Numbered from the stretch's first letter, positions 1 to 64,000 are shown. The stretch: DNA of 64,000 bases from an uncultured Nitrososphaeraceae archaeon (GCA_963779615.1 CAVZZA010000005.1:224001-288000); one strand, 5' to 3'. Numbers and translations: made by a program. The notes: generated from the sequence alone by a model not told the origin.

Positions 1-16
1 CATTTATAGTATAAGA

Positions 17-1077
17 TTATGCTTGTCTTTTCAGGTATACAAATTCAAATAAAATGTCAGGTAACAAAAGACTCACTCCAGATATACCTAAAAAAGTAAC
101 TGAGTTTTATATATGAACAACACAAAAAGCATTTTGTTAGCAGCTATAATCACTGCAACACTGATTCTCTGCACGAGTGTTATCCCGATGCAGACATACG
201 CTGGCGAGAACAAAAACACCAAGGACTACAAGTCTCCAATCACGGCAAGCGATGTATCAGACAAAAAGAGCTCAAGCCAGCACTCTGGCCAGGACAACTT
301 TGCGTACAGGAGCGATGACCCCAGCCAGGCAAACCAGGGACAGCAGGTAATAGGGAAGGACAACGAGGCAACAGGATTCAACGACCAAAGCAGGAACCTC
401 CAGTCAACACCGGCCACAGCAGGTACAGCAGGCGGCACCGGAAGCAACGGAAGCAACGGAAACGGCACTACGCCAACACCACCACCAACAACAGGAACCC
501 TTAACGTATGCAAGGCTGTAGTCGACAATTTCGATTTGGGTGTCAAGCCTTCTGACTTCACATTCAAAGCCACTTCCGAGGGTGCCGACCCAGCTGAATT
601 TCCGGGTAGTGCAGATTGCACCAAAGTCACAGTGCCTGAAGGTCCATACGGTTTCCTTGAAACCGCACCTATATCTTTCTTCATCATCACAGATGTAACC
701 GGAGATTGTGCCTTAGACTTTCCTGAGAGTACTAGAGGATTTCATGGTAGCATTAAAGCTGGAGAGACTCAGACCTGCACGGTTACTAACGACGTATTTC
801 CTTTGTGATGAAAAAAGGAAACCATCGGAAACACTCTTTTATTTTTCCAGCTGCCAGGGTTTTTCATTGACGTTACAAAAGCCTGTTTTACATTGCTTGT
901 GATTCCAGGTCCAGTTTGACGGATTGGTTGAAACTTGCGTATTCTGATTGGAGTTTACTCCGTTCTTCAAAACTTTATGCCGTTGTGATAAAATCCGGCC
1001 TATGATAGATGCCTGAATTTGCAAACCAGAAAACAGGGTGTTCAGCGGGTTGAATCATCTGGATTAAAAACATGAAA
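17..1077 (+). repeat. Duplicated ~1.06 kb cassette, copy 1 (upstream region, gene and downstream region)
   Basis: 17-162 identical to 2657-2802; 454-515 identical to 3100-3161; downstream ~830-1077 similar to ~3473-3720. Confidence 0.9.
113..808 (+). CDS. Secreted protein with Thr/Gly/Pro linker and Cys-containing C-terminal beta-sandwich (prealbumin/Ig-like) domain, copy 1
   Basis: Signal peptide MNNTKSILLAAIITATLIL; TTPTPPPTT linker; GTLNVCK...PSDFTF...GSADCT...GDC...GSIKAGETQTCTVTN; paralog at 2753. Confidence 0.8.
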   Translation: MNNTKSILLAAIITATLILCTSVIPMQTYAGENKNTKDYKSPITASDVSDKKSSSQHSGQDNFAYRSDDPSQANQGQQVIGKDNEATGFNDQSRNLQSTPATAGTAGGTGSNGSNGNGTTPTPPPTTGTLNVCKAVVDNFDLGVKPSDFTFKATSEGADPAEFPGSADCTKVTVPEGPYGFLETAPISFFIITDVTGDCALDFPESTRGFHGSIKAGETQTCTVTNDVFPL

Positions 1078-1557
1078 TAATTTTATGTGCCAAGCCAGGG
1101 AAAAGGCAGAGCACATTCCGGTTTAGGATTAATAGAGTTATTATATAAAGTAACTGTTTCTGTGGAAATCAAGAGGATATTCACATGAGTCAACAACTTA
1201 CCTTGATTTATCTTTGTTTTAAATTCCAATGTGTAAAGTGCTGATTGAACCTGTGACCATCGCATTGAAGAGGCGAAATGCTTGACCGTTTTGGGCAAGT
1301 CAATATTAAGGTTGGGGATAGTGATGACATCAATGGCTCCCCTGTACATTAGTTTGGTTATTTTTACCTTGATGACGGACTTTAACTTGCACTCATAGGA
1401 CTTTGATGTTTTCTTTTGGCCCTGCAGGGAAATGATAAATCAATACTTGTTTATGGAATTCATTAAAAATGTGAGGTCACCTTTTGCACTAGTCTGTTAA
1501 ACTAGTACAAAGGGAATAAAAAATTGGCTGAACCTTTTTGTGGTTCTGATTTTTTTG

Positions 1558-2178
1558 TTATTGCTTTTTTGTTGTTGTTGTTGTGCTGTAGTCTGTGGAG
1601 GAGTTAGGGGTGGACACACTGACGCTGGAGTTTGCTGCTGCGTCTTTGGCTGCTGCTGTCAGTTGTCTTGAGTTTTGCTCAAATGTTTTTGCCGTGTTAA
1701 CGCTAAGGTTGGATAGGTGCTTTGAGTTGTCCTTTGCCTGTTGCAACACTGATTTCATAGAGTCCAGGTTTGAGAATATCATGTTGTTTGTGAGTCTGAT
1801 TGCTGACACTGTGTTGTCTGCTACGTTGCTGACAAACCTGGTGTATGCCTTGGCTATGGAGTCGGGGGATGCAAAGCTTGTAACAACGCTGCTGTAGTTC
1901 TCATTGATTGGCCTCCATGCTGATTGGAGTGAGCTGATGATTTCCTTCTGTGATTCAATGTACTCCTCTGAAATCTCTCTGGCTGTTTGGAGTGACTGTT
2001 CTTGGTAGCTGTTCACAATGTTGTTGATTCGTGGAATCTGGTTCTTTGACTCGTCTATGGATTTTCTGATGTTGTCTTTGGCCTCATCAAGTGACCTGTT
2101 GATTGATTCTTTGAAATCTTGTGTATTGGTATTATTGTTATATGAGTAACTTTCTTGTGATTCTGTTTTCTTTGACAT
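1558..2178 (-). CDS. Amphipathic helical protein, possibly phasin-like
   Basis: 206 aa, helical and Ser/Asn/Gln/Ala-rich, no TM segment, no Cys; upstream TATA box; function inferred. Confidence 0.65.
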   Translation of the reverse strand: MSKKTESQESYSYNNNTNTQDFKESINRSLDEAKDNIRKSIDESKNQIPRINNIVNSYQEQSLQTAREISEEYIESQKEIISSLQSAWRPINENYSSVVTSFASPDSIAKAYTRFVSNVADNTVSAIRLTNNMIFSNLDSMKSVLQQAKDNSKHLSNLSVNTAKTFEQNSRQLTAAAKDAAANSSVSVSTPNSSTDYSTTTTTKKQ

Positions 2179-2200
2179 TACTCTATATCAGGTGCCATTC

Positions 2201-2208
2201 TATATAAA
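2201..2208 (-). promoter_or_regulatory. Archaeal TATA box for the 1558..2178 gene (probably leaderless)
   Basis: TTTATATA on the minus strand 23-30 nt upstream of the ATG at 2178. Confidence 0.5.
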
Positions 2209-2656
2209 GTCTGGTAACAAACGGTTTTTAATTCCAATTATTTACATGAAATCATCATAGTGGTTGCATATCATTCAGGAGTATTATTGATACCCCTTAG
2301 ACTTAACTTTATCATTTGATCAAAAGGTTCACCGCAAACCCTATTTGATCGAATGCAGCCTTCCTCCCCCTTCGATAGCCCGTAGAAATGAAAAATTATT
2401 CGACCTATATGAGTAACGGGCCCGGAGGGCTAGTGCTGATATCGGTCCTTAAAAGTGGGTTCTAATTCTATCGGAATGGTTAAGGAGATAAAGTTTTCAA
2501 TTTATAAAAAATAAAATACCTTTTTTCCATCAGAGTATAAAAATCATGCAAGTCCATTGTATCTTTTATTGAGATTAAAGGCATGTCCAAAGAACACTCT
2601 TAAACAACAAGATAAAGTTATGCTAAATTTTCCTCTTTGTATTTGGAGTATTAGTT

Positions 2657-3720
2657 TTATGCTTGTCTTTTCAGGTATACAAATTCAAATAAAATGTCAG
2701 GTAACAAAAGACTCACTCCAGATATACCTAAAAAAGTAACTGAGTTTTATATATGAACAACACAAAAAGCATTTTGTTAGCAGCTATAATCACTGCAACA
2801 CTAATCATGGGGACAAGCGTCATCCCAATGCAGTCATATGCTGACAGGGACAATAACGACGACCACAAAAAAGACAAGGATTTTAAGTCAAAAATAATCT
2901 CAGGCTCCGAATCGGACAAAAAGAGCGCAAGCCAACACCAGGACCAGGACAACTTCTGCTACAGGGGCGATGACTGTGAGCAGGCAAACCAGGGACAGCA
3001 GATAGTTGGAAAGGACAACGACGCAAAGGGATTCAACGACCAAAGCAGGAGCCTTCAGTCAACACCGGCCACAACAGGGGCAGCGGGCGGCACAGGAAAC
3101 AACGGAAACGGCACTACGCCAACACCACCACCAACAACAGGAACCCTTAACGTATGCAAGGTCGTAAACAACGGCCCAGGGCTTAATTTCGAGCCTTCTG
3201 ACTTTACGTTCACATTCACTTCTGAGGGTGCCAACCCTGCCGAATTTGCCGGCAGTGCAGATTGCACCGCAGTTACAGTACCCGAAGGTCCATACAGTTT
3301 CGGAGAAACACTTGATGCGCTAGCCCTATTTACAACAACGGCATCAGGAGATTGTACCCAAGATTCAAGATTTATTCCAGCATTTCACGGCAGCATAAAT
3401 GCTGGAGATACTCAGACCTGCACGGTTACTAACAACATAGGGATACGTACACCAATATAAAAAAAGGAAATAAAACACTTTTTTATTTTTTCAGCTGCCA
3501 GGATTTCTCATTGACGTTGCAAAAACCTGAGCGACATTGCCTATGGTTCAAGGTTAACAGTTTGACTCATTCAGACACTAAGGTTCTAGTTGCAGTTTCC
3601 TCGGTTATTCAATTTGTGCCGTGTTGTAAAATCCAGCCTATGACATTTGTCGGAGTTTGATGACCCGAAAACACGATGTTCAGCGGGTTGTTACCTGTGT
3701 AAAAGGCTTTACCATGAAAA
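2657..3720 (+). repeat. Duplicated ~1.06 kb cassette, copy 2
   Basis: Direct repeat of 17-1077, offset 2640 bp at the 5' end. Confidence 0.9.
2753..3460 (+). CDS. Secreted protein with C-terminal beta-sandwich domain, copy 2
   Basis: Same signal peptide start and architecture as 113..808. Confidence 0.8.
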   Translation: MNNTKSILLAAIITATLIMGTSVIPMQSYADRDNNDDHKKDKDFKSKIISGSESDKKSASQHQDQDNFCYRGDDCEQANQGQQIVGKDNDAKGFNDQSRSLQSTPATTGAAGGTGNNGNGTTPTPPPTTGTLNVCKVVNNGPGLNFEPSDFTFTFTSEGANPAEFAGSADCTAVTVPEGPYSFGETLDALALFTTTASGDCTQDSRFIPAFHGSINAGDTQTCTVTNNIGIRTPI

Positions 3721-3952
3721 GGCTTACAAAAATGCAGTGCATCCAAAACAAGGATGCAATGCTTTAAAAAAGTTGGATGTTTATTGGTGAAGATTACAGA
3801 GACAGATGGAAAGTCAAAGGGTTGAACTTTCTGTATTGTAATAACATGGGGCATTCATAGGGATGGTGCTTTGTAAAAAAGTTATAATACACTGTTTAAC
3901 CAGATAGATGAAGATTTTATGGCGGCATATCCCTACATAAAATTTTTATCTG

Positions 3953-4198
3953 CTAAAAGTCATCAAAGCCATCATCATCCATCATCAATTCTTTATCTAT
4001 AAACTTAATCAGTTTCTTGTCCAATATCTTTGTAGAGTAATGACATACGGCACACCTAAAATACACTTTAGCTTTTCTTAATTTGGGTTTTCCTGTAGTT
4101 TCATAGCGACTAACCATCCATTCTTTTGGTGAGTGGATTTTACATTTTGGACAAACAATGCATGCAGACACCTCGCCTAAATCATTTGAGATAGACAT
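3953..4198 (-). CDS. Small zinc-ribbon protein
   Basis: CPKC and CAVC pairs, acidic tail, ATG start. Confidence 0.55.
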   Translation of the reverse strand: MSISNDLGEVSACIVCPKCKIHSPKEWMVSRYETTGKPKLRKAKVYFRCAVCHYSTKILDKKLIKFIDKELMMDDDGFDDF

Positions 4199-5488
4199 AT
4201 GCTGTTAGTGTAGTAAATTTTCAACCTATTTATTTATGGATCCCATGTTTTGTTATTTTGGTCTCAAGAATTGCAAAGATATGAGACAAACCCGATATAC
4301 CCAGTATTAGGTATTGTTGGTTCAACCTTTGTATTTATTGCATGTCTGTACAACATTGCAAATTTATTGGTTTTTGGAAAATCCAAATCCATAGTGTGCA
4401 GCAGGATAGACAACATACACATGTTAAAGACCAAGAAGGTTTTGCCATGTAATAATTTTTTTGTAATCCGTATAGATTAAACACAACGTTACTAGATTTG
4501 TTATTCATATCCTTAAATTGAACTAGGGGCCAAATTTTGTGTTAATGGCTCAAAGACAAGGTTCAGACTGGTCAACACATACAATTCATTTGCTATTCTT
4601 TCAGAATGCTGTGTTTATCCTGAATCTCAAGATCCAGCTAAAAAAAATAGATGATAGGATAGAGCGTTTGAAATGAATATGTGTTTATTCTGAAGTTTAA
4701 AAATACGGTACAGGAAATGATGCTAAAAAAATGATGCTAAAAGAGTCACTGCACAACAAAACAATATTTATTTAGGCAAGACAGGCAGTAAGCTTCGATT
4801 TTAAGAATCATGCAACAAGGCATGTGTAATGGTAAAGTTTTAGGAGAATACAGAATAATGAATGGAGGAAGGGTTACCACACCAAGAGACAAGTCAGATA
4901 TAGACAGCGTAAAACATGGGGATTTCTATACTTATTTGGCAGACGGGGATGCATCTTTAAGATAGACAAATAGAATTCGATTTGGATAAAGCAATTAAAC
5001 AGGTAGAGAAATAAAAAAAACGAGAAAACCGTCAGGTTAACAGCCCATTAATGGATACACCGTTCTTTCGCATTCTCTCCAATGCCTATAAAATGCTCAT
5101 CGATCATTGAATTTCAAGCTACCTCTCAAATCATTGCATTACTGAAGAGCAGATATCATTTACTTGTGGTGATTGCATTACCTACAGCAGTTTTTAGATC
5201 ATCCAAAAGGCAGGCTTAATATTGGCTGTTCATAAAATAAGGCAACAATGCTTTGTTGCATGACTCAAATTTTCGTACTTTTTAGAGGTGTCAGTTTTAT
5301 TCCCGCAAGAGTAATAATCGATATTCGCATTGTGCTGGTATGAACTCTATCATAAATTGACGAATTTCACACTATGCGACAAAGCAGGCAATAATACTTT
5401 TTGTGTGTGTAAAAAGTGGCACATCCAATTTAGACTTCCTAAGACAAAAAAACAGCAATAGGGGATTGCCATACCCTTGTTGTTCTGG

Positions 5489-6186
5489 TTATTCTCTTAG
5501 CGGAAGGTCCGCGTCTTTGTGCAATGCCCTATACACTCCAGCTGCAATCAACCCGCCGACGATTGGCGCTACCCAATAAATCCAGTGGTAGCTAAAGTTT
5601 CCCATAATCAGTGCAGGGCCAAAGGAACGGGCCGGGTTTAATGAACCGCCTGTCATGGCACCGCCAAACATGACATTCAAGCCAAGTGTAAACCCTATTG
5701 CCACGCCTGCCAATGGGGCGATGCTAAAGTTCCTTGAGGTGGTGGTGGCCAGCACAACATACACCAAAGTGAATGTCATTACGGTTTCCAGTATCAACGC
5801 CCTAACAACATTATCTTCCGAAGGTAACGTTACGCTCGCAGACATTTCTGGGCCAAATATTGTGTACACAACAGCTGCACCAATTACCGCACCAATGATT
5901 TGGGCTATTATATAGACTGCTGCTTCCTTGCCCTTGATTTTTCCCGCAACCAGCAGGCCCATTGTAACCGCGGGGTTAACCTGGACAGCCGAACGGTAAC
6001 CTATTGCGTATATTATTGCTGTCAGCACAAGGGCATGAACCAAACCAATCCCTATTACACCCAACTGACCACTGCCAGAATAAACCGTGGCGGCAGAGGC
6101 AATCGCATAGACCAGGATAAACGTTCGACTATCTCCACCAAAAATTTACTTTTCAGTGAAGTTTTGTTGTTGTGTTTACCGATCAT
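5489..6186 (-). CDS. Aquaporin (MIP family) with a 1-nt frameshift near 6126
   Basis: Two NPA motifs (VNPAVT, GSLNPARSFGPA); true N-terminus MIGKHNNKTSLKSKFLVEIV-[G]TFILVYAIASAAT is restored by adding one base near 6126. Confidence 0.9.
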
Positions 6187-6632
6187 CTCTTACCTATGTT
6201 TCCGTCATCTTATTCTTTATAAGGATAATCATTAACATTCAGACTGTTCACTTAACACCACTTGATCTTTTACTTATTATTAGTAACCAAAAAGAAACAT
6301 GTTTGACAAGAATTTTAGGTTAAACCATCGTAAGTTTATTAAAAGTCCAACAATGCTGCCTCCAGGTCCCTGTGGGTGCTTCTAACTTTGTTAACCTTTG
6401 GAAATTGAAAGCCAATAACTGAAATCCAAATTACAATGTACCTCCTGATACCGATTTATCAAATTATGATATGGATTTGACATGGTTGTAAAGCGTTTTC
6501 AGTTCTTTTTGGCAGTGCTGAACCCGACACCATAAAAAAGGGAGCTAATGTGGGGAATAGGACTTGAGGGATGGAACAGATTAGAAAGAATGCTTATAAT
6601 TAAACTATTGTTATGTCCTTTCGATAACAAAA

Positions 6633-7004
6633 ATGTCATCAACATCAAAAGTATTAACAAAAAGTTTTGGATCGCCTGATGAAGTAAGAACATTTGAAAA
6701 GGGAAAGGTTGAGATTGTAAGCCTGGGCAATGTTATAATTGGCAGAGCCACATTGGAGCCTGGTTGGAGTTGGGGAAAATGTGTAAAACCACTAGTGAAA
6801 ACTGACAGTTGTCAAGCACCACACACTTCGGTTATAATCTCTGGAAGGATGAGAGTCAGAATGGATGATGGTACCGAAATTGAAGGGGGACCAGGAGATA
6901 CAGCGGTAATACCACCAGGACATGATGCATGGGTGGTGGGAGATGAACCATGTGTTTCAATCGACTATACTGGAATGGGAGACTACGCAAAGAGACCAGA
7001 GTAA
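6633..7004 (+). CDS. Cupin-domain protein
   Basis: LEPGWSW...CQAPH...ISGRM...IPPGHDAWVVGDEP cupin motifs. Confidence 0.85.
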   Translation: MSSTSKVLTKSFGSPDEVRTFEKGKVEIVSLGNVIIGRATLEPGWSWGKCVKPLVKTDSCQAPHTSVIISGRMRVRMDDGTEIEGGPGDTAVIPPGHDAWVVGDEPCVSIDYTGMGDYAKRPE

Positions 7005-7620
7005 ACGGATATCCTATTTCCATCATTACTAAAGCAGAAATCTTTTATTTTTCAAAACAGATCTTCCTGAGTCCTGTCCCAGCCAATATGGTAATCCATT
7101 CATTTTATTGGAATGTAACTAATGCTATTGGTGAATAGATGGTGCTGATTAATCAATTTTTAGGCCTTTGTATATGCATCAGTAAATTGGTTTGATTTGA
7201 TTTAAAAAAATGGTATGAGAAATCAGGTAGTTTTTGATGATTTCTGAAGTGCCCTGTTCTTTGCCAATTCTTCTTTGAGAGACTCCTCTGGATAACCGTT
7301 ACTAATTTAACAGATAATTTCTTTAGGTTGTACAGATAGAAGTTACTTGGCAAACATGTCCTTGGTCATAAATCCTAATTATTTTTATTTGGATGTATGT
7401 TTGATATTTCAATCTTTGATGGCCATGTTTTACAATCCTTCATTAACTTTTTTGAGTTATATTTTACAACCTTAAATTAATAGTTCAGTTGCAGTTTTTG
7501 TTTCAAGCCAAATATGGAATTCCATCACACAATCTTTATTTGTTATGAGTTATTGGGCTAAGACAAACAATCCCAAAAAAAAGAAATTCCTGCTTTAAAA
7601 AATGGTGTGTTTGCTAGTTG

Positions 7621-9204
7621 TTACTCAGACCGTATAACTGGTGGTGGACTCCACGTTCCATTCAGTATAGAATCGTCAGGCAGGTATAAACGCAAAACCA
7701 GTTTGATTTTATCGGACACTTGAGCTGATGGTGCTGGCAGCCAGTTTGATTCCTTATCGGGCCCAGGGTTTGTATTCTGTATGTATATGTCAAGTGAACC
7801 GTCTGTGTTGTTCTTTAACCCTTCAGTGTATTGCCCTACCAAATAGCGATTTATTGGGTTGTCCACAAACAATGATTGGTTATTATATATGGTTAGGGAC
7901 CAGAATGAATTTACAGGTGGAAGCTGCCCTGGTTCGAAGTGGACGGTATAGTTTTTGTCTCCGGTGAGCAGTTTCCCTTCAGAATCTACAAACGTGACTG
8001 GATAGATTGCCTCCTGTCCTGTATTTGCGCCAACACCCACAACAACAGTTGCAGCACGGAACAGGTAGTCAGTTCCAAAGAGGCCTGTTGCCGCATTTAC
8101 CGTCCAACCGTTAACATTGGCTCCGAAGTTTGCCACCTTCGCATTTATCAGTTTTTCACCCTCTGTTATGCCAGTTTGAAGGGCTGATTTTATTGTGCCA
8201 TTTGCTTGGGTTGACGGAGTCATTCCAGGACCAATACCTATAGATGCGAGTTTTTTGACAAGCGTAGGGTCAGGCGGATTCAATGGATTAACGGTCATGG
8301 CAGCGCTAATTTCATCGTATATTTTGATGCCTGTGGTTGGTATAAACGGAGGTCTTGGGCTTATTGGGACTTGAGCATCGGATTCATTTGTCATTGCTGT
8401 TGTGTTTGAAGGCTGGCTGGTCGATGCTGGGGCTGCTGAGTTGCTCAAATAGGCTGAAAGAGGCATCACTTTTATCCGGTCTTGAATAGCTTTTACATTG
8501 GGAGTATCAGATGGACCTTTTATTAAAATCCTGTTTAATACCATTGTAAGGTCGGTCGGAGACCATATCTTAGTCATTCCCTCTGGAACGGTGCCTTCCC
8601 AGTTAGGGCCTGCAATAAGATATGTACCGCCTTCTGAGCCAGTGGCCCTTGTGCCAAGGTATTGGTAATTATTTGTGTAAGCATCCATTAACTGAAATGA
8701 GTAATACCTGTCTGGCTCAATTGGAGGTATCTGTAAAACAATTGGTTCGCTTGTCATATTTAGGAAAGCATAGCCATAAAGTGTATCTGCGTTTGGGGTG
8801 ACAGTACCGGTGTCATTGGCAGTTATAAGTTGTCGTGCAAACGTTATGTTGTTTTCAGGTCCTGCCAAATTTATTCCCTTGGCTATGGAGTCCGGGCTTG
8901 TGTAATACTCATTAAATCGCTCCATAGTTACAAGCGGAAAGCCCCAAATGTATGCGAGGGTGGCAATATCTCCAGGTGTGTCTGAACTCGAAATATCCAC
9001 CATTCTCTTTTCTATGTCGCTACCGCTTGAACTATCTGAAATACTCAAACTATTAGAGTTTGTTAAACCAGATGATGAAACAGAAGTTGAATTTTCCTGA
9101 GCTGTTGCTGCTGTTGCAATTAAAGGATTGATACCAATAAATGGTGATACCATCAAAATGCCCGTTAAAAACAGAGGAAGAAGGATTGTCTTGTGGATTC
9201 TCAT
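7621..9204 (-). CDS. Secreted DUF1254/DUF1214 family protein
   Basis: Signal peptide; AYIWGFPLV, TPNADTLY, RYYSFQLMD, FWSLTIY, DGSLDIYIQ, SNWLPAP, LRLYLP...GTWSPP. Confidence 0.9.
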   Translation of the reverse strand: MRIHKTILLPLFLTGILMVSPFIGINPLIATAATAQENSTSVSSSGLTNSNSLSISDSSSGSDIEKRMVDISSSDTPGDIATLAYIWGFPLVTMERFNEYYTSPDSIAKGINLAGPENNITFARQLITANDTGTVTPNADTLYGYAFLNMTSEPIVLQIPPIEPDRYYSFQLMDAYTNNYQYLGTRATGSEGGTYLIAGPNWEGTVPEGMTKIWSPTDLTMVLNRILIKGPSDTPNVKAIQDRIKVMPLSAYLSNSAAPASTSQPSNTTAMTNESDAQVPISPRPPFIPTTGIKIYDEISAAMTVNPLNPPDPTLVKKLASIGIGPGMTPSTQANGTIKSALQTGITEGEKLINAKVANFGANVNGWTVNAATGLFGTDYLFRAATVVVGVGANTGQEAIYPVTFVDSEGKLLTGDKNYTVHFEPGQLPPVNSFWSLTIYNNQSLFVDNPINRYLVGQYTEGLKNNTDGSLDIYIQNTNPGPDKESNWLPAPSAQVSDKIKLVLRLYLPDDSILNGTWSPPPVIRSE

Positions 9205-9818
9205 GTATTTTTGTAATGTGAGTGATATTTAAGCATGATAGTCAGTAATATGTTCCTTTATGAGATATCGATTCATAACTTGGTAAATGTTCAGACCTGA
9301 ACATCTACCTTTTTTTGACATACTTTTGAAAAGAAACGGATTCATTCATTTTGTGTTTATCATCCCGTAAAAAACAGCATAACAATGACACTAGACAAAT
9401 CAGAGGAAATGTTTACGGTGTCCTTTCAATTTCTATGACGCCCTGTTCAGCCGTCCTTGACAAACGTCAACTTGGCAGCACCCTTAACCGTCTTGCTTGC
9501 CGGCCCTTTCCAAAAGAGTCGCATCATTTTCACCCATTCTTCTTGTGGGCTCGTCCATATCCCTTTCAAGGTTGGACTTGAAGAAGATTGGTTTGACAAT
9601 CTCATCATCTGAGGTTTCACAAAGTTCACGGTTTAGAGTTTTTAAAGGTGCAAGAAATCGCCCCCATTATAGCTGCTTGTTACAGCATCCAGGGCATTAC
9701 TACATGTGTTGTTTTTTGTGTTGTTTTTGAATCATATAACATAATATGGCATATCCCTGATTCGAATTGACTTAAGTCCGGTTTGATAACCTTTGCAGCA
9801 TTCTGACCTTGCGTGCAT

Positions 9819-10205
9819 TTACCCTTCATACATATGATATACCTTGGCGATGATGTGCCAGGTGCCATCTGTCTTGATGAGCGTGTGAAAGTCGGTATAG
9901 TCAGCGCCAATCGCGTCATTCTCCATGTCGACGCGCACAACCGCCGTCGTTGGAGTTATCGCGAGCACGTCGAGCCGAGTCTTGATGTCGGGCGCGGAGC
10001 CGTTCTTCTGGACAAATTCGTAGAGGTTTTTGATTGGGCCGCCTAGCAGCTCGCCATTGGTGAAGCCATACATGACGGCGTCCTTGTGGAAACCCTGGGT
10101 GAGGCTGGGGATGTTGCCGATGCGTAGACCCTCGACATATTTGGCGACTGTCTCAACAACGTCTTCAAAGTCTTGGGTAGGCACAGTCTTGATATTCTTT
10201 GACAT
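9819..10205 (-). CDS. NTF2-like (putative lumazine-binding family) protein
   Basis: YVEG...FHKDAVMYG...YTDFHTLIKTDGTWHIIAKVYH; GC-rich coding sequence. Confidence 0.8.
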   Translation of the reverse strand: MSKNIKTVPTQDFEDVVETVAKYVEGLRIGNIPSLTQGFHKDAVMYGFTNGELLGGPIKNLYEFVQKNGSAPDIKTRLDVLAITPTTAVVRVDMENDAIGADYTDFHTLIKTDGTWHIIAKVYHMYEG

Positions 10206-10452
10206 TGGGATTCTTTTTCAGTGGATATGAAGTGAATTTATAATTAAACTTAACAGCAGAAGAATATATTAAGAGATTGACAATACCTAACAGGACAAAA
10301 GGAAATATCATCCTACGAGTACAAGTTAAAGTCCATCATCAAAAAAAAGATATCCAAACTAATGGACAGGGAACTGCCCTTGATGTCATCACTATTCCCC
10401 AACCTTAATCTTGACCCTGCCAAAAACGGTCAAGCAATTCACCCCACTCAAT

Positions 10453-10488
10453 GCGAGGGTCGCGGGTTCGAACCCTCCTCACTTCACC
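10453..10488 (+). other. Possible degenerate tRNA 3'-half remnant
   Basis: GAGGGTCGCGGGTTCGAACCCTCC...TTCACC resembles variable loop, T-arm and acceptor 3' strand; the T-stem is imperfect and there is no 5' half. Confidence 0.3.
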
Positions 10489-10602
10489 TTTTGGGAGTTG
10501 AAATACTATTTCTTTTAATTTTATGCATATCTTTGTACATTATACATAAATGCTCAACCTGGTTCTAAGATAGACTTCATTCACTTTTGAACCGCATCCC
10601 AC

Positions 10603-12453
10603 TCAGTCCGAAGCCATGCCCACGGTTTGGAAAGCCTCAATAGTCGCAGTTGGCACTACCACGCCGACATCCCTTGCGAACTTGTCGTAATCTGATATCA
10701 TCTTTTTGAGTGTGTCAGGATGCTGGCTGGCCAGATCATTGTTTTCCCCGATGTCGGCCGTAATGTTGAACAGGTGCCACTGACCATCACCCGCTGGTTG
10801 GAAGTTCCTCACTGCCTTCCAGTCCCCCATCCAGACAGCGGTGTTGTTGAACATTTCCTGGGCAACCGGTTCGTTGTCCGTATATGCCTTTTCAACCTTG
10901 CCTTCCAAAAGCGGCTTAAGGGATTTTCCCATTACCGCATGGACCGGATGGCCTTGGTATGCTGAACCTGGGGGCTGCACGCCTGCATAGTCAAGGAAAG
11001 TGGGTGTCATGTCGTTCACGTGCACAAATGCGTTTACTATGCCTGGCTGCGTTTGGCTGGCACTACTGCCGGGCAATTTCATCACAACCGGGGGCCTAAC
11101 TCCGCCTTCACCCTGCGTTGTCTTGAAGTACGAGAATGGTGAGACAGCAGCCCCTGTGCCCCATGAGCCATAGTTGACCAGCGAGTTGGCGTTTCCCACG
11201 TTCGCGGGGGTATTGTTAAACGAGCTGAAGAATTTGTTTGCCTCTCCAACCCCCACAGTAGCCAAATTTTTCATTTCAATCGGTTCACTGCTTCCGTTGT
11301 CGGATGTGAACACGATCAGTGTATTGTCGTACTGGCCGGTGTCCTTTAGGTGTTGCATAACCCTGCCTATGTTATGGTCCATGTCCTCTATCATTCCCGC
11401 ATGGGCCTCAAGCACACTGGCTCTGTAGGCTTTGTCGTCTGCACTCAGGCTATCCCATGCCGGTATTTGCGGAAGCCTTTGTGGAATACCCATGTCTTGC
11501 GGCCATATTCCAAGCTGTTTTTGCTTCTCAAACCTCTGTTCCCTTATCTTGTCATATCCCACATCGTAGACCCCTTCATATTTTTTGGTGAACTCTGCAG
11601 GTGCCTGGAACGGACTGTGTGCTGCCTGGAAAGAAAGGTACATGAAAAGCGGGTTGCCGTCGCCCTGATGCTCCCTTATCTTGTCAAGCATGATGTTTGT
11701 GTACATTTCATTTGAGTAGGTGCCGTTGTCAGGTCGCGGAACCTGTGTATCGTTGGACAGAAACGTTGAGTGGCCACCGGCATAGTACGGGTCACCGTTA
11801 AAATGCATGGCCCCGGACTCCAGCAGCACAAAAGCATCCTCAAAGCCCCTGTCATGAGGGGTTGTGCCCTTCTGCCATCCGGGCCCAGACAGGTGCCACT
11901 TGCCTGACATCAGGGTGTCGTACCCCGCATCCCTTAACGATTCTGCAACGGTAACGACCCTGTCGTTTATGTATGTCTCATAGCCTGGCTTCCCCACCTG
12001 GTTGGGGGCGATGTTTTCATACATGGTTCCTATGCCACCCACATGGTTGTCAACGCCGGTGAGAAAGGATACCCTGGCTGGAGAGCAAACAGGGCTAGTG
12101 TGGTAGTTGGTCAGGATCTTGCCCTCTGCCGATAGCTTATCCAGGTTGGGGGTTGAGATCTCGCTTCCAAAGGATCCAATGTCAGAAAACCCAAGGTCAT
12201 CCCCCATTATCACCAGTATGTTTGGCTTTGCGTTTGTGCTAGAAGGAGGAGCAGCAGCGGTATTGTTGCCAATTGCGGCCTGGGCAAACGCTGGTTGAGT
12301 AGTTAAACTTGCTGATGATGATGATGAAGAGGAGGAGGAGGATGGCGACAATGATATTAACGGTACTGTTATGAGACTGAGTGTGAGGCAAACAAGAATA
12401 AGTAAGGTGGAATAATACGATATATTGCTTATAAATTTATCCAACAATTCCAA
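10603..12453 (-). CDS. Secreted arylsulfatase (type I, Cys-type, AtsA-like), copy A
   Basis: KPNILVIMGDDLGFSD, CSPARVSFLTG (CxPxR), GKWHL, FTSDNG; hydrophobic N-terminus and poly-Ser linker. Confidence 0.95.
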   Translation of the reverse strand: MELLDKFISNISYYSTLLILVCLTLSLITVPLISLSPSSSSSSSSSSASLTTQPAFAQAAIGNNTAAAPPSSTNAKPNILVIMGDDLGFSDIGSFGSEISTPNLDKLSAEGKILTNYHTSPVCSPARVSFLTGVDNHVGGIGTMYENIAPNQVGKPGYETYINDRVVTVAESLRDAGYDTLMSGKWHLSGPGWQKGTTPHDRGFEDAFVLLESGAMHFNGDPYYAGGHSTFLSNDTQVPRPDNGTYSNEMYTNIMLDKIREHQGDGNPLFMYLSFQAAHSPFQAPAEFTKKYEGVYDVGYDKIREQRFEKQKQLGIWPQDMGIPQRLPQIPAWDSLSADDKAYRASVLEAHAGMIEDMDHNIGRVMQHLKDTGQYDNTLIVFTSDNGSSEPIEMKNLATVGVGEANKFFSSFNNTPANVGNANSLVNYGSWGTGAAVSPFSYFKTTQGEGGVRPPVVMKLPGSSASQTQPGIVNAFVHVNDMTPTFLDYAGVQPPGSAYQGHPVHAVMGKSLKPLLEGKVEKAYTDNEPVAQEMFNNTAVWMGDWKAVRNFQPAGDGQWHLFNITADIGENNDLASQHPDTLKKMISDYDKFARDVGVVVPTATIEAFQTVGMASD

Positions 12454-12808
12454 AGGTTATTGCTAGATGTTATATAACGGTTTACAAAATTCTTAATCTT
12501 AAGAACCTTAACCTATACATTTTTGAATTGTCAGTTTTTGTTGCGTAAAATATTCAAAAATAAAGAAGAAATTTTTCTATAACCTTGGCGTTGGTTATTG
12601 TCAACATAACGCAAATCCATATTAAAATTCCCGTATTTTTAAAACCACACATGTGTTATGTCCAAAGACTTTCGACTTTCCTATACCATTTCCGGAAAAA
12701 GATGAAATTGTAAAACTAGACGTCATTTCAAGTTATTCTGAAACTTATCCATTATGCGAACTCAATACGAAAATGAAGGAAATCAATACCACTTGGGGTA
12801 TTGGTGTT

Positions 12809-13798
12809 TTAGACGCTGCTTCGGGTGGTCCTGGTAATGCACCTAAACCCGATGTGGGTCATCCCTGTGTCGACCATCTGTGGTTGCCGGGCCGCGGGCC
12901 GGTATCGCAAGCAATAGTTTGGGGCGCAGATGTGCGAGCCCCCTTTCACCACTTTTCGCGGGATCTTGAACTGTGGCTGCCTCGGATCATAGCTGTACTC
13001 GGCCGACGTAACCCTTGGGTTGACAGAGGCAGTGCAGCATGTTTTCACCTTATTGGCAGATTCATCCAAATGCGGGACATACCAGTCGGCTGTCCATTCC
13101 CAGACATTGCCCGCCATATCAAACAAGCCATAGCCGTTGGGTTCAAATGAGCAAACAGGGGAGGTGCCTTCATGTTTGTCTGTCAAAAGGTTCTGGTGAG
13201 GGAATTCTCCCTGCCAGGTGTTGGCCATGGGTTTTGTAAGCTGCGTGTCTTCATTTCCCCAGGTGAAATCCATTCCATCCAAACCGCCCCTTGCTGCAAA
13301 CTCCCATTCTGCCTCTGAGGGCAACTCTTTTCCTGCCCATTTCGCATAGGCTTCTGCGTCCTCATAGGCGATGTGGACTACAGGGTGATCATCAAGTCCA
13401 ATAATGGTGCTGCCAGGCCCATGTGGGTGCTTCCAGTTTGCGCCCTTTACCCATTGCCACCAGTTGGCATAGTTTTTCAAATCAACAGCTTCATTCCTTT
13501 TTTGAAAAACCATGGAACCCGGAGCAAGATTCTCCTCCGGGACGCCTGGAAAGTCAGACGGATTCAATGGTCTTTCTGCAACCGTCAAATAATTGGTCGC
13601 CGACACAAAACCACTAAACATCCTGTTGGTCACAGGGGATTTATCCATCCAGAAGCCGTCCACTGTAACCTTATGCACCGGTTTTTCCTCCGGGTAGAAT
13701 TTATCCGAACCCATCATAAAACTCCCGCCATCTATGAAAACCATTTTTTCATGGTCAGGCGCTTTTTGCCCTTTGCCGATTTCCGTTGTGCCTAACAT
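12809..13798 (-). CDS. Formylglycine-generating enzyme (SUMF1/FGE sulfatase maturase)
   Basis: FMMGS..YPEE.P.H, HPVVHI, LPSEAEWEFAARGG, NGYGLFDMAGNVWEW, KGGSHICAPNYCLRYRPAAR with both active-site Cys. Confidence 0.95.
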   Translation of the reverse strand: MLGTTEIGKGQKAPDHEKMVFIDGGSFMMGSDKFYPEEKPVHKVTVDGFWMDKSPVTNRMFSGFVSATNYLTVAERPLNPSDFPGVPEENLAPGSMVFQKRNEAVDLKNYANWWQWVKGANWKHPHGPGSTIIGLDDHPVVHIAYEDAEAYAKWAGKELPSEAEWEFAARGGLDGMDFTWGNEDTQLTKPMANTWQGEFPHQNLLTDKHEGTSPVCSFEPNGYGLFDMAGNVWEWTADWYVPHLDESANKVKTCCTASVNPRVTSAEYSYDPRQPQFKIPRKVVKGGSHICAPNYCLRYRPAARQPQMVDTGMTHIGFRCITRTTRSSV

Positions 13799-13823
13799 GT
13801 TCAATTGGTTTTGTTGTTGTTAG

Positions 13824-15365
13824 TCACCTGGCAGCTTCCGACATTTTCGCCATCGCGTCATCTATCGTGAACGAGTTTGGCTTTTGGATGGCCGGGAACT
13901 CCTTGAAGGTTTCGGCAAACTTCGCGACAGCAGCCTGTGCTAGGTATATGCCATATGCGTGGTGTATCATCCAGTCCCAATACGTGTTCGAAGTTATATC
14001 CGCAGAATTCGTATGGGTCGGTGCGAAGGTTGAAAATCTTTGGGAGACGAAGTCGGGTGAAGGGCTCAGCCCAAACCCCCAAGGTTCCCTTCAAACGCTG
14101 CTCCATGAATACGAACTTCCAGTTGTCAAAGCGTATGCCCATCACATCACCATCGTCACTGAAGTAGAAGTAAAAGTTGCGGGGGCTTTCTTTTGCCTCA
14201 CCGGTCAGGTATGGCAGCAGGTTATATCCGTCGATATGGTTCTTGTAGGTGCGCCCGATGGCTGTGTATCCATTCTTCAGTTTCTCCACCACTTCTGAAT
14301 CGCCCGCCATGGCAAGGAAAGTTGGCAGCCAGTCATGGTGCTGAACGATCCCGTTGGAAATTGAGCCGGCCTTGATTTTGCCTGGCCAGCGCACAAGCAA
14401 CGGAACACGGAAAGCTCCTTCCCAGTTGGTGTTCTTTTCGCTGCGGAATGGGGTTGTGGCGCCATCGGGCCAGGAGTTGCTGTGCGGCCCGTTATCGGTG
14501 GAATACATGAGAAAGGTATCTTCGGCAATCCCAAGCTCGTCGAGCAGATCAAGCATTTCTCCAACGTTTTTGTCATGGTCGATCATTGTGTCGTGATAGG
14601 CAGATTGCCATCGGCCTGCCTGCCCCTTGCTTGAGGGTTTGGGATGTGTAATAAAGTGCATATGAGTAGTGTTGAGCCACACAAAAAACGGTTTCCCAGC
14701 GTCATGTTGCCTCTTGATAAAATCCTTGGCTGCTGAAACAAATTCGTCATCGCAGGTTTCCATCCTTTTTTTTGTGAGGGGCCCAGTGTCCTCAATTTTT
14801 TGCCTGCCCACTTTTCCCCACCGCGGCATTTCTGTCGGGTCATCCTCGTCTGTGGCCCATGAGTGGAGCACACCGCGGGGACCGAATTTTTCAAAGAATT
14901 GCGGAAAATCTTTTTTTGAGGGATAGTCATCCATTTCAGGCTCCTCTTCCGCGTTGAGGTGATAAAGGTTGCCAAAGAACTCGTCGAATCCGTGATTTGT
15001 GGGCAGCATGTGGTTAAGGTCGCCCAAATGGTTTTTACCGAATTGCCCAGTTGCATAACCCTGTTCCTTCAGCAACGCGGGATCGTCACGATCTTTTCAT
15101 TCATACCCACCGGTGCGCCGGGCATTCCTACTTTGGACAAGCCGGTGCGGTAAACGCTTTGACCGGTAATGAAAGACGAGCGACCGGCGGTGCAGGACTG
15201 TTCGCCATAGGCGTCTGTGAACATCATGCCCTCTTTTGCAATACGGTCAATGTTGGGTGTTTGGTAACCCATCAATCCATGTGAATAGCAACTGAGATTG
15301 GTTATTCCAATATCATCGCCCCAGATGACAAGAATGTTGGGCTTATTTTGCTTTGAATTTGACAT
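13824..15365 (-). CDS. Cytoplasmic arylsulfatase interrupted by two 1-nt frameshifts (~15080 and ~14005); pseudogene or sequencing error
   Basis: [36 protein letters not shown]; repaired junctions read VTIAALLKEQG and [15 protein letters not shown]...KMSEAAR*. Confidence 0.9.
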
Positions 15366-15827
15366 GGTTTTTTGAGCAATTGATTTAACTTAAGTGTTAT
15401 GGATGAAGTAATTGCCAACAATCACGAGCAATCCTGTGTCGATGTGCGCTACATTCTGGAATTCTTACTGTGCAGGATAACGCGTGTAAATCAGTCTCTC
15501 ATTGAGTAATAACATGTTTCCACCTCTTGTCACGAATCGATATTAATGGCAATGCATGGTATATGTACTTGCCTGCTTTGACATATAACAGTTCCACTAA
15601 TTGTCTTGGATATCAGCGTATTCCCCAGCCAATCCGTGGCACAAAAATCTGACGAATTCATGGTTGTTGATTGGGCCCATTATTTGCATGTTATTGTCCT
15701 GTTTATGGTATAACATCTATTCAACATCTGAAAGTTTTTTACGGGTGTTATCCTTGAATTGTACAGCCTTATGCGGGTTGATTCCTCGCATATATGTTTA
15801 TAATTGGCTCAGCGGATGTAACAACAA

Positions 15828-16298
15828 ATGCCCAATCAGACCGGAGAGGGAGATGACAAGGATAAGCCCACAAAAACCACCTCAACCGACCATTACGATA
15901 GGGTTAGCGCGGCCTTACGTGAATCCTCCATATTGATGTCAGGATCCAGCATCCTTTTTGGATTCTTGCTTAACATCAATTTGGATTCCCTTAAAACCCC
16001 GTCTTTTGTGGACGGCCTGATTATGTTGGCATCAATTTATTCTGTGACTATAGCAACCGTGCTCTTTATCATGCCGGTCATTTTCCACCAGAGGCATTCC
16101 CAAACGTTTGATGTGGAAAAGTTCCTCTCCATGTCAAAAAAGTTCCTTCTCGGTGGCGCATCGTTGTTGTTGCTCACAATGTACCTGACTTTGGGATTGG
16201 CGCTCCATAAAACAGTGCCTGACTATGTTGCGTTTACTTTGGCGGCGTTTCCGTTTGTCGTCATGGCTGTTGTGTGGCAATTCAAACTCAAGTCATAG
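15828..16298 (+). CDS. Four-TM membrane protein (DUF6328-like)
   Basis: LRES.IL.SG..ILFGFLL and LFIMPVIFHQ pattern; four hydrophobic helices. Confidence 0.65.
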   Translation: MPNQTGEGDDKDKPTKTTSTDHYDRVSAALRESSILMSGSSILFGFLLNINLDSLKTPSFVDGLIMLASIYSVTIATVLFIMPVIFHQRHSQTFDVEKFLSMSKKFLLGGASLLLLTMYLTLGLALHKTVPDYVAFTLAAFPFVVMAVVWQFKLKS

Positions 16299-17132
16299 GC
16301 AACCAGACCGGAATTAAATGGCGAGTGTGACGTCATCGAGCTCCATGCAGGCATCATGGAATACGCCATTAAAGTTTCGGGTTTGGCCTCTATTTCCTGC
16401 TCTTCAAAGTTTATGTAATCCGTTGTGGATTCACATCGGCATCCTTGATTTCCACAATAACGTAATTTCATTGGCATCAGATAATTAGGATTATGGATAG
16501 GGGCAACAATATAATTTACCTCTTGTATAATTAGCACCTGTTAGAAAATTTCTAAAAATCTCTTGTTCTCATTCATTTTTGCTAGAACCGTATCCCGTTA
16601 ATGAGAAAATCATAGGAGAAAAGGAATTCACCATGCCTTATCAGCGACCTGTTGCATGAAGGCTAACCAGTCACAAATAATGGATCATTGCATTCGCAGC
16701 TAAATAGATTGGATTATGCAACAAAGCATTAAGGTCAACCATCTATTTTACTTGTTTGGAGTTCAATGCTATCGTCTTCACTTGGAGATTTATGATGGAG
16801 TATGCACATGAAAGCCATTTAACTGCTGGAATCCAGCATTCCACATATTACCCCAGCATAAACTGACAAAAGCAACCTTTAATTTCAATTTTGGTTTTAA
16901 CTTTACAATAATAACATCATTTCCGGAATGGGAAAAACTATCATCAACAATCATCGATGCAATTCCATCTTTAAGGGGCAGAATATCTTCCCACGCTAAG
17001 ATGCGAAATAGCCGGCATGAAACCAATAAAAATAGAAACTGTTACCACTATAACATCCATTAGCTATACCTATCACCGGCCGACAGAAAACGGCATATTA
17101 GTGGATCATCCAAAAGATGATATTTACCGTCC

Positions 17133-17774
17133 ATGAACAATAAACAGATGGATACCAAAACGCCTCCTCTCTATTTTCGCCTATTGCAATTTGGGATTGG
17201 AATAGCGTCCATCACATTATCACTTATAGTTATAATGGTGGGATACCCTGTTCTCGACCTATCTACAATTATAATACTGCTTTTAATCTCACTACTTGTT
17301 ATTGGTATTGGAAGAATTGTTAGAGGCCTATTAATCCCATCTATTTCCACTGTCACAACAGAAAGGGATGCAAAAAAAGTAAGAAAAGCAGGCCTAACTG
17401 ATCTTGTTCTAGGAACAATATCAATCCTATTTGCCACAATATGTTTGATTTTTCCACAGACTGCATCTGAACGGTTATTTGTTTTACTTTCTCTCACAAT
17501 TATTGTAATGTTCAACGGTTTTGGTAAGGTTATTCAAGGCGTATTTAACAAGCAGGAATCAAAATCATTAAGAGTAATGAGCACAAGTTTTGGTCTTGTC
17601 GCCATGGGTTTAAGCATTTTTGCATCAAACGCTTATAGATTTGATATAGTTTTTCCCACCAAGGTTCTTTCAGTCATTCTTGTCATTTATGGAATAGAGA
17701 ATATTATTTTATCATATACAGGCGAATTATCTGTAAATGATATCTTTAAAAAGAGAAAGAACAGACACCGTTAA
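17133..17774 (+). CDS. Six-TM membrane protein (HdeD/DUF308-like)
   Basis: Repeated hydrophobic hairpins (LLVIGIGRIVRG, LVIYGIENII). Confidence 0.65.
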   Translation: MNNKQMDTKTPPLYFRLLQFGIGIASITLSLIVIMVGYPVLDLSTIIILLLISLLVIGIGRIVRGLLIPSISTVTTERDAKKVRKAGLTDLVLGTISILFATICLIFPQTASERLFVLLSLTIIVMFNGFGKVIQGVFNKQESKSLRVMSTSFGLVAMGLSIFASNAYRFDIVFPTKVLSVILVIYGIENIILSYTGELSVNDIFKKRKNRHR

Positions 17775-18280
17775 TCCTGCGGTTTTTTGCAGGCAGTGCG
17801 ACTTGTACTGTTTGTTGGGGTTTTTTGGTTGAAATCAACTGCAGTAACAGTTCATCCCCTCCCAAGTCACAAAACCTTCATCGTTGCCGTTTACATTATT
17901 TTCAGATTATGGATATTTCTACATTTGATTAAATGTCACAGTAACGAAGCCTTAAAGTGGAAATTTAATGGTGACATGGAGTTTATTGTTACTATACAAA
18001 AGAGCAATACTTATGCAGTGAAACTCCAAAAATCATCTGATTATTCAAACCTGAAAAACAAATTCAAGCTGCGACCAACGCATTGGGATGGTGTCCTGAC
18101 TCAAACCACAAGTGGACAGGGCTCTCAAGCCATAGGCTTATCGTTAAGTGTCCAGGCCACGAGTTAAAATGGCATTTTTATACATGTTACTCGACGTGTG
18201 CCACCACACAAAGATAGGCCACATAAAAGAAAAAATATTGATGGGAGGATGCATATAGTTGTTGACTGGGGTAGCCTCAG

Positions 18281-19402
18281 TTATCTATTTGTCCCGGTTT
18301 CATTTTGGGGAGGATATATAACCGCAAAGTCATTCTTCATGCTTACCAAATCCCAGTTTCTGTCCTTGGCTGCCTGCAGCACATTTTCAGCACCCTTGTC
18401 ATAGGAGTATTCCCTTACGCCGTCATCATGATGGACAAGAATCTCAAGGGATTTGCCAACTTTGTTGTTGTCATCTGTGTACGTTAGCATTTGAAGGTCA
18501 CCATCCGAGTTTCCTGCGGCAAGTATGGGCACCTGCCCTATATGAAGTTGAATGTTCTCGGGCTTTACCTCATTGTTGTCGAATGAATCAAGTTCCGGCT
18601 CCCTAAATATGGCAGAGTTCCCCCCGTCAGTTCCGTTAACATACTTGTATTTTATGCTGCTTCCTATTATCTGGTCTGGCGGTATCCCATATACATTGGA
18701 GAGGGAGTCCCTCATAAAGTCAACCCCACCCCCTGAGACTATGAAAACCTTGAATTGGTTGTCCTTAAGATAATCAATGAGTTCAATCATCGGCTGGTAC
18801 ACCATTGCTACAAATCTTAGGTGGGTTTGTGGATGCTGTGCTGTCTTTGCCCATTCCATAACCATTCTGTCAAATGTGGGCTGGCTAATGTTTGAGAGGG
18901 TCAACAGCGCCAGGGACATGACATCCTTTTCGCTTAACTGCAAATCTGTAAAGTTATTCGCCATCAGCTGTTGGAGCTGCGGGTTTTGGGTAATCCGAGG
19001 GTTTGACACAGACAGCTCGTCAAGCCTATCTGTTATAAAAAAACCCTGAAAGGGAATGGGTTTTTCGGCCCAGAGTGTTCCGTCGTTGTCAAAGACCGCT
19101 ATCCTCTCCCCAGGTGGAACATAGTTTGGGCTTTCAGGGTTGGTTACATTATTTACAAAGTTAACGATCCTCTCTTTCACCGTGCCCTGGTTCCAGGAAG
19201 GAAGTGCTTGGGTGGAGCTGGGGGATAAATCCGGTTTGCCGGTGAGGTTTTGATCACCAAGCAAAGAACTGTTGGGTAAGGTGGAATTGTCAACCTGTGC
19301 AAAGGCGTGTGATACTGCGTTAAATGAAAAAGGCACACTTGACCCAACAACAAAAGTCAGGCTGGCCAAAAAAAAGAGGAGTAACACCGTTTTATAAGTC
19401 AT
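18281..19402 (-). CDS. Secreted HAD-superfamily phosphatase
   Basis: Signal peptide; LPSWN; AVFDNDGTLWAE (motif I); IVSGGG; GNSDGDLQML; HHDD.REYSYD. Confidence 0.9.
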   Translation of the reverse strand: MTYKTVLLLFFLASLTFVVGSSVPFSFNAVSHAFAQVDNSTLPNSSLLGDQNLTGKPDLSPSSTQALPSWNQGTVKERIVNFVNNVTNPESPNYVPPGERIAVFDNDGTLWAEKPIPFQGFFITDRLDELSVSNPRITQNPQLQQLMANNFTDLQLSEKDVMSLALLTLSNISQPTFDRMVMEWAKTAQHPQTHLRFVAMVYQPMIELIDYLKDNQFKVFIVSGGGVDFMRDSLSNVYGIPPDQIIGSSIKYKYVNGTDGGNSAIFREPELDSFDNNEVKPENIQLHIGQVPILAAGNSDGDLQMLTYTDDNNKVGKSLEILVHHDDGVREYSYDKGAENVLQAAKDRNWDLVSMKNDFAVIYPPQNETGTNR

Positions 19403-19423
19403 GTGTCATCTTTTCCCATTAAA

Positions 19424-21319
19424 CTAGTTGATGATGGCTTTGGCACTTGTATCGTTCAGTGGGTAGCCTGGAGCGAACATGTTACCCAAAGTAATGGTTT
19501 GTGTGTCTTTTTGGGTTACAGGTGGAAAATTATTCTTGGCAGTTTGTTCAAATGTCTCGCCTCTCGGAATTACAACTCCCACAGCCTGAGCGTATTTGTC
19601 GTATTCTCCAATCAGAGTCTTCAAAATGTCTGGATGCTGGGCTGCCAGGTCGTTGTTCTCACCCAAGTCAGTTGCTAGGTTGAACAATTTCCACTGTGGT
19701 GGAAAACCATACGAGTTGGCCTTCCAGTCACCCATGCGTACGCTTGTGTTGTTGAACATTTCACCGGATATGGCTTCGTCTGCTGGATGGATTGTCTCCA
19801 CCGTTCCTTCAAGGAGCGGTTTAAGGGACTTGCCCATCAATGCGTGAACTTCGTGTCCCTGATATGCTGAAGGATGAGACACGTTTGCGTATTCAAGGAT
19901 TGTGGGGGTAACATCTGTAACATATGCAAAGCTCTTGACAAGGTTGGAGGCTGTGTTGTTGACTGATGGTGCGGATGTTTGCGGTTCCTTCATTACCATC
20001 GGGGGTCTTGTGCCACCTTCATACAGGCTTGTCTTGTAACCGGATAGTGGGGAAGTTGCCACATATGAGCCCCATGCGCCATAGTTAAAGTCTGACGTGT
20101 TGGTGCCAAGGTTTGGCAAACTGTTGTTGATTCCGGCCACAAACTGCTTGGCATACGACAGGTCTACACCGCTTGCGTACCTGAACAAGGCAATCTCAAA
20201 GGGCTCGCTGCTGCCATTGTCCGAGGTAAACATAATGAATGTATTGTCGTACTGTCCGGTGTCCTTGAGGTATTGTATAACCCTTCCAATGTTCGTGTCC
20301 ATGTCCTCTATACCGGCTGCATGTACTGCCAGTACCCTTGCTGCATAGGCCTTCTGGTCACCGCTAAGGCTGTCCCATACCTGGTTTGGAGGAAGTCTGC
20401 CCGGATCCGTCATGTTGGAGGGCCAGAACCCAAGCTCCTTCTGTTTCTCAAACCTCTGGTCTCTTACCTTGTCCCATCCTACACTGTAAATTTTGTCATA
20501 CTTGTCTATTACAGATTTGTCTGGAGCCATCATTGGGGAATGGGCTACCTGGTATGCAAGGTACGCAAAGAATGGTTTCTTTTCTGACTCGGTCTTCTTA
20601 AAGAAGTCCAGCATCTTGTCTGTGTAAAGTTCATTGGAAAACAATGTGCCGTTACCCGGTCTGTCAACCTTTGTTTTGTTTTCCATGAATGTTACTGACC
20701 ATCCGGGGACATACTCTGCGGAACTGTAGTGGTTAGCCCCGTCTTCCAGGAGAGTAAATGCATTGGAAAATCCCCTTTCATATGGCGATGTGCCGGGCTG
20801 GTATCCATGCCCAGAAAGATGCCACTTTCCGGACTGTATGGTGTTGTATCCCGCATCCCTCAACAGCTCTGCAACAGTCACAACCTTGTCGTTTATGTAG
20901 GTCTCATAGCCGGGCTTTCCCACCTGATTTTCGGCTATCAGCTCATACATCGTGCCAATTCCGCCAACATGCCAATCAACACCCGTTAACAAAGATACTC
21001 TAGCAGGTGAGCAGGTGGGCGCTGTGTGGTAATCGGTTAAAACCTTTCCGTCCTTGGCAATCATATCCAAATTCGGTGTTGAAATTTCGCTTCCAAAAGC
21101 ACCGATATCAGAATATCCAAAATCATCACCCACTATTACCAAAAAATTTGGTTTTTGATTTCCAGTTCCGGCTGCAGGTTGCGCGGAAACAGGCTGACTA
21201 TATAAGTTGGAAAGTGAAGAATTTAGTGCTGGCATTGCAATAAGTCCAAAACTCATAAAAAAAATCAAAATAATTGGCAAAATTTTCCTATTTTTCAATA
21301 TTTTTGTTGTATAACACAT
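19424..21319 (-). CDS. Secreted arylsulfatase (type I, AtsA-like), copy B
   Basis: KPNFLVIVGDDFGYSD, CSPARVSLLTG, GKWHL, FTSDNG; signal peptide; close paralog of copy A. Confidence 0.95.
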   Translation of the reverse strand: MCYTTKILKNRKILPIILIFFMSFGLIAMPALNSSLSNLYSQPVSAQPAAGTGNQKPNFLVIVGDDFGYSDIGAFGSEISTPNLDMIAKDGKVLTDYHTAPTCSPARVSLLTGVDWHVGGIGTMYELIAENQVGKPGYETYINDKVVTVAELLRDAGYNTIQSGKWHLSGHGYQPGTSPYERGFSNAFTLLEDGANHYSSAEYVPGWSVTFMENKTKVDRPGNGTLFSNELYTDKMLDFFKKTESEKKPFFAYLAYQVAHSPMMAPDKSVIDKYDKIYSVGWDKVRDQRFEKQKELGFWPSNMTDPGRLPPNQVWDSLSGDQKAYAARVLAVHAAGIEDMDTNIGRVIQYLKDTGQYDNTFIMFTSDNGSSEPFEIALFRYASGVDLSYAKQFVAGINNSLPNLGTNTSDFNYGAWGSYVATSPLSGYKTSLYEGGTRPPMVMKEPQTSAPSVNNTASNLVKSFAYVTDVTPTILEYANVSHPSAYQGHEVHALMGKSLKPLLEGTVETIHPADEAISGEMFNNTSVRMGDWKANSYGFPPQWKLFNLATDLGENNDLAAQHPDILKTLIGEYDKYAQAVGVVIPRGETFEQTAKNNFPPVTQKDTQTITLGNMFAPGYPLNDTSAKAIIN

Positions 21320-21614
21320 TCATATAAATATATGCCATAATGTTCCTATATAGGATAATCAATGCATATTCAGGCCACATGTCAAAACATCAAAGATTAG
21401 CACCGACTTGAAGGGTTCCCCCCCTTCTATTCATATTTGTCTTTTAGACGGTTTTTTCAGTGAAATAGGTTAATGGTCTAGGGTTTGGATTTGGATTCGA
21501 TGCAGCGAGAAGGTGACGGTAATTCTCTAACCAGTAAAGTTTCCGGATATTGCCTGCAATACCAACGCAAGCACGTTAATGCTACCTTCTTCTGTACTCT
21601 GTTAACCCATCAGC

Positions 21615-22409
21615 CTATCTAACACCATTGGGATTCCGCTCCGCACTGTTCTTAAGGCTCAATGCTAGGGGATTGCCAGGCTCGATCGCAAGTACCTTGT
21701 CAAAGTGTGCAATCGCATCATTGTTTTTCCCCAAACTGTAAAGTGAAAGTCCCTTGTTGAGAAGGGCATCAACATTTTGCGGCTCAATTTTCAGTGCCTT
21801 GTTGTAAGACGATACCGCCCCCTCAAAGTTGTGCAACTGGGAAAGTGCCCGCCCCTTGTTAATCAAGGCCTGTATGTCATTTGGGTTTATGGACAGTGCC
21901 TTGTCGTAGTATTTTATGGCCTCGTCAAACTTTTTTAGGCTGTCAAATGAAATGCCCTTGTTAACCAGTATGCGGGTGTCGTTTGGGTCTATCGACAGGG
22001 CCTTCTCGTAGTATTTGATGGCCTCGTCAAACTTCCCCAAACTGACCAGGACTGCTGCCTTGTTGTTTATCGCATTTTTGTTGTTTGGGTCTATCGACAG
22101 GGCCTTCTCGTAGTAAACCATCTCTTCGTTGAATCTGCCCAAACCGTCCAAGGATATACCCTTGTTTATCAACGCAAGCACATTGCTTGGGTCTATCGAC
22201 AGGGCCTTGTCCAAAACGGGCAGGGCATCATCAAACCTTCCCATACTGTTGAGAATTACTCCCTGCTCAATCAGCTTGGTGGCATTTCCCATAGTATTTG
22301 CAAACGAATGTTGGTCAGGTACCCCAAGGGACAAATTGGAGAGAATAAACATCAGAGTCAGTGCAAAGAACATTGATGACATTGGAAATGTCTGAAAAAA
22401 CATAACCAT
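21615..22409 (-). CDS. Secreted or membrane-anchored TPR protein
   Basis: About six 34-aa repeats (ALINKG..L..LG.FDEA..YY.KALSIDPN); N-terminal hydrophobic segment. Confidence 0.9.
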   Translation of the reverse strand: MVMFFQTFPMSSMFFALTLMFILSNLSLGVPDQHSFANTMGNATKLIEQGVILNSMGRFDDALPVLDKALSIDPSNVLALINKGISLDGLGRFNEEMVYYEKALSIDPNNKNAINNKAAVLVSLGKFDEAIKYYEKALSIDPNDTRILVNKGISFDSLKKFDEAIKYYDKALSINPNDIQALINKGRALSQLHNFEGAVSSYNKALKIEPQNVDALLNKGLSLYSLGKNNDAIAHFDKVLAIEPGNPLALSLKNSAERNPNGVR

Positions 22410-22564
22410 TTGCTGAAAAAGGACACTGATAACAAATAAAAACGTTGTATCACGTCCGGAGGTACATATATGGCCATCAAGAATTTATGCATGTTCCCCT
22501 TTCCCCTAAAACCATCAGGTTGGGAAAATGTAAATAAGGCACTTGGCACGCTAACATTGTTACA

Positions 22565-23284
22565 ATGAGTTTAAATTTATTTTTCTTGACAATTATTCTC
22601 TCTTTATCTATAGTGTTTGGTGTCTCTAGTGTGTTAGCCTTCCCTCTTGCGTTTGGTCAGGTATCGCCGCCTTCCGCAACCGTTAACGGTAGCACTTCAA
22701 ATGGCTCTGCCGTAACCACCGACAATGGCACAAGGGGTTTGGATTCACCAAATGTTATCAAAAAATTGGAGGGTGTCGCTTCCCTATCAAACATCGTGGG
22801 AATAAGCATGGTTGACGGGGTCAAACTTAGCGGAGTGAGGTTGGGGGACACTGACGTGTCTGTAACCCTAAGGTACCAACCACTCCAGCCCAGCCTTGCA
22901 AACAAGTCATTGCCCGTGACCGTGATTGTGACAAAGCTGCCTGTGGCTAACCTTACTCAATTGATATCATTGGTTGAATCCTCCAAGTCCATGGCTATGT
23001 CAACAAGCAATGCAGGTTCCATAGACTCTTTGCTCGGCCAACAGGGGACGAATTCCATGATGGGTAACAATGCACTGCAAATACTGTCTTTGGTTAAAAA
23101 CATCCAGCTTGGGGCCGGCAGCATAGTCACAGGCAATTGGTCATTACCCCAAACCATTTCCATGGGTCTGCTTGGAAGCATGAGAGGGGGAGCGGAAGCA
23201 TCTGCCGTACCAAATGATTTTGTCACCGTGGTGGTTGTTCCTTTTTCGGGTGAGAGTTCTTTTCCGTCCGTTTCACTAAATTAG
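22565..23284 (+). CDS. Secreted hypothetical protein
   Basis: ATG start, signal peptide, several N-x-S/T sequons; no recognised family. Confidence 0.7.
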   Translation: MSLNLFFLTIILSLSIVFGVSSVLAFPLAFGQVSPPSATVNGSTSNGSAVTTDNGTRGLDSPNVIKKLEGVASLSNIVGISMVDGVKLSGVRLGDTDVSVTLRYQPLQPSLANKSLPVTVIVTKLPVANLTQLISLVESSKSMAMSTSNAGSIDSLLGQQGTNSMMGNNALQILSLVKNIQLGAGSIVTGNWSLPQTISMGLLGSMRGGAEASAVPNDFVTVVVVPFSGESSFPSVSLN

Positions 23285-23689
23285 CAATTTATGTGCGGTA
23301 AAGCAGTTTTACCACAAGTTGCAAAAAAATTCGCTTTTATTTTTTTTCCAAAGAGATAGGTAAAATACTATATATTATCCTCCTCTCTCCGTATTCCCTC
23401 GTTTATGGTGATGAAAGAGCAGCATTAAACCAATAAGCCCAAATTGATGCTACTAGACCTATAGTCCATATTTTGTACAAGTCCTTTGGTTAGTAAAACA
23501 TTTGTGATTATGTTATTGATTTAACAGGATAACCATCTGAGCAAGATTGATAAATTAGAAATGTAAACTTAAGACATATATGGATTATGTTTCAAACCTA
23601 ATTTACAGCCATTAAACTAAATCAAGAAAACAACTGTTACTAGAAAAAAGAAAAACATTGTGCTTTACACTGAATTGTGTATCACCTCA

Positions 23690-24290
23690 TGCTGAGGATC
23701 CTGCCTTTGCTGGTGGTGGTGGACTCCACGTTCCAACCAGAACCGTTTGGCTTGGCAAATGCAGACGCAAGGATAGCCTGAATGAATCTCGGGTGCAGGT
23801 AACCAGTTGGATTCTTTCTCCAGACTCCAGACCAGGGTTTGCGTTATGTATGTAAATATCAGGTGAGCCATCACTGTTGTCCTTTAATACTGTGCATGGT
23901 CCTGTGCATGGGCTTGCGAGGTAACGAGTTATTTGATTGTTCACAAAATAGGAAGCGGTGACACATATTGATGCGGACCAAAAGCCATGTACTGGCGGTT
24001 GCGGCGGTCCTGGGTCAAAATGAATCACATGACTGTTATTTCCGTTTAGCGATTTTCCTTCACTGTCTGTGAATGCAGGTGGACAAATAGCTTCCTGGCC
24101 TAAATTAATATCGTGTCCACCTTTTGTAACCCCTGCACGGAAAAGATAACCAGTCCCATAAAGCCCTTCGTTTGTACTCTGCCACCCATTTACCGGTGTT
24201 CCTAAATTAGGTACTTGTACTGCAATCAGTTTTTCACCTCTGTTATACCGGTTGGAAGGGCTTTTTTATTGTGTCATTTGGCCTGAGTTG
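23690..24290 (-). pseudogene. DUF1214 (C-terminal half) pseudogene
   Basis: Fragments HFDPGP.PPVHGFWS, DNSDGSPDIYI, LSLRLHLP...GTWSPPP; DNA similarity to ~7640-8215; frameshifts. Confidence 0.85.
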
Positions 24291-24508
24291 ATTTGTTTTA
24301 GGAATCTGAAATCCATATTTGAGGGGAGACATTTATCAGGGCCATTAAAGACCCCCGTTTGACACCATACAAGCTGATTATCCCGGGTGCAAAGTGGGAT
24401 GCAATGCATCAATAATGCACTTTTTCCCAGATCTGTTAGCTTAAGAAAATACCCCTCTATTGTGTTGGTCAATGAATAAGTTAAACCAACTACTGATAGG
24501 GCTTAATT

Positions 24509-25000
24509 TCATTCCTTTCTTTTGCATGGAAAATAATCATCAAAGTCTTCCGTTCTATCTCCTATATGCCGCATAGTTCTTTCAATCATGTTTCTCTCGT
24601 AGGGTGAATGAATGTGGTGGTCAATATATAAAATCTCTAAAAACCTGCAATCTTGTGGATAACAGGTGCCACCATCGGTTGAAACAGGATGTTTTCCATA
24701 TGCATGTACAATCTTCGGTAAAAAACGCTCTGCAACCATGTTTCTTTCCTTGGATATGCTTATTGCAGGGATTTCTTTGTCTTGTTGTTCAATAGCAACA
24801 CATAACCAGATGAACCCAGGGCCGATATTGATGATGATTTTGTCAACAATACGTTCTTATCATATCTGTTCCTTTTTTTGGCGTTTTTTTGGTCTCTGAT
24901 TTTGTATCCGTTTCCATACAGGAACATAGATTGGGCATTGTCCTTTTTTTTACATGTGGTGAACATAAGCGGTGTTTCTGAATGAGAGCAGAAAGTATAA
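24509..25000 (-). mobile_element. IS6-family (DDE) transposase remnant
   Basis: VAERFL..IV..YGKHPVSTDGGT.YPQ.CRFL...HH.HS.YE.N.IERTM..I.DRTE.FDDYFPC; upstream part broken. Confidence 0.8.
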
Positions 25001-25299
25001 TCATGACCTATCGTCAATAAGCTGAAGGTGTCCTGATTCTGTGGTTCATAAAGACATAGGGCATGTTCGAGTGATAGGTTTTCCTCAAGTTAACAAATCC
25101 CATCTCCTTAGTGATTGACCACATCTTACAGCATCAATATGAATAGGAAGTCTTCAGAAAAAACGGTATTTAGGATTCAACAGCACAAGTCCTCAAATCT
25201 TATCCAGCGTATTGTTATTTTGGTAACAACTGAAAAATAAAGTCCATTTGAGATGTGAAGCCAGATGATAATAACTTTTTATGGAACCATGTTTATTGG

Positions 25300-26190
25300 C
25301 TACGGTGTATTGCCCTGAGGATCCCCCTCTCCAGTATCTGGCAAAACTGGATTTGCAGTGTCTCCGCCGTTACCATCCTCTATGGTATTCAGTACTTTGC
25401 ACGGTCCAGACAGTGTGTCACCATTTGTTGGGTTGTAATCCATTACAATGCTTCGGGCCAGGCCTGCAGCGGGTAGAGGACAGTCAAAGGTATTTGCACC
25501 TGCACCACCATACATAACTGTACTGGATAAACCCGCGAATAATTTGTCGTTTCCATCCCCGCCTATCAACAAAGAATCGCCCCCACCTGCAAGCAGCACA
25601 TCATCACCCTTACCTCCATCAATCAAGTTATTTCCTAATCCGCCTATCAACAAATCGTCATCATTTCCCCCATACATTCTATCATTGCCTCCACCCGCAA
25701 AAACAAGATCATTTCCATCCTCAGAATAAATCACATCATCTCCTCCATTAGCATAAATGATATCATCTTCATTACCTGATTTGACGGCATCGTCACAGCT
25801 TGTTCCAATGCTCAAGTGATTTTCCTTCTCCACCTGGCCAGATCCCCCCCTTATTGAATCCAATGCGCAGCCCATGTCACCAATGCCAGAAATGATGCTT
25901 GAAATGTTTCCTACCAACTCCCTAATGTTGCCAAAGAATCCACGATCATTTGACAATCCTAATCCAGTCAGCGGGTTACTGGGCATTGAGACATCTTTCA
26001 CAGCTATTGAGTTATCGTCATTTGACAAGGTGGAGCCGCCCGGTATTGAAATCGATAATCCTGAAACAACAGGGGTAGTGCCAATGGCTTTATTGGATAA
26101 ACTAGAAAAACCAAACACAATGACTAGAATCAATATTGTTATGGAAACGATATTCAACATTAATAAGGGTAGATTAACTGATATATGCAT
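25300..26190 (-). CDS. Secreted Ca2+-binding protein with RTX-type GGxGxDxL repeats, copy 1
   Basis: AGGGNDRMY, GGNDDDLLI, GGKGDDVLL, GGDGNDKLF; N-terminal hydrophobic segment; start uncertain. Confidence 0.85.
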   Translation of the reverse strand: MHISVNLPLLMLNIVSITILILVIVFGFSSLSNKAIGTTPVVSGLSISIPGGSTLSNDDNSIAVKDVSMPSNPLTGLGLSNDRGFFGNIRELVGNISSIISGIGDMGCALDSIRGGSGQVEKENHLSIGTSCDDAVKSGNEDDIIYANGGDDVIYSEDGNDLVFAGGGNDRMYGGNDDDLLIGGLGNNLIDGGKGDDVLLAGGGDSLLIGGDGNDKLFAGLSSTVMYGGAGANTFDCPLPAAGLARSIVMDYNPTNGDTLSGPCKVLNTIEDGNGGDTANPVLPDTGEGDPQGNTP

Positions 26191-26253
26191 TCTTCAGTTT
26201 TGATGTTCATTATAAAACTATTATATAGTATAATTCAAAACTATCTTAATATT

Positions 26254-27228
26254 ATGTCAATATATAGTGCCTTTACATTTCAATCGAAAAAGATTTTAAA
26301 AAATTATTTGACGGTAATCTCTGTTAGTATTGTTTTTTCTCTGGCCGCGGCTTCTTGTTTTTTATCCGGCAACGAAACATTGCAACAGCCCATACTGGCA
26401 CAAAACATCTCATCGCCGTTATCTGATACCACTATAAAGAAATTATTTGACATTGCAACAAGTTCATTGCAACAAAGCAACATTGACGAAACAAAAAAAG
26501 TGCTCGAATTGATCCAATCAAGTTTGCCAAAGATGGATACAAACGCATCACTATCCTTGGCCAATACAAAGATGTTCGTAAATGATGCGATCGAGTCTGT
26601 CAATAGTAAAAACATAACCAAGGCTTTAAGTTACATATCTTTAGCTACAAAGAATTTGGATGGTTTACAACCAAATAACAACAACAACACTTTACAAAAC
26701 ATGGCAGCAGTAAAAAAGGATGATTTTAAAACATATGACAACTCTCTCACGGGAATACGGATGGTCTACCCTAAAAATTGGACAGTAATTGAATACAGGT
26801 ACAATCCTATATCTAATAACACAATAGCAGGCTTCTACTCTAACGGAAAAACCAGCTCTGAGCTAGGTAACATATCCGGGGTTTCCGGAAACTTTGTACC
26901 ATATTTAGACGTGTTTGAGTTTAATTCAAAAAACATGTCCTTGAATGACATATCTCAGGGGATAATGAACAAGTTTAGTAACACCACCAAATTTGCAATT
27001 GAGGAATCAAAACCAATTCTCCTGAGGAACAACAAACAAGGGTTTGAATTAACATATGATGTCAACGTGGGAAATGGGGAGCATTTGAGAAAACTTCAAG
27101 CATACACACTGATAGGCGATAAGGCATACACTATTTCCTTTACATCGCAAAGGGACTTGTTTGCTGATTATTTGCCCATTGCACACGAAATGATTAACTC
27201 ATTTGAATCAACTAACAAAACAAAGTAA
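26254..27228 (+). CDS. Secreted PsbP-like domain protein
   Basis: N-terminal TM; FKTYDN..GIRMVYPKNW...LIGDKAYTISFT...YLPIAHEMINSF is a PsbP/Mog1-like pattern; start inferred at MSIYS. Confidence 0.75.
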   Translation: MSIYSAFTFQSKKILKNYLTVISVSIVFSLAAASCFLSGNETLQQPILAQNISSPLSDTTIKKLFDIATSSLQQSNIDETKKVLELIQSSLPKMDTNASLSLANTKMFVNDAIESVNSKNITKALSYISLATKNLDGLQPNNNNNTLQNMAAVKKDDFKTYDNSLTGIRMVYPKNWTVIEYRYNPISNNTIAGFYSNGKTSSELGNISGVSGNFVPYLDVFEFNSKNMSLNDISQGIMNKFSNTTKFAIEESKPILLRNNKQGFELTYDVNVGNGEHLRKLQAYTLIGDKAYTISFTSQRDLFADYLPIAHEMINSFESTNKTK

Positions 27229-27549
27229 CCAAAGACGCAGGTGGGAATCACCTTGTCTTTAACCACAACAATGTCATTTTTTATTGTTGTCCTTTTATTA
27301 CACAGACTTTAAAAGACAACACGTCTTTTAGAACATTATTACTGCAATGGAACGTAAAAACTATTTGTTCCAATTGCTTATTTAACGGGTTATGCACATC
27401 CAAAAGGCAAAAATATGCAAATAAAAACAAAGGATATGTAAAAAGTAACAACATCAACAATAAACTACCCATCGAAAATAAAGGTCATGTTACATATACA
27501 CATGGCTATCTCATGCTGTAGCCATCTTACAATTTGCACAGGCGGATTG

Positions 27550-28600
27550 TGATATTCCCCCGCTTAAGACTTGGCTCTGTCATGTACATTTTGAGCGCAA
27601 GATTAAATGTGGCATCATAAGGAAATGGAAACCGGTTGGACTCTGTCTTTTCTAGGATTGTCATCCATATCCCTCGATTTCATCAGAGCTTTATGTCTGT
27701 TTTGGGCATGAAGGATGGTTTTGGTGGCGATGGGAAAGTAGACTGGACTGATGACAAAGAGGATGAGAATTACGCAACCTCAGACATTGGTGTTGTTGTT
27801 GGAATATTGGTATTGTCTTTGCCTTGAAATACTGAAAGAGGTGTTATTCCAAGTTTATCTTTTAGAAATCAGAGGTTTGTCACAGCTTGTGAACTTTTGA
27901 TTAGCATGCGTAAAGATATAACCATGGTGTTTGGAGGCGACTTAATCCCTCCATAGGCCCTGCAATATTGTGGGCAACAGCACCAACATCCCCATCAAGA
28001 CCCCACAACAAGGTAATTGCCCCATGAATTAATGTCCTGTGAATTAAAGTCCCATGAATTAATGTTAGTGCGCGTTTCCATGTAAAAGAAATTATTGGCA
28101 TATGCACCGAAAACTACAGCAAATAATGTCGGCCAGAAACTATACGCACCTGTAGGACCAAAGGATCATTCTTCAAACCTATCCATGTCACTCTATAGAG
28201 AGCATCTGCGTTTGGACTGGCAACGTCGGTCGGTAACACTAGCATTAGTCAGATCACCAAAAAGATGGAAAATATTGAACGAGGCGTGTGAATGACGAGA
28301 GAGCGGGGGTCGATCACAAAGTCAGTTAGTCTCATCCAACGAACAGGAGGTTATCCCCAAATGTAAGCCAATGTTGCAATATCCGTTGGATTATTAGAGC
28401 CTCCAAGCCTTTTGATTTCTCCAGACAGTTCCATAGTGGCCAAAGGCCTTGAGGATAATGACGCTGTCATGTTATTATTGGATGATGCGTTGTTTGATTA
28501 GAGACAGATTTTGTTGATTATGGTGTTGATGGTGTTATCACCAGGATATAATAATTAAAAAGCATGCAGAAGTAAAACCATTTTTCGTGCCGATTCAAAT
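27550..28600 (-). pseudogene. Second decayed, internally deleted DUF1254/DUF1214 gene
   Basis: DIATLAYIWG* near 28360-28385; ESNRFPFPYDATFNLALKMY near 27580-27645 matches the C-terminal ESNWLPAP...LRLY. Confidence 0.7.
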
Positions 28601-29212
28601 CATCCACCGGTTTACTCATTTAGAGCATATTTACATATTTTTTTAGTAAGGATTGTTCATCATAATACGAACTTGAGAGTGAAATACAATCATTAAAAAC
28701 ATGCGTTCAAAAAACAGCTGTATTTAGAAAATGCAAACACTATCACAAATACAAATTATCTTAAAAACCACAACATATCACACTCAAAAATATTTAATGG
28801 CATCATCATCATTAGTTGATATTATCCAATTTTAGCAATTAATTGTAACCTGTAAGGCGTTTAATGAAATAAAATCATCTTAAAGACAGTTCACTTGAAA
28901 TATTTTTGATAGGCATACCACAGATTGCATATGGGAATTTACAAGCAGACAACAAGTTACAAACATAACAGGATCATTCAAGATTCAAGTCAAAACCGAT
29001 CGTTTACAACATTGACAAGAATAGTCAAGTTTAACAGGTTAGTGGGATTAGTTGGGGCCAAAGTAACAAATCATTGAGTTTTGTTTTTTTCTATGTCACA
29101 CCAAATCCACTTCATTTCCTTCTCTAAACACAATTAACAAAAAAAAATCAATAGGCTTTACATGCTATCATTTTACGGTCATGGATTGTTGGAGACAAAA
29201 ATAAAAGATTGT

Positions 29213-29944
29213 TTAAGATACAGGAACGGGTGTGTTTCCGCTTACACCGCTTGAACTATCAGTTTCTCCAGAGTCAGGCAATAAAAATTTGCTGGCATCC
29301 GAATTGCTGTTTCCTATTGTATTTATTATTTTGCAGGGGCCGGATAATGTGTCACCATTGGATGGGTTATAATCCATCACAACGCTTCGTGCCAGGCCCG
29401 CAACCGAAAGAGGACAATCGAAATTATTGGCACCTTTGCCTCCATACATCACCGTTGTTCCTGTTCCTGCAAATAGCTTATCATTACCATCCCCCCCTAC
29501 TAACAGTGTATTCGTTATTCCTCCGATTATAGTATCATCCCCATCTCCGCCATCGGCATATTTACCACCGCCAACAACTACCAAATCGTCATCATCACCA
29601 GCGTAAATCTGGTCCCCTAATGCTCCATATACTACATCATCGCCATCCTTTGCCAACACCAATGCCTTTATCCCGCCATACAATATATCATCATCATCCG
29701 TACCTTCACAAGGCACCAATGCGGCGCAAGTTATGACATTTCCAAACTTGACTATTCCTGATGCAATCTCGATGCCACTTATTTTGTCATTAAGATTTTT
29801 GACGTTAGTCACTCCCAAATCTGAATTGTCGTCGTCGTCGTCGGCCATTGCAGAACTGACTGTAGAAAACACCCCGAGGAAAAGGGCAGAAGTAAATAAT
29901 GGTAGTAAAATTACTAGTACAGATGTAAGGGGCTTTATTATCAA
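29213..29944 (-). CDS. Secreted RTX-repeat Ca2+-binding protein, copy 2
   Basis: Signal peptide; GTDDDDILYG, GGDGDDTII, GGDGNDKLF; shares C-terminal FDCPL..AGLARS.VMDYNP.NGDTLSGPCK with copy 1. Confidence 0.85.
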   Translation of the reverse strand: MIIKPLTSVLVILLPLFTSALFLGVFSTVSSAMADDDDDNSDLGVTNVKNLNDKISGIEIASGIVKFGNVITCAALVPCEGTDDDDILYGGIKALVLAKDGDDVVYGALGDQIYAGDDDDLVVVGGGKYADGGDGDDTIIGGITNTLLVGGDGNDKLFAGTGTTVMYGGKGANNFDCPLSVAGLARSVVMDYNPSNGDTLSGPCKIINTIGNSNSDASKFLLPDSGETDSSSGVSGNTPVPVS

Positions 29945-30645
29945 TTAAAGATATTTGACCGATCTAATTTATTAATGTTTTAATAAATTTTACTATTCGA
30001 CATTTCCCAAAAAAGATCATAAAATTATTTGACAGGCCTAAATCTAAAAAAAGGATTCTTGGAGTGATTTTTCATTGGATAACACTTTTATGCTATTGAC
30101 AGTGTATTGAATGACATAATGACATCCACTTTTACAAGCCCAACCGCGAGATAAACAATTTTCTGCGGATATGCCATTACCACCACAATGCTACACGGTC
30201 AATTATTTTGCAATATCACAATTGTTTATGCAAGAATGTCTAATAAACAGTAGCTTTTCTAGTTTGCGTTTTGCCAACAAAACACATTTGATGCAAAATT
30301 TTGGATTTGCTAACAAGCTTTAAGTTTTGTAAAGGAATCCACTTGACAGGGTAACGAAATTCAAAATGGTTTATGCATGATGATCTTTGTTTCAAAACAA
30401 TGCCATTGGTTTTCATCCGTTCCTTTCGTTACTTACCCAGTTATCCCGGCACAGACAATTTGCATAATAGTCACAAGAAAAGATATTCCATTAGCATCCC
30501 TGCAAGGCAAAGGCCAATCCCAGGATAAACCAGAATCATCATCTCAAGGATTATTGGTGACAACCGGCCGATGCAAACTGTTTTGACCAACCTTTGCCGC
30601 TTTTAACGCTGACGCCATGAATAACGGGACATTCCATCTGCTAAA

Positions 30646-31073
30646 ATGGAAATAGCGAGCAACATAGCTCCAGCCTACGATAATTTGATGAGTATAGATG
30701 TTAACCCAAATACAAACAGGGTATATGCGACAAGCTTGGGATCCTCCCCGCATCCACCACTGACCGCTAATCCGGGATTTGAACTGCCTGTTGGTTTGGT
30801 CTTGGTAATAGATGGCTCTACAAATAGGGTAGTATCCAACATTCCAGTAGTTTCCCCATCTGACACTGTTAATGCAAATACAAACAGGGTATATGCGAGT
30901 AACTCCTTTTCTGATTCTATTACACAATAGACGGCTCGTCAAACAGGGTAATAGGGAGTAATTCCATAACTGTAGGCAATTTTCCTCAAGCACTATCCGT
31001 TAACCCAAACACCAATAGAGTATACCTTGCCAATTCTTTTTCTGATACTGTTTCTGTAATATCTGATCCGTAG
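30646..31073 (+). pseudogene. YVTN/YncE beta-propeller fragment
   Basis: Repeats VNPNTNRVY...VIDGSTNRVV..IPV and VNPNTNRVYLANSFSDTVSVI split by frameshifts. Confidence 0.75.
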
Positions 31074-31779
31074 TTAAACCAGAAACTGGCTGGCTTTGGA
31101 GCTGCCGGTATTTGCTTGGTTTTCGTATCTGGATTGAATATCTTCCCCTCCCGATGCAGATGGTCCTGAGATGGTAGATCATCGCCTTGTCCCGTTCCAT
31201 TTCCAGCCACGGTTCAGCCTGCACCATCTGATTCAGTGACTAAAAAAATCTCAGGTCGTAGCGGATGGAACCCGGGGACTGTCCTTTTTCAGGTTTCGGT
31301 AAATTCTTCAAGGCGTTTCCAAAAATGAAATTTTTACTCGGTGCTAAAATATATGAGTTCGTTTATGTTGTAAACAAGGAGAAGTTTAACGAATCACAAT
31401 ATAGTCATATGACAGAATCAATCAAACTTATGGATTGATGTCCCTTTATTTTTATGAGGGTTCATATAAACAAAGAATCTATTTTTTGTGATTCTGAAAC
31501 TATTTAAATATCTAAAATTTCTCAGTTTTCTGACAGACTCCTTTATGTTGTGGAGTGATTACCTTATCCCCACTCTTCGGGTGTTATCTAATCCATGCTC
31601 TTGTCCTTTAAAGAATCTGGCATACGAAATTGACGCTGCATGTCTTCCATGACTTTATCATGTGGAGTCTTGTATGTACGTGGAATCTTCTCAGCTTTCA
31701 ATTCGCTCTAGTCTGAAAATTTTTTTCCAACATTGGTACAATTAAAGTCAAAGGGATTACCTAAGTTTTCAGGTTTGGT

Positions 31780-32178
31780 AGTGTTTTTTCTTTCAATTAA
31801 ATTCCTATCATTATTTCGGAGATACATCCTGCAAGTACTCGTAACGACCATGTGGAAAGTGGCAGGCCATAGTTCTGTCTTGGATTATTTGTTACCATTT
31901 CTATAATCCTTCTTTCTGCCTCTTCGTTTATCTTGACTGGTTTGCGTTTGTGTATTTTTGATACTGCCATCTATGCCCTTTCCATTGAACCGGTGTATCC
32001 ATTCCCTAATGTTGACATCATGACGGTTAGTCGCTCTTCTTATTTCAGGAACTGCAAATCCATCGTTTTTAAGCAGGATAACCTTGGCCCTGTATCCAGA
32101 CTCTTTATCCTCAAGCATAAGACCATGTAAAATGTTTTTTTCACCATCAGTAAGCAATCTGGGGAAAGTGTCCCCCAT
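31780..32178 (-). mobile_element. IS630-family transposase N-terminal remnant
   Basis: YRAKVILL...G..VPEI.......NIREWIHRFN..GIDG HTH; downstream WSLRVLA fragment in another frame. Confidence 0.75.
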
Positions 32179-32786
32179 AATGATGGTTCAAAAGAAAGAG
32201 CAAGCTATAGGTGTTATGGTAGCTGAACGAGCACTGTCAGTTTACATGAAAACACAATGCATTCTTTACACAACTGTTGAAAGAGCCCTGTTGACTAATC
32301 TATTGTTCTTATATTGGTGATTAACGGAAATCGCCACACGTAAGCAAGGGTTGCAATACCCACAGGATCATCGGAGCTTGTTGGTCTGTTCATTTCATTT
32401 TTTAGAACGCTACTGGTCATGTTCTGACCATCGGATAGTTGCTGTTGTTGTTGTTGTTGCAAAGATGTGTTGTTGTTGCTAGTGTTATTTTGTTGTTATC
32501 CGTTTAAAGATTGAGGCAAAATTGGAAGTTGCGTGACCAAAAGAGATATAGTTCCAAGAAACAAATATGTAGTTAAAACTGATCTGATTTAATTTGTGTT
32601 TGGAATAAAAAATCAATTATTATAAGATCTAATGGGCTATTTATAAACACTATTGAAATGTCATTCTCTATTTCTTTCTCATCTATATTCATTCATGTTT
32701 ATGCAAATTGCACTATGTCACCAGACCAGAAATAAAGAGTATTTTGTAACGTTTCTACAGGAAAGTTGTAATAGATGCAAGATGGA

Positions 32787-33431
32787 TTACCCTTGTATTA
32801 CGGTTACAGAAGTGCATTGGTTTAATAGTTGTGAAACCAATCCGGGTGTGTCGTCAATCTGGCTTTGTGTTACAAAGCAAGTTCCCTGCAAGTTGCTATT
32901 GATTATAATGGTTTGTTCATTGTTGTTGTTGTCGTCGTCGTCGTCGTGTACTACTATAGTCTTAGGATAGTGATTGCCGTCATGGTTGTTGTTGCCGTCA
33001 TGGTCATGGTTGTTGTTGCCGTCATGGTCATGGTTGTTGTTGCCGTCATGGTCATGGTTGTTGTTGCCGTCATGGTCATGGTTGTTGTTGCCGTCATGGT
33101 CATGGTTGTTGTTGCCGTCATGGTCATGGTTGTTGAACCTGGACCCATCTCCAAAATTATGTTTATTATCGTTACCTTTAAAATAATTGTTATCACCCTG
33201 GCCCTTATACTTAGCACCTAAAGCCAAGTCTAGCCCGCTCATTGTGAAAGAAGTTAAAACAAGCATAATAGATATTGCCAATATTGTAACTTTTACCCTC
33301 TGGCATATGCATCTCCTTGGAGTCATGATACCTGTACCACTATTACCAAAATACATGATATCTGCTAATATCCCTAATGGAATCATTATCAGTTCTGTTC
33401 CTTTGGTTTTAATTGATTTCTTTATCTCCAT
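32787..33431 (-). CDS. Secreted or membrane protein with (HDHDGNNN)x6 repeat
   Basis: Hydrophobic segment VTILAISIMLVLTSFTM, His/Asp/Asn repeat, C-terminal Cys pair; start uncertain. Confidence 0.65.
   Translation of the reverse strand: MEIKKSIKTKGTELIMIPLGILADIMYFGNSGTGIMTPRRCICQRVKVTILAISIMLVLTSFTMSGLDLALGAKYKGQGDNNYFKGNDNKHNFGDGSRFNNHDHDGNNNHDHDGNNNHDHDGNNNHDHDGNNNHDHDGNNNHDHDGNNNHDGNHYPKTIVVHDDDDDNNNNEQTIIINSNLQGTCFVTQSQIDDTPGLVSQLLNQCTSVTVIQG
32985..33135 (+). repeat. Perfect 24-bp tandem repeat, 6 copies plus partial
   Basis: Unit GTTGTTGTTGCCGTCATGGTCATG with no spacers. Confidence 0.95.
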
Positions 33432-33759
33432 TTTTCTATGATAATGATATATTGAATTAAATATATAAAATTCAATAATTAATTTTCAATAAGAAATAGA
33501 TAGTAGCCTGTTATGTAATGTATTTATAATTGATAGCCATTCATCATCCGCCTCACATTACCTCAGCAATGGTGTGATTTGATTGATTGCTCAGTTCATC
33601 CCGTTTATAAAAATAGCCCTATTACAAAAATCGCATTTAAAAGTGGTGGGAGACAATACATTATCCCTTGAATGTTCTGCAATAGATTGTGATTCTGTAT
33701 TAGTGACCGGAATGAAACGAATGTTTCATTACATCTCCAATCAGTTTGCTTTCTTCAGT

Positions 33760-34100
33760 TTGTGGATTCCATCCCCTATGTTAAACGGACTAGATTACAG
33801 AAGCAGTAACCCTGCAATGGCGTTGCTTATCGTGTTTCGCGAAGAAAATCCAATGATTGTTCCTGCTGCCACACTTAAAGAACTTGCACCCATGCCACTC
33901 ACCTTTGAAAAATGAAAAAATATGATGGTAAGAATAGCATAAGAGCCATTATAGATATAGAACGAATGCCTTGATCCCACTTATCCAAATTTAAAGAGTC
34001 AGCTGTTCTGGTAAGGAAATAGTTAAAAACAAAATACGCAATAGGAGAACAGAACCAACGACGGTTACAAAAGACACAAAAAGACCATCGATTCACCATG
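33760..34100 (-). pseudogene. MscS mechanosensitive channel fragment
   Basis: SVAAGTIIGFSSRNTISNAIAGLLLL*SSPFNIGDGI, the MscS TM3 signature with a stop. Confidence 0.8.
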
Positions 34101-34469
34101 AGTAGACAAAAGCTGTTTGTGATGCTGCGGAAGTCCCGATGGCAGGAAGACTGTAATTGATTTCGGCTGCATCCTCTTGGGCTAGTGCATTGCCGGTTGC
34201 CACTCCAAACAGTACAAAAGACAGAACATAACAATACATTGTCATATACTATACCATTTTTAACCTGATAGTCCACGTTTAGTTATGCATGATAAAACAT
34301 ATCGCCAATAGTAATCAAGTTCTGATTCAAACACATTAGGTAGGAAAAGACATTTGATAGCAAATCCTTTGGCCATTGCCGGTTGTATTATAGGTATAGC
34401 ATGTTGTTCTGGGAGAGTGATTCCTATCTTGCATAGTTGCTTTGGACATGTGTTCTGCTACCCCCTCCA

Positions 34470-35210
34470 TTTTGCCGGGTATGAACGCAACAGCAAATCC
34501 AATCATGGTCGCAATGCCTATTTTCATACACCTTCTCCATAGGCTTCAGGAATCATTGATTCAGCTAACATGACAAGTATGGCACCAGCTGCAAAAGACA
34601 TTGATGTGGATATTATAAAGGGACTGGTTATTGACAATAAACTAAAACCTATCGTTGTTGACGCTGTTCTATTCAACACCGCAATTGACCAAGTCCAATA
34701 ATGTATCTGCGGCCTTTCCCGTTTGATTTCATGCCTTCTATAGAAGCTAACCCTTCAGGAAAATCAGAGATAAAAATTGATACAGTCAATACTGTGTTCA
34801 CAGCCCCACCCGTTACAAGAGATATTCCAAGGGCCATGTTCTATGGAATGTTGTCCATTATTGAGCCTACAAGTAAAGACAATCCTAAGCTTTTTGCCCC
34901 CAATCTGCCGTTTCACCATGGGACTTTTTTCTTTCTCTGTTGTCACCTTTTGATTTTTTATTCAGAATGTAGTTTGCCATTGTATAGGACAACCTCCGGC
35001 GCTAAAGCCTACTATAACCGGTGAAATGGATTGAGCCATGCTAAAGGCTTACTCTATCAGTGAAAAAGCCAAAGCTGCAACCAGTACCCCACTGCCAAAA
35101 GCCATCATGGTGGCAATAATTGATTTGGGTAGCCTTGCAAACAACGCTACAACAGAACCCAAGAGAAGAGGAATTCTGGCTACAAAACCACAAACTAAAG
35201 CGTGTAACAC
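34470..35210 (-). pseudogene. ZIP (GufA-like) metal transporter pseudogene
   Basis: MAFGSGVLVAALAFSLIE*, DNIP*NMALG, FISDFPEGLAS, FAAGAILVMLAESMIPEAY; multiple stops and frameshifts. Confidence 0.85.
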
Positions 35211-35491
35211 GGTGTTTGTTACCAAATCTTTTATCTTTCTGTTGATATTTTATTATATTTGTTATCAGGTAATTATAATCAATAGGTCTTCTCGTATATT
35301 TTTAAAAGTATGATTGAAGCACATGGTGGAGGGACACGGAGTAAAAATAACAATGATGGTTAAGGTGCTGCCTTTTCATTCAGCCCACCCTTAAATTAGC
35401 TCATGCCAGAGTTCAATTTCAAAAAGCTTTGGAAACAATTTGCACAGGTTTTGGAAAACAGCTTATAATCAGTAACGAATGTATCTATCTT

Positions 35492-36148
35492 GTGAAAGGT
35501 TATGATAAAACAAATAGTAAAAAAACTAATAGCAAAAGAATTGCTGTCTTCTCCATAATAGTTGGAATTGGCATAACAATGGCGCTTTATTATCTTGTGT
35601 CACCATTGTTTATCTCAACAGAGATAAATGAGCAGCTCCCCTCCAACATATTTTCCCCATCCTACCAGGAGTTTGAGGAAATGACGGAAGGACAAAGGAT
35701 TCATGCAGCAAATAACATGAGCAGTCATGACAAAAATCAAATGCTGATTCAATATGCAAATGTTGGCAATAGTAGCAGAATGGATGAAACCATGGATAAC
35801 AATAACAATAACACCATTATCCAAGCAAGCGGCAGGATTGGTCCCTTTGTAGGTGTTGGTGACGGGATACACAATGCAGAAGGCATTGCCAAAATAATTT
35901 CTCTAGATGACAATAGCAACATCTTAAGGCTAGAGGGTTTAAAGGCTACAAACGGTCCGGACCTGTATGTGTATTTAGCAACAGACAAGAGTGCATCAGA
36001 CTCTGTTAGCCTTGGGCGATTAAAAGCCAATAACGGTAATCAGAATTACGAGATACCCTTGGGAACCGATTTGTCAAAACATGATACCGTCCTGATATGG
36101 TGCAAAGCATTTTCGGTCCTGTTTGGCAGTGCGGAATTAAAGATATAG
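35492..36148 (+). CDS. Membrane-anchored DM13-domain protein
   Basis: GDGIHNAEG, LRLE..ATNGPDLYVYLA, LGRLK.N.GNQNYEIP, TVLIWCKAFSVLFGSAEL; GTG start inferred. Confidence 0.9.
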   Translation: MKGYDKTNSKKTNSKRIAVFSIIVGIGITMALYYLVSPLFISTEINEQLPSNIFSPSYQEFEEMTEGQRIHAANNMSSHDKNQMLIQYANVGNSSRMDETMDNNNNNTIIQASGRIGPFVGVGDGIHNAEGIAKIISLDDNSNILRLEGLKATNGPDLYVYLATDKSASDSVSLGRLKANNGNQNYEIPLGTDLSKHDTVLIWCKAFSVLFGSAELKI

Positions 36149-36755
36149 AAATACTTCCTTTATTTTTTTTCATGATAAATGCACATAGCATCCACATATT
36201 TTAGAATCAAAGATGATTTAGATAATGACAGATTTACCAAACAGCATTAATATTGATAATCACAATTGTTGTTTGTACTCCAATTTAAGTTTAAATCACC
36301 TAGAGAATGATTTTTATTGTGCATATTTTTTACTGCTGACAACAATAAACAAATAATTGGAATCCTTATTTAATAAATGATTCATGTTTAATTCTAACAC
36401 ATGTCACGTTATCAGCATCATTATTCAAACCAATACACATGCATAGTTTCAATTATTTATAATAAATTGCTAAACACAAATGGGGATTATGCTATTACAA
36501 CTTGTCCATAAACGTAATCCTGCCTAACAATGAATTTACAATGAAAAATAATATTACAAGTGCTCTGTGATGATTTGTCCATGGGCAAAATAAATTCTTT
36601 TTATTTGTAGGAGTGTTGCCTTAAAGATCTGCAATTAACCAAACTCATAGAAGGCATGGCATTAGCAATATCTCAAAATCAACACGGTATCTATAAACAC
36701 GTCATTTGCATTTTTTATGGATATTGCCTGGACCAAATGTTGCACCTCAACACAC

Positions 36756-37589
36756 CTACGATTTTTTTGAGTTAGTTCCGGAACGCTTCCGCATATACAT
36801 TATTACGTCCACATTCCTACTCGGGTTGTAAAAGATTTCATCAGTGATTTTAACCAGTTCCTCCATCTCAAGAGGGCGGTCAATCGGCAGTTTTTTGTTT
36901 GCTTCATCAAATTCTGTTTCCAAAACAGCCCTTGAGTTCTTTTCCAAATCCAGTTCCGATTTGCACCGAACCAAATCTTTTTCCAGCAAAAATATTTCAT
37001 TTTCCTTGTCATATACAATATTTGTTAATCTATTTACTGATTCTCTCAAAGGCCTATTTCTCCGATACTCCTCCAAGTCATTCCCGGTTATGTCGTATTC
37101 ATCAATTATTTGCCTGATTTGCTCCTGTCTTTCAGATATCTCTTTATCAAGCGATTCCAAATGGATTTTCTTTTTGACGATGTATACTGGAAGGTCATTT
37201 AGTGAAAAGTCAACACTGTCCAGCATACTGCAAATTTCATCTATTTTTGATACAAATGCTTTTTCAGGCATCCCATGCTTAAAGCAGTATGTGTTTACCT
37301 GTTCAATCAGCAACTCCACATTTTCTTCCGCTAGTCCCAGCCTATCCAGTATTTTTTTTAACCTAACGGACGAGGCGAAATGATTTATATCAAGATTTTC
37401 CTTTTTTAATTTTACCGCAACCCCCCTAAGCAGAACAATGTCCGGCATGTTCATTTTGGCCTCCTCAATTATTCTGGAAACAGTCCCACCTCCAATATCG
37501 TTATTTGAAGATATTGTGTCACGGGAGAGCCCCTGAAGCCACTCTTTTATTACCGTTTTTTTCAACGAGTGCGGAATTCGCTGTCCCAT
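36756..37589 (-). CDS. N-terminal HTH plus coiled-coil protein
   Basis: VIKEWLQGLSRDTIS...IGGGTVSRII HTH; ATG at 37589 preferred because the longer ORF runs through the repeat. Confidence 0.75.
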   Translation of the reverse strand: MGQRIPHSLKKTVIKEWLQGLSRDTISSNNDIGGGTVSRIIEEAKMNMPDIVLLRGVAVKLKKENLDINHFASSVRLKKILDRLGLAEENVELLIEQVNTYCFKHGMPEKAFVSKIDEICSMLDSVDFSLNDLPVYIVKKKIHLESLDKEISERQEQIRQIIDEYDITGNDLEEYRRNRPLRESVNRLTNIVYDKENEIFLLEKDLVRCKSELDLEKNSRAVLETEFDEANKKLPIDRPLEMEELVKITDEIFYNPSRNVDVIMYMRKRSGTNSKKS

Positions 37590-37696
37590 CTGTTTATTCT
37601 GACAATATAACACACTAATTGAATATATTAAATGGATTTTTTTTGTTTTGAAGGATGGCAAAACAACACACCTATTTGACCTTGATATGCCATTGT

Positions 37697-37755
37697 ACGG
37701 CAAATGGACGGCAAATGGACGGCAAATGGACGGCAAATGGACGGCAAATGGACGG
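37697..37755 (+). repeat. 11-bp tandem repeat, 5 copies plus partial
   Basis: (ACGGCAAATGG)x5 + ACGG, ~108 bp upstream of the HTH gene. Confidence 0.95.
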
Positions 37756-38013
37756 GCACACCGGATTTGTTTCGCCGCTTTTTCACTCAACCAGCTATCC
37801 TACTAAGTTGTTGTTGTTCATCTTTGTGGGCCAAATAATAAATTTTCTGTGCATTGTTTAACAAAAAGACCATCAACAGTTGCCATTTCCTGTAACAATC
37901 AATAATCAGTTTCTGTAGAAAAAAATTTGCGTGTGCCGGTAAATCACAACATATGCGCGCGCACAAATACACGTCATGCGAACCAGCACGTCCGGTGGAA
38001 ACCTTGCTGTTGG

Positions 38014-39402
38014 CTATTTTTTCACAACGTAAAACTCCAGGAATTTTAGGCCATTTCTTTTGAGGGCTTTGGAAAGGTAATACTCAATCACCGCGTAAAA
38101 ACCGGGAAACGATTCCACCAGGCCGATTATGGGGCACAACACCAGGGTTTGAACATGCAAAAAAATTCTTTTAAGGAAACCCATTTTTGCGTACCGCAGG
38201 TTTAGAAAAAGCCCAATTTGGTAGGACACTAGCCAAATGATGCTTGTGAATATCAGTATCAAGCTCAAGCTGCTATCAAAAACCTGAATGTCAGTCAGCG
38301 GCCTAAAAATGTCGCTTGGCGAACTTAAAACGGTAATGATTCTGTCAAGCCAAACGGAAATGTCAAACCCCATGTTATAGGTCCAATCAAACCGGATATA
38401 CGAGAAAATGCTTGATATTTTTGGGATGTTCACATAGAACGTTATGGCCAGGGAAATCAGGCCCGAGATAAAGGCCAGGAAAAAAGACGTGCACCTGTAA
38501 ATCATACGCACCTTGAAAAGTTTAGAGTAGTTTTCAATGTTTTGAAGGTTGCCTATAATCCATCTTCTTCTTTGCATGAAATGATCCTTGATGTTAAGGG
38601 GCGGCTGCTCCAGCATGATTCCACCATGCCAACCCATGGAGTCCTTTCCAAATTTTTTATAGGTCTCAAATCCAAACCTCTGATCCTCGGCCAATATCGG
38701 GCCAAACTCCCATCCGATTGCGTCCTCAACATCAGACCTAACCAACAAATTGCTTCCATGCATGTGTATGGGGGGCGGGTTGTTCATGTGGGTCACACAC
38801 TCAAAGCAACCAAATGATCTTGGGGATTCTGCCAGGGCTGTAATCCTGTTTGCGATTTCAAATTTCAGCGGATAAAAGATAGGGCCTTCTGCGGCAATTC
38901 CCCTTTTTTCGCGGATAAACTTCAGCAGTGAAAGCACAGTCTGCTGAACAACATAACTCTCATCATCCATGTGGAAAACCCAGTAGTCTGAGGAGTGCTG
39001 GTTGTTTTTTCTCCTGTAGTCTACCGCATACTGCAATGCCCTTGCCTTTTTTATCGCGTTGGGCTTGAACTTTTTACTTACGCAGATGACCTTGCATGGG
39101 GAGGAGTTTAGTGTGTTGATGTCATTGTAGTCCTCCGTTACAACCAGTATCTCATACTTGTGATACTTGATGCCATTGCAAGACTCCCTAATCGAGTCTA
39201 TCCCCCTCTTCACAACAGGAGTTTTTGTTGCGGAACGGGTGGTTATTTGGAAAATAATATTTGGATCGTTCTTTATCCGAATCAGATCCTTTTCAATAAA
39301 CCTGTTTTTGTTTTTGATAAACCGATAGAACAACACAATAGCTCTGGGTATAAAAAATATCCACAGGACGGTAGCAATCAGGATTACGGCGTTATCAATC
39401 AA
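38014..39402 (-). CDS. Membrane GT2 glycosyltransferase (egghead-like)
   Basis: FQITTR, KARALQYA, FHMDDES, HGSNLL, LAED, QRRRW; N- and C-terminal TMs. Confidence 0.85.
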   Translation of the reverse strand: MIDNAVILIATVLWIFFIPRAIVLFYRFIKNKNRFIEKDLIRIKNDPNIIFQITTRSATKTPVVKRGIDSIRESCNGIKYHKYEILVVTEDYNDINTLNSSPCKVICVSKKFKPNAIKKARALQYAVDYRRKNNQHSSDYWVFHMDDESYVVQQTVLSLLKFIREKRGIAAEGPIFYPLKFEIANRITALAESPRSFGCFECVTHMNNPPPIHMHGSNLLVRSDVEDAIGWEFGPILAEDQRFGFETYKKFGKDSMGWHGGIMLEQPPLNIKDHFMQRRRWIIGNLQNIENYSKLFKVRMIYRCTSFFLAFISGLISLAITFYVNIPKISSIFSYIRFDWTYNMGFDISVWLDRIITVLSSPSDIFRPLTDIQVFDSSLSLILIFTSIIWLVSYQIGLFLNLRYAKMGFLKRIFLHVQTLVLCPIIGLVESFPGFYAVIEYYLSKALKRNGLKFLEFYVVKK

Positions 39403-39567
39403 TGAACTACCATAATATGCCCTTTAATAATAATTTAATTATCCCTTTGAAAAAGGTTTTGCCCAGATGGACAAATTAGCATTATCATCACTAACTATCT
39501 AACGTAAAGTTCTAGAAAAAGCATAAATAATAACTGTTATAAGTAATAGAATAATGAGTAATAATTT

Positions 39568-40488
39568 ATGCAGCCTGAAGGCAAGATGGGGAATTCAAAG
39601 CCAATAGCTTGCGAGTTTTGTAAAAATGATTCGGTTATTTTTGATACGAGCTCATTTGAGTACGTTTGCTCTTCTTGCGGATGCGTCTCAAACCAGGACC
39701 CCAACTCAGACACTGCAGTAAATTACAGAAGCAACTCAGGATACACAGACAGGACAAGGACGGGCATGCCAGAATCCCTAGCGGTGCACAACAAGGGATT
39801 GTCAACCCTTATAGGCATTGGGGATACGGATGCGAGGGGAAAGGCACTGGAGCCATCACAAAAAAACAGCATGCAAAGGCTCAGAACCTGGAACAACAGG
39901 GCACAGCTGAATGACTCTGTGTCGAGAAACCTGGAAAAGGCCTTAAAGCTGCTGAATAATTTTGGTGACAAGCTGTATCTCAGTCAGGCGGTAATGGAGG
40001 GGGCTGCCTACATTTACAGAAAGGCAGCCATAAAGAAACTTGCCAAGGGCAGGTCTACACTCGGACTGGTGGGAGCCGCACTTTATGCGGCCTGCCGTGA
40101 AACCGCAACCCCCAAAACCATAACAGACATCGCCAACGCGTGCAATATTTCTACAAAGGACATAATGTCCCATTATAAACTGATACTAAAGGAGCTTTCA
40201 CTGCAAATGCCTGTGTTGCGGGGGCCAGAGTATGTTACATTGATTTGCAACAGGCTGCAAATGAGTGAAAAAACCAAGAGAGAGGCATTGAGAATTTTTT
40301 CAATGGTGCAAAAATGCAGGATATCGATTGGAAAAAATCCCAGGGCGCTTGCCGGATCAATAATTTATCTTGCGTCCCAAAACTGCAACGAGTTTTTAAG
40401 GCAGGTGGAAATCTGCCAGGTTGCGGAGATTTCGACAGTGTCATTGAGAAAAAGATGCAAGGAAATCAAGTCAAGAATCGAAATGTAA
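39568..40488 (+). CDS. tfb: Transcription initiation factor B
   Basis: Zn ribbon CEFC/CSSCG; RTG.P...HNKGLST.IG; RLRTW; two cyclin repeats; GKNP.ALAG..IY. Confidence 0.95.
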   Translation: MQPEGKMGNSKPIACEFCKNDSVIFDTSSFEYVCSSCGCVSNQDPNSDTAVNYRSNSGYTDRTRTGMPESLAVHNKGLSTLIGIGDTDARGKALEPSQKNSMQRLRTWNNRAQLNDSVSRNLEKALKLLNNFGDKLYLSQAVMEGAAYIYRKAAIKKLAKGRSTLGLVGAALYAACRETATPKTITDIANACNISTKDIMSHYKLILKELSLQMPVLRGPEYVTLICNRLQMSEKTKREALRIFSMVQKCRISIGKNPRALAGSIIYLASQNCNEFLRQVEICQVAEISTVSLRKRCKEIKSRIEM

Positions 40489-40514
40489 TAAAAAAAACAG
40501 AAAAAAACCCGGCG

Positions 40515-41507
40515 TCAAACAACATGCATGAATTGTGGAAACATCAATCCATCATCGGCGTCACTGATTTCGTTAATGTCTTTTTGCGACATTTTTAAAA
40601 ACGCCGATTCAAATTTTGGATAGGGCGCTTTTGATGAAAAAATGGTAAGAACTTTGTTTTTGTGAGTTAGTTTATACCCCATGCACGGCTCGTGCCCCCT
40701 TATGAGAAACTTGCATCCGGTGTTTGACAGCCACCTGTTTGTTACCCCGATTCCAAAATATTTTCCTATTCCCCTTCTAGAGAAAACCCAGTCTTTGTCA
40801 CTGGGCAGGTCCCTTGGATCATTCCATAATATTTCCTCCAGCAGTGTTTTGTTGTTCAGCGCATTGGATAAATTAATCTTGTAGTCCTCAAAAAAAAGCG
40901 GGTTCTCAACAACAGGCAGGCCACCATGAGTCAAAATCGAAAACCCGTTTATTTCGCAAACCAAGGGCAACGATTCAAAAAATGGCAAGACATGGCAATC
41001 ATAAAAACTGCCTGCTGGTTTCCCAAACTTGTTGGCAAGCCAAGGGTAAAAATCATAAGAGGAGAACGGAAAATGACTGTAGGATTCATGGTTGCCCCTC
41101 AACACAAAAACACTGTTTGGGTAGGAATTTTTTAGTTTGCAGATCACAAGCAAAACCTCCAGTGGATACTCACCCCTATCCACATAATCACCCAGGAAAA
41201 TCAGCAGGTTTGACTCGTTTTTTAAAAAGTCTGTGAAATGTATTCTCTCGATTATTTTTTTTAGGGTGAAAAAGTCGCCATGGATATCCCCAACAACCAC
41301 CAAATTTTCGGGAATTGGGAAATTAACGTAATGACCAGAGGTTCGCCCAGTCTTTGAAAAGGAGCCTTTGATCATTTGGTCAGCATGGATTGAAGCGGCC
41401 TTGTTTATTATGTTTGAGCACTCGTCGATACCGCAATCGAAAACCGAGAAAAAATCAGCAGCAGGCATGAAAAACAAAAAACAACGGAATAAAATAAAGG
41501 TATACAC
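40515..41507 (-). CDS. PPP-family Ser/Thr protein phosphatase
   Basis: GDIHG, GDYVDRG, LRGNHE, HGG, ILWNDP, IRGHE; true start probably slightly downstream. Confidence 0.92.
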   Translation of the reverse strand: MYTFILFRCFLFFMPAADFFSVFDCGIDECSNIINKAASIHADQMIKGSFSKTGRTSGHYVNFPIPENLVVVGDIHGDFFTLKKIIERIHFTDFLKNESNLLIFLGDYVDRGEYPLEVLLVICKLKNSYPNSVFVLRGNHESYSHFPFSSYDFYPWLANKFGKPAGSFYDCHVLPFFESLPLVCEINGFSILTHGGLPVVENPLFFEDYKINLSNALNNKTLLEEILWNDPRDLPSDKDWVFSRRGIGKYFGIGVTNRWLSNTGCKFLIRGHEPCMGYKLTHKNKVLTIFSSKAPYPKFESAFLKMSQKDINEISDADDGLMFPQFMHVV

Positions 41508-41560
41508 TCACCTTGTTGTTGTTGGTTTTAGCCTTAAACCAGTGAGGTGTCGGGATTATT

Positions 41561-43120
41561 CTAGTGCATTGGGCACCAGTCAACCAGAAGGTTGTTGCTT
41601 TCATTAAGCGCGCCAAAAACATGTTTTGATGGACTTGCGGACTTTATCAGGATGTTTTTGCCCTTTAGGACAATTTTGTAATAATTGCTTTCAGACAGCA
41701 GCAGTGCATCATTGTTAATGGAACTGTTTCCTTTTAGTATTATCAGGCTGTTCAATTGGCTCTGTTTTAGGGTGTCGACAAACTCAGGGGTGGAAATCAA
41801 ATGACCTGAATTATTACCGTCCATTATGTTCAGGGTGTTGCTGTGGGTGTTTTTTTTATTTTGGCTTGCCGCCTCCTGAATTGGAGAAAGAGTTTTATTG
41901 ATTGAGTCATTGAGTTTTTCAGAAGCACCTTTTTGTCCCAAGGGTTTGTCTTGTCCATAATCCATCCCCCCATTGTTTTTAGCAAAATACGAAAAATCCA
42001 GTGCTTCATTCATCAGGTTGCTGGCAAGCGCTTCAGGCCCTACAAAATAAAGCATAGCCTCTTTCAGCATCGAATAAAAGTTCCACTTAAACTTGTTTAC
42101 CAAAATCAGGTTGTTGTAGTTGATCCAATACAAAAGGGGTCCAAGCACCATGGACAAAATCATTTCACTGTGCAAGTCAGAATCGAACTCCATCGTTATG
42201 AGTTTGTTGTCCCTTAGGAGTTTCATAAAAAAATTGTTTCTGTTATTCTGGTAGTTTCCGGAGGCGTGTTTGTAAGGAAATTTATTCCTGGTGCTGTAGC
42301 CAAACCTGTTTGTTGCGGCAAACTCGTTTGTTTTGAGCTTTTCAAACAAATTTAGCTCGCCTAAAGGATCCAAAACAAAAAAAAATCCATCATACAAGGA
42401 GAAATAATATTTCGAACAGTTAATGGAGATTCCCCGAAGCTTGTTTATGAGCAATTTCCTGTATTGATTTGGTTGCTTAAACTCATTCTTCAGGGTAATT
42501 ACCCCATCGACGATCGAATCCAATAGGGTGGTCTCGCGTGATTCGCTTAGAAAAATCAGTTTTGCTCCCGCCCTCTCTCGCCATATTTGTAAAACCCGTT
42601 CATTGTTTAGCCTTGATTCCTTATCCATAAATGAGGCAATGGCGTCCCAGGTGTCAATTATTATAATTGGTGACTTTACATCCATAAGCTGGTTGGTGAT
42701 TCTCTCAAAAAGAGATTCAGGTTCGTCCAACCTTGCGTCTTCAAACTTGTACTCATACTTTGAGTCATTTATTGATGTAAACTTGCTTATCCATGGAAAA
42801 AAAAATAAAAGTTGTTTGACTGAAAGCCTTGTGGATATGTAAAAATAGTTGCTATCGTGGTTCAGGTTATCCATTAGGGTAAGTGCGAAAGTTGTTTTGC
42901 CGGTTCCAGGTTTCCCCTTAACAAGCAGTGAATAAGAGTCATTTTTAACAAACTTTAAAATTTCATTAGGCAAATGCCCAAAACTATTTTTTTTAATCGG
43001 CATTTTCTTCTTCTTACTTGGATGGCTATCGTGGTTTGTTGCTGGGACACCACCAGACGCATCAGGAGTATGGTCATTGGTATCTGTGTCTTCAGGTGGA
43101 TGCGCATTGAAATCGTACAT
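41561..43120 (-). CDS. GvpD/KaiC-like RecA-superfamily P-loop ATPase
   Basis: SLLVKGKPGTGKTT (Walker A), IIIDTWD (Walker B), VDGVITL, RKLLINKLRG; degenerate C-terminal half. Confidence 0.85.
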   Translation of the reverse strand: MYDFNAHPPEDTDTNDHTPDASGGVPATNHDSHPSKKKKMPIKKNSFGHLPNEILKFVKNDSYSLLVKGKPGTGKTTFALTLMDNLNHDSNYFYISTRLSVKQLLFFFPWISKFTSINDSKYEYKFEDARLDEPESLFERITNQLMDVKSPIIIIDTWDAIASFMDKESRLNNERVLQIWRERAGAKLIFLSESRETTLLDSIVDGVITLKNEFKQPNQYRKLLINKLRGISINCSKYYFSLYDGFFFVLDPLGELNLFEKLKTNEFAATNRFGYSTRNKFPYKHASGNYQNNRNNFFMKLLRDNKLITMEFDSDLHSEMILSMVLGPLLYWINYNNLILVNKFKWNFYSMLKEAMLYFVGPEALASNLMNEALDFSYFAKNNGGMDYGQDKPLGQKGASEKLNDSINKTLSPIQEAASQNKKNTHSNTLNIMDGNNSGHLISTPEFVDTLKQSQLNSLIILKGNSSINNDALLLSESNYYKIVLKGKNILIKSASPSKHVFGALNESNNLLVDWCPMH

Positions 43121-43197
43121 GCTGTGGAATGATTTTAAAAAAAAATATTGAAAAACAATTCTAAACTATCATACATAAAAAACGTATATGCGTACAC

Positions 43198-44316
43198 TTA
43201 CCAGGGATTCATGCCTTTTTGGAACCTGATGGCATCGATTAAACCCTCAGCATAACCAACACTGAGAACGGCAAGTTCAACTCGACCTTGCTTGTAGAAT
43301 CGTTCAGCGTCAAAAAGGTAGTTTTCAGCATTTTCTAAAACATTAAAATATTCTTTTTTGGAGGTTATGTTTTCTTCTTTAACCATAGATGATAGATTAA
43401 CCAATGCTTTTTTTGCGTTTGGAATATACTTGTTTAGCATTCTGTTGGATATCCCATCAACCGTGACAGAATTATCAATAGGATCATCAAGCAGGGTGGT
43501 TAAGTTTTTAAGGGAATCAATTTCTGTGAAATGCAGTGAGCCGGGTATAACTATGGAGTGAGGGCCCCCCCCATTGTATTGTTGGTTTAACAAGGACTTT
43601 ATCTTCCCGCATATCAATTTCGAGCCATCTGTTCCTACTCTGGAGGCTACGAGAGCAAAGGAGTTTTCAGAAAAATTCAATAGTTTTAATTCGTTTTCCC
43701 TCTCCAGTATTAAGCCAAAAACCTCTTTCGGGGACAAAAAAAATGGTTTGCTGTCATCTAAATCCGAACCATTTTTCCCATTATCATCATTGCCATATTC
43801 TGTCAGGATCAAGGTATGCAAGCCCAGGCAAATGTTGTTGTATATGGTGTCATATACAGTAATAGACGACATGGGATCAGACATCATAGTAACCATTTTT
43901 CCAAATTTATAATAATGCAATCCTGACTCACCTATTAGTGATGAAATCCCCGATGAGGAATGAATTACTTTATATGGAACAGATTGTCTGCTTGCCCTTA
44001 CTAGCAACTCATTATAGGTTGTTGCAATAAGTGGATCCCCATAAATCAAAACACAAACGGTTTTTTTTACCGAATTCTCCAACAATTCCCTTCCATCCTC
44101 TATGAACCACCGTTTGACAAGTTGAACCTCAACACCACCTTTTGGGATTGTTCCTTCATGCGCTTTTAAAAGGGATTTAATTTTTAAAATAAAGTCATCT
44201 GACAAAAAGCCAGTAAAGCGCTCCACATAAACCATATCACTATTTTTTAACACCTCAACAGAACCAAGACTCAAAGAGTCATATTCGTCAATCCCTACAC
44301 CTATTAAGTAAAGCAT
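43198..44316 (-). CDS. dph5: Diphthine synthase with C-terminal DUF357-like domain
   Basis: MLYLIGVG, YGDPLIATT, SGLHYYKFGK, GLHTLIL, LHFTE; C-terminal YL.DA..F...G..ELA...GYAEGLIDA. Confidence 0.93.
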   Translation of the reverse strand: MLYLIGVGIDEYDSLSLGSVEVLKNSDMVYVERFTGFLSDDFILKIKSLLKAHEGTIPKGGVEVQLVKRWFIEDGRELLENSVKKTVCVLIYGDPLIATTYNELLVRASRQSVPYKVIHSSSGISSLIGESGLHYYKFGKMVTMMSDPMSSITVYDTIYNNICLGLHTLILTEYGNDDNGKNGSDLDDSKPFFLSPKEVFGLILERENELKLLNFSENSFALVASRVGTDGSKLICGKIKSLLNQQYNGGGPHSIVIPGSLHFTEIDSLKNLTTLLDDPIDNSVTVDGISNRMLNKYIPNAKKALVNLSSMVKEENITSKKEYFNVLENAENYLFDAERFYKQGRVELAVLSVGYAEGLIDAIRFQKGMNPW

Positions 44317-44411
44317 TTCTTATAAAGCATTTAAGTTATTTTAGTTTATTTATTTATATTTTTTAGCCACCAATCTCATAAATCAAAATGAGTTTGGCTG
44401 TTCATTTACTG

Positions 44412-45539
44412 TCACCTGTTTTGTAGGCTTTTATGCAATCGAATCATGTGAAACAATGTGTTTTTGTAAATTTCTATGCCGGTAAGGTATTCTGGTATGT
44501 ACACTCTTTCATTTACGGTATGAGACGAGTGCGGATCTCCCGGGCCATATGTGACCACCGGAATGTTAAGAACATTGCCCAGAATATTCATGTCCCCTGT
44601 TCCTGTTTTTTTTAACAATAATGGCCTCTTTTTCCTGTTGTCCAAAATTGACAATACCAAAGACCTTACCAAAGTAGATGAGGCGCTTGCCTGAAACGGC
44701 TCTGTTCTGTCTTCCACATGATACTTTATTGTAATGTCATTTTTGTCTTTTTTAACCTCATTTAATTTCGCGTCAAGCAGGCTCAAGATATCGTCACAGG
44801 ACAAATTAGCGGGTATGCGGATATCAATTGTCATCCTACATTTTTGAGGAGTGACGTTGTGACTCGACCCCCCATTTACTTCGGTTATGCTGTAGCTGAC
44901 AAGGTCGGCCTTGTTTTTGGAGTTGTTGATTTCATAGCTGTCTAAAACTTTTTTCAGGTTGGCCCATATGTTATAAATCTCCTCAATGGCATTCAGGGAA
45001 ATCCACGGGGCGCTTGCATGGGCACTATTGTTTACATCACACAGCAAGCGGATTTCCAAACGCCCTTTGTAAGAAACTGTGATGTTGTCTATTCCACTGG
45101 GCTCACCAAAAATTGCATAATGAGGCCGCAGGTTTCTGTCTTTTACGAGATTTTTTATGCCTGTTGCATTACCCTCCTCATCAACAACCCCAGCAAAGAT
45201 TATGGTTCCATTTTGTTTGGGAAAATCCGCAGCACCTAACAGCATGGATATCAATGGCGCCTTTGCGTCAGAGGCACCCCTGCCATACATGTAGTCGCCA
45301 TCTAATCGTACCGGAACAATGCCAGGAACTGTATCCATGTGACCGCAGAGCAGTATTACTGGACTCCCAGACCCCTTCATTGCAACAACGTTTCCCACAC
45401 TGTCAATATTTGCCTGTTCAAACCCCAGATCCAGACAAACATCCTTTAGAAAATTAGCCAGTATCGACTCTGATCTCGAAGGTGAGTAAATTTCTAAAGA
45501 ATTTCTTAATAATTCTATAGCAAATGCTGAAGAGACCAA
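44412..45539 (-). CDS. lysK: [LysW]-lysine/ornithine hydrolase (M20)
   Basis: GHMDTVPG, GRGASDAK, VDEEG, GEPSG, YGPGD..SHT..E; operon context. Confidence 0.92.
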   Translation of the reverse strand: MVSSAFAIELLRNSLEIYSPSRSESILANFLKDVCLDLGFEQANIDSVGNVVAMKGSGSPVILLCGHMDTVPGIVPVRLDGDYMYGRGASDAKAPLISMLLGAADFPKQNGTIIFAGVVDEEGNATGIKNLVKDRNLRPHYAIFGEPSGIDNITVSYKGRLEIRLLCDVNNSAHASAPWISLNAIEEIYNIWANLKKVLDSYEINNSKNKADLVSYSITEVNGGSSHNVTPQKCRMTIDIRIPANLSCDDILSLLDAKLNEVKKDKNDITIKYHVEDRTEPFQASASSTLVRSLVLSILDNRKKRPLLLKKTGTGDMNILGNVLNIPVVTYGPGDPHSSHTVNERVYIPEYLTGIEIYKNTLFHMIRLHKSLQNR

Positions 45540-45543
45540 TTTT

Positions 45544-46428
45544 TTATTTTTTAGAAATATCGACCATATAATCCAAAATTAATGATGGTATATCAACTCC
45601 GGTTACCCGCACAGTATTTTTGAACTCTGTCGTATTGTTTACCTCATGGACCAATAAACCATGTTCCCTACTTTCCATTAAGTCTACACCCACTATATCA
45701 CCTTTAAAAATTTTTGCCGATTTAACGCACATATCTTCCAAGTCCTTTGTAATTGGGCAGGGCTCGGCATGGCCACCTAATGCCATGTTCGTCTTCCACT
45801 CCGTGTTTCCGGAGTATCTGTAGATGGCAGCCACTACATTGTCACCTACAACAATAGCCCTTATGTCCCTGGGCGGCCGCTTGACAAATTCTTCAATATA
45901 GTTAATATGGTATATTGGAAACATGTGCTCCCGGTCTTCTAAAACGGCCTTGGCTGCCTCTTCGTCATTCAGCAAGCCTATCAATCTCCCCCAACTTCCT
46001 ACAGTCGGTTTGATCACAACAGGATAGCCCATTTGACTGATTCCTTTGATACCAGATGAAAGGGAAAAAGAGCAAAAAGCATTAGGGGTGAAGATCCCCT
46101 GTTTTTGGAGCTCCATATGGGAAAATAGTTTGTTGCCACACATGATGGAAGTGTAAAGGGAGTTAATCATCCGTGCACCAAGTCCCTCCAAAGCGGCCGT
46201 TGAATGCAAACTTTTAAAATAACTTACACATCTCTGCAGAATAACTTTATTTTTAAAAGCCATGTTTTCATTATTCAAAAACAAAACAAGCTCTTTGCAA
46301 TCGACTATTTCCAAATCAATACCGTTTTTTTTTGCGGTCTCAATTATGGATTTCTCTTCCCATCTTATATTATCAAAAAGAATAATGAGGGAAGAAGAGT
46401 GTTCTCCCCCAATATTTATTGTCCCCAA
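45544..46428 (-). CDS. lysX: Alpha-aminoadipate--LysW ligase (ATP-grasp)
   Basis: RWEEK, LQRCVS, KPTVGSWGRL, RDIR, WKTNMALGG, EVNNTTEFKN. Confidence 0.9.
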   Translation of the reverse strand: MGTINIGGEHSSSLIILFDNIRWEEKSIIETAKKNGIDLEIVDCKELVLFLNNENMAFKNKVILQRCVSYFKSLHSTAALEGLGARMINSLYTSIMCGNKLFSHMELQKQGIFTPNAFCSFSLSSGIKGISQMGYPVVIKPTVGSWGRLIGLLNDEEAAKAVLEDREHMFPIYHINYIEEFVKRPPRDIRAIVVGDNVVAAIYRYSGNTEWKTNMALGGHAEPCPITKDLEDMCVKSAKIFKGDIVGVDLMESREHGLLVHEVNNTTEFKNTVRVTGVDIPSLILDYMVDISKK

Positions 46429-46589
46429 TCTTCTCCAACTACTTGAGCAGGCTTTATGCTAAAATTTTCACCAGATTTTACTATTTCAAAACTCTCTCCA
46501 CAGTCTGGACAGGTAACAATTTCTCCTTGCATAGAGTCATCAGGTATTGGGATGTCTGCGTCACATTCGATACAACTAACTTTTGCCAT
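46416..46589 (-). CDS. lysW: Amino-group carrier protein LysW (57 aa, absent from the ORF track)
   Basis: Manual translation MAKVSCIECDADIPIPDDSMQGEIVTCPDCGESFEIVKSGENFSIKPAQVVGEDWGQ*; two CxxC, acidic, directly upstream of lysX. Confidence 0.93.
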   Translation of the reverse strand: MAKVSCIECDADIPIPDDSMQGEIVTCPDCGESFEIVKSGENFSIKPAQVVGEDWGQ

Positions 46590-47799
46590 TTTTATCCTTA
46601 TTTATTTTCACATAACCTTCATTAAGTATTTTGCTTTCTAATTTTTCATCTAGATATAATTCGAGGATGTCACCCATACGCAGTTCTTTCAACCCCTTTG
46701 CTAATGATTCAGCATTCTCTTTTGATGCACCTAACCCCAATATGGACAAAAGGTACGCAGAGCCGTTTTTTCCGGATAACTCACCAAATACGATTTTGCG
46801 TCTGTTACCCACTAGTTTTGGTTCAATTATTTCATAAGCAGAAGGGTTTCGCAATATGGCAGCGAGGTGGGTCCCAGCTTTGTGTTTGTAGGAACTATCA
46901 CCCACTATAGGTTTAGACTCATGAATAGGGATCTTGGTGTAATCGGAAATAGTCCTTGACAAATCCTTTAGCATGTGCAACCTAAAATCATTGCTGGACT
47001 TGTAGATGAGATTTAGTGCAACTGCAGTCTCAGCCAATGTGGGGATGCCTGTCCTTTCACCAATCCCATCTATGGTGGTGTGAATCTGATCGGCACCACC
47101 CTCGCAACCCGACAAGGCATTGGATAATGCTAAACCAACGTCATTGTGGCAATGGACGTCTAAAGAGGTTTTTGAGGTATCAATGTTGTCATGAACAAGT
47201 TTTACGATGTTATACATGCCCCTGGGTCTCATAATTCCCACGGTATCAGGAATACTAATTCTGTCTATGCCACGATTACTGATTTCCTTGCACATATCCA
47301 AAAGAAAGTCTGGATCCGTTCTGCTTGCGTCTTCCATGGTGAACCGGGATTTCAGCCCATGGGATTTAATGTAATCAGCAACCTCCAAAGCTCTGGTTTT
47401 GGCCTCTTCTCTGGAAATCCGTAGTTTGGACGATAAATGGATATCAGAAATCCCAAGATAAGTTGCAACCCATGATGCATTGCAGTCTATCGCCACATCA
47501 ACATCAGATTTTATCGCACGGACATGTGCTACTATATCGGCCCTTAAGCCTTGTTTGAGTATTACTTTTGTAGCATCACGATGATCCAATGAAACTATTG
47601 GGCTTATTTCTATTTGGTCTACACCAAACGAATCAAGCATCCATGCAATTTGAATTCTTTGTTTATTGGAAAAGGAAACTCCCGGATGTTGTTCTCCTTC
47701 TCGCAATGTTGAGTCCAGGATTTTGATATATTTCTTATCCCGTTCAGAATCATTGTATATATGAGCAAAATAATTAGGATCGTCTGATTTTAGTGACAT
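46576..47799 (-). CDS. Homocitrate synthase (LeuA/DRE-TIM family)
   Basis: ILDSTLREGEQ, PDTVG, HCHND.G, GIGERTG, HKAGTH; lys operon context. Confidence 0.85.
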   Translation of the reverse strand: MSLKSDDPNYFAHIYNDSERDKKYIKILDSTLREGEQHPGVSFSNKQRIQIAWMLDSFGVDQIEISPIVSLDHRDATKVILKQGLRADIVAHVRAIKSDVDVAIDCNASWVATYLGISDIHLSSKLRISREEAKTRALEVADYIKSHGLKSRFTMEDASRTDPDFLLDMCKEISNRGIDRISIPDTVGIMRPRGMYNIVKLVHDNIDTSKTSLDVHCHNDVGLALSNALSGCEGGADQIHTTIDGIGERTGIPTLAETAVALNLIYKSSNDFRLHMLKDLSRTISDYTKIPIHESKPIVGDSSYKHKAGTHLAAILRNPSAYEIIEPKLVGNRRKIVFGELSGKNGSAYLLSILGLGASKENAESLAKGLKELRMGDILELYLDEKLESKILNEGYVKINKDKNGKS

Positions 47800-47944
47800 A
47801 ATGTAATTAATATCACTATTATCGTTTAATTTATAAATGTTATCGTTAAAAAAATTTAAATTTTATATGTAAAAAAACATCTAGAGATGATATCCTGTAT
47901 GCGTCTTTATCAACAGTAGACCAAAAAAAACAAATTGTTGAAGT

Positions 47945-48379
47945 CTAGGCTGAATTGCCCAGTGTTCGCAATATTATGACCGTGTTGGTATCAGATACAC
48001 CGTCGATTTTTCGAATTTCGTCAATATAGGAGTTTATCTCTAGAATTGTGGGCGCAATTATTATAGTGGCAATGTCAAACTGACCCGTGATTTCATAAAC
48101 TACCTCGACACCTTTGAGGTCTAAAAGGCGTTTTGAAACGTTTGATGTGTCTGCCGCAGAACTTACAGATATTAGAGTTATTGCACTTGTTTTGTTGGAG
48201 GGGCCCAAATCTATTGTAAATTTTTTTATAACACCAGTATCCTGCAAGTTTTTAACTCTACGGCGTACAGCAGATTCAGACATCCCAATATCATTAGCTA
48301 TTTCTACAAAAGATTTTCTGGAATCATTTTTTAGTATTTTGATGATTTTTTCATCAATGGTATTTAAGTTCTCAGACAA
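47945..48379 (-). CDS. lysM: Lrp/AsnC-family regulator LysM
   Basis: IDEKII.IL..DSR.SF.EIA..IGMSESAVRRRV HTH; YEITGQFD. Confidence 0.88.
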   Translation of the reverse strand: MSENLNTIDEKIIKILKNDSRKSFVEIANDIGMSESAVRRRVKNLQDTGVIKKFTIDLGPSNKTSAITLISVSSAADTSNVSKRLLDLKGVEVVYEITGQFDIATIIIAPTILEINSYIDEIRKIDGVSDTNTVIILRTLGNSA

Positions 48380-49568
48380 TTCGCCTTTTCTCCTCGTTAT
48401 GAATTAACCTATCAATCAAATTAATTGCTTTTTTACACATATCCTCATCCATTACCAATGGTGGAAGCAACCTCAAAATATTTCTACCAGAATACAATAC
48501 CAATATCCCATTTTTTATGCCGTCAAAAAGAATATCCTTAATGTCAAATTTCATTTCAACTCCAAGCATCATTCCAAACCCCCTTACCTCACGAATTATT
48601 TTATGGCTATCCTTTAAATCTAATAGGCCCTCTTTAAACAGCGCTCCGATTTTTTCCGAGTTTTCAACCAACTTATCTTCTACCAAAGAGTCTATTGTGG
48701 CAGAGCCTGCGGCACAGGCAAGTGGATTTCCAGCAAATGTTGATGAGTGCTCCCCAACTTTAATGCAGTCAAGAATTTCAGAACGTGCAAGTGTAAGGCC
48801 CATGGGCACGCCACCAGCTATTCCCTTTGCCAAGCACATTACATCTGGCTCCACATCCCAATGCTGTCCTGCCCACATCTTGCCGGTTCTACCCAATCCT
48901 GACTGAATCTCATCAAAAATCAATACCAGGTTATGATTGTCACATATATTTCGAAGTTTTTTAAGAAAATCAGTGGGCGGTACAATTATTCCGGTTTCAC
49001 CTTGTATTGGTTCTGCAATTATCGTTCCGATGTTATTGCCATGGTTAGTTACCAATTCCTCGATTTTCTCGAGCTCATTGTATGAACTGAATTTAACCCC
49101 ATCCAAAAGTGGCAAAAACGACTTGCGATATTTTTCATTGTATGTGACAGACAATGCACCAAATGTTTTCCCATGATATGCGCCGTTCAACGCAATAATA
49201 CCATTTTTGTTGGTATATTTTCTAGAGAACTTAATGGCAGCTTCTACAGATTCGGTTCCGCTGTTGGAGAAAAATATACTATTGAGGTTTTTGGGGGTTA
49301 TTGTAAAAAGTTTATTTAAGAATTCTAGTCTGGCATTATTATACAAAGACATATGACAAGTTATAAGCTGTTCGGCTTGGTTTTTTATTGCGCCTACTAC
49401 CCGGTCATTACAATGGCCAACCAAAGCAACGCCATAGCCCCCCATGCAATCGATGTATTCTTTGCCCCCTGTATCCCATAAAACACAGCCTTTGCCCTTC
49501 GCTACATTTACAGGAAATCGTTGATATATGTTCCCGACAAAAGTCTCCTCTTCCATAACAAAACTCAT
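48372..49568 (-). CDS. lysJ: [LysW]-semialdehyde aminotransferase (class III)
   Basis: NSGTES, YHGKT, EPIQGE, FDEIQSGLGRTG, LAKGIAGG, HSSTFAGNP. Confidence 0.92.
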   Translation of the reverse strand: MSFVMEEETFVGNIYQRFPVNVAKGKGCVLWDTGGKEYIDCMGGYGVALVGHCNDRVVGAIKNQAEQLITCHMSLYNNARLEFLNKLFTITPKNLNSIFFSNSGTESVEAAIKFSRKYTNKNGIIALNGAYHGKTFGALSVTYNEKYRKSFLPLLDGVKFSSYNELEKIEELVTNHGNNIGTIIAEPIQGETGIIVPPTDFLKKLRNICDNHNLVLIFDEIQSGLGRTGKMWAGQHWDVEPDVMCLAKGIAGGVPMGLTLARSEILDCIKVGEHSSTFAGNPLACAAGSATIDSLVEDKLVENSEKIGALFKEGLLDLKDSHKIIREVRGFGMMLGVEMKFDIKDILFDGIKNGILVLYSGRNILRLLPPLVMDEDMCKKAINLIDRLIHNEEKRRIV

Positions 49569-50365
49569 TTCATAATCACCGTGCAGTCTTTATGCGATAG
49601 TGCAGATAGCAAAGGATTTTTTACCGAGCCTGACGCTATTATTGATTTTTTTACACCGAGTGTCAGCGCTTCTGTGCTGGCCAACACTTTTTTTTCCATC
49701 CCCGGCCCTATTTTAGGCAATAATTTTTTGGCTTCATCCAAAGTAAGACAATTTACCAACTTTTCTTCCATTATTAAACCACTCACATTTGTGATAAAAA
49801 CCACAACATCAGATTCCATGGCGCCAGCTACACTTGCAGCAGCTCTATCCCCATCAATATTCAAAAATTCATAGTCTTCACCTAAAGCTATAGGAGAAAT
49901 CACAGGAAGATATCCATTATTCAACAAAATGTCAATTAATCGGGTATCTATATTTGATACTTTTCCGGTATAACCACCATCAATAACCATTTTTCTGCCT
50001 TTCTCATTCAAGATGATCAATTTTTTCTTTCTTTGGGCCCTAATAGTTTCACCATCTATTCCCGTTATTCCCACAGACAATATCCCTTTGCCTGAAAGCA
50101 TTGCGGTGATGTTTTTATTTATTTTTCCAGACATTACCATGGTGTATATCATTGATGTCTCCTTGTCGGTGTATCTGCTCCGTTTCCCTTCTGGAGATAT
50201 TATAAAGTTTTGTTCTTTACCCATTAAATTTGCGGTATTTGTGACATCTTTCCCCCCACCATGAACCACTACAATTTTTTCCCTTTTGGACAGTTCAACA
50301 AAATCATCCAATATAGAAGAATGCAAACCTTCTACAATGCTTCCGCCTATTTTAACAACAATCAT
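49565..50365 (-). CDS. lysZ: [LysW]-aminoadipate/glutamate kinase
   Basis: VVKIGGS, VHGGG, SRYTD, GGYTGK, NIDGDRAA, GMEKK. Confidence 0.93.
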   Translation of the reverse strand: MIVVKIGGSIVEGLHSSILDDFVELSKREKIVVVHGGGKDVTNTANLMGKEQNFIISPEGKRSRYTDKETSMIYTMVMSGKINKNITAMLSGKGILSVGITGIDGETIRAQRKKKLIILNEKGRKMVIDGGYTGKVSNIDTRLIDILLNNGYLPVISPIALGEDYEFLNIDGDRAAASVAGAMESDVVVFITNVSGLIMEEKLVNCLTLDEAKKLLPKIGPGMEKKVLASTEALTLGVKKSIIASGSVKNPLLSALSHKDCTVIMK

Positions 50366-51414
50366 ACTGGCGTAAGCGGAGTAAATTTAAGTCCAGCCAT
50401 TTCATCATATCCAAGCATCACATTCATGTTCTGTATAGCAGACCCGGCAGCACCCTTCATCAAATTGTCCGACGCCGAAAGAGAAACAACCCTGTTATTG
50501 TCCTCATCCAAGTCAAATCCAACATCACAGAAATTGGAACCTATAACAAATTTGGGATCAGGAAACTTATAAAACCCAGTTTTGTCGCGTATTAATCTAA
50601 CAAACACTTCGGTTTTGTATGAATTTCTGTAGACTTTCCACAAATCCATTTCACTTAATGGTTTTTTTAAAAATACATGGTTTGTGGTCAATATCCCCCT
50701 CACCATATTGACTGCATGTGGGGTCATACTCACACGGATTTTAACGTCGGCTATACAACCTAGTTCTTGCTCTATTTCTCCGGTATGACGATGTTTTGCA
50801 GGCTTGTAAGGTCTGATTACCCCGTATCGCATTGCATGATGAGTTCCCGAATTGGATTGACTTCCGGCACCTGAGGAACCTATTTTACTGTCAACAACAA
50901 TGTGTTCAGTATCAATTAGGTCATTTTTCACCAACGGATACAATGCAAGTAAGGAAGTGACTGCCATGCATCCAGGGCATGCAACTAACTGGGCATTCTT
51001 TATCTCATCTCGATGAAACTCTGGGACACCGTAAACCGACCTTGACAGCAGATCAGGGAATGGATGCTCCCATCCATACCATTTTACATAATCCTGAGGA
51101 TTTTTAAGCCTAAAATCTGCAGAAAGATCAACTATTTTTATTCCGCTCTTAAAAAGCTCATCGACAATCTTGTTGGATTTTCCATGGGGTACAGAAACAA
51201 AGACCAAATCACAGGAATTCACCACCTTGTCAATATCCATGTCAGAAAATGTCAAAGTTATGAAATTTTTCAAACTAGGATGGACTCTATGAACATATTC
51301 TCCCAACTTTTGTCTTGATGTGACCATCGATATTTCTGTTTCAGGATGGGTAACCAAAAGCCGTAACAACTCCCCACCTACAAATCCGGAAGCTCCAATT
51401 ACTCCAACCTTCAT
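50362..51414 (-). CDS. lysY: [LysW]-aminoadipyl/glutamyl-phosphate reductase
   Basis: GASGFVGGELLRLL, DLSADFRL, CPGC, GSSGAG, HRHTGEI, DNLMKGAAG. Confidence 0.93.
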   Translation of the reverse strand: MKVGVIGASGFVGGELLRLLVTHPETEISMVTSRQKLGEYVHRVHPSLKNFITLTFSDMDIDKVVNSCDLVFVSVPHGKSNKIVDELFKSGIKIVDLSADFRLKNPQDYVKWYGWEHPFPDLLSRSVYGVPEFHRDEIKNAQLVACPGCMAVTSLLALYPLVKNDLIDTEHIVVDSKIGSSGAGSQSNSGTHHAMRYGVIRPYKPAKHRHTGEIEQELGCIADVKIRVSMTPHAVNMVRGILTTNHVFLKKPLSEMDLWKVYRNSYKTEVFVRLIRDKTGFYKFPDPKFVIGSNFCDVGFDLDEDNNRVVSLSASDNLMKGAAGSAIQNMNVMLGYDEMAGLKFTPLTPV

Positions 51415-51541
51415 TTTAAGTTCCCCATATAGAGATCATTATTTTTATTAATGGAAAATACGCCATCATTGCAGAATCTCATAAACAATAAACCGTCCGA
51501 CAATCCTCATTTAAATTTTTGGCCATTATACTAATATTCGT

Positions 51542-52414
51542 TTATTTTTTGTTGTTATTTGCAATATAGTCGATAATTAACTTTGATATATCAATACCAG
51601 TTGCTAAGCTTGCCCCCCTAAATTCCACGGTGTTGTTTACTTCATGAACCAATAGACCATTCTGATTATCCTCCATCATATCAATCCCCAAGACACCAAC
51701 ACCAACAGCTTTAGCAGCCTTAATGGCAATGTCCTCCAATTCCGGCGTTATTTTTATCATTTCTGCTTTTCCCCCTCTTGAAACATTAGTTCGCCATTCA
51801 TCGCCAGATGAATACCGATAAATAGCTGCCACAACCTGCTCTCCTACAACTATACACCTAATATCCCGGGGTGGCCTCTTTATCAAATCTTGAAAATAAT
51901 ATATGTTTGAAAAGGGACTAGAACTCTCCAGCCTCATCTCAACAATCATTTTACCCACTTCCTTATTCCTAACAGGAAAGACACCCCTGCCCCAAGAGCC
52001 AATTACAGGTTTAAAAACCAAAGGGTATTTTTCTAGATCTTGTTCATTAATGATGTTAAAAGCTGACTCAGAATTAAACGAGAAAAAAGATTTAGGGGTG
52101 GGGATGTTATTTTTTTTTAAAATCATTGAAGTTAATAATTTGTTTCCACAGATTTCCCCAGTTTTAGAATTATTGATTACGTCATAGCCAAGCAATTCTA
52201 AACAAATTGTTAAAAATTGACCTCGAACATAACTGATACTCCTCTGTAAAAGTACATCACCATAATTCAATTCATTAGAGGTCAAATATTCTGTGTTTAA
52301 AATAACATTTTTAGAATCAATCAGGCTGGTCTCTATTCCGATTTTTATAGCTGTTTCATAAAGTGATTTTTCTTCGAAACGCAATTTATCAAAAAAAATG
52401 CCTAGTTTAACCAT
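51542..52414 (-). CDS. argX: Glutamate--LysW ligase (second LysX-family ATP-grasp)
   Basis: RFEEK, KPVIGSWGR, WRTNV, EVNNTVEFRG; directly downstream of argG; substrate inferred. Confidence 0.8.
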   Translation of the reverse strand: MVKLGIFFDKLRFEEKSLYETAIKIGIETSLIDSKNVILNTEYLTSNELNYGDVLLQRSISYVRGQFLTICLELLGYDVINNSKTGEICGNKLLTSMILKKNNIPTPKSFFSFNSESAFNIINEQDLEKYPLVFKPVIGSWGRGVFPVRNKEVGKMIVEMRLESSSPFSNIYYFQDLIKRPPRDIRCIVVGEQVVAAIYRYSSGDEWRTNVSRGGKAEMIKITPELEDIAIKAAKAVGVGVLGIDMMEDNQNGLLVHEVNNTVEFRGASLATGIDISKLIIDYIANNNKK

Positions 52415-52416
52415 TT

Positions 52417-53622
52417 TTAAGCAATGTTATCTGAAATTTTTGAATTAGCTGTAATTGATTGCATACCCCACAATTCTACAAATCCTTTTGCTATAGTTTG
52501 ATCAAATGATGAATTTGATAAATAGGTTGCAGTATCATTATTGTACAATGAAAACTTTGATTCTCTCCCTATTACCCTGTAATATCCATTATGCATTTTA
52601 ATCTTTATTTTTCCCGTTACTCGTTCTTGAGTTTTTTCTACAAATTGATTTAAATCTGAAAGTAACGGATCTAACCACAACCCGGAATACGCTAGCCAAG
52701 ACCACTGTTCTTCAACAACCGCTTTGAACCGAAGTTCATGACTTGTTAATGCTAGCTTTTCAAGATCTTTATGGGCACATATAATAATTAAAGCAGCAGG
52801 CGCCTCATAAACCTCCCTCGATTTTATTCCTATGACCCTATCCTCAATATGATCAATAATGCCTATCCCAAATGAACCAGCTATTTCATTTAATTTATTT
52901 ATCAAAGAAGGCAATTTTTCAACTTTACCATTTATTGATATTGGAACACCCTTTTCAAAACCTAACTCGATACTACCAACAGAATAATTATTGAATTTTA
53001 CGTATTCAAAGGCATCCTCCAATGGTTCATTTCCAAGATCCTCAAGCGTGCCGCCCTCGATTGACCTACCCCATATGTTTTTATCAATACTGTATTTTTT
53101 TGCTATCTCACTTACTTGAATACCATTCTCTTTGGCATAATCTATTTCTTTATCCCTCGTAAGGTTTAAATCGCGGATAGGCGCTATAATCCCTAAATTA
53201 GGATTTAAAGATTTAATGGTTATGTCAAACCGAACCTGATCGTTACCCTTTCCCGTACAGCCATGTGCAACCGACGTGGCGTCATATTTGTTAGCTATTT
53301 CTACCAGTTTCTTTGCTATCAATGGACGGGCGATAGCTGTAGCGAGCGGATAACTCTGCTGATAAAGAGCATTTGATTTTATTGCAGGAGTAACATATTC
53401 GTTAACAAATTCTTCTTTAGCATCAACATAGACGTGATCGATAGAACCTAACTCCGATGAGGTTTTTTGAATTTCTCCAAAATCGTCATCTTGCCCTACA
53501 TCCACGATTAATGTAATTACTTCCAAATTATGGAGTTTCTGTAAATATTTTACGCAAACAGAGGTATCCAATCCTCCCGAAAACGCAAGAACAACTTTAT
53601 TCATAGCAGGCGAGCGTAGCAT
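52417..53622 (-). CDS. argG: Argininosuccinate synthase
   Basis: VLAFSGGLDTS, HGCTGKGNDQVRF, YSID.NIWGRSIEGG, GIKSREVYEAP. Confidence 0.97.
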   Translation of the reverse strand: MLRSPAMNKVVLAFSGGLDTSVCVKYLQKLHNLEVITLIVDVGQDDDFGEIQKTSSELGSIDHVYVDAKEEFVNEYVTPAIKSNALYQQSYPLATAIARPLIAKKLVEIANKYDATSVAHGCTGKGNDQVRFDITIKSLNPNLGIIAPIRDLNLTRDKEIDYAKENGIQVSEIAKKYSIDKNIWGRSIEGGTLEDLGNEPLEDAFEYVKFNNYSVGSIELGFEKGVPISINGKVEKLPSLINKLNEIAGSFGIGIIDHIEDRVIGIKSREVYEAPAALIIICAHKDLEKLALTSHELRFKAVVEEQWSWLAYSGLWLDPLLSDLNQFVEKTQERVTGKIKIKMHNGYYRVIGRESKFSLYNNDTATYLSNSSFDQTIAKGFVELWGMQSITANSKISDNIA

Positions 53623-53708
53623 AACAAATAATTTATTTCTTTGTATAACAGTTACATATAGACGTATAAATAGGAAAAGAATTTACTCATGGAATAAATA
53701 AGGTAAAA

Positions 53709-53966
53709 CTAAACACCGATTTCTTTAGCCAATCTTATTATTTTCTTGCCTTCTTTGGTCAATTTATTGTATGTTTTATTTTTGACATTACTTCTTTCAA
53801 CCAGTCCCCTATCTTCGGCTTTAATTAATAACTTATGCCCATATCCATATGCACCAAGTTTTTTCAAAAGGTCTCTAGTTGAGTATTCTTTCTCTCCAAT
53901 AGTTTTGATTAATTTTACCAAAGCTCGTTCTTCTATCATTATTTTGATTAGGTTTGCGTCACGCAT
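53709..53966 (-). CDS. Small winged-helix protein
   Basis: STRDLLKKL...LIKAEDRGLVER...YNKLTKEGKK wHTH pattern. Confidence 0.7.
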   Translation of the reverse strand: MRDANLIKIMIEERALVKLIKTIGEKEYSTRDLLKKLGAYGYGHKLLIKAEDRGLVERSNVKNKTYNKLTKEGKKIIRLAKEIGV

Positions 53967-54211
53967 AACAGTAAAGAAAAAATAATGGTTATTTATTGGT
54001 TACTTTTTTTGGCAACAAGAACCACAAACAACAACGAAAAAACATTGATATTTTAATTAAAGTAATAGTAACAATAAAATTTTTTCACAGCATCCAGCAT
54101 ACAGGAAGCGATTGCGCATGTCAATCGAAACTTCCCAACCTACATAGTATATACAGGCATAATTGATCAATTTCTGCATTCACAAAATTTTTAAAGAACA
54201 TAAAAGGCAAC

Positions 54212-55300
54212 TTGTTTATGAAGATCACAGTTTCAGCAATAAAAGCAGATATTGGAGGAATAGGAGGTCATACAAGACCTAGTGATGAGTTGGTTCAGAC
54301 CGTCAAAGATTACGTATTAAAAAATGGAAAAGGAATTCTTATTGACAAATATATTGGATATACAGGGGACGACATTCACATTATAATGAGCCACACGTTA
54401 GGTGTGGACAACAAAGAGATTCATAAACTTGCTTGGGATGCCTTTACGGAAGGCACCAAGGTTGCAAAAGAACAAGGGCTTTATGGGGCTGGTCAAGATC
54501 TACTCAAAGATTCATTTTCTGGAAACGTAAAAGGAATGGGACCAGGAATTGCTGAAATTGAAATGGAAGAAAGGCCTAGCGAAGTTTTTTGTGTCTTTGC
54601 AGCAGATAAAACAGAACCAGGAGCATACAATTTTCCTTTCTGGAGAATGTTTGTTGATTCAAGAAGCAATACGGGTCTAATAATTAATGAGGAATTAGCA
54701 AAGGGAACAATATTTAGAATCATGGATGTAATGACAGGGAAAATTGCTGACTTAAAACTATGGGCCGATAAACCCGAACTAGAAGCTGCTTTGATGTATC
54801 CTGGAAGATATGTGGTACACTCAGTTTATTCACACAACAGAGAACAAATAGTTTCTTCGTCAACAGACAGATTGCATAACATTGCGGGAACTTATGTAGG
54901 CAAGGACGATCCAATAACTATCGTCAGGACTCAAAAAAATTTCCCCGCTACCGAAGAAGCTGGAAGCGCTTTCAATGATCCCCATATTGTAGCGGGAAAT
55001 ACAAGAGGCAGTCACCACATGCCCCTAATGCCCATAAAGCTAAACTCAGCAGCAAGTTTAAACTATTCAATTCCAATAGTGTCCTGCTTACTGTTTAGTA
55101 TGCATAATGGAAAGTTTACAGGACCCCATGATGGCTTTAGTACCTCAGACTGGGACTACCAGAGAATGGAGGCTGTCAAAAGAGCCATTGTGATGAGAGT
55201 GCAGGGATTTATCCATCCAGCAACCTTAATTCCAGAGGAGTTGGAATATAATAAAGGATACGAGGCCAGAATTTCAAAATTAAATGAAAAATTCAAGTAA
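54212..55300 (+). CDS. fbp: Bifunctional fructose-1,6-bisphosphate aldolase/phosphatase (class V)
   Basis: IKADIGG, GDD, GLYGAGQDLL.D.FSGNVKGMGPG, ADKTEPGA, YVGKDDP. Confidence 0.96.
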   Translation: MFMKITVSAIKADIGGIGGHTRPSDELVQTVKDYVLKNGKGILIDKYIGYTGDDIHIIMSHTLGVDNKEIHKLAWDAFTEGTKVAKEQGLYGAGQDLLKDSFSGNVKGMGPGIAEIEMEERPSEVFCVFAADKTEPGAYNFPFWRMFVDSRSNTGLIINEELAKGTIFRIMDVMTGKIADLKLWADKPELEAALMYPGRYVVHSVYSHNREQIVSSSTDRLHNIAGTYVGKDDPITIVRTQKNFPATEEAGSAFNDPHIVAGNTRGSHHMPLMPIKLNSAASLNYSIPIVSCLLFSMHNGKFTGPHDGFSTSDWDYQRMEAVKRAIVMRVQGFIHPATLIPEELEYNKGYEARISKLNEKFK

Positions 55301-55312
55301 GAGTTTTGCCTT

Positions 55313-55993
55313 ATGGATTCATTTAAAAGAAATGGCCCATTTATCATCAACCTAAAGAACTATCTAGAAACAGCAGGAGACAACACACTGAGAATTGTAA
55401 AGGATGCAGAGCGGGTCAGTGAAAAGGTAGATGTTGAGATAATTATTTCTCCTCCCCAACCTTCTTTGGCATTAATAGCTAAACATACTAAACTTAAGGT
55501 TATTTCCCAACACATCGATCTGAAAAAACACGGAGCTACGACAGGATATTATGTACCCGAAATAATAGAAAAGGTAGGGGCCACAGGTTCTTTGATCAAT
55601 CACAGCGAGCACGGTATAGGAATTGAGGAGATAAAACAATTGATAGAAAAACTAAAGGAGATAAACCTTTTATCTTTTGTTTGTGTTAAGACACTAGAAG
55701 AACTAAAGGAGATTTTAAGGTTTGAGCCTGATTTTATTGCAATCGAACCACCAGAATTGATTGGAACTCAAAAATCAATTTCATCCGAAAAGCCTTTTTT
55801 GATCCAAAAAAGCAGTGAGCTGATAAGACAAGAAAACAACGGATCAAAATTAATCTGCGGCGCGGGAATAACTAAAAGTGAAGACATAAAAATAGCAGTA
55901 GAGAATGGTGCACAAGGAATACTTGTTTCTAGCAGCATTACCCGAGCAAATAACTGGTATGACAAAATCTTTGAATTAGCATCAGCACTCTAA
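55313..55993 (+). CDS. tpiA: Triosephosphate isomerase (archaeal type)
   Basis: INLKNY, QHID, LINHSE, IEPPELIG, CGAGI. Confidence 0.95.
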   Translation: MDSFKRNGPFIINLKNYLETAGDNTLRIVKDAERVSEKVDVEIIISPPQPSLALIAKHTKLKVISQHIDLKKHGATTGYYVPEIIEKVGATGSLINHSEHGIGIEEIKQLIEKLKEINLLSFVCVKTLEELKEILRFEPDFIAIEPPELIGTQKSISSEKPFLIQKSSELIRQENNGSKLICGAGITKSEDIKIAVENGAQGILVSSSITRANNWYDKIFELASAL

Positions 55994-56072
55994 CTAATAA
56001 AATGTGAATACATTTTAATTATGCTCTAAATCTTTTTTATCCAAGGTATTTTTCTAATTACATAATTCCACA

Positions 56073-56972
56073 ATGTCCAAAAGGTATAACCTAGCCGATA
56101 TTCAAAAAGAGGTGATAAAACTACTCCAGGATAACAACCCAATGTCAAGTACAGAAATTTCAAAAAACATAGGAACGAACAGAATCACCATTTCAAAATA
56201 CTTGGATATTTTGTATTTCCAAAAAATCATCAATAAAAAGAAAATTGGATCGGTTAATTTCTGGTTTCTTGAGCCAGGAATAATAAATTTTGATTTAAAG
56301 GACGAGAACTATATTGATTTACAACAAAAATTGATAATGTCTCTGATTAGCGGGGAAAAAGAAATTTCAGAAAATATCATACTAAGCATAATCAATAAAA
56401 AAATCAATTTGAGGAAAATTCTTACAGACATCTGTTTCCCGGTGTTAAATACACTTTTTGAACTCCACCTAAGAGGAAAAATAGGAAAAACGGAAAAAAT
56501 ACATTTGACAACAAATCTGATAGAATCCATAAACTTATTGAAAAATTGTGTTGCAACGAATGAAAACAGAACAAAGAGATATTCTTTACTTGTTATTGTT
56601 TCAGGAGATGATGATTCAATACCAATATGCAATATGATAAACATCTATGCAAAAAAGGTTGGAATAAATTCTGCAATAATCGGAAACATAGAGAAGTATA
56701 TAGACCCTTTTTTTGATATTGATTTTCAAAGATATATAAATAAACTTCATAGTAAAAATAAAGAAAAAATCTATGTATGCATAATATCATACAATGAGAT
56801 GTCAATAAAGTTTCTACTCTCAACATTAAATGAAACCCGATTTAAAGAAAAAGTAAAGACAATTATCTTTTCAAGCAAAAACTTAAAAGAAAAATTTGAG
56901 AACAAGTTTGGAGAAAATATTATAATTGATTTAGAAACGTTGATTGAGACGATAGAGAAAGAAGTGAAATAG
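56073..56972 (+). CDS. HTH regulator with degenerate B12-binding-like (cap plus Rossmann) region
   Basis: MSSTEISK.IG.NRITISKYL HTH; P.L...ELH..GKI...E.IHL cap-like segment; canonical His motif not seen. Confidence 0.6.
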   Translation: MSKRYNLADIQKEVIKLLQDNNPMSSTEISKNIGTNRITISKYLDILYFQKIINKKKIGSVNFWFLEPGIINFDLKDENYIDLQQKLIMSLISGEKEISENIILSIINKKINLRKILTDICFPVLNTLFELHLRGKIGKTEKIHLTTNLIESINLLKNCVATNENRTKRYSLLVIVSGDDDSIPICNMINIYAKKVGINSAIIGNIEKYIDPFFDIDFQRYINKLHSKNKEKIYVCIISYNEMSIKFLLSTLNETRFKEKVKTIIFSSKNLKEKFENKFGENIIIDLETLIETIEKEVK

Positions 56973-56986
56973 ACAGTAAAGGAAAT

Positions 56987-58711
56987 TTATGCATACTGTG
57001 CTTTTATTTTCTCGATAACTCTCTCATGTTCGGGGCTCTTTCTTCTAGCGTATTTCTCCATTGCATTTAAAGGAACACCACCCAATGTCCTTGCCAAGGT
57101 AGCAAAGAAGAATTTTTTTATTGGATCGTTTTGCCCTACCTTGTGCATAAATTTATGAATGGCGTATTTAAAATTGTGTTGCCATGTTTTATACATTACA
57201 CCTAGTTTTGCCGGGTCCATAGTATTACCAATGTCAAAAAAGTCAGATTTTTCAAGCAAGCCAATTGGAACAAAGGTTAATGGGGTAACAGTAAATTTTG
57301 AATCAGGCTGTTCTTTCTCTAATTGATGGATTAGTTGAATTGTTTCCCAACTATCATCAGCATTTTCATCATTGTCCAATCCCATAATAAGCGTAAAAGC
57401 AGGAACCCAATAATGCTCATTGAGAGTTTTTACGCCTTCCTTCACCACCCAATGCCACTCTGAAGGTTTGAATGGAGCTAATTTTCGATCAGCGTACTTT
57501 CCGATTAGTCGGGTGCTTCCAGTTTCTAGACCACACTGAACACCAATATGATTTCCGGGTCCGGACTTTATTATCTTGGAAATACTAGGGATTAGTTTTT
57601 CATCTGCAATAGCACCGGCAAGGGTTCCATGAGTAGGATTTGTATGCTCAACACCTGTTTCCATAATCCCTTTGAATAGTTCCTCAAGGGCCTCTCTATT
57701 TGGTTGCATATTTTTGGTTGTTCGAGGATTTAAGCCGTAAACAAAAATATCATCACTTTGGATCCAAGCATTTTTTAAGCCACCATATTTCATATTAACT
57801 TCTATTTCTTTTTTGACTTTTTCAACAGGATAATATCTTAATGGCCTCAACGTGACATCACAGAATTTGCAACCTCTGCCGCATCCCCTCATCACCTCAA
57901 TCATCCCATGCATACTTGGATTAACAATATTAGGTATTTCATCTATTACCGGTTCATCAGAATAATGGATAAATCGTCCATGATATTTCCGCCCATTTCT
58001 ATCAAATTCTTTGACCTCAACTCTGAATTTTGACTTTTTAAAGGGATTTGCAGTTTCCAACTCATTATTTATTACAGCGTCAAAAAACAATCTTCCTGCC
58101 CCATCTATTTCTGGTCCAATTCCGCCAAGATCACCTTCCAATATAGCATATAATCCATACTCCTCGATTTTTGCAGGATCATAATTATATTGCCACGTAC
58201 CTGAAGCCCCAACAACTACTTTTGCTTTACTCCCGTTCTTTTGCTTTGCTGCATTAATTTTATGGTGTAAATCCCTATTGTAAAATTCATCATAGGACAT
58301 TTGTTTCCTTCCATAGGTAAATGTCATTGTGACAGGCCCCATACCCAATGGATCCATTTCATAGGTTCCCACAAATTCTGTTTCCGGACCTATAAATTTG
58401 TCCACATAGTCCGGATGAGCTACCACTACATCTTCTTTCAGGTACCCATCTCTTAACAAAGCAGCTTCAATCTTTCTTAATCCATAAGGAGCGTAACTTG
58501 CTATACCATTTTCATGACCAATAGGATTACATATAAAATCAAAGAGTAATTTAGGGGTTACCTGATTACCTAAAATTTTATACCAAAAGGAATCATGACT
58601 GCGGTTTGCATCCAGCGCTGGAGCACAGCCAAAAAAGGATGCCAGTGAGATTCCTCTATAAGGAGACATTAAAGTTCTATCAGCAGTAAGAACAACTTTT
58701 GGGTGTTTCAT
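56987..58711 (-). CDS. Radical SAM protein (B12-binding/MiaB-like class)
   Basis: IEVMRGCGRGCKFC (CxxxCxxC), APYGLRKIEAAL, GLETGS. Confidence 0.9.
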   Translation of the reverse strand: MKHPKVVLTADRTLMSPYRGISLASFFGCAPALDANRSHDSFWYKILGNQVTPKLLFDFICNPIGHENGIASYAPYGLRKIEAALLRDGYLKEDVVVAHPDYVDKFIGPETEFVGTYEMDPLGMGPVTMTFTYGRKQMSYDEFYNRDLHHKINAAKQKNGSKAKVVVGASGTWQYNYDPAKIEEYGLYAILEGDLGGIGPEIDGAGRLFFDAVINNELETANPFKKSKFRVEVKEFDRNGRKYHGRFIHYSDEPVIDEIPNIVNPSMHGMIEVMRGCGRGCKFCDVTLRPLRYYPVEKVKKEIEVNMKYGGLKNAWIQSDDIFVYGLNPRTTKNMQPNREALEELFKGIMETGVEHTNPTHGTLAGAIADEKLIPSISKIIKSGPGNHIGVQCGLETGSTRLIGKYADRKLAPFKPSEWHWVVKEGVKTLNEHYWVPAFTLIMGLDNDENADDSWETIQLIHQLEKEQPDSKFTVTPLTFVPIGLLEKSDFFDIGNTMDPAKLGVMYKTWQHNFKYAIHKFMHKVGQNDPIKKFFFATLARTLGGVPLNAMEKYARRKSPEHERVIEKIKAQYA

Positions 58712-59102
58712 ATTAATCGTGATCTTAGTTTGTAGGAATCAAAAAAGATAATTAAAGGTTTCCTATTTTAAAGAATTTTCATTCCTTGAAATAAGGTAAT
58801 AAAGCGGAATTAAAAGTAATTGATTATTTTTTTGCACCCAGTGTTCTATTCTTTAAACGCATTTGATTTCCATGACACTTTCTGCATCTTTCTGCTCCAA
58901 TAGGGTTTTTTGCTCCACATTTAAAACAAATCTTAAAGAAAAGTCGTCGCTGCTGAGCTATTTGTTTTTTTATTACATCGGTTATAGGCATATACATTTT
59001 TTTCCATTACCTACACATTTTTATCTTTCTATTTAGACCCATGAAATGGATTTGCTTCAATAGAAATTTTTTTAAGCATCAATATCTAGGTTTTATCAAG
59101 CA

Positions 59103-59408
59103 ATGACAGATTTTTTTGAAATTGACAGGCTTATTGAGGATTTAGCAAAGCTGTACTCAACACAATTAGCTGTTTCTTGGTTTAAGGTAAATAAAAACAA
59201 AAACCCAACCAAAGAAGAGTTCAGGAAACTGGTAGTAGATTTCATGAAAGATTTTGAAAACACTTTATCAAAATTTTCAGATACCGATGAAGGCACTAAA
59301 TTTAAAGATTATACTAAAAGTCAATTAGGAAAACAAATTCAGTTTGTAATAGATGGGAAAAATAAAGAAGTTGAAAAGCGTTATAAATACTATGCTGAAT
59401 ACAATTAA
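59103..59408 (+). CDS. Hypothetical helical protein
   Basis: Clean 101-aa ORF with ATG in AT-rich flanks. Confidence 0.7.
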   Translation: MTDFFEIDRLIEDLAKLYSTQLAVSWFKVNKNKNPTKEEFRKLVVDFMKDFENTLSKFSDTDEGTKFKDYTKSQLGKQIQFVIDGKNKEVEKRYKYYAEYN

Positions 59409-60121
59409 GGCGTTAATTAACATAGTTCAATGGAATCCCTAAAGTCAATAAAAAAGATATGTTTTCTTTCATGTTTCCTATAAGCGGCATATACGAGACA
59501 AGAAATAGAATCACTGTGAACTGTTAAGAGAAAATCTTTGGATCTTTAGGAAGTTAAATCCAAAATACAGATCAGATAGAATTTTTTGAATTAATATAAA
59601 AAATATTATAGCTAGCAGGCAATAAACTCAAACAGTGGCTGACAGCAGACCATTGATTTTGGCATTCTGAGTCAGGGGGACAATGAAAAATTCTTTATTG
59701 CAAAAAAAATAGCAGAAAAGGATCAAACGGGATAAAGTTTGTGACAGAACGTTTTCTATGACTTGTTGCGAAACAATGGAGAAGGGCATCCTAACCATAC
59801 GGATGATGCGTGCCAGGTCACTAAAAGTCTGCAAGTTTTCAAGGACAGAGACAGAGACAGAGACAAGGCATATTATCCATCAACCCTTTTTGGAGAAAAA
59901 ACAATTGAGAAGAATAATGCGTAATGAACTAATACATCAATTAAGATGGTTCTAAAATGTTTTAACTGATATTTTCCTGCCGAAAAAATCGCAAATTGAA
60001 ACATGTATAGCAATGGTTGAGCTGATTGCATACATCCATAACGAAGATTAATGTTAACCTAGCCTTAAATTTGAGGGAAACATTTTAAATATATTGTTTT
60101 TAATAATATCATTGAAAGACA

Positions 60122-60424
60122 GTGATAGATAATAACAAGCAATTTTTATCACAGCAATTATTGTGGATAGGAATATCTTTAGGAATAAGTTTGACAATTT
60201 CTTTCTTGATACCTTTCCCTTACTCATTACCAATAATAATAATTGTTTTTATTATGCTGAGTTATTACATACGAAATAGGGCTATGAAAAAAATGGGGAT
60301 GACAGGTTCAGTTTTTGGTGCGTCGGGAAGCTCTATTAGCTATTATTGCATGAGTTGTGGAACTAAGCACGATCAATCATCATGTCCAAGGTGTGGCTCT
60401 AAAATGAAAAGAGTAGGCTCTTAA
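60122..60424 (+). CDS. Two-TM protein with C-terminal zinc ribbon
   Basis: Two hydrophobic helices, then CMSCG...CPRCGS. Confidence 0.75.
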   Translation: MIDNNKQFLSQQLLWIGISLGISLTISFLIPFPYSLPIIIIVFIMLSYYIRNRAMKKMGMTGSVFGASGSSISYYCMSCGTKHDQSSCPRCGSKMKRVGS

Positions 60425-60438
60425 TCAATCACCAACTA

Positions 60439-60834
60439 ATGAATCGAGAAAATAAATACAACGCATTAAGAGATTTAGACGACTTTATACTTTCATTGAA
60501 TGAGGAGTCGAACCGAAATTCCATAGTTATCGTTGAGGGTAAAAAAGATGTAGACGCCCTATTTTTTTTAGGATATAATGGAAATATCAAAGCTTATCAC
60601 CATTTTAGAGGCACCACCCATTTTCTGGATTATTTTTCCTATAAAAACAGGAAGATAATATTGCTTTTGGATTCAGACAGAAAGGGCAGCAATATAACTA
60701 AAAAAATATTATTACAATCAAATGGAAAATTTATAGATCTGGATTATAAAAAAAAATTGCTTAAAATAACTAGGGGAAGAATAAAAAAAATAGAAGAAAT
60801 AAAGTCGTTTTATAAATCATTATCAGAGAAATAA
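60439..60834 (+). CDS. Toprim-domain protein
   Basis: VIVEGKKDVDAL, ILLLDSDRKG. Confidence 0.85.
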   Translation: MNRENKYNALRDLDDFILSLNEESNRNSIVIVEGKKDVDALFFLGYNGNIKAYHHFRGTTHFLDYFSYKNRKIILLLDSDRKGSNITKKILLQSNGKFIDLDYKKKLLKITRGRIKKIEEIKSFYKSLSEK

Positions 60835-60999
60835 AAAACAGATTCATGTTACAATCTAACAATAAAAATAAAAGATTATGCCCACGGATAAAAATAAATG
60901 GCTCATTACCCATAAATAAAAAGATTAATGAGGGTAAGCAATATAACAAACAATAATCATCCAAATATGGTAAATAAAATTAATAACGAAGTAATTAAG

Positions 61000-62331
61000 G
61001 TGCCAAATACAGGCATAGTAAAATATCATGTCAAGTTAAAGTTTGAGGTTGACGGGTTAGTAGAAAAAGCAGACATTATTGGCGCTATTTTCGGTCAAAC
61101 AGAAGGTTTGCTAGGTCCGGAAATGAACCTGAATGAACTCCAAAAAGTATCCAAAGTGGGAAGGATCGAAGTCAATGTAGACTCCAAATCAAATTCTGCT
61201 AAGGGCGATGCATTGATTCCCATGAGCACTGATATTTCAACAGCGGCGTTAATAGCTGCAGCAATTGAAAGTATTGACAAAGTAGGACCTTTTCAAGCCA
61301 AGTTTTACTTATTAGGAATTGATGATATACGTGCAATTAAAAAGAAAATAATAGTAGATAGAGCCAAAAAAATAGTCCAAGAATGGGCAACAAAAACAAT
61401 TAGTGAAGGAGAAGAAATGTTAAAAGATGTATATGATGCAAGTAAGCCAGGCAGGCTAACAACATTTGGTAAAGCCCAGTTAGCGTGCGGGGTTGGAGTA
61501 TACGATTCTGATTGGATTATTTTGGTAGAAGGGAGGGCAGATGTAATTAATTTACTTAGGGCTGGATACGATAATGCAATAGCAATTGAAGGAGCAAAAA
61601 TAGATGAAACCATTTTAAAACTCACGTATAATAAAAGAGTTATTGCTTTTATCGATGGAGATAGAGCAGGTGATCTGATATTAAAAGAGCTGCAAGGATT
61701 GGTCAAAATAGACAAAGTATACAGAGCTCCATCAGGTAGGGAAGTTGAAGAATGTACTCCTTTAGAGATCTCTGAAATATTAAAAGATGTTGAACAGCAG
61801 ATAAAAAATATCTACACAAATAATTTAAACACAGAAAATCAACCACAAACTCGAACCAATTCGCAACTTTCATTGTCAAATCAAAACCAAATAAACACAA
61901 TTGACATGGATACAAGCAACAGCTACAATCCCAACATTCAACTACAGAAAGAATTGGTTGAATCAAATAACAACAATAGTATTAAAGATATAAAATTAGG
62001 CAAAAACAATTCAAGCTCGAACGATGATGAAGAAATCATTTCAATAATTAAACAGGTTTTTCCAGAAATTAATGAAACCTTAGAAGCCATAATATTTGAT
62101 AAATCATTGAAAACAATGATAAAGTTACCCGTGTCTGACATAGTAAAAAAAATATCAGACTCCCAAGGTGGGAAGATTTTAGTTTTAGATGGGATCATTA
62201 CACAAAGGCTGATTGAAGCAGCCAATAAGGCAGGAATACAATACATCATAGGTCATAGGACGAGTAGTCTGAAAAAACCCTATGCCGGTATTCGGATACA
62301 AACTTTTTCTGACTTTGGCTTAATTAAATAA
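61000..62331 (+). CDS. dnaG: Archaeal DnaG (exosome-associated primase-like protein)
   Basis: VEKADIIGAIFGQTEGLLG, GRIEV, VEGRADV.NLL, DGDRAG, DGIITQRL; GTG start inferred; Asn/Gln-rich linker. Confidence 0.95.
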   Translation: MPNTGIVKYHVKLKFEVDGLVEKADIIGAIFGQTEGLLGPEMNLNELQKVSKVGRIEVNVDSKSNSAKGDALIPMSTDISTAALIAAAIESIDKVGPFQAKFYLLGIDDIRAIKKKIIVDRAKKIVQEWATKTISEGEEMLKDVYDASKPGRLTTFGKAQLACGVGVYDSDWIILVEGRADVINLLRAGYDNAIAIEGAKIDETILKLTYNKRVIAFIDGDRAGDLILKELQGLVKIDKVYRAPSGREVEECTPLEISEILKDVEQQIKNIYTNNLNTENQPQTRTNSQLSLSNQNQINTIDMDTSNSYNPNIQLQKELVESNNNNSIKDIKLGKNNSSSNDDEEIISIIKQVFPEINETLEAIIFDKSLKTMIKLPVSDIVKKISDSQGGKILVLDGIITQRLIEAANKAGIQYIIGHRTSSLKKPYAGIRIQTFSDFGLIK

Positions 62332-62346
62332 AAAAATAAAATAATA

Positions 62347-63108
62347 ATGGACAAAAATCTAAATTATTTTCATTTTTTAATTCTTATCAATTTACTTTCT
62401 CTAGGTGCCAGGGAAACTTATGTTGAAGTTACGAGTAGCCAGGTTAGCAAGGTAATTGAAAGATCTCAACAAACAGCTTCCAAGATTTTAATCGAATTGG
62501 AAAAGCATAATTTGATTGAAAGAATTAAAAATAATAAAATATTTAAAGTGAAAGTAACACCTGAGGGTTTTGAGGTGGTTAAAGAGTTACAGGAAATGAT
62601 AAAAACAGCAACGGATAATTCCAAAATAAAAAGTGCGATTTTTCATGGAAGAATAGTTACTGGCATGGGTGAGGGTTCATACTACATGTCATTAAAAGGA
62701 TATAAAAAACAGTTTAAAGACAAATTGGGATATGAGCCATTCCCAGGCACTTTGAATGTAAAGCTGGATGACAAAATCTATAGGGATACAAAAAGAGAAA
62801 TAATAAATTATCCATCAATATACATCCACGGGTTTAGGGATGAAAATAGAACATTTGGATGGGTAAAATGCTATCCAGCAGTGTTATTTCCAGAGGTAGC
62901 GAAAAACAAGATGGATTTAAAAAATAACCCTTACAGCACAGACAGTAGAAAGGTTGAAATTGATTCATCCATATTGCTTTTAGAAAGAACTCATCATGAC
63001 GATAGATTAATCGAGGTAATTTCTCCAGTTTGTATTAAGGATACGGCAAACCTGAAAAATGGAGACACCGTAACGATCATATTAAAGGAATCAAATCAAA
63101 TTTCATAG
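62347..63108 (+). CDS. ribK: CTP-dependent riboflavin kinase with N-terminal wHTH (RbkR-type)
   Basis: SQQTASK.L.ELE HTH; G.IVTGMGEGSYY, LGYEPFPGTLN, ERTHH, IEVISP. Confidence 0.93.
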   Translation: MDKNLNYFHFLILINLLSLGARETYVEVTSSQVSKVIERSQQTASKILIELEKHNLIERIKNNKIFKVKVTPEGFEVVKELQEMIKTATDNSKIKSAIFHGRIVTGMGEGSYYMSLKGYKKQFKDKLGYEPFPGTLNVKLDDKIYRDTKREIINYPSIYIHGFRDENRTFGWVKCYPAVLFPEVAKNKMDLKNNPYSTDSRKVEIDSSILLLERTHHDDRLIEVISPVCIKDTANLKNGDTVTIILKESNQIS

Positions 63109-63765
63109 AATGTATTGCCAAGGCTTCTTTTTATCAAGGTACTTTTAATTTCAGGTATTGGTGAAGACAACCGTATAACATCCAATTTTATACCTCGTTC
63201 TAAGCAATTTTTTTGAATTTCTTTCTCATTATGAGACTGGTCATATCCAAGAGCAATAATATCAGGCTTTACAAAAGAAACAGTATCGTATAAAGTACCC
63301 TCCTTTCCTATAAGTGAAAGATCTACAAAGGACAACGATGCAACCAATTCTCTCCGGTGTTTTTCATCATGGTAAATATTCCTATTTTTCTTCAATTTTA
63401 ATGCGGTAGAAGTAGTAGCGACCACTACGACAAGTACATCCCCATAGGATTTAGCCGATTTTAAAGTATGGATATGACCCGGATGCAATAAATCAAAAAC
63501 TCCACCCATAAATACAACCTTAATCTTTGAGCGACCCAACTCACTAAGACTACAAATGATTTGTGTAGGTTTTTGCAAGACTTGCTCCTTTTGCATAGTC
63601 TTTACATAACCAAGCCTTTCAAGATTCGAGAATTTTGTCAAGGTAAAAATCTCTCCCTAAATTCATTTTATTTTCAAGATATGTCAAAATAGAATTAGAG
63701 TTAGGTCCATTATCCAAATTATTACAGTAAATAGAACCTAGAATAAATTTTTGTATTGAATTCAT
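63096..63765 (-). CDS. ribL: FAD synthase (cytidylyltransferase family) with probable 1-nt frameshift near 63645
   Basis: GGVFDLLHPGHIHTL, KPDIIALGYDQ; upstream frame MNSIQKFILGSIYC...MNLGRDF joins after removing one base at the T5 run. Confidence 0.88.
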
Positions 63766-64000
63766 TAAATTTTATAATATAGAGGGTAATGAAACGATAT
63801 ATAATTTTATAAATAATATTTTAGTTTTCAACACCTAGACACCTAAAATTGATTGTTGCCCAACTATAGGAGGGTCTTCAGTTTACAAATGAACACATCA
63901 ATCAATACAGATTTTGATTTTTTATCTTATTGGTCTAAAACCTACGCCTCAAAAAAATACAAAAGATGAAAAATAGTAGTCTTTTAATCAATCATCAACC

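Follow-up and report, generated by a model that had tools for sequence, protein, structure and literature searches.

A composite cluster of predicted sulfatase and sulfatase-activating genes in an ammonia-oxidizing soil archaeon of the Nitrososphaeraceae

The genome of a soil ammonia-oxidizing archaeon of the family Nitrososphaeraceae contains a real cluster of genes for enzymes predicted to cleave sulfate esters, together with a gene for a predicted activating enzyme. The cluster is a composite of two modules with different histories, and similar clusters are patchily distributed across the family. We are inclined, if not strongly, to regard it as an accessory "organic-ester" island put together from these modules, the most likely function of which would be to free sulfate from organosulfates in soil so that it can be assimilated. 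The features of the island and its flanks are listed in Table 1, with coordinates in the window, i.e., the whole 64-kb stretch of DNA that was analyzed; signal peptides were assigned by eye from the protein sequences. The gene families named in an earlier note on this DNA proved correct by Pfam searches and translation, and so did their positions, with a correction required for sulfC.

Table 1. Genes and gene relics of the island and its flanks (window coordinates; Pfam E-values).
Feature	Coordinates	Strand	Description
MIP-family channel gene	5489-6189	-	aquaporin-like; frameshifted near codon 21; high-GC flank of the island
FGE relic	6343-6426	-	short, with in-frame stops; evidence weak
DUF1254/DUF1214 protein	7621-9204	-	predicted secreted, 527 aa, intact; PF06863 3.3e-44, PF06742 2.4e-34
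Lumazine-binding/SnoaL-like protein	9819-10205	-	128 aa; PF12893 4.8e-22; GC3 0.69
sulfA	10603-12453	-	predicted secreted AtsA-like type I sulfatase, intact; PF00884 1.3e-53; CSPAR
FGE	12809-13804	-	aerobic formylglycine-generating enzyme, predicted cytoplasmic (no signal peptide), intact; PF03781 1.2e-82
sulfC	13824-15365	-	predicted cytoplasmic arylsulfatase of ~515 aa, frameshifted; CTAGR
DUF6328 protein	15828-16298	+	156 aa; PF19853 3.6e-12
Predicted membrane protein	17133-17774	+	213 aa; weak DUF308 match (0.0015); host-like GC, GC3 0.28
HAD	18281-19402	-	predicted exported HAD-superfamily hydrolase, signal-like N-terminus; motif DNDGT; PF12710 3.7e-08
sulfB	19424-21319	-	predicted secreted AtsA-like type I sulfatase, intact; N-terminal hydrophobic segment; PF00884 5.3e-50; CSPAR
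TPR protein	21615-22409	-	predicted secreted, 264 aa; TPR_1 2.1e-56
orf239	22565-23284	+	predicted secreted; recurs beside sulfatase loci
DUF1254/DUF1214 relic	23714-24241	-	DUF1214 part only; tblastn 49% identity to residues 348-522
DUF1254 relic	27686-28398	-	two weak pieces; tblastn 36% and 25% identity, residues 74-295, 8e-15

The host assembly (Nitrososphaeraceae, 3.17 Mb, 36% GC, 5 contigs) encodes amoA (match 1.6e-117) and a TFIIB gene lies in the same window as the island, in agreement with the earlier assignment to a putative ammonia oxidizer. The possibility that the block is a mis-joined contaminant was rejected given the paralogs of its genes at three other places on two contigs, the host-like GC content of the intergenic regions (0.30-0.41) and the orthologs in related genomes. 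The GC3 values of sulfA, FGE and sulfC (0.57-0.58) correspond to the 97th percentile of the 767 ORFs of at least 300 aa in the genome.

Three sulfatases had been reported in this region; two of them, sulfA and sulfB, are indeed intact, predicted secreted enzymes with the CSPAR signature, whereas sulfC, with CTAGR, is split into three pieces and lacks a single open frame. At the N-terminus of sulfA, a hydrophobic segment is followed by a poly-Ser linker and AFAQA, and the CSPAR, GDD, GKWHL and SDNG stretches are all readable in the translation. Residues 75-600 of sulfA align with residues 3-528 of the Pseudomonas aeruginosa arylsulfatase (1HDH; E 1.8e-119) and residues 55-583 of sulfB with residues 3-527 of the same protein (E 4.8e-114), the Cys of sulfB being aligned with the modified residue; orthologs of sulfB at 72% identity are found in G051 and G112. 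FGE contains a C-x4-C motif, both Cys of which are matched in the alignment by the Cys pair of the human enzyme (1Y1E; match 7.3e-69), as expected from the earlier report of two catalytic Cys. It is the sole bona fide FGE of the genome, as the second protein with an FGE domain (439 aa) is DinB/EgtB-like and has just one Cys at the site. Orthologs of FGE from other Nitrososphaeraceae genera show 79-87% identity.

The three pieces of sulfC occupy positions 15069-15365 (N-terminal), 13858-15096 (middle) and 13824-14090 (C-terminal). Compared to three intact orthologs, the gene lacks one nucleotide at alignment column 292 (about window position 15079) and has one extra at column 1369 (about 14003), such that the N- and C-terminal pieces share a frame and the intervening 359 codons are shifted; a third single-nucleotide difference, at 13829, alters the last residues only. 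As it stands in this assembly, the cytoplasmic arm of the system would be disabled, and the earlier description of a "complete" module does not hold. A serious possibility, although one we consider less than even, is that the breaks in sulfC and in the MIP gene are assembly or consensus errors and that the organism possesses the complete module. Contigs from another soil run (X1), otherwise 99-100% identical to the window, show no extra base at 14003 or at 13829, and contigs of relatives from RNA libraries X2 and X7 have the additional base at 15078-15080; the frame is maintained at both break sites in these RNA-library contigs as well as in all 14 intact orthologs that were translated. Furthermore, sulfC otherwise looks undamaged, with 84-89% identity to the intact orthologs from 14 genomes and 94% identity to the nearest metagenome protein (P0229), and the completeness of this five-contig assembly is 92.5%, compared to 99% for the single-contig genomes G012, G015 and G080. 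On the other hand, long open frames with full-length Pfam matches are present elsewhere in the window, which implies a low general error rate; three indels within one 1.5-kb gene are strikingly clustered; there is no homopolymer run at two of the three sites; and among the runs searched, none contained the source reads, the best holding 0.27 of the sampled words. As for the MIP gene, it matches PF00230 (1.4e-47) from profile position 43 only, with the N-terminal piece in another frame, and a 95% identical, intact paralog on contig C3 reads through the frameshift site.

Damage extends beyond sulfC. The sulfA paralog at C5:528495-530147 (88% identity) is interrupted by a TAA stop, on contig C1 a sulfatase gene and the neighboring DUF1254/DUF1214 gene are each distributed over different frames, fragments of sulfatase genes are found at C5:220033-220249 and C5:793353-793594, and altogether two further full-length sulfatase genes of this genome are broken. 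The FGE relic in the window was recognized from a direct repeat of 40 nt with 85% identity to part of FGE and from a tblastn match to FGE residues 111-137 with 43% identity and two stops (E 0.007 in a 3.7-kb target). The decayed DUF1254/DUF1214 copies mentioned in the earlier note were recovered, the DUF1214 relic with support from PF06742 (5.6e-10 on ORF 23687-24028) and the DUF1254 pieces beyond the range given there. Among relatives, several sulfatase-like genes contain in-frame stops, and decayed FGE copies are present in G002, G013 and G195. The disabled sulfC together with these relics of paralogs suggests that the repertoire is being turned over, and the sulfC frameshift, the two broken sulfatases and the stops in relatives raise the prospect that much of the island is decaying. 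The stronger version of this view, in which the island is mostly a relic of horizontally acquired genes that are being lost and sulfatase function is not currently under selection in this strain, also draws on the frame-breaking indels in sulfC and MIP, yet we consider it unlikely. The sulfA, sulfB, FGE, HAD and DUF1254/DUF1214 genes are full-length open frames with catalytic motifs; the absence of the extra base at 14003 from the X1 contigs indicates that one or more sister strains have no break at this site; and in eight pieces totaling about 1.6 kb, the window and X1 differ by 4 other letters and 2 single-base gaps, a pattern atypical of long neutral decay.

The composite nature of the island becomes apparent from the phyletic distribution of its genes. 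At E<=1e-50, AtsA-like genes were detected in 42 of 200 Nitrososphaeraceae genomes, in 34 of these at 43% identity or higher, and accordingly are not an oddity of one genome; in a class-wide sample they were found in 9 of 39 Nitrososphaeraceae genomes and in none of the 261 genomes from 14 other families. The best plasmid-borne bacterial match shows 41% identity. These sequence searches thus point to a sulfatase lineage that, among the sampled members of the class, is specific to the Nitrososphaeraceae. By contrast, sulfC is present in 17 and FGE in 19 of the 200 genomes, with both found in 16, and the two genes are adjacent on one strand, in the order sulfC-FGE, in 17 of the 17 loci fetched. 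This pair is a cassette separate from the AtsA-like genes, and the proposal of one unit was therefore abandoned: FGE accompanies sulfC in 16 of the 17 sulfC-positive genomes and the AtsA-like genes in 4 of 34, with about 3.2 expected by chance (hand count). Given that this FGE is missing from 30 of the 34 genomes in which AtsA-like genes occur (hand count), the data do not establish it as the enzyme that matures sulfA and sulfB; a search for an anaerobic maturase yielded no match reaching the cut-off. None of the five families was found in the three closed genomes of the same genus (G012, G015 and G080).

The first module would consist of the exported sulfA and sulfB, the exported HAD, presumably co-transcribed with sulfB, and the secreted DUF1254/DUF1214 protein; the second would be the pair of a cytoplasmic arylsulfatase and its copper- and oxygen-dependent maturase. 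The history of the second module appears to involve several bacterial phyla, beside which sulfC branches, and subsequent movement among Nitrososphaeraceae. Within the genus, a single further intact copy was found (G198), 84% identical to sulfC of the window; of the 13 genomes from other genera that yielded a full-length match, 12 have copies at 87-89% identity and G196 has one at 86%. Identity to bacterial proteins is 82-94%, including 82-84% for those named Chitinophagaceae, Bradyrhizobium, Pseudaminobacter and Deltaproteobacteria and 83% for a Neorhizobium plasmid gene. In the FastTree phylogeny of sulfC, built from 134 rows, a single 58-row clade (support 96) takes in all 18 rows known to be archaeal, and the 8 named bacterial rows are placed outside it.

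The HAD gene starts 21 nt past the sulfB stop (gap 19403-19423), precisely as had been noted, and a paralog with 76-78% identity is located at C5:525980-527065. A sulfatase gene followed by HAD on one strand is found in the window, G085, G112 and G143; 15 of the 21 HAD-positive Nitrososphaeraceae genomes also possess an AtsA-like gene, FGE or sulfC (hand count), and 9 of the 10 bacterial HAD loci examined contain a sulfatase or FGE within 6-7 kb. The genome encodes four further full-length DUF1254/DUF1214 paralogs, one of which adjoins the broken sulfatase on C1. Thus, the partnership of HAD and DUF1254/DUF1214 with sulfatases proposed in the earlier note recurs elsewhere. Other neighbors recur as well. 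The TPR gene, confirmed on the flank, has a 63% identical copy at C5:792872-793594, adjoining sulfatase fragments; stretches related to orf239, for which no Pfam or NCBIfam match was found, lie beside the sulfA paralog (C5:530806-531135) and beside HAD of G051 (32% identity; L048). In L053 (81% identity) and L029/L050 (33%), a MIP gene lies immediately upstream of a sulfatase gene, and an 87% identical copy of the lumazine-binding/SnoaL-like gene is 1.5 kb from FGE in G125 (L068). No copy of the DUF6328 gene was detected in the fetched loci of relatives, and the membrane protein gene is probably outside the module.

Under the favored scenario of sulfate scavenging, FGE would convert the Cys of C-x-P/A-x-R to formylglycine in the cytoplasm, in sulfC and, prior to export, in sulfA and sulfB; outside the cell, the exported sulfatases would act on soil organic matter, cleaving sulfate esters of the aryl or small alkyl type, and the released sulfate would be assimilated, whereas HAD would strip phosphate from esters of the same pool. 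ATP sulfurylase is encoded in the genome (1.5e-82); a search for SulP, the only transporter family covered, did not detect a permease. P. aeruginosa AtsA is part of the sulfate-starvation response. Release of sulfate had been deemed unexpected in a chemolithoautotroph, but it would serve sulfur nutrition, which is compatible with autotrophy. Enzymes of the AtsA type are also promiscuous towards phosphate esters, and the island could conceivably serve phosphorus nutrition instead, with the HAD phosphatase complemented by promiscuous AtsA-like enzymes that hydrolyze phosphodiesters or phosphonate monoesters. The DxDxT-motif HAD apparently co-transcribed with sulfB, a calcineurin-like phosphoesterase gene at 40515-41507, weak Pfam/NCBIfam matches to Phosphodiest and PehA, and matches to phosphonate monoester hydrolases in PDB at about 1e-14 fit this interpretation, which nevertheless seems quite improbable: the E-value for a true arylsulfatase (1.8e-119) is lower by about 100 orders of magnitude, PehA at 81 bits falls far short of its cut-off of 900, and a dedicated FGE as well as a second sulfatase belong to the cassette. 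We hold in equally low regard the notion that the role of the sulfatases is not nutrient scavenging but the remodeling of sulfated glycans, either in the envelope or matrix of the cell itself or on the surface of a host. The secreted TPR protein, RTX-repeat proteins and a GT2 glycosyltransferase (38014-39402) are encoded nearby, and RTX-repeat genes recur next to sulfatase loci of relatives; however, the closest solved relatives are of the aryl type, with carbohydrate sulfatases matching partially at 1e-43 or weaker, there is no glycoside hydrolase or sulfotransferase among the ORFs scanned, and sulfC and FGE are predicted to be cytoplasmic.

Among known systems, the closest solved relative of sulfA and sulfB is P. 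aeruginosa AtsA (1HDH), with which both align across the whole catalytic domain, with a Cys at the site of formylglycine and with the motifs for metal and substrate retained. Unlike AtsA, the two archaeal proteins have signal-like N-termini, with a Ser-rich linker in sulfA, and belong to a clade confined to Nitrososphaeraceae among the sampled class; their identity to bacterial genes on plasmids does not exceed 41%. The island FGE resembles the aerobic enzymes (human SUMF1, 1Y1E; Thermomonospora/Streptomyces, 5NXL, 6S07 and 2Q17) in its full-length match to 1Y1E with both active-site Cys and in its location directly downstream of a sulfatase gene, but differs in being archaeal, in sharing no more than 63.5% identity with FGEs from rhizobial plasmids, and in being coupled at the genome level to sulfC rather than to the secreted sulfatases.

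The counterparts of sulfC are the ~515-aa cytoplasmic arylsulfatases of soil Alphaproteobacteria and Bacteroidota, e.g., WP_037145522.1 on the Neorhizobium petrolearium plasmid NZ_CP123001.1, which is 83% identical over residues 7-365 of the sulfC middle piece. The CTAGR motif and an N-terminus without a signal peptide are shared, whereas the sulfC of the window is frameshifted and the archaeal copies form their own clade; no FGE is annotated in the 9-kb flanks in Neorhizobium, as opposed to the invariant sulfC-FGE order in the archaeal loci fetched. The sole PDB relatives of the DUF1254/DUF1214 protein are structural-genomics entries from Vibrio parahaemolyticus (3U07, 3VB9 and 2P3Y) with the same two domains; the window protein differs from these in its predicted secretion and in adjoining sulfatases, and there is no sulfatase near the homolog on S. 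meliloti pSymA (L065, the one rhizobial locus examined). Finally, HAD matches 4OVY, a structural-genomics entry without an assigned function from a family with no characterized member, over residues 65-366 (7.1e-68; 3.1e-93 with a profile); the island protein has a longer N-terminal linker, but bacterial members of this family are likewise exported and encoded beside FGE or arylsulfatase genes.

The sulfatase island of the window (5.4-28.4 kb; see the table) encodes two secreted AtsA-like sulfatases, sulfA and sulfB, a cytoplasmic arylsulfatase of about 515 aa, sulfC, a formylglycine-generating enzyme (FGE), an exported HAD-superfamily hydrolase (hereafter HAD) and several accessory proteins, with operon-like spacing that includes the start of HAD 21 nt after sulfB. 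Judged by eye, N-terminal signal-like segments are present in sulfA, sulfB, HAD and the DUF1254/DUF1214, TPR and orf239 proteins, and absent from FGE and sulfC. No island protein reached the cut-off of any NCBIfam family. No tRNA gene was detected in the window, the ORFs scanned included neither an integrase nor a transposase, and no long direct repeats flank the island. The genes for sulfA, FGE and sulfC (GC 0.51, GC3 0.57-0.58) fall at the 97th percentile of the 767 genome ORFs of at least 300 aa; the GC content of the intergenic DNA is 0.30-0.41. The highest GC3 of the island (0.69) is that of the 128-aa lumazine-binding/SnoaL-like protein, an 87% identical copy of which lies near FGE in another Nitrososphaeraceae genome (G125, L068 7015-7398), so that this gene may travel with the sulfC-FGE cassette.

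Features of the sulfatase island and its flanks (window coordinates)
Feature	Position	Strand	Remark
Aquaporin-like MIP gene	5489-6189	-	
Secreted DUF1254/DUF1214 protein	7621-9204	-	
Small lumazine-binding-like protein	9819-10205	-	
sulfA	10603-12453	-	
FGE	12809-13804	-	
sulfC	13824-15365	-	frameshifted
Three small ORFs	between sulfC and HAD	+	
HAD	18281-19402	-	
sulfB	19424-21319	-	
TPR protein	21615-22409	-	
Secreted protein (orf239)	22565-23284	+	no known family
DUF1214 relic	23714-24241		
RTX-repeat protein	25300-26190	-	
DUF1254 relic pieces	27686-28398		

Several further features lie at the margins of the island. A short stretch at 6343-6426 contains two stops and weakly resembles FGE residues 111-137 (E 0.007, small target); it is possibly what is left of a second FGE gene. 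MIP genes immediately precede sulfatase genes in two further genomes of the family (L053 13914-14543; L029 9106-9588). Besides the RTX (HemolysinCabind) calcium-binding-repeat protein listed in the table, a second small protein of this type is encoded at 29213-29944; stretches matching the former adjoin AtsA-like sulfatase genes, often several per locus, in eight fetched loci of relatives (L030 and L046, which overlap, L035, L048, L049, L051, L053 and L057).

The PF00884 profile is matched over its entire length (1-301/301) by both sulfA (1.3e-53) and sulfB (5.3e-50), both proteins carry the CSPAR motif, and the Cys of sulfB aligns with the modified residue of Pseudomonas aeruginosa AtsA (1HDH). 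By domain and motif, sulfA and sulfB are type I (formylglycine-dependent, S1) sulfatases with predicted activity. The FGE matches positions 3-254 of the 255 in PF03781, and a search of the assembly for anSME (TIGR03942) yielded a best score of 25.5 bits against a cut-off of 349.

The earlier note had described a complete sulfate-ester module consisting of three sulfatases, FGE, HAD and DUF1254/DUF1214, and it is for sulfC, as an open gene within such a module, that the description fails. This gene matches PF00884 (profile 86-300, 5.1e-32) and consists of three frame pieces instead of one continuous ORF, with CTAGR in the N-terminal piece and GKNHLG, STDNG and KNTNWEG in the middle one. In the DNA alignment with the intact orthologs of three other Nitrososphaeraceae genomes (G112, G143 and G051), sulfC lacks one nucleotide at column 292 (about window position 15079) and has an extra one at column 1369 (about 14003). 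This loss and gain, separated by 1077 nt, offset each other, so that the first and last pieces are in the same frame and only the 359 codons in between are displaced; coincidence and consensus artefact are the sole explanations that we can offer for such a pair. A frameshift near codon 21 likewise interrupts the MIP gene, as seen from comparison with a 95% identical paralog that is intact on another contig of the assembly (C3:805608-806306).

If the breaks in sulfC and MIP are real, both genes would be recent pseudogenes, a reading favored by the long intact frames in the rest of the window and by the non-homopolymer nature of two of the three sulfC indel sites. If they result from local assembly error, a complete module would be hidden, and here the evidence is that sulfC is undamaged apart from the indels, that the assembly is just 92.5% complete and that one of the sites is unbroken in a sister population. 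Near-identical contigs from a soil DNA run (X1; eight listed pieces with 0-2 other letters each) lack the extra base at 14003, as well as a base at 13829 that changes just the last sulfC residues, and RNA-library contigs of relatives (X2 and X7) have an extra base at 15078-15080 relative to the window; all these public contigs are short, and the parts of the window outside them carry no information. The source reads of the assembly were not found among public runs, the best run containing 0.27 of the sampled words. The X2 and X7 contigs (88-95% alike) span DUF1254/DUF1214, the lumazine-binding gene, FGE, sulfC and a portion of HAD but, given that they come from relatives and that the libraries possibly contain DNA, they are not counted as expression of the island.

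The assembly as a whole, of which the window covers C5:224001-288000, comprises 3.17 Mb in 5 contigs, with a GC content of about 36%, and contains just 767 ATG-started ORFs of at least 300 aa, which reflects either low coding density or many interrupted genes; together with the completeness, this count bears on the trust to be placed in any single frameshift. The housekeeping run on the minus strand at 41561-53622, in which all genes appear intact, served as an internal check of assembly quality. It includes a KaiC/GvpD-like ATPase, a methylase with DUF357, and an M20 peptidase, a homocitrate synthase and a class III aminotransferase that are typical of LysW-type lysine synthesis.

Of 200 further family genomes, 19 contain an FGE ortholog (identity of 79% or more for whole copies; 56% for a decayed copy in G195), 17 contain sulfC and 16 contain both; in the three FGE-only genomes, FGE lies at a contig end. 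In all 17 loci fetched, sulfC is followed by FGE on the same strand. Among the 34 genomes that carry AtsA-like genes, just 4 encode FGE (G051, G112, G143 and G162), compared to about 3.2 expected if the genes were unlinked; this and the other co-occurrence counts were obtained by hand from genome lists, assuming one shared 200-genome draw (the genome handles agree), and the relatives are not independent. The adjacency to sulfC combined with the chance-level overlap with AtsA-like genes implies that FGE belongs with sulfC. From the adjacency in 17 of 17 loci, FGE is predicted to convert Cys to formylglycine in its client sulfatase, and it may mature sulfA and sulfB as well. Elsewhere in the assembly (C5:721138-722457; L067 1489-2808), a 439-aa protein combines a DinB-like N-terminus with an FGE-sulfatase domain that has a single Cys instead of the pair and hence resembles EgtB or OvoA. 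Comparable frames (about 380-490 aa) occur in 23 of the 24 genomes in the genus and hint at ergothioneine-type thiol synthesis.

The sulfC sequence is exceptionally conserved: it is 84-89% identical to intact copies in six genera, 94% to its nearest metagenome protein (P0229), 83% to an arylsulfatase encoded on a Neorhizobium plasmid and 82-84% to proteins named Chitinophagaceae, Bradyrhizobium, Pseudaminobacter and Deltaproteobacteria. A phylogenetic tree of 134 rows, computed with FastTree only, without bootstrap or AU test and after 4 of the 120 database proteins (<480 aa) had been dropped, places every one of the 18 known archaeal rows in a single 58-row clade (support 96) and the 8 named bacterial rows outside it. 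Thus, a single entry into Nitrososphaeraceae suffices. Within this clade the genera are mixed, and the sulfC of the window is closer to the copies of most other genera than to that of G198 (84%), the sole further intact copy detected in the genus of the window, a pattern that points to transfer inside the family. The best identities to plasmid-borne bacterial genes are 63.5% for FGE, 45% for HAD and 41% each for sulfA and DUF1254/DUF1214. Recent bacterial transfer of the whole island was accordingly rejected for sulfA, sulfB, HAD and DUF1254/DUF1214 (at most 41-45% identity) and is retained for sulfC. At 82-94% identity across archaea and distant bacterial phyla, sulfC is an unusually clear example of a gene pool common to the two domains.

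That the host is an ammonia-oxidising archaeon, as the earlier note proposed, is borne out by the archaeal amoA in the assembly (1.6e-117), the TFIIB gene that lies within the window along with a lysine-biosynthesis cluster, and the relatives found with sulfA, which are titled Nitrososphaeraceae. Paralogs of the island genes occur elsewhere in this assembly: at C5:525980-531135, a HAD paralog (76-78%) adjoins an orf239-like stretch and a sulfA paralog (88%) that contains a TAA stop; at C1:188415-192269, a split sulfB-like gene adjoins a DUF1254/DUF1214 gene; at C5:792872-793594, a TPR gene adjoins sulfatase fragments; and sulfA fragments lie 3.8 kb upstream of the window. The possibility that the island is a contaminant or a mis-join was rejected, at the level of contigs, given the paralogs on other contigs, the host-like intergenic composition and the orthologous clusters in relatives.

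Matches to sulfA (E<=1e-50) are found in 42 of the 200 other family genomes and in 13 of 18 genera when the present assembly is counted; by our count, 34 of the 42 show at least 43% identity, and the other 8 correspond to a longer, roughly 30% identical sulfatase. Within the genus, 3 of 33 genomes have a match, and three closed genomes of the genus are without the island; the richest genera in island-bearing strains are g28 and g20. In a sample of the class, matches were detected in 9 of 39 family genomes vs. none of 261 genomes from 14 other families. The protein database contains more than 100 sulfA relatives (53-87% identity), one of them named Nitrososphaeraceae. All five gene families (AtsA-like sulfatase, sulfC, FGE, HAD and DUF1254/DUF1214) are found together in only 3 of the 200 genomes (G051, G143 and G162).

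HAD contains the motifs DNDGT, VSGGG, a conserved K and GNSDGD, invariant in six orthologs, and matches nearly all of PF12710 (1-188/189; 34.5 bits vs. a cut-off of 27); by motifs I-IV, it is a HAD-superfamily phosphatase with putative activity. The single relative with a solved structure is 4OVY, to which no function has been assigned; beyond it, the PDB profile search returned just a chance-level match to phosphoserine phosphatase (E 1.5), the Atlas matches are all 'HAD family hydrolase' clusters, and no characterised relative was found in the PDB, NCBIfam or Atlas searches. The AlphaFold2 model, built from a 6-row alignment, is too poor for use (pLDDT 49, pTM 0.48). HAD is encoded in 21 of the 200 family genomes, 9 of which have AtsA-like genes (about 3.6 expected) and 9 FGE (about 2.0 expected). 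HAD follows a sulfatase on the same strand in G085, G112 and G143 as well, and the gene order in G051 is HAD, sulfC, FGE, sulfB, sulfatase, DUF1254/DUF1214. Ten bacterial HAD loci, two of them near-duplicates, were drawn non-randomly from the first 15 of 224 plasmid records; in nine of the ten, a sulfatase, FGE or both lie no more than 6-7 kb away. The orders include sulfatase-HAD-FGE in Rhizobium gallicum, FGE-HAD-sulfatase in Caballeronia and arylsulfatase-HAD in Roseibium and R. leguminosarum, and the nine bacterial HADs that were translated have signal-like, lipoprotein-like or Tat-like N-termini.

DUF1254/DUF1214 is present in 25 of the 200 genomes, with AtsA-like genes in 8 (about 4.3 expected) and FGE in 10 (about 2.4 expected), and adjoins sulfatases in the window, on contig C1 of the same assembly and in G051, G101 and G214; in the single rhizobial context examined, no sulfatase is near. 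Co-occurrence with sulfatase or FGE genes outside the window is seen for both HAD and DUF1254/DUF1214 in relatives, and for HAD in bacteria as well. Longer database proteins combine sulfatase with FGE, with DUF1254/DUF1214 or with HAD; their Pfam domains are mostly partial, so most look like merged neighboring genes and offer a hint of adjacency only, whereas P0146 may be a true sulfatase-HAD fusion. Two families without known function thus acquire a testable context: the exported 4OVY-type HAD beside FGE or arylsulfatase genes in both domains, and DUF1254/DUF1214 beside sulfatases in Nitrososphaeraceae.

Building on directly established features (gene content, catalytic motifs, export signals seen by eye, operon-like spacing, distribution and phylogeny), we give a slight preference to a four-step reading of the island. 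FGE would generate formylglycine at C-x-P/A-x-R motifs in the cytoplasm; sulfA and sulfB would be exported and hydrolyze small aryl or alkyl sulfate esters; the released sulfate would be assimilated; and HAD would hydrolyze phosphate esters outside the cell. ATP sulfurylase is present in the assembly, and a search of it for SulP returned none. The rival readings are relic status of the island, an assembly error that hides a complete module, phosphorus scavenging and glycan remodelling. A bolder proposal, which we regard as unlikely, is that FGE, the exported 4OVY-family HAD and the highly conserved ~515-aa cytoplasmic arylsulfatase form one mobile three-gene pathway of Nitrososphaeraceae and soil bacteria of several phyla, in which HAD and the sulfatase would work successively on a common and abundant compound of soil that bears both phosphate and sulfate ester groups, or on its transport form. 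Were this proposal true, part of the classical 'soil arylsulfatase' activity would come from abundant ammonia-oxidising archaea of soil.

Soil sulfur is mostly organic, much of it in the form of sulfate esters, and arylsulfatase activity, assayed as a standard indicator of soil health, is commonly attributed to bacteria and fungi. If members of the Nitrososphaeraceae, a group that ranks among the most abundant archaea of soil, secrete active sulfatases, they would take part in sulfur mineralisation in addition to nitrification, and their niche differences could partly depend on an accessory, mobile repertoire for sulfur acquisition. In the full-text literature, no description of sulfatases in these archaea was found, supplementary tables, the usual home of gene inventories, being outside the scope of the searches; one preprint places sulfatases among transferred glycosylation-related genes, which it links to Nitrosopumilales. 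As far as these searches show, three observations are new: the family-wide but patchy sulfatase repertoire of Nitrososphaeraceae, the sulfC-FGE cassette shared with bacteria at >80% identity, and the recurrent FGE/arylsulfatase context of the 4OVY-type HAD. Every enzyme family of the island is already known: sulfA and sulfB match P. aeruginosa AtsA from end to end (1.8e-119 and 4.8e-114, respectively), and the island FGE matches human FGE (1Y1E, 7.3e-69) with both active-site Cys aligned.
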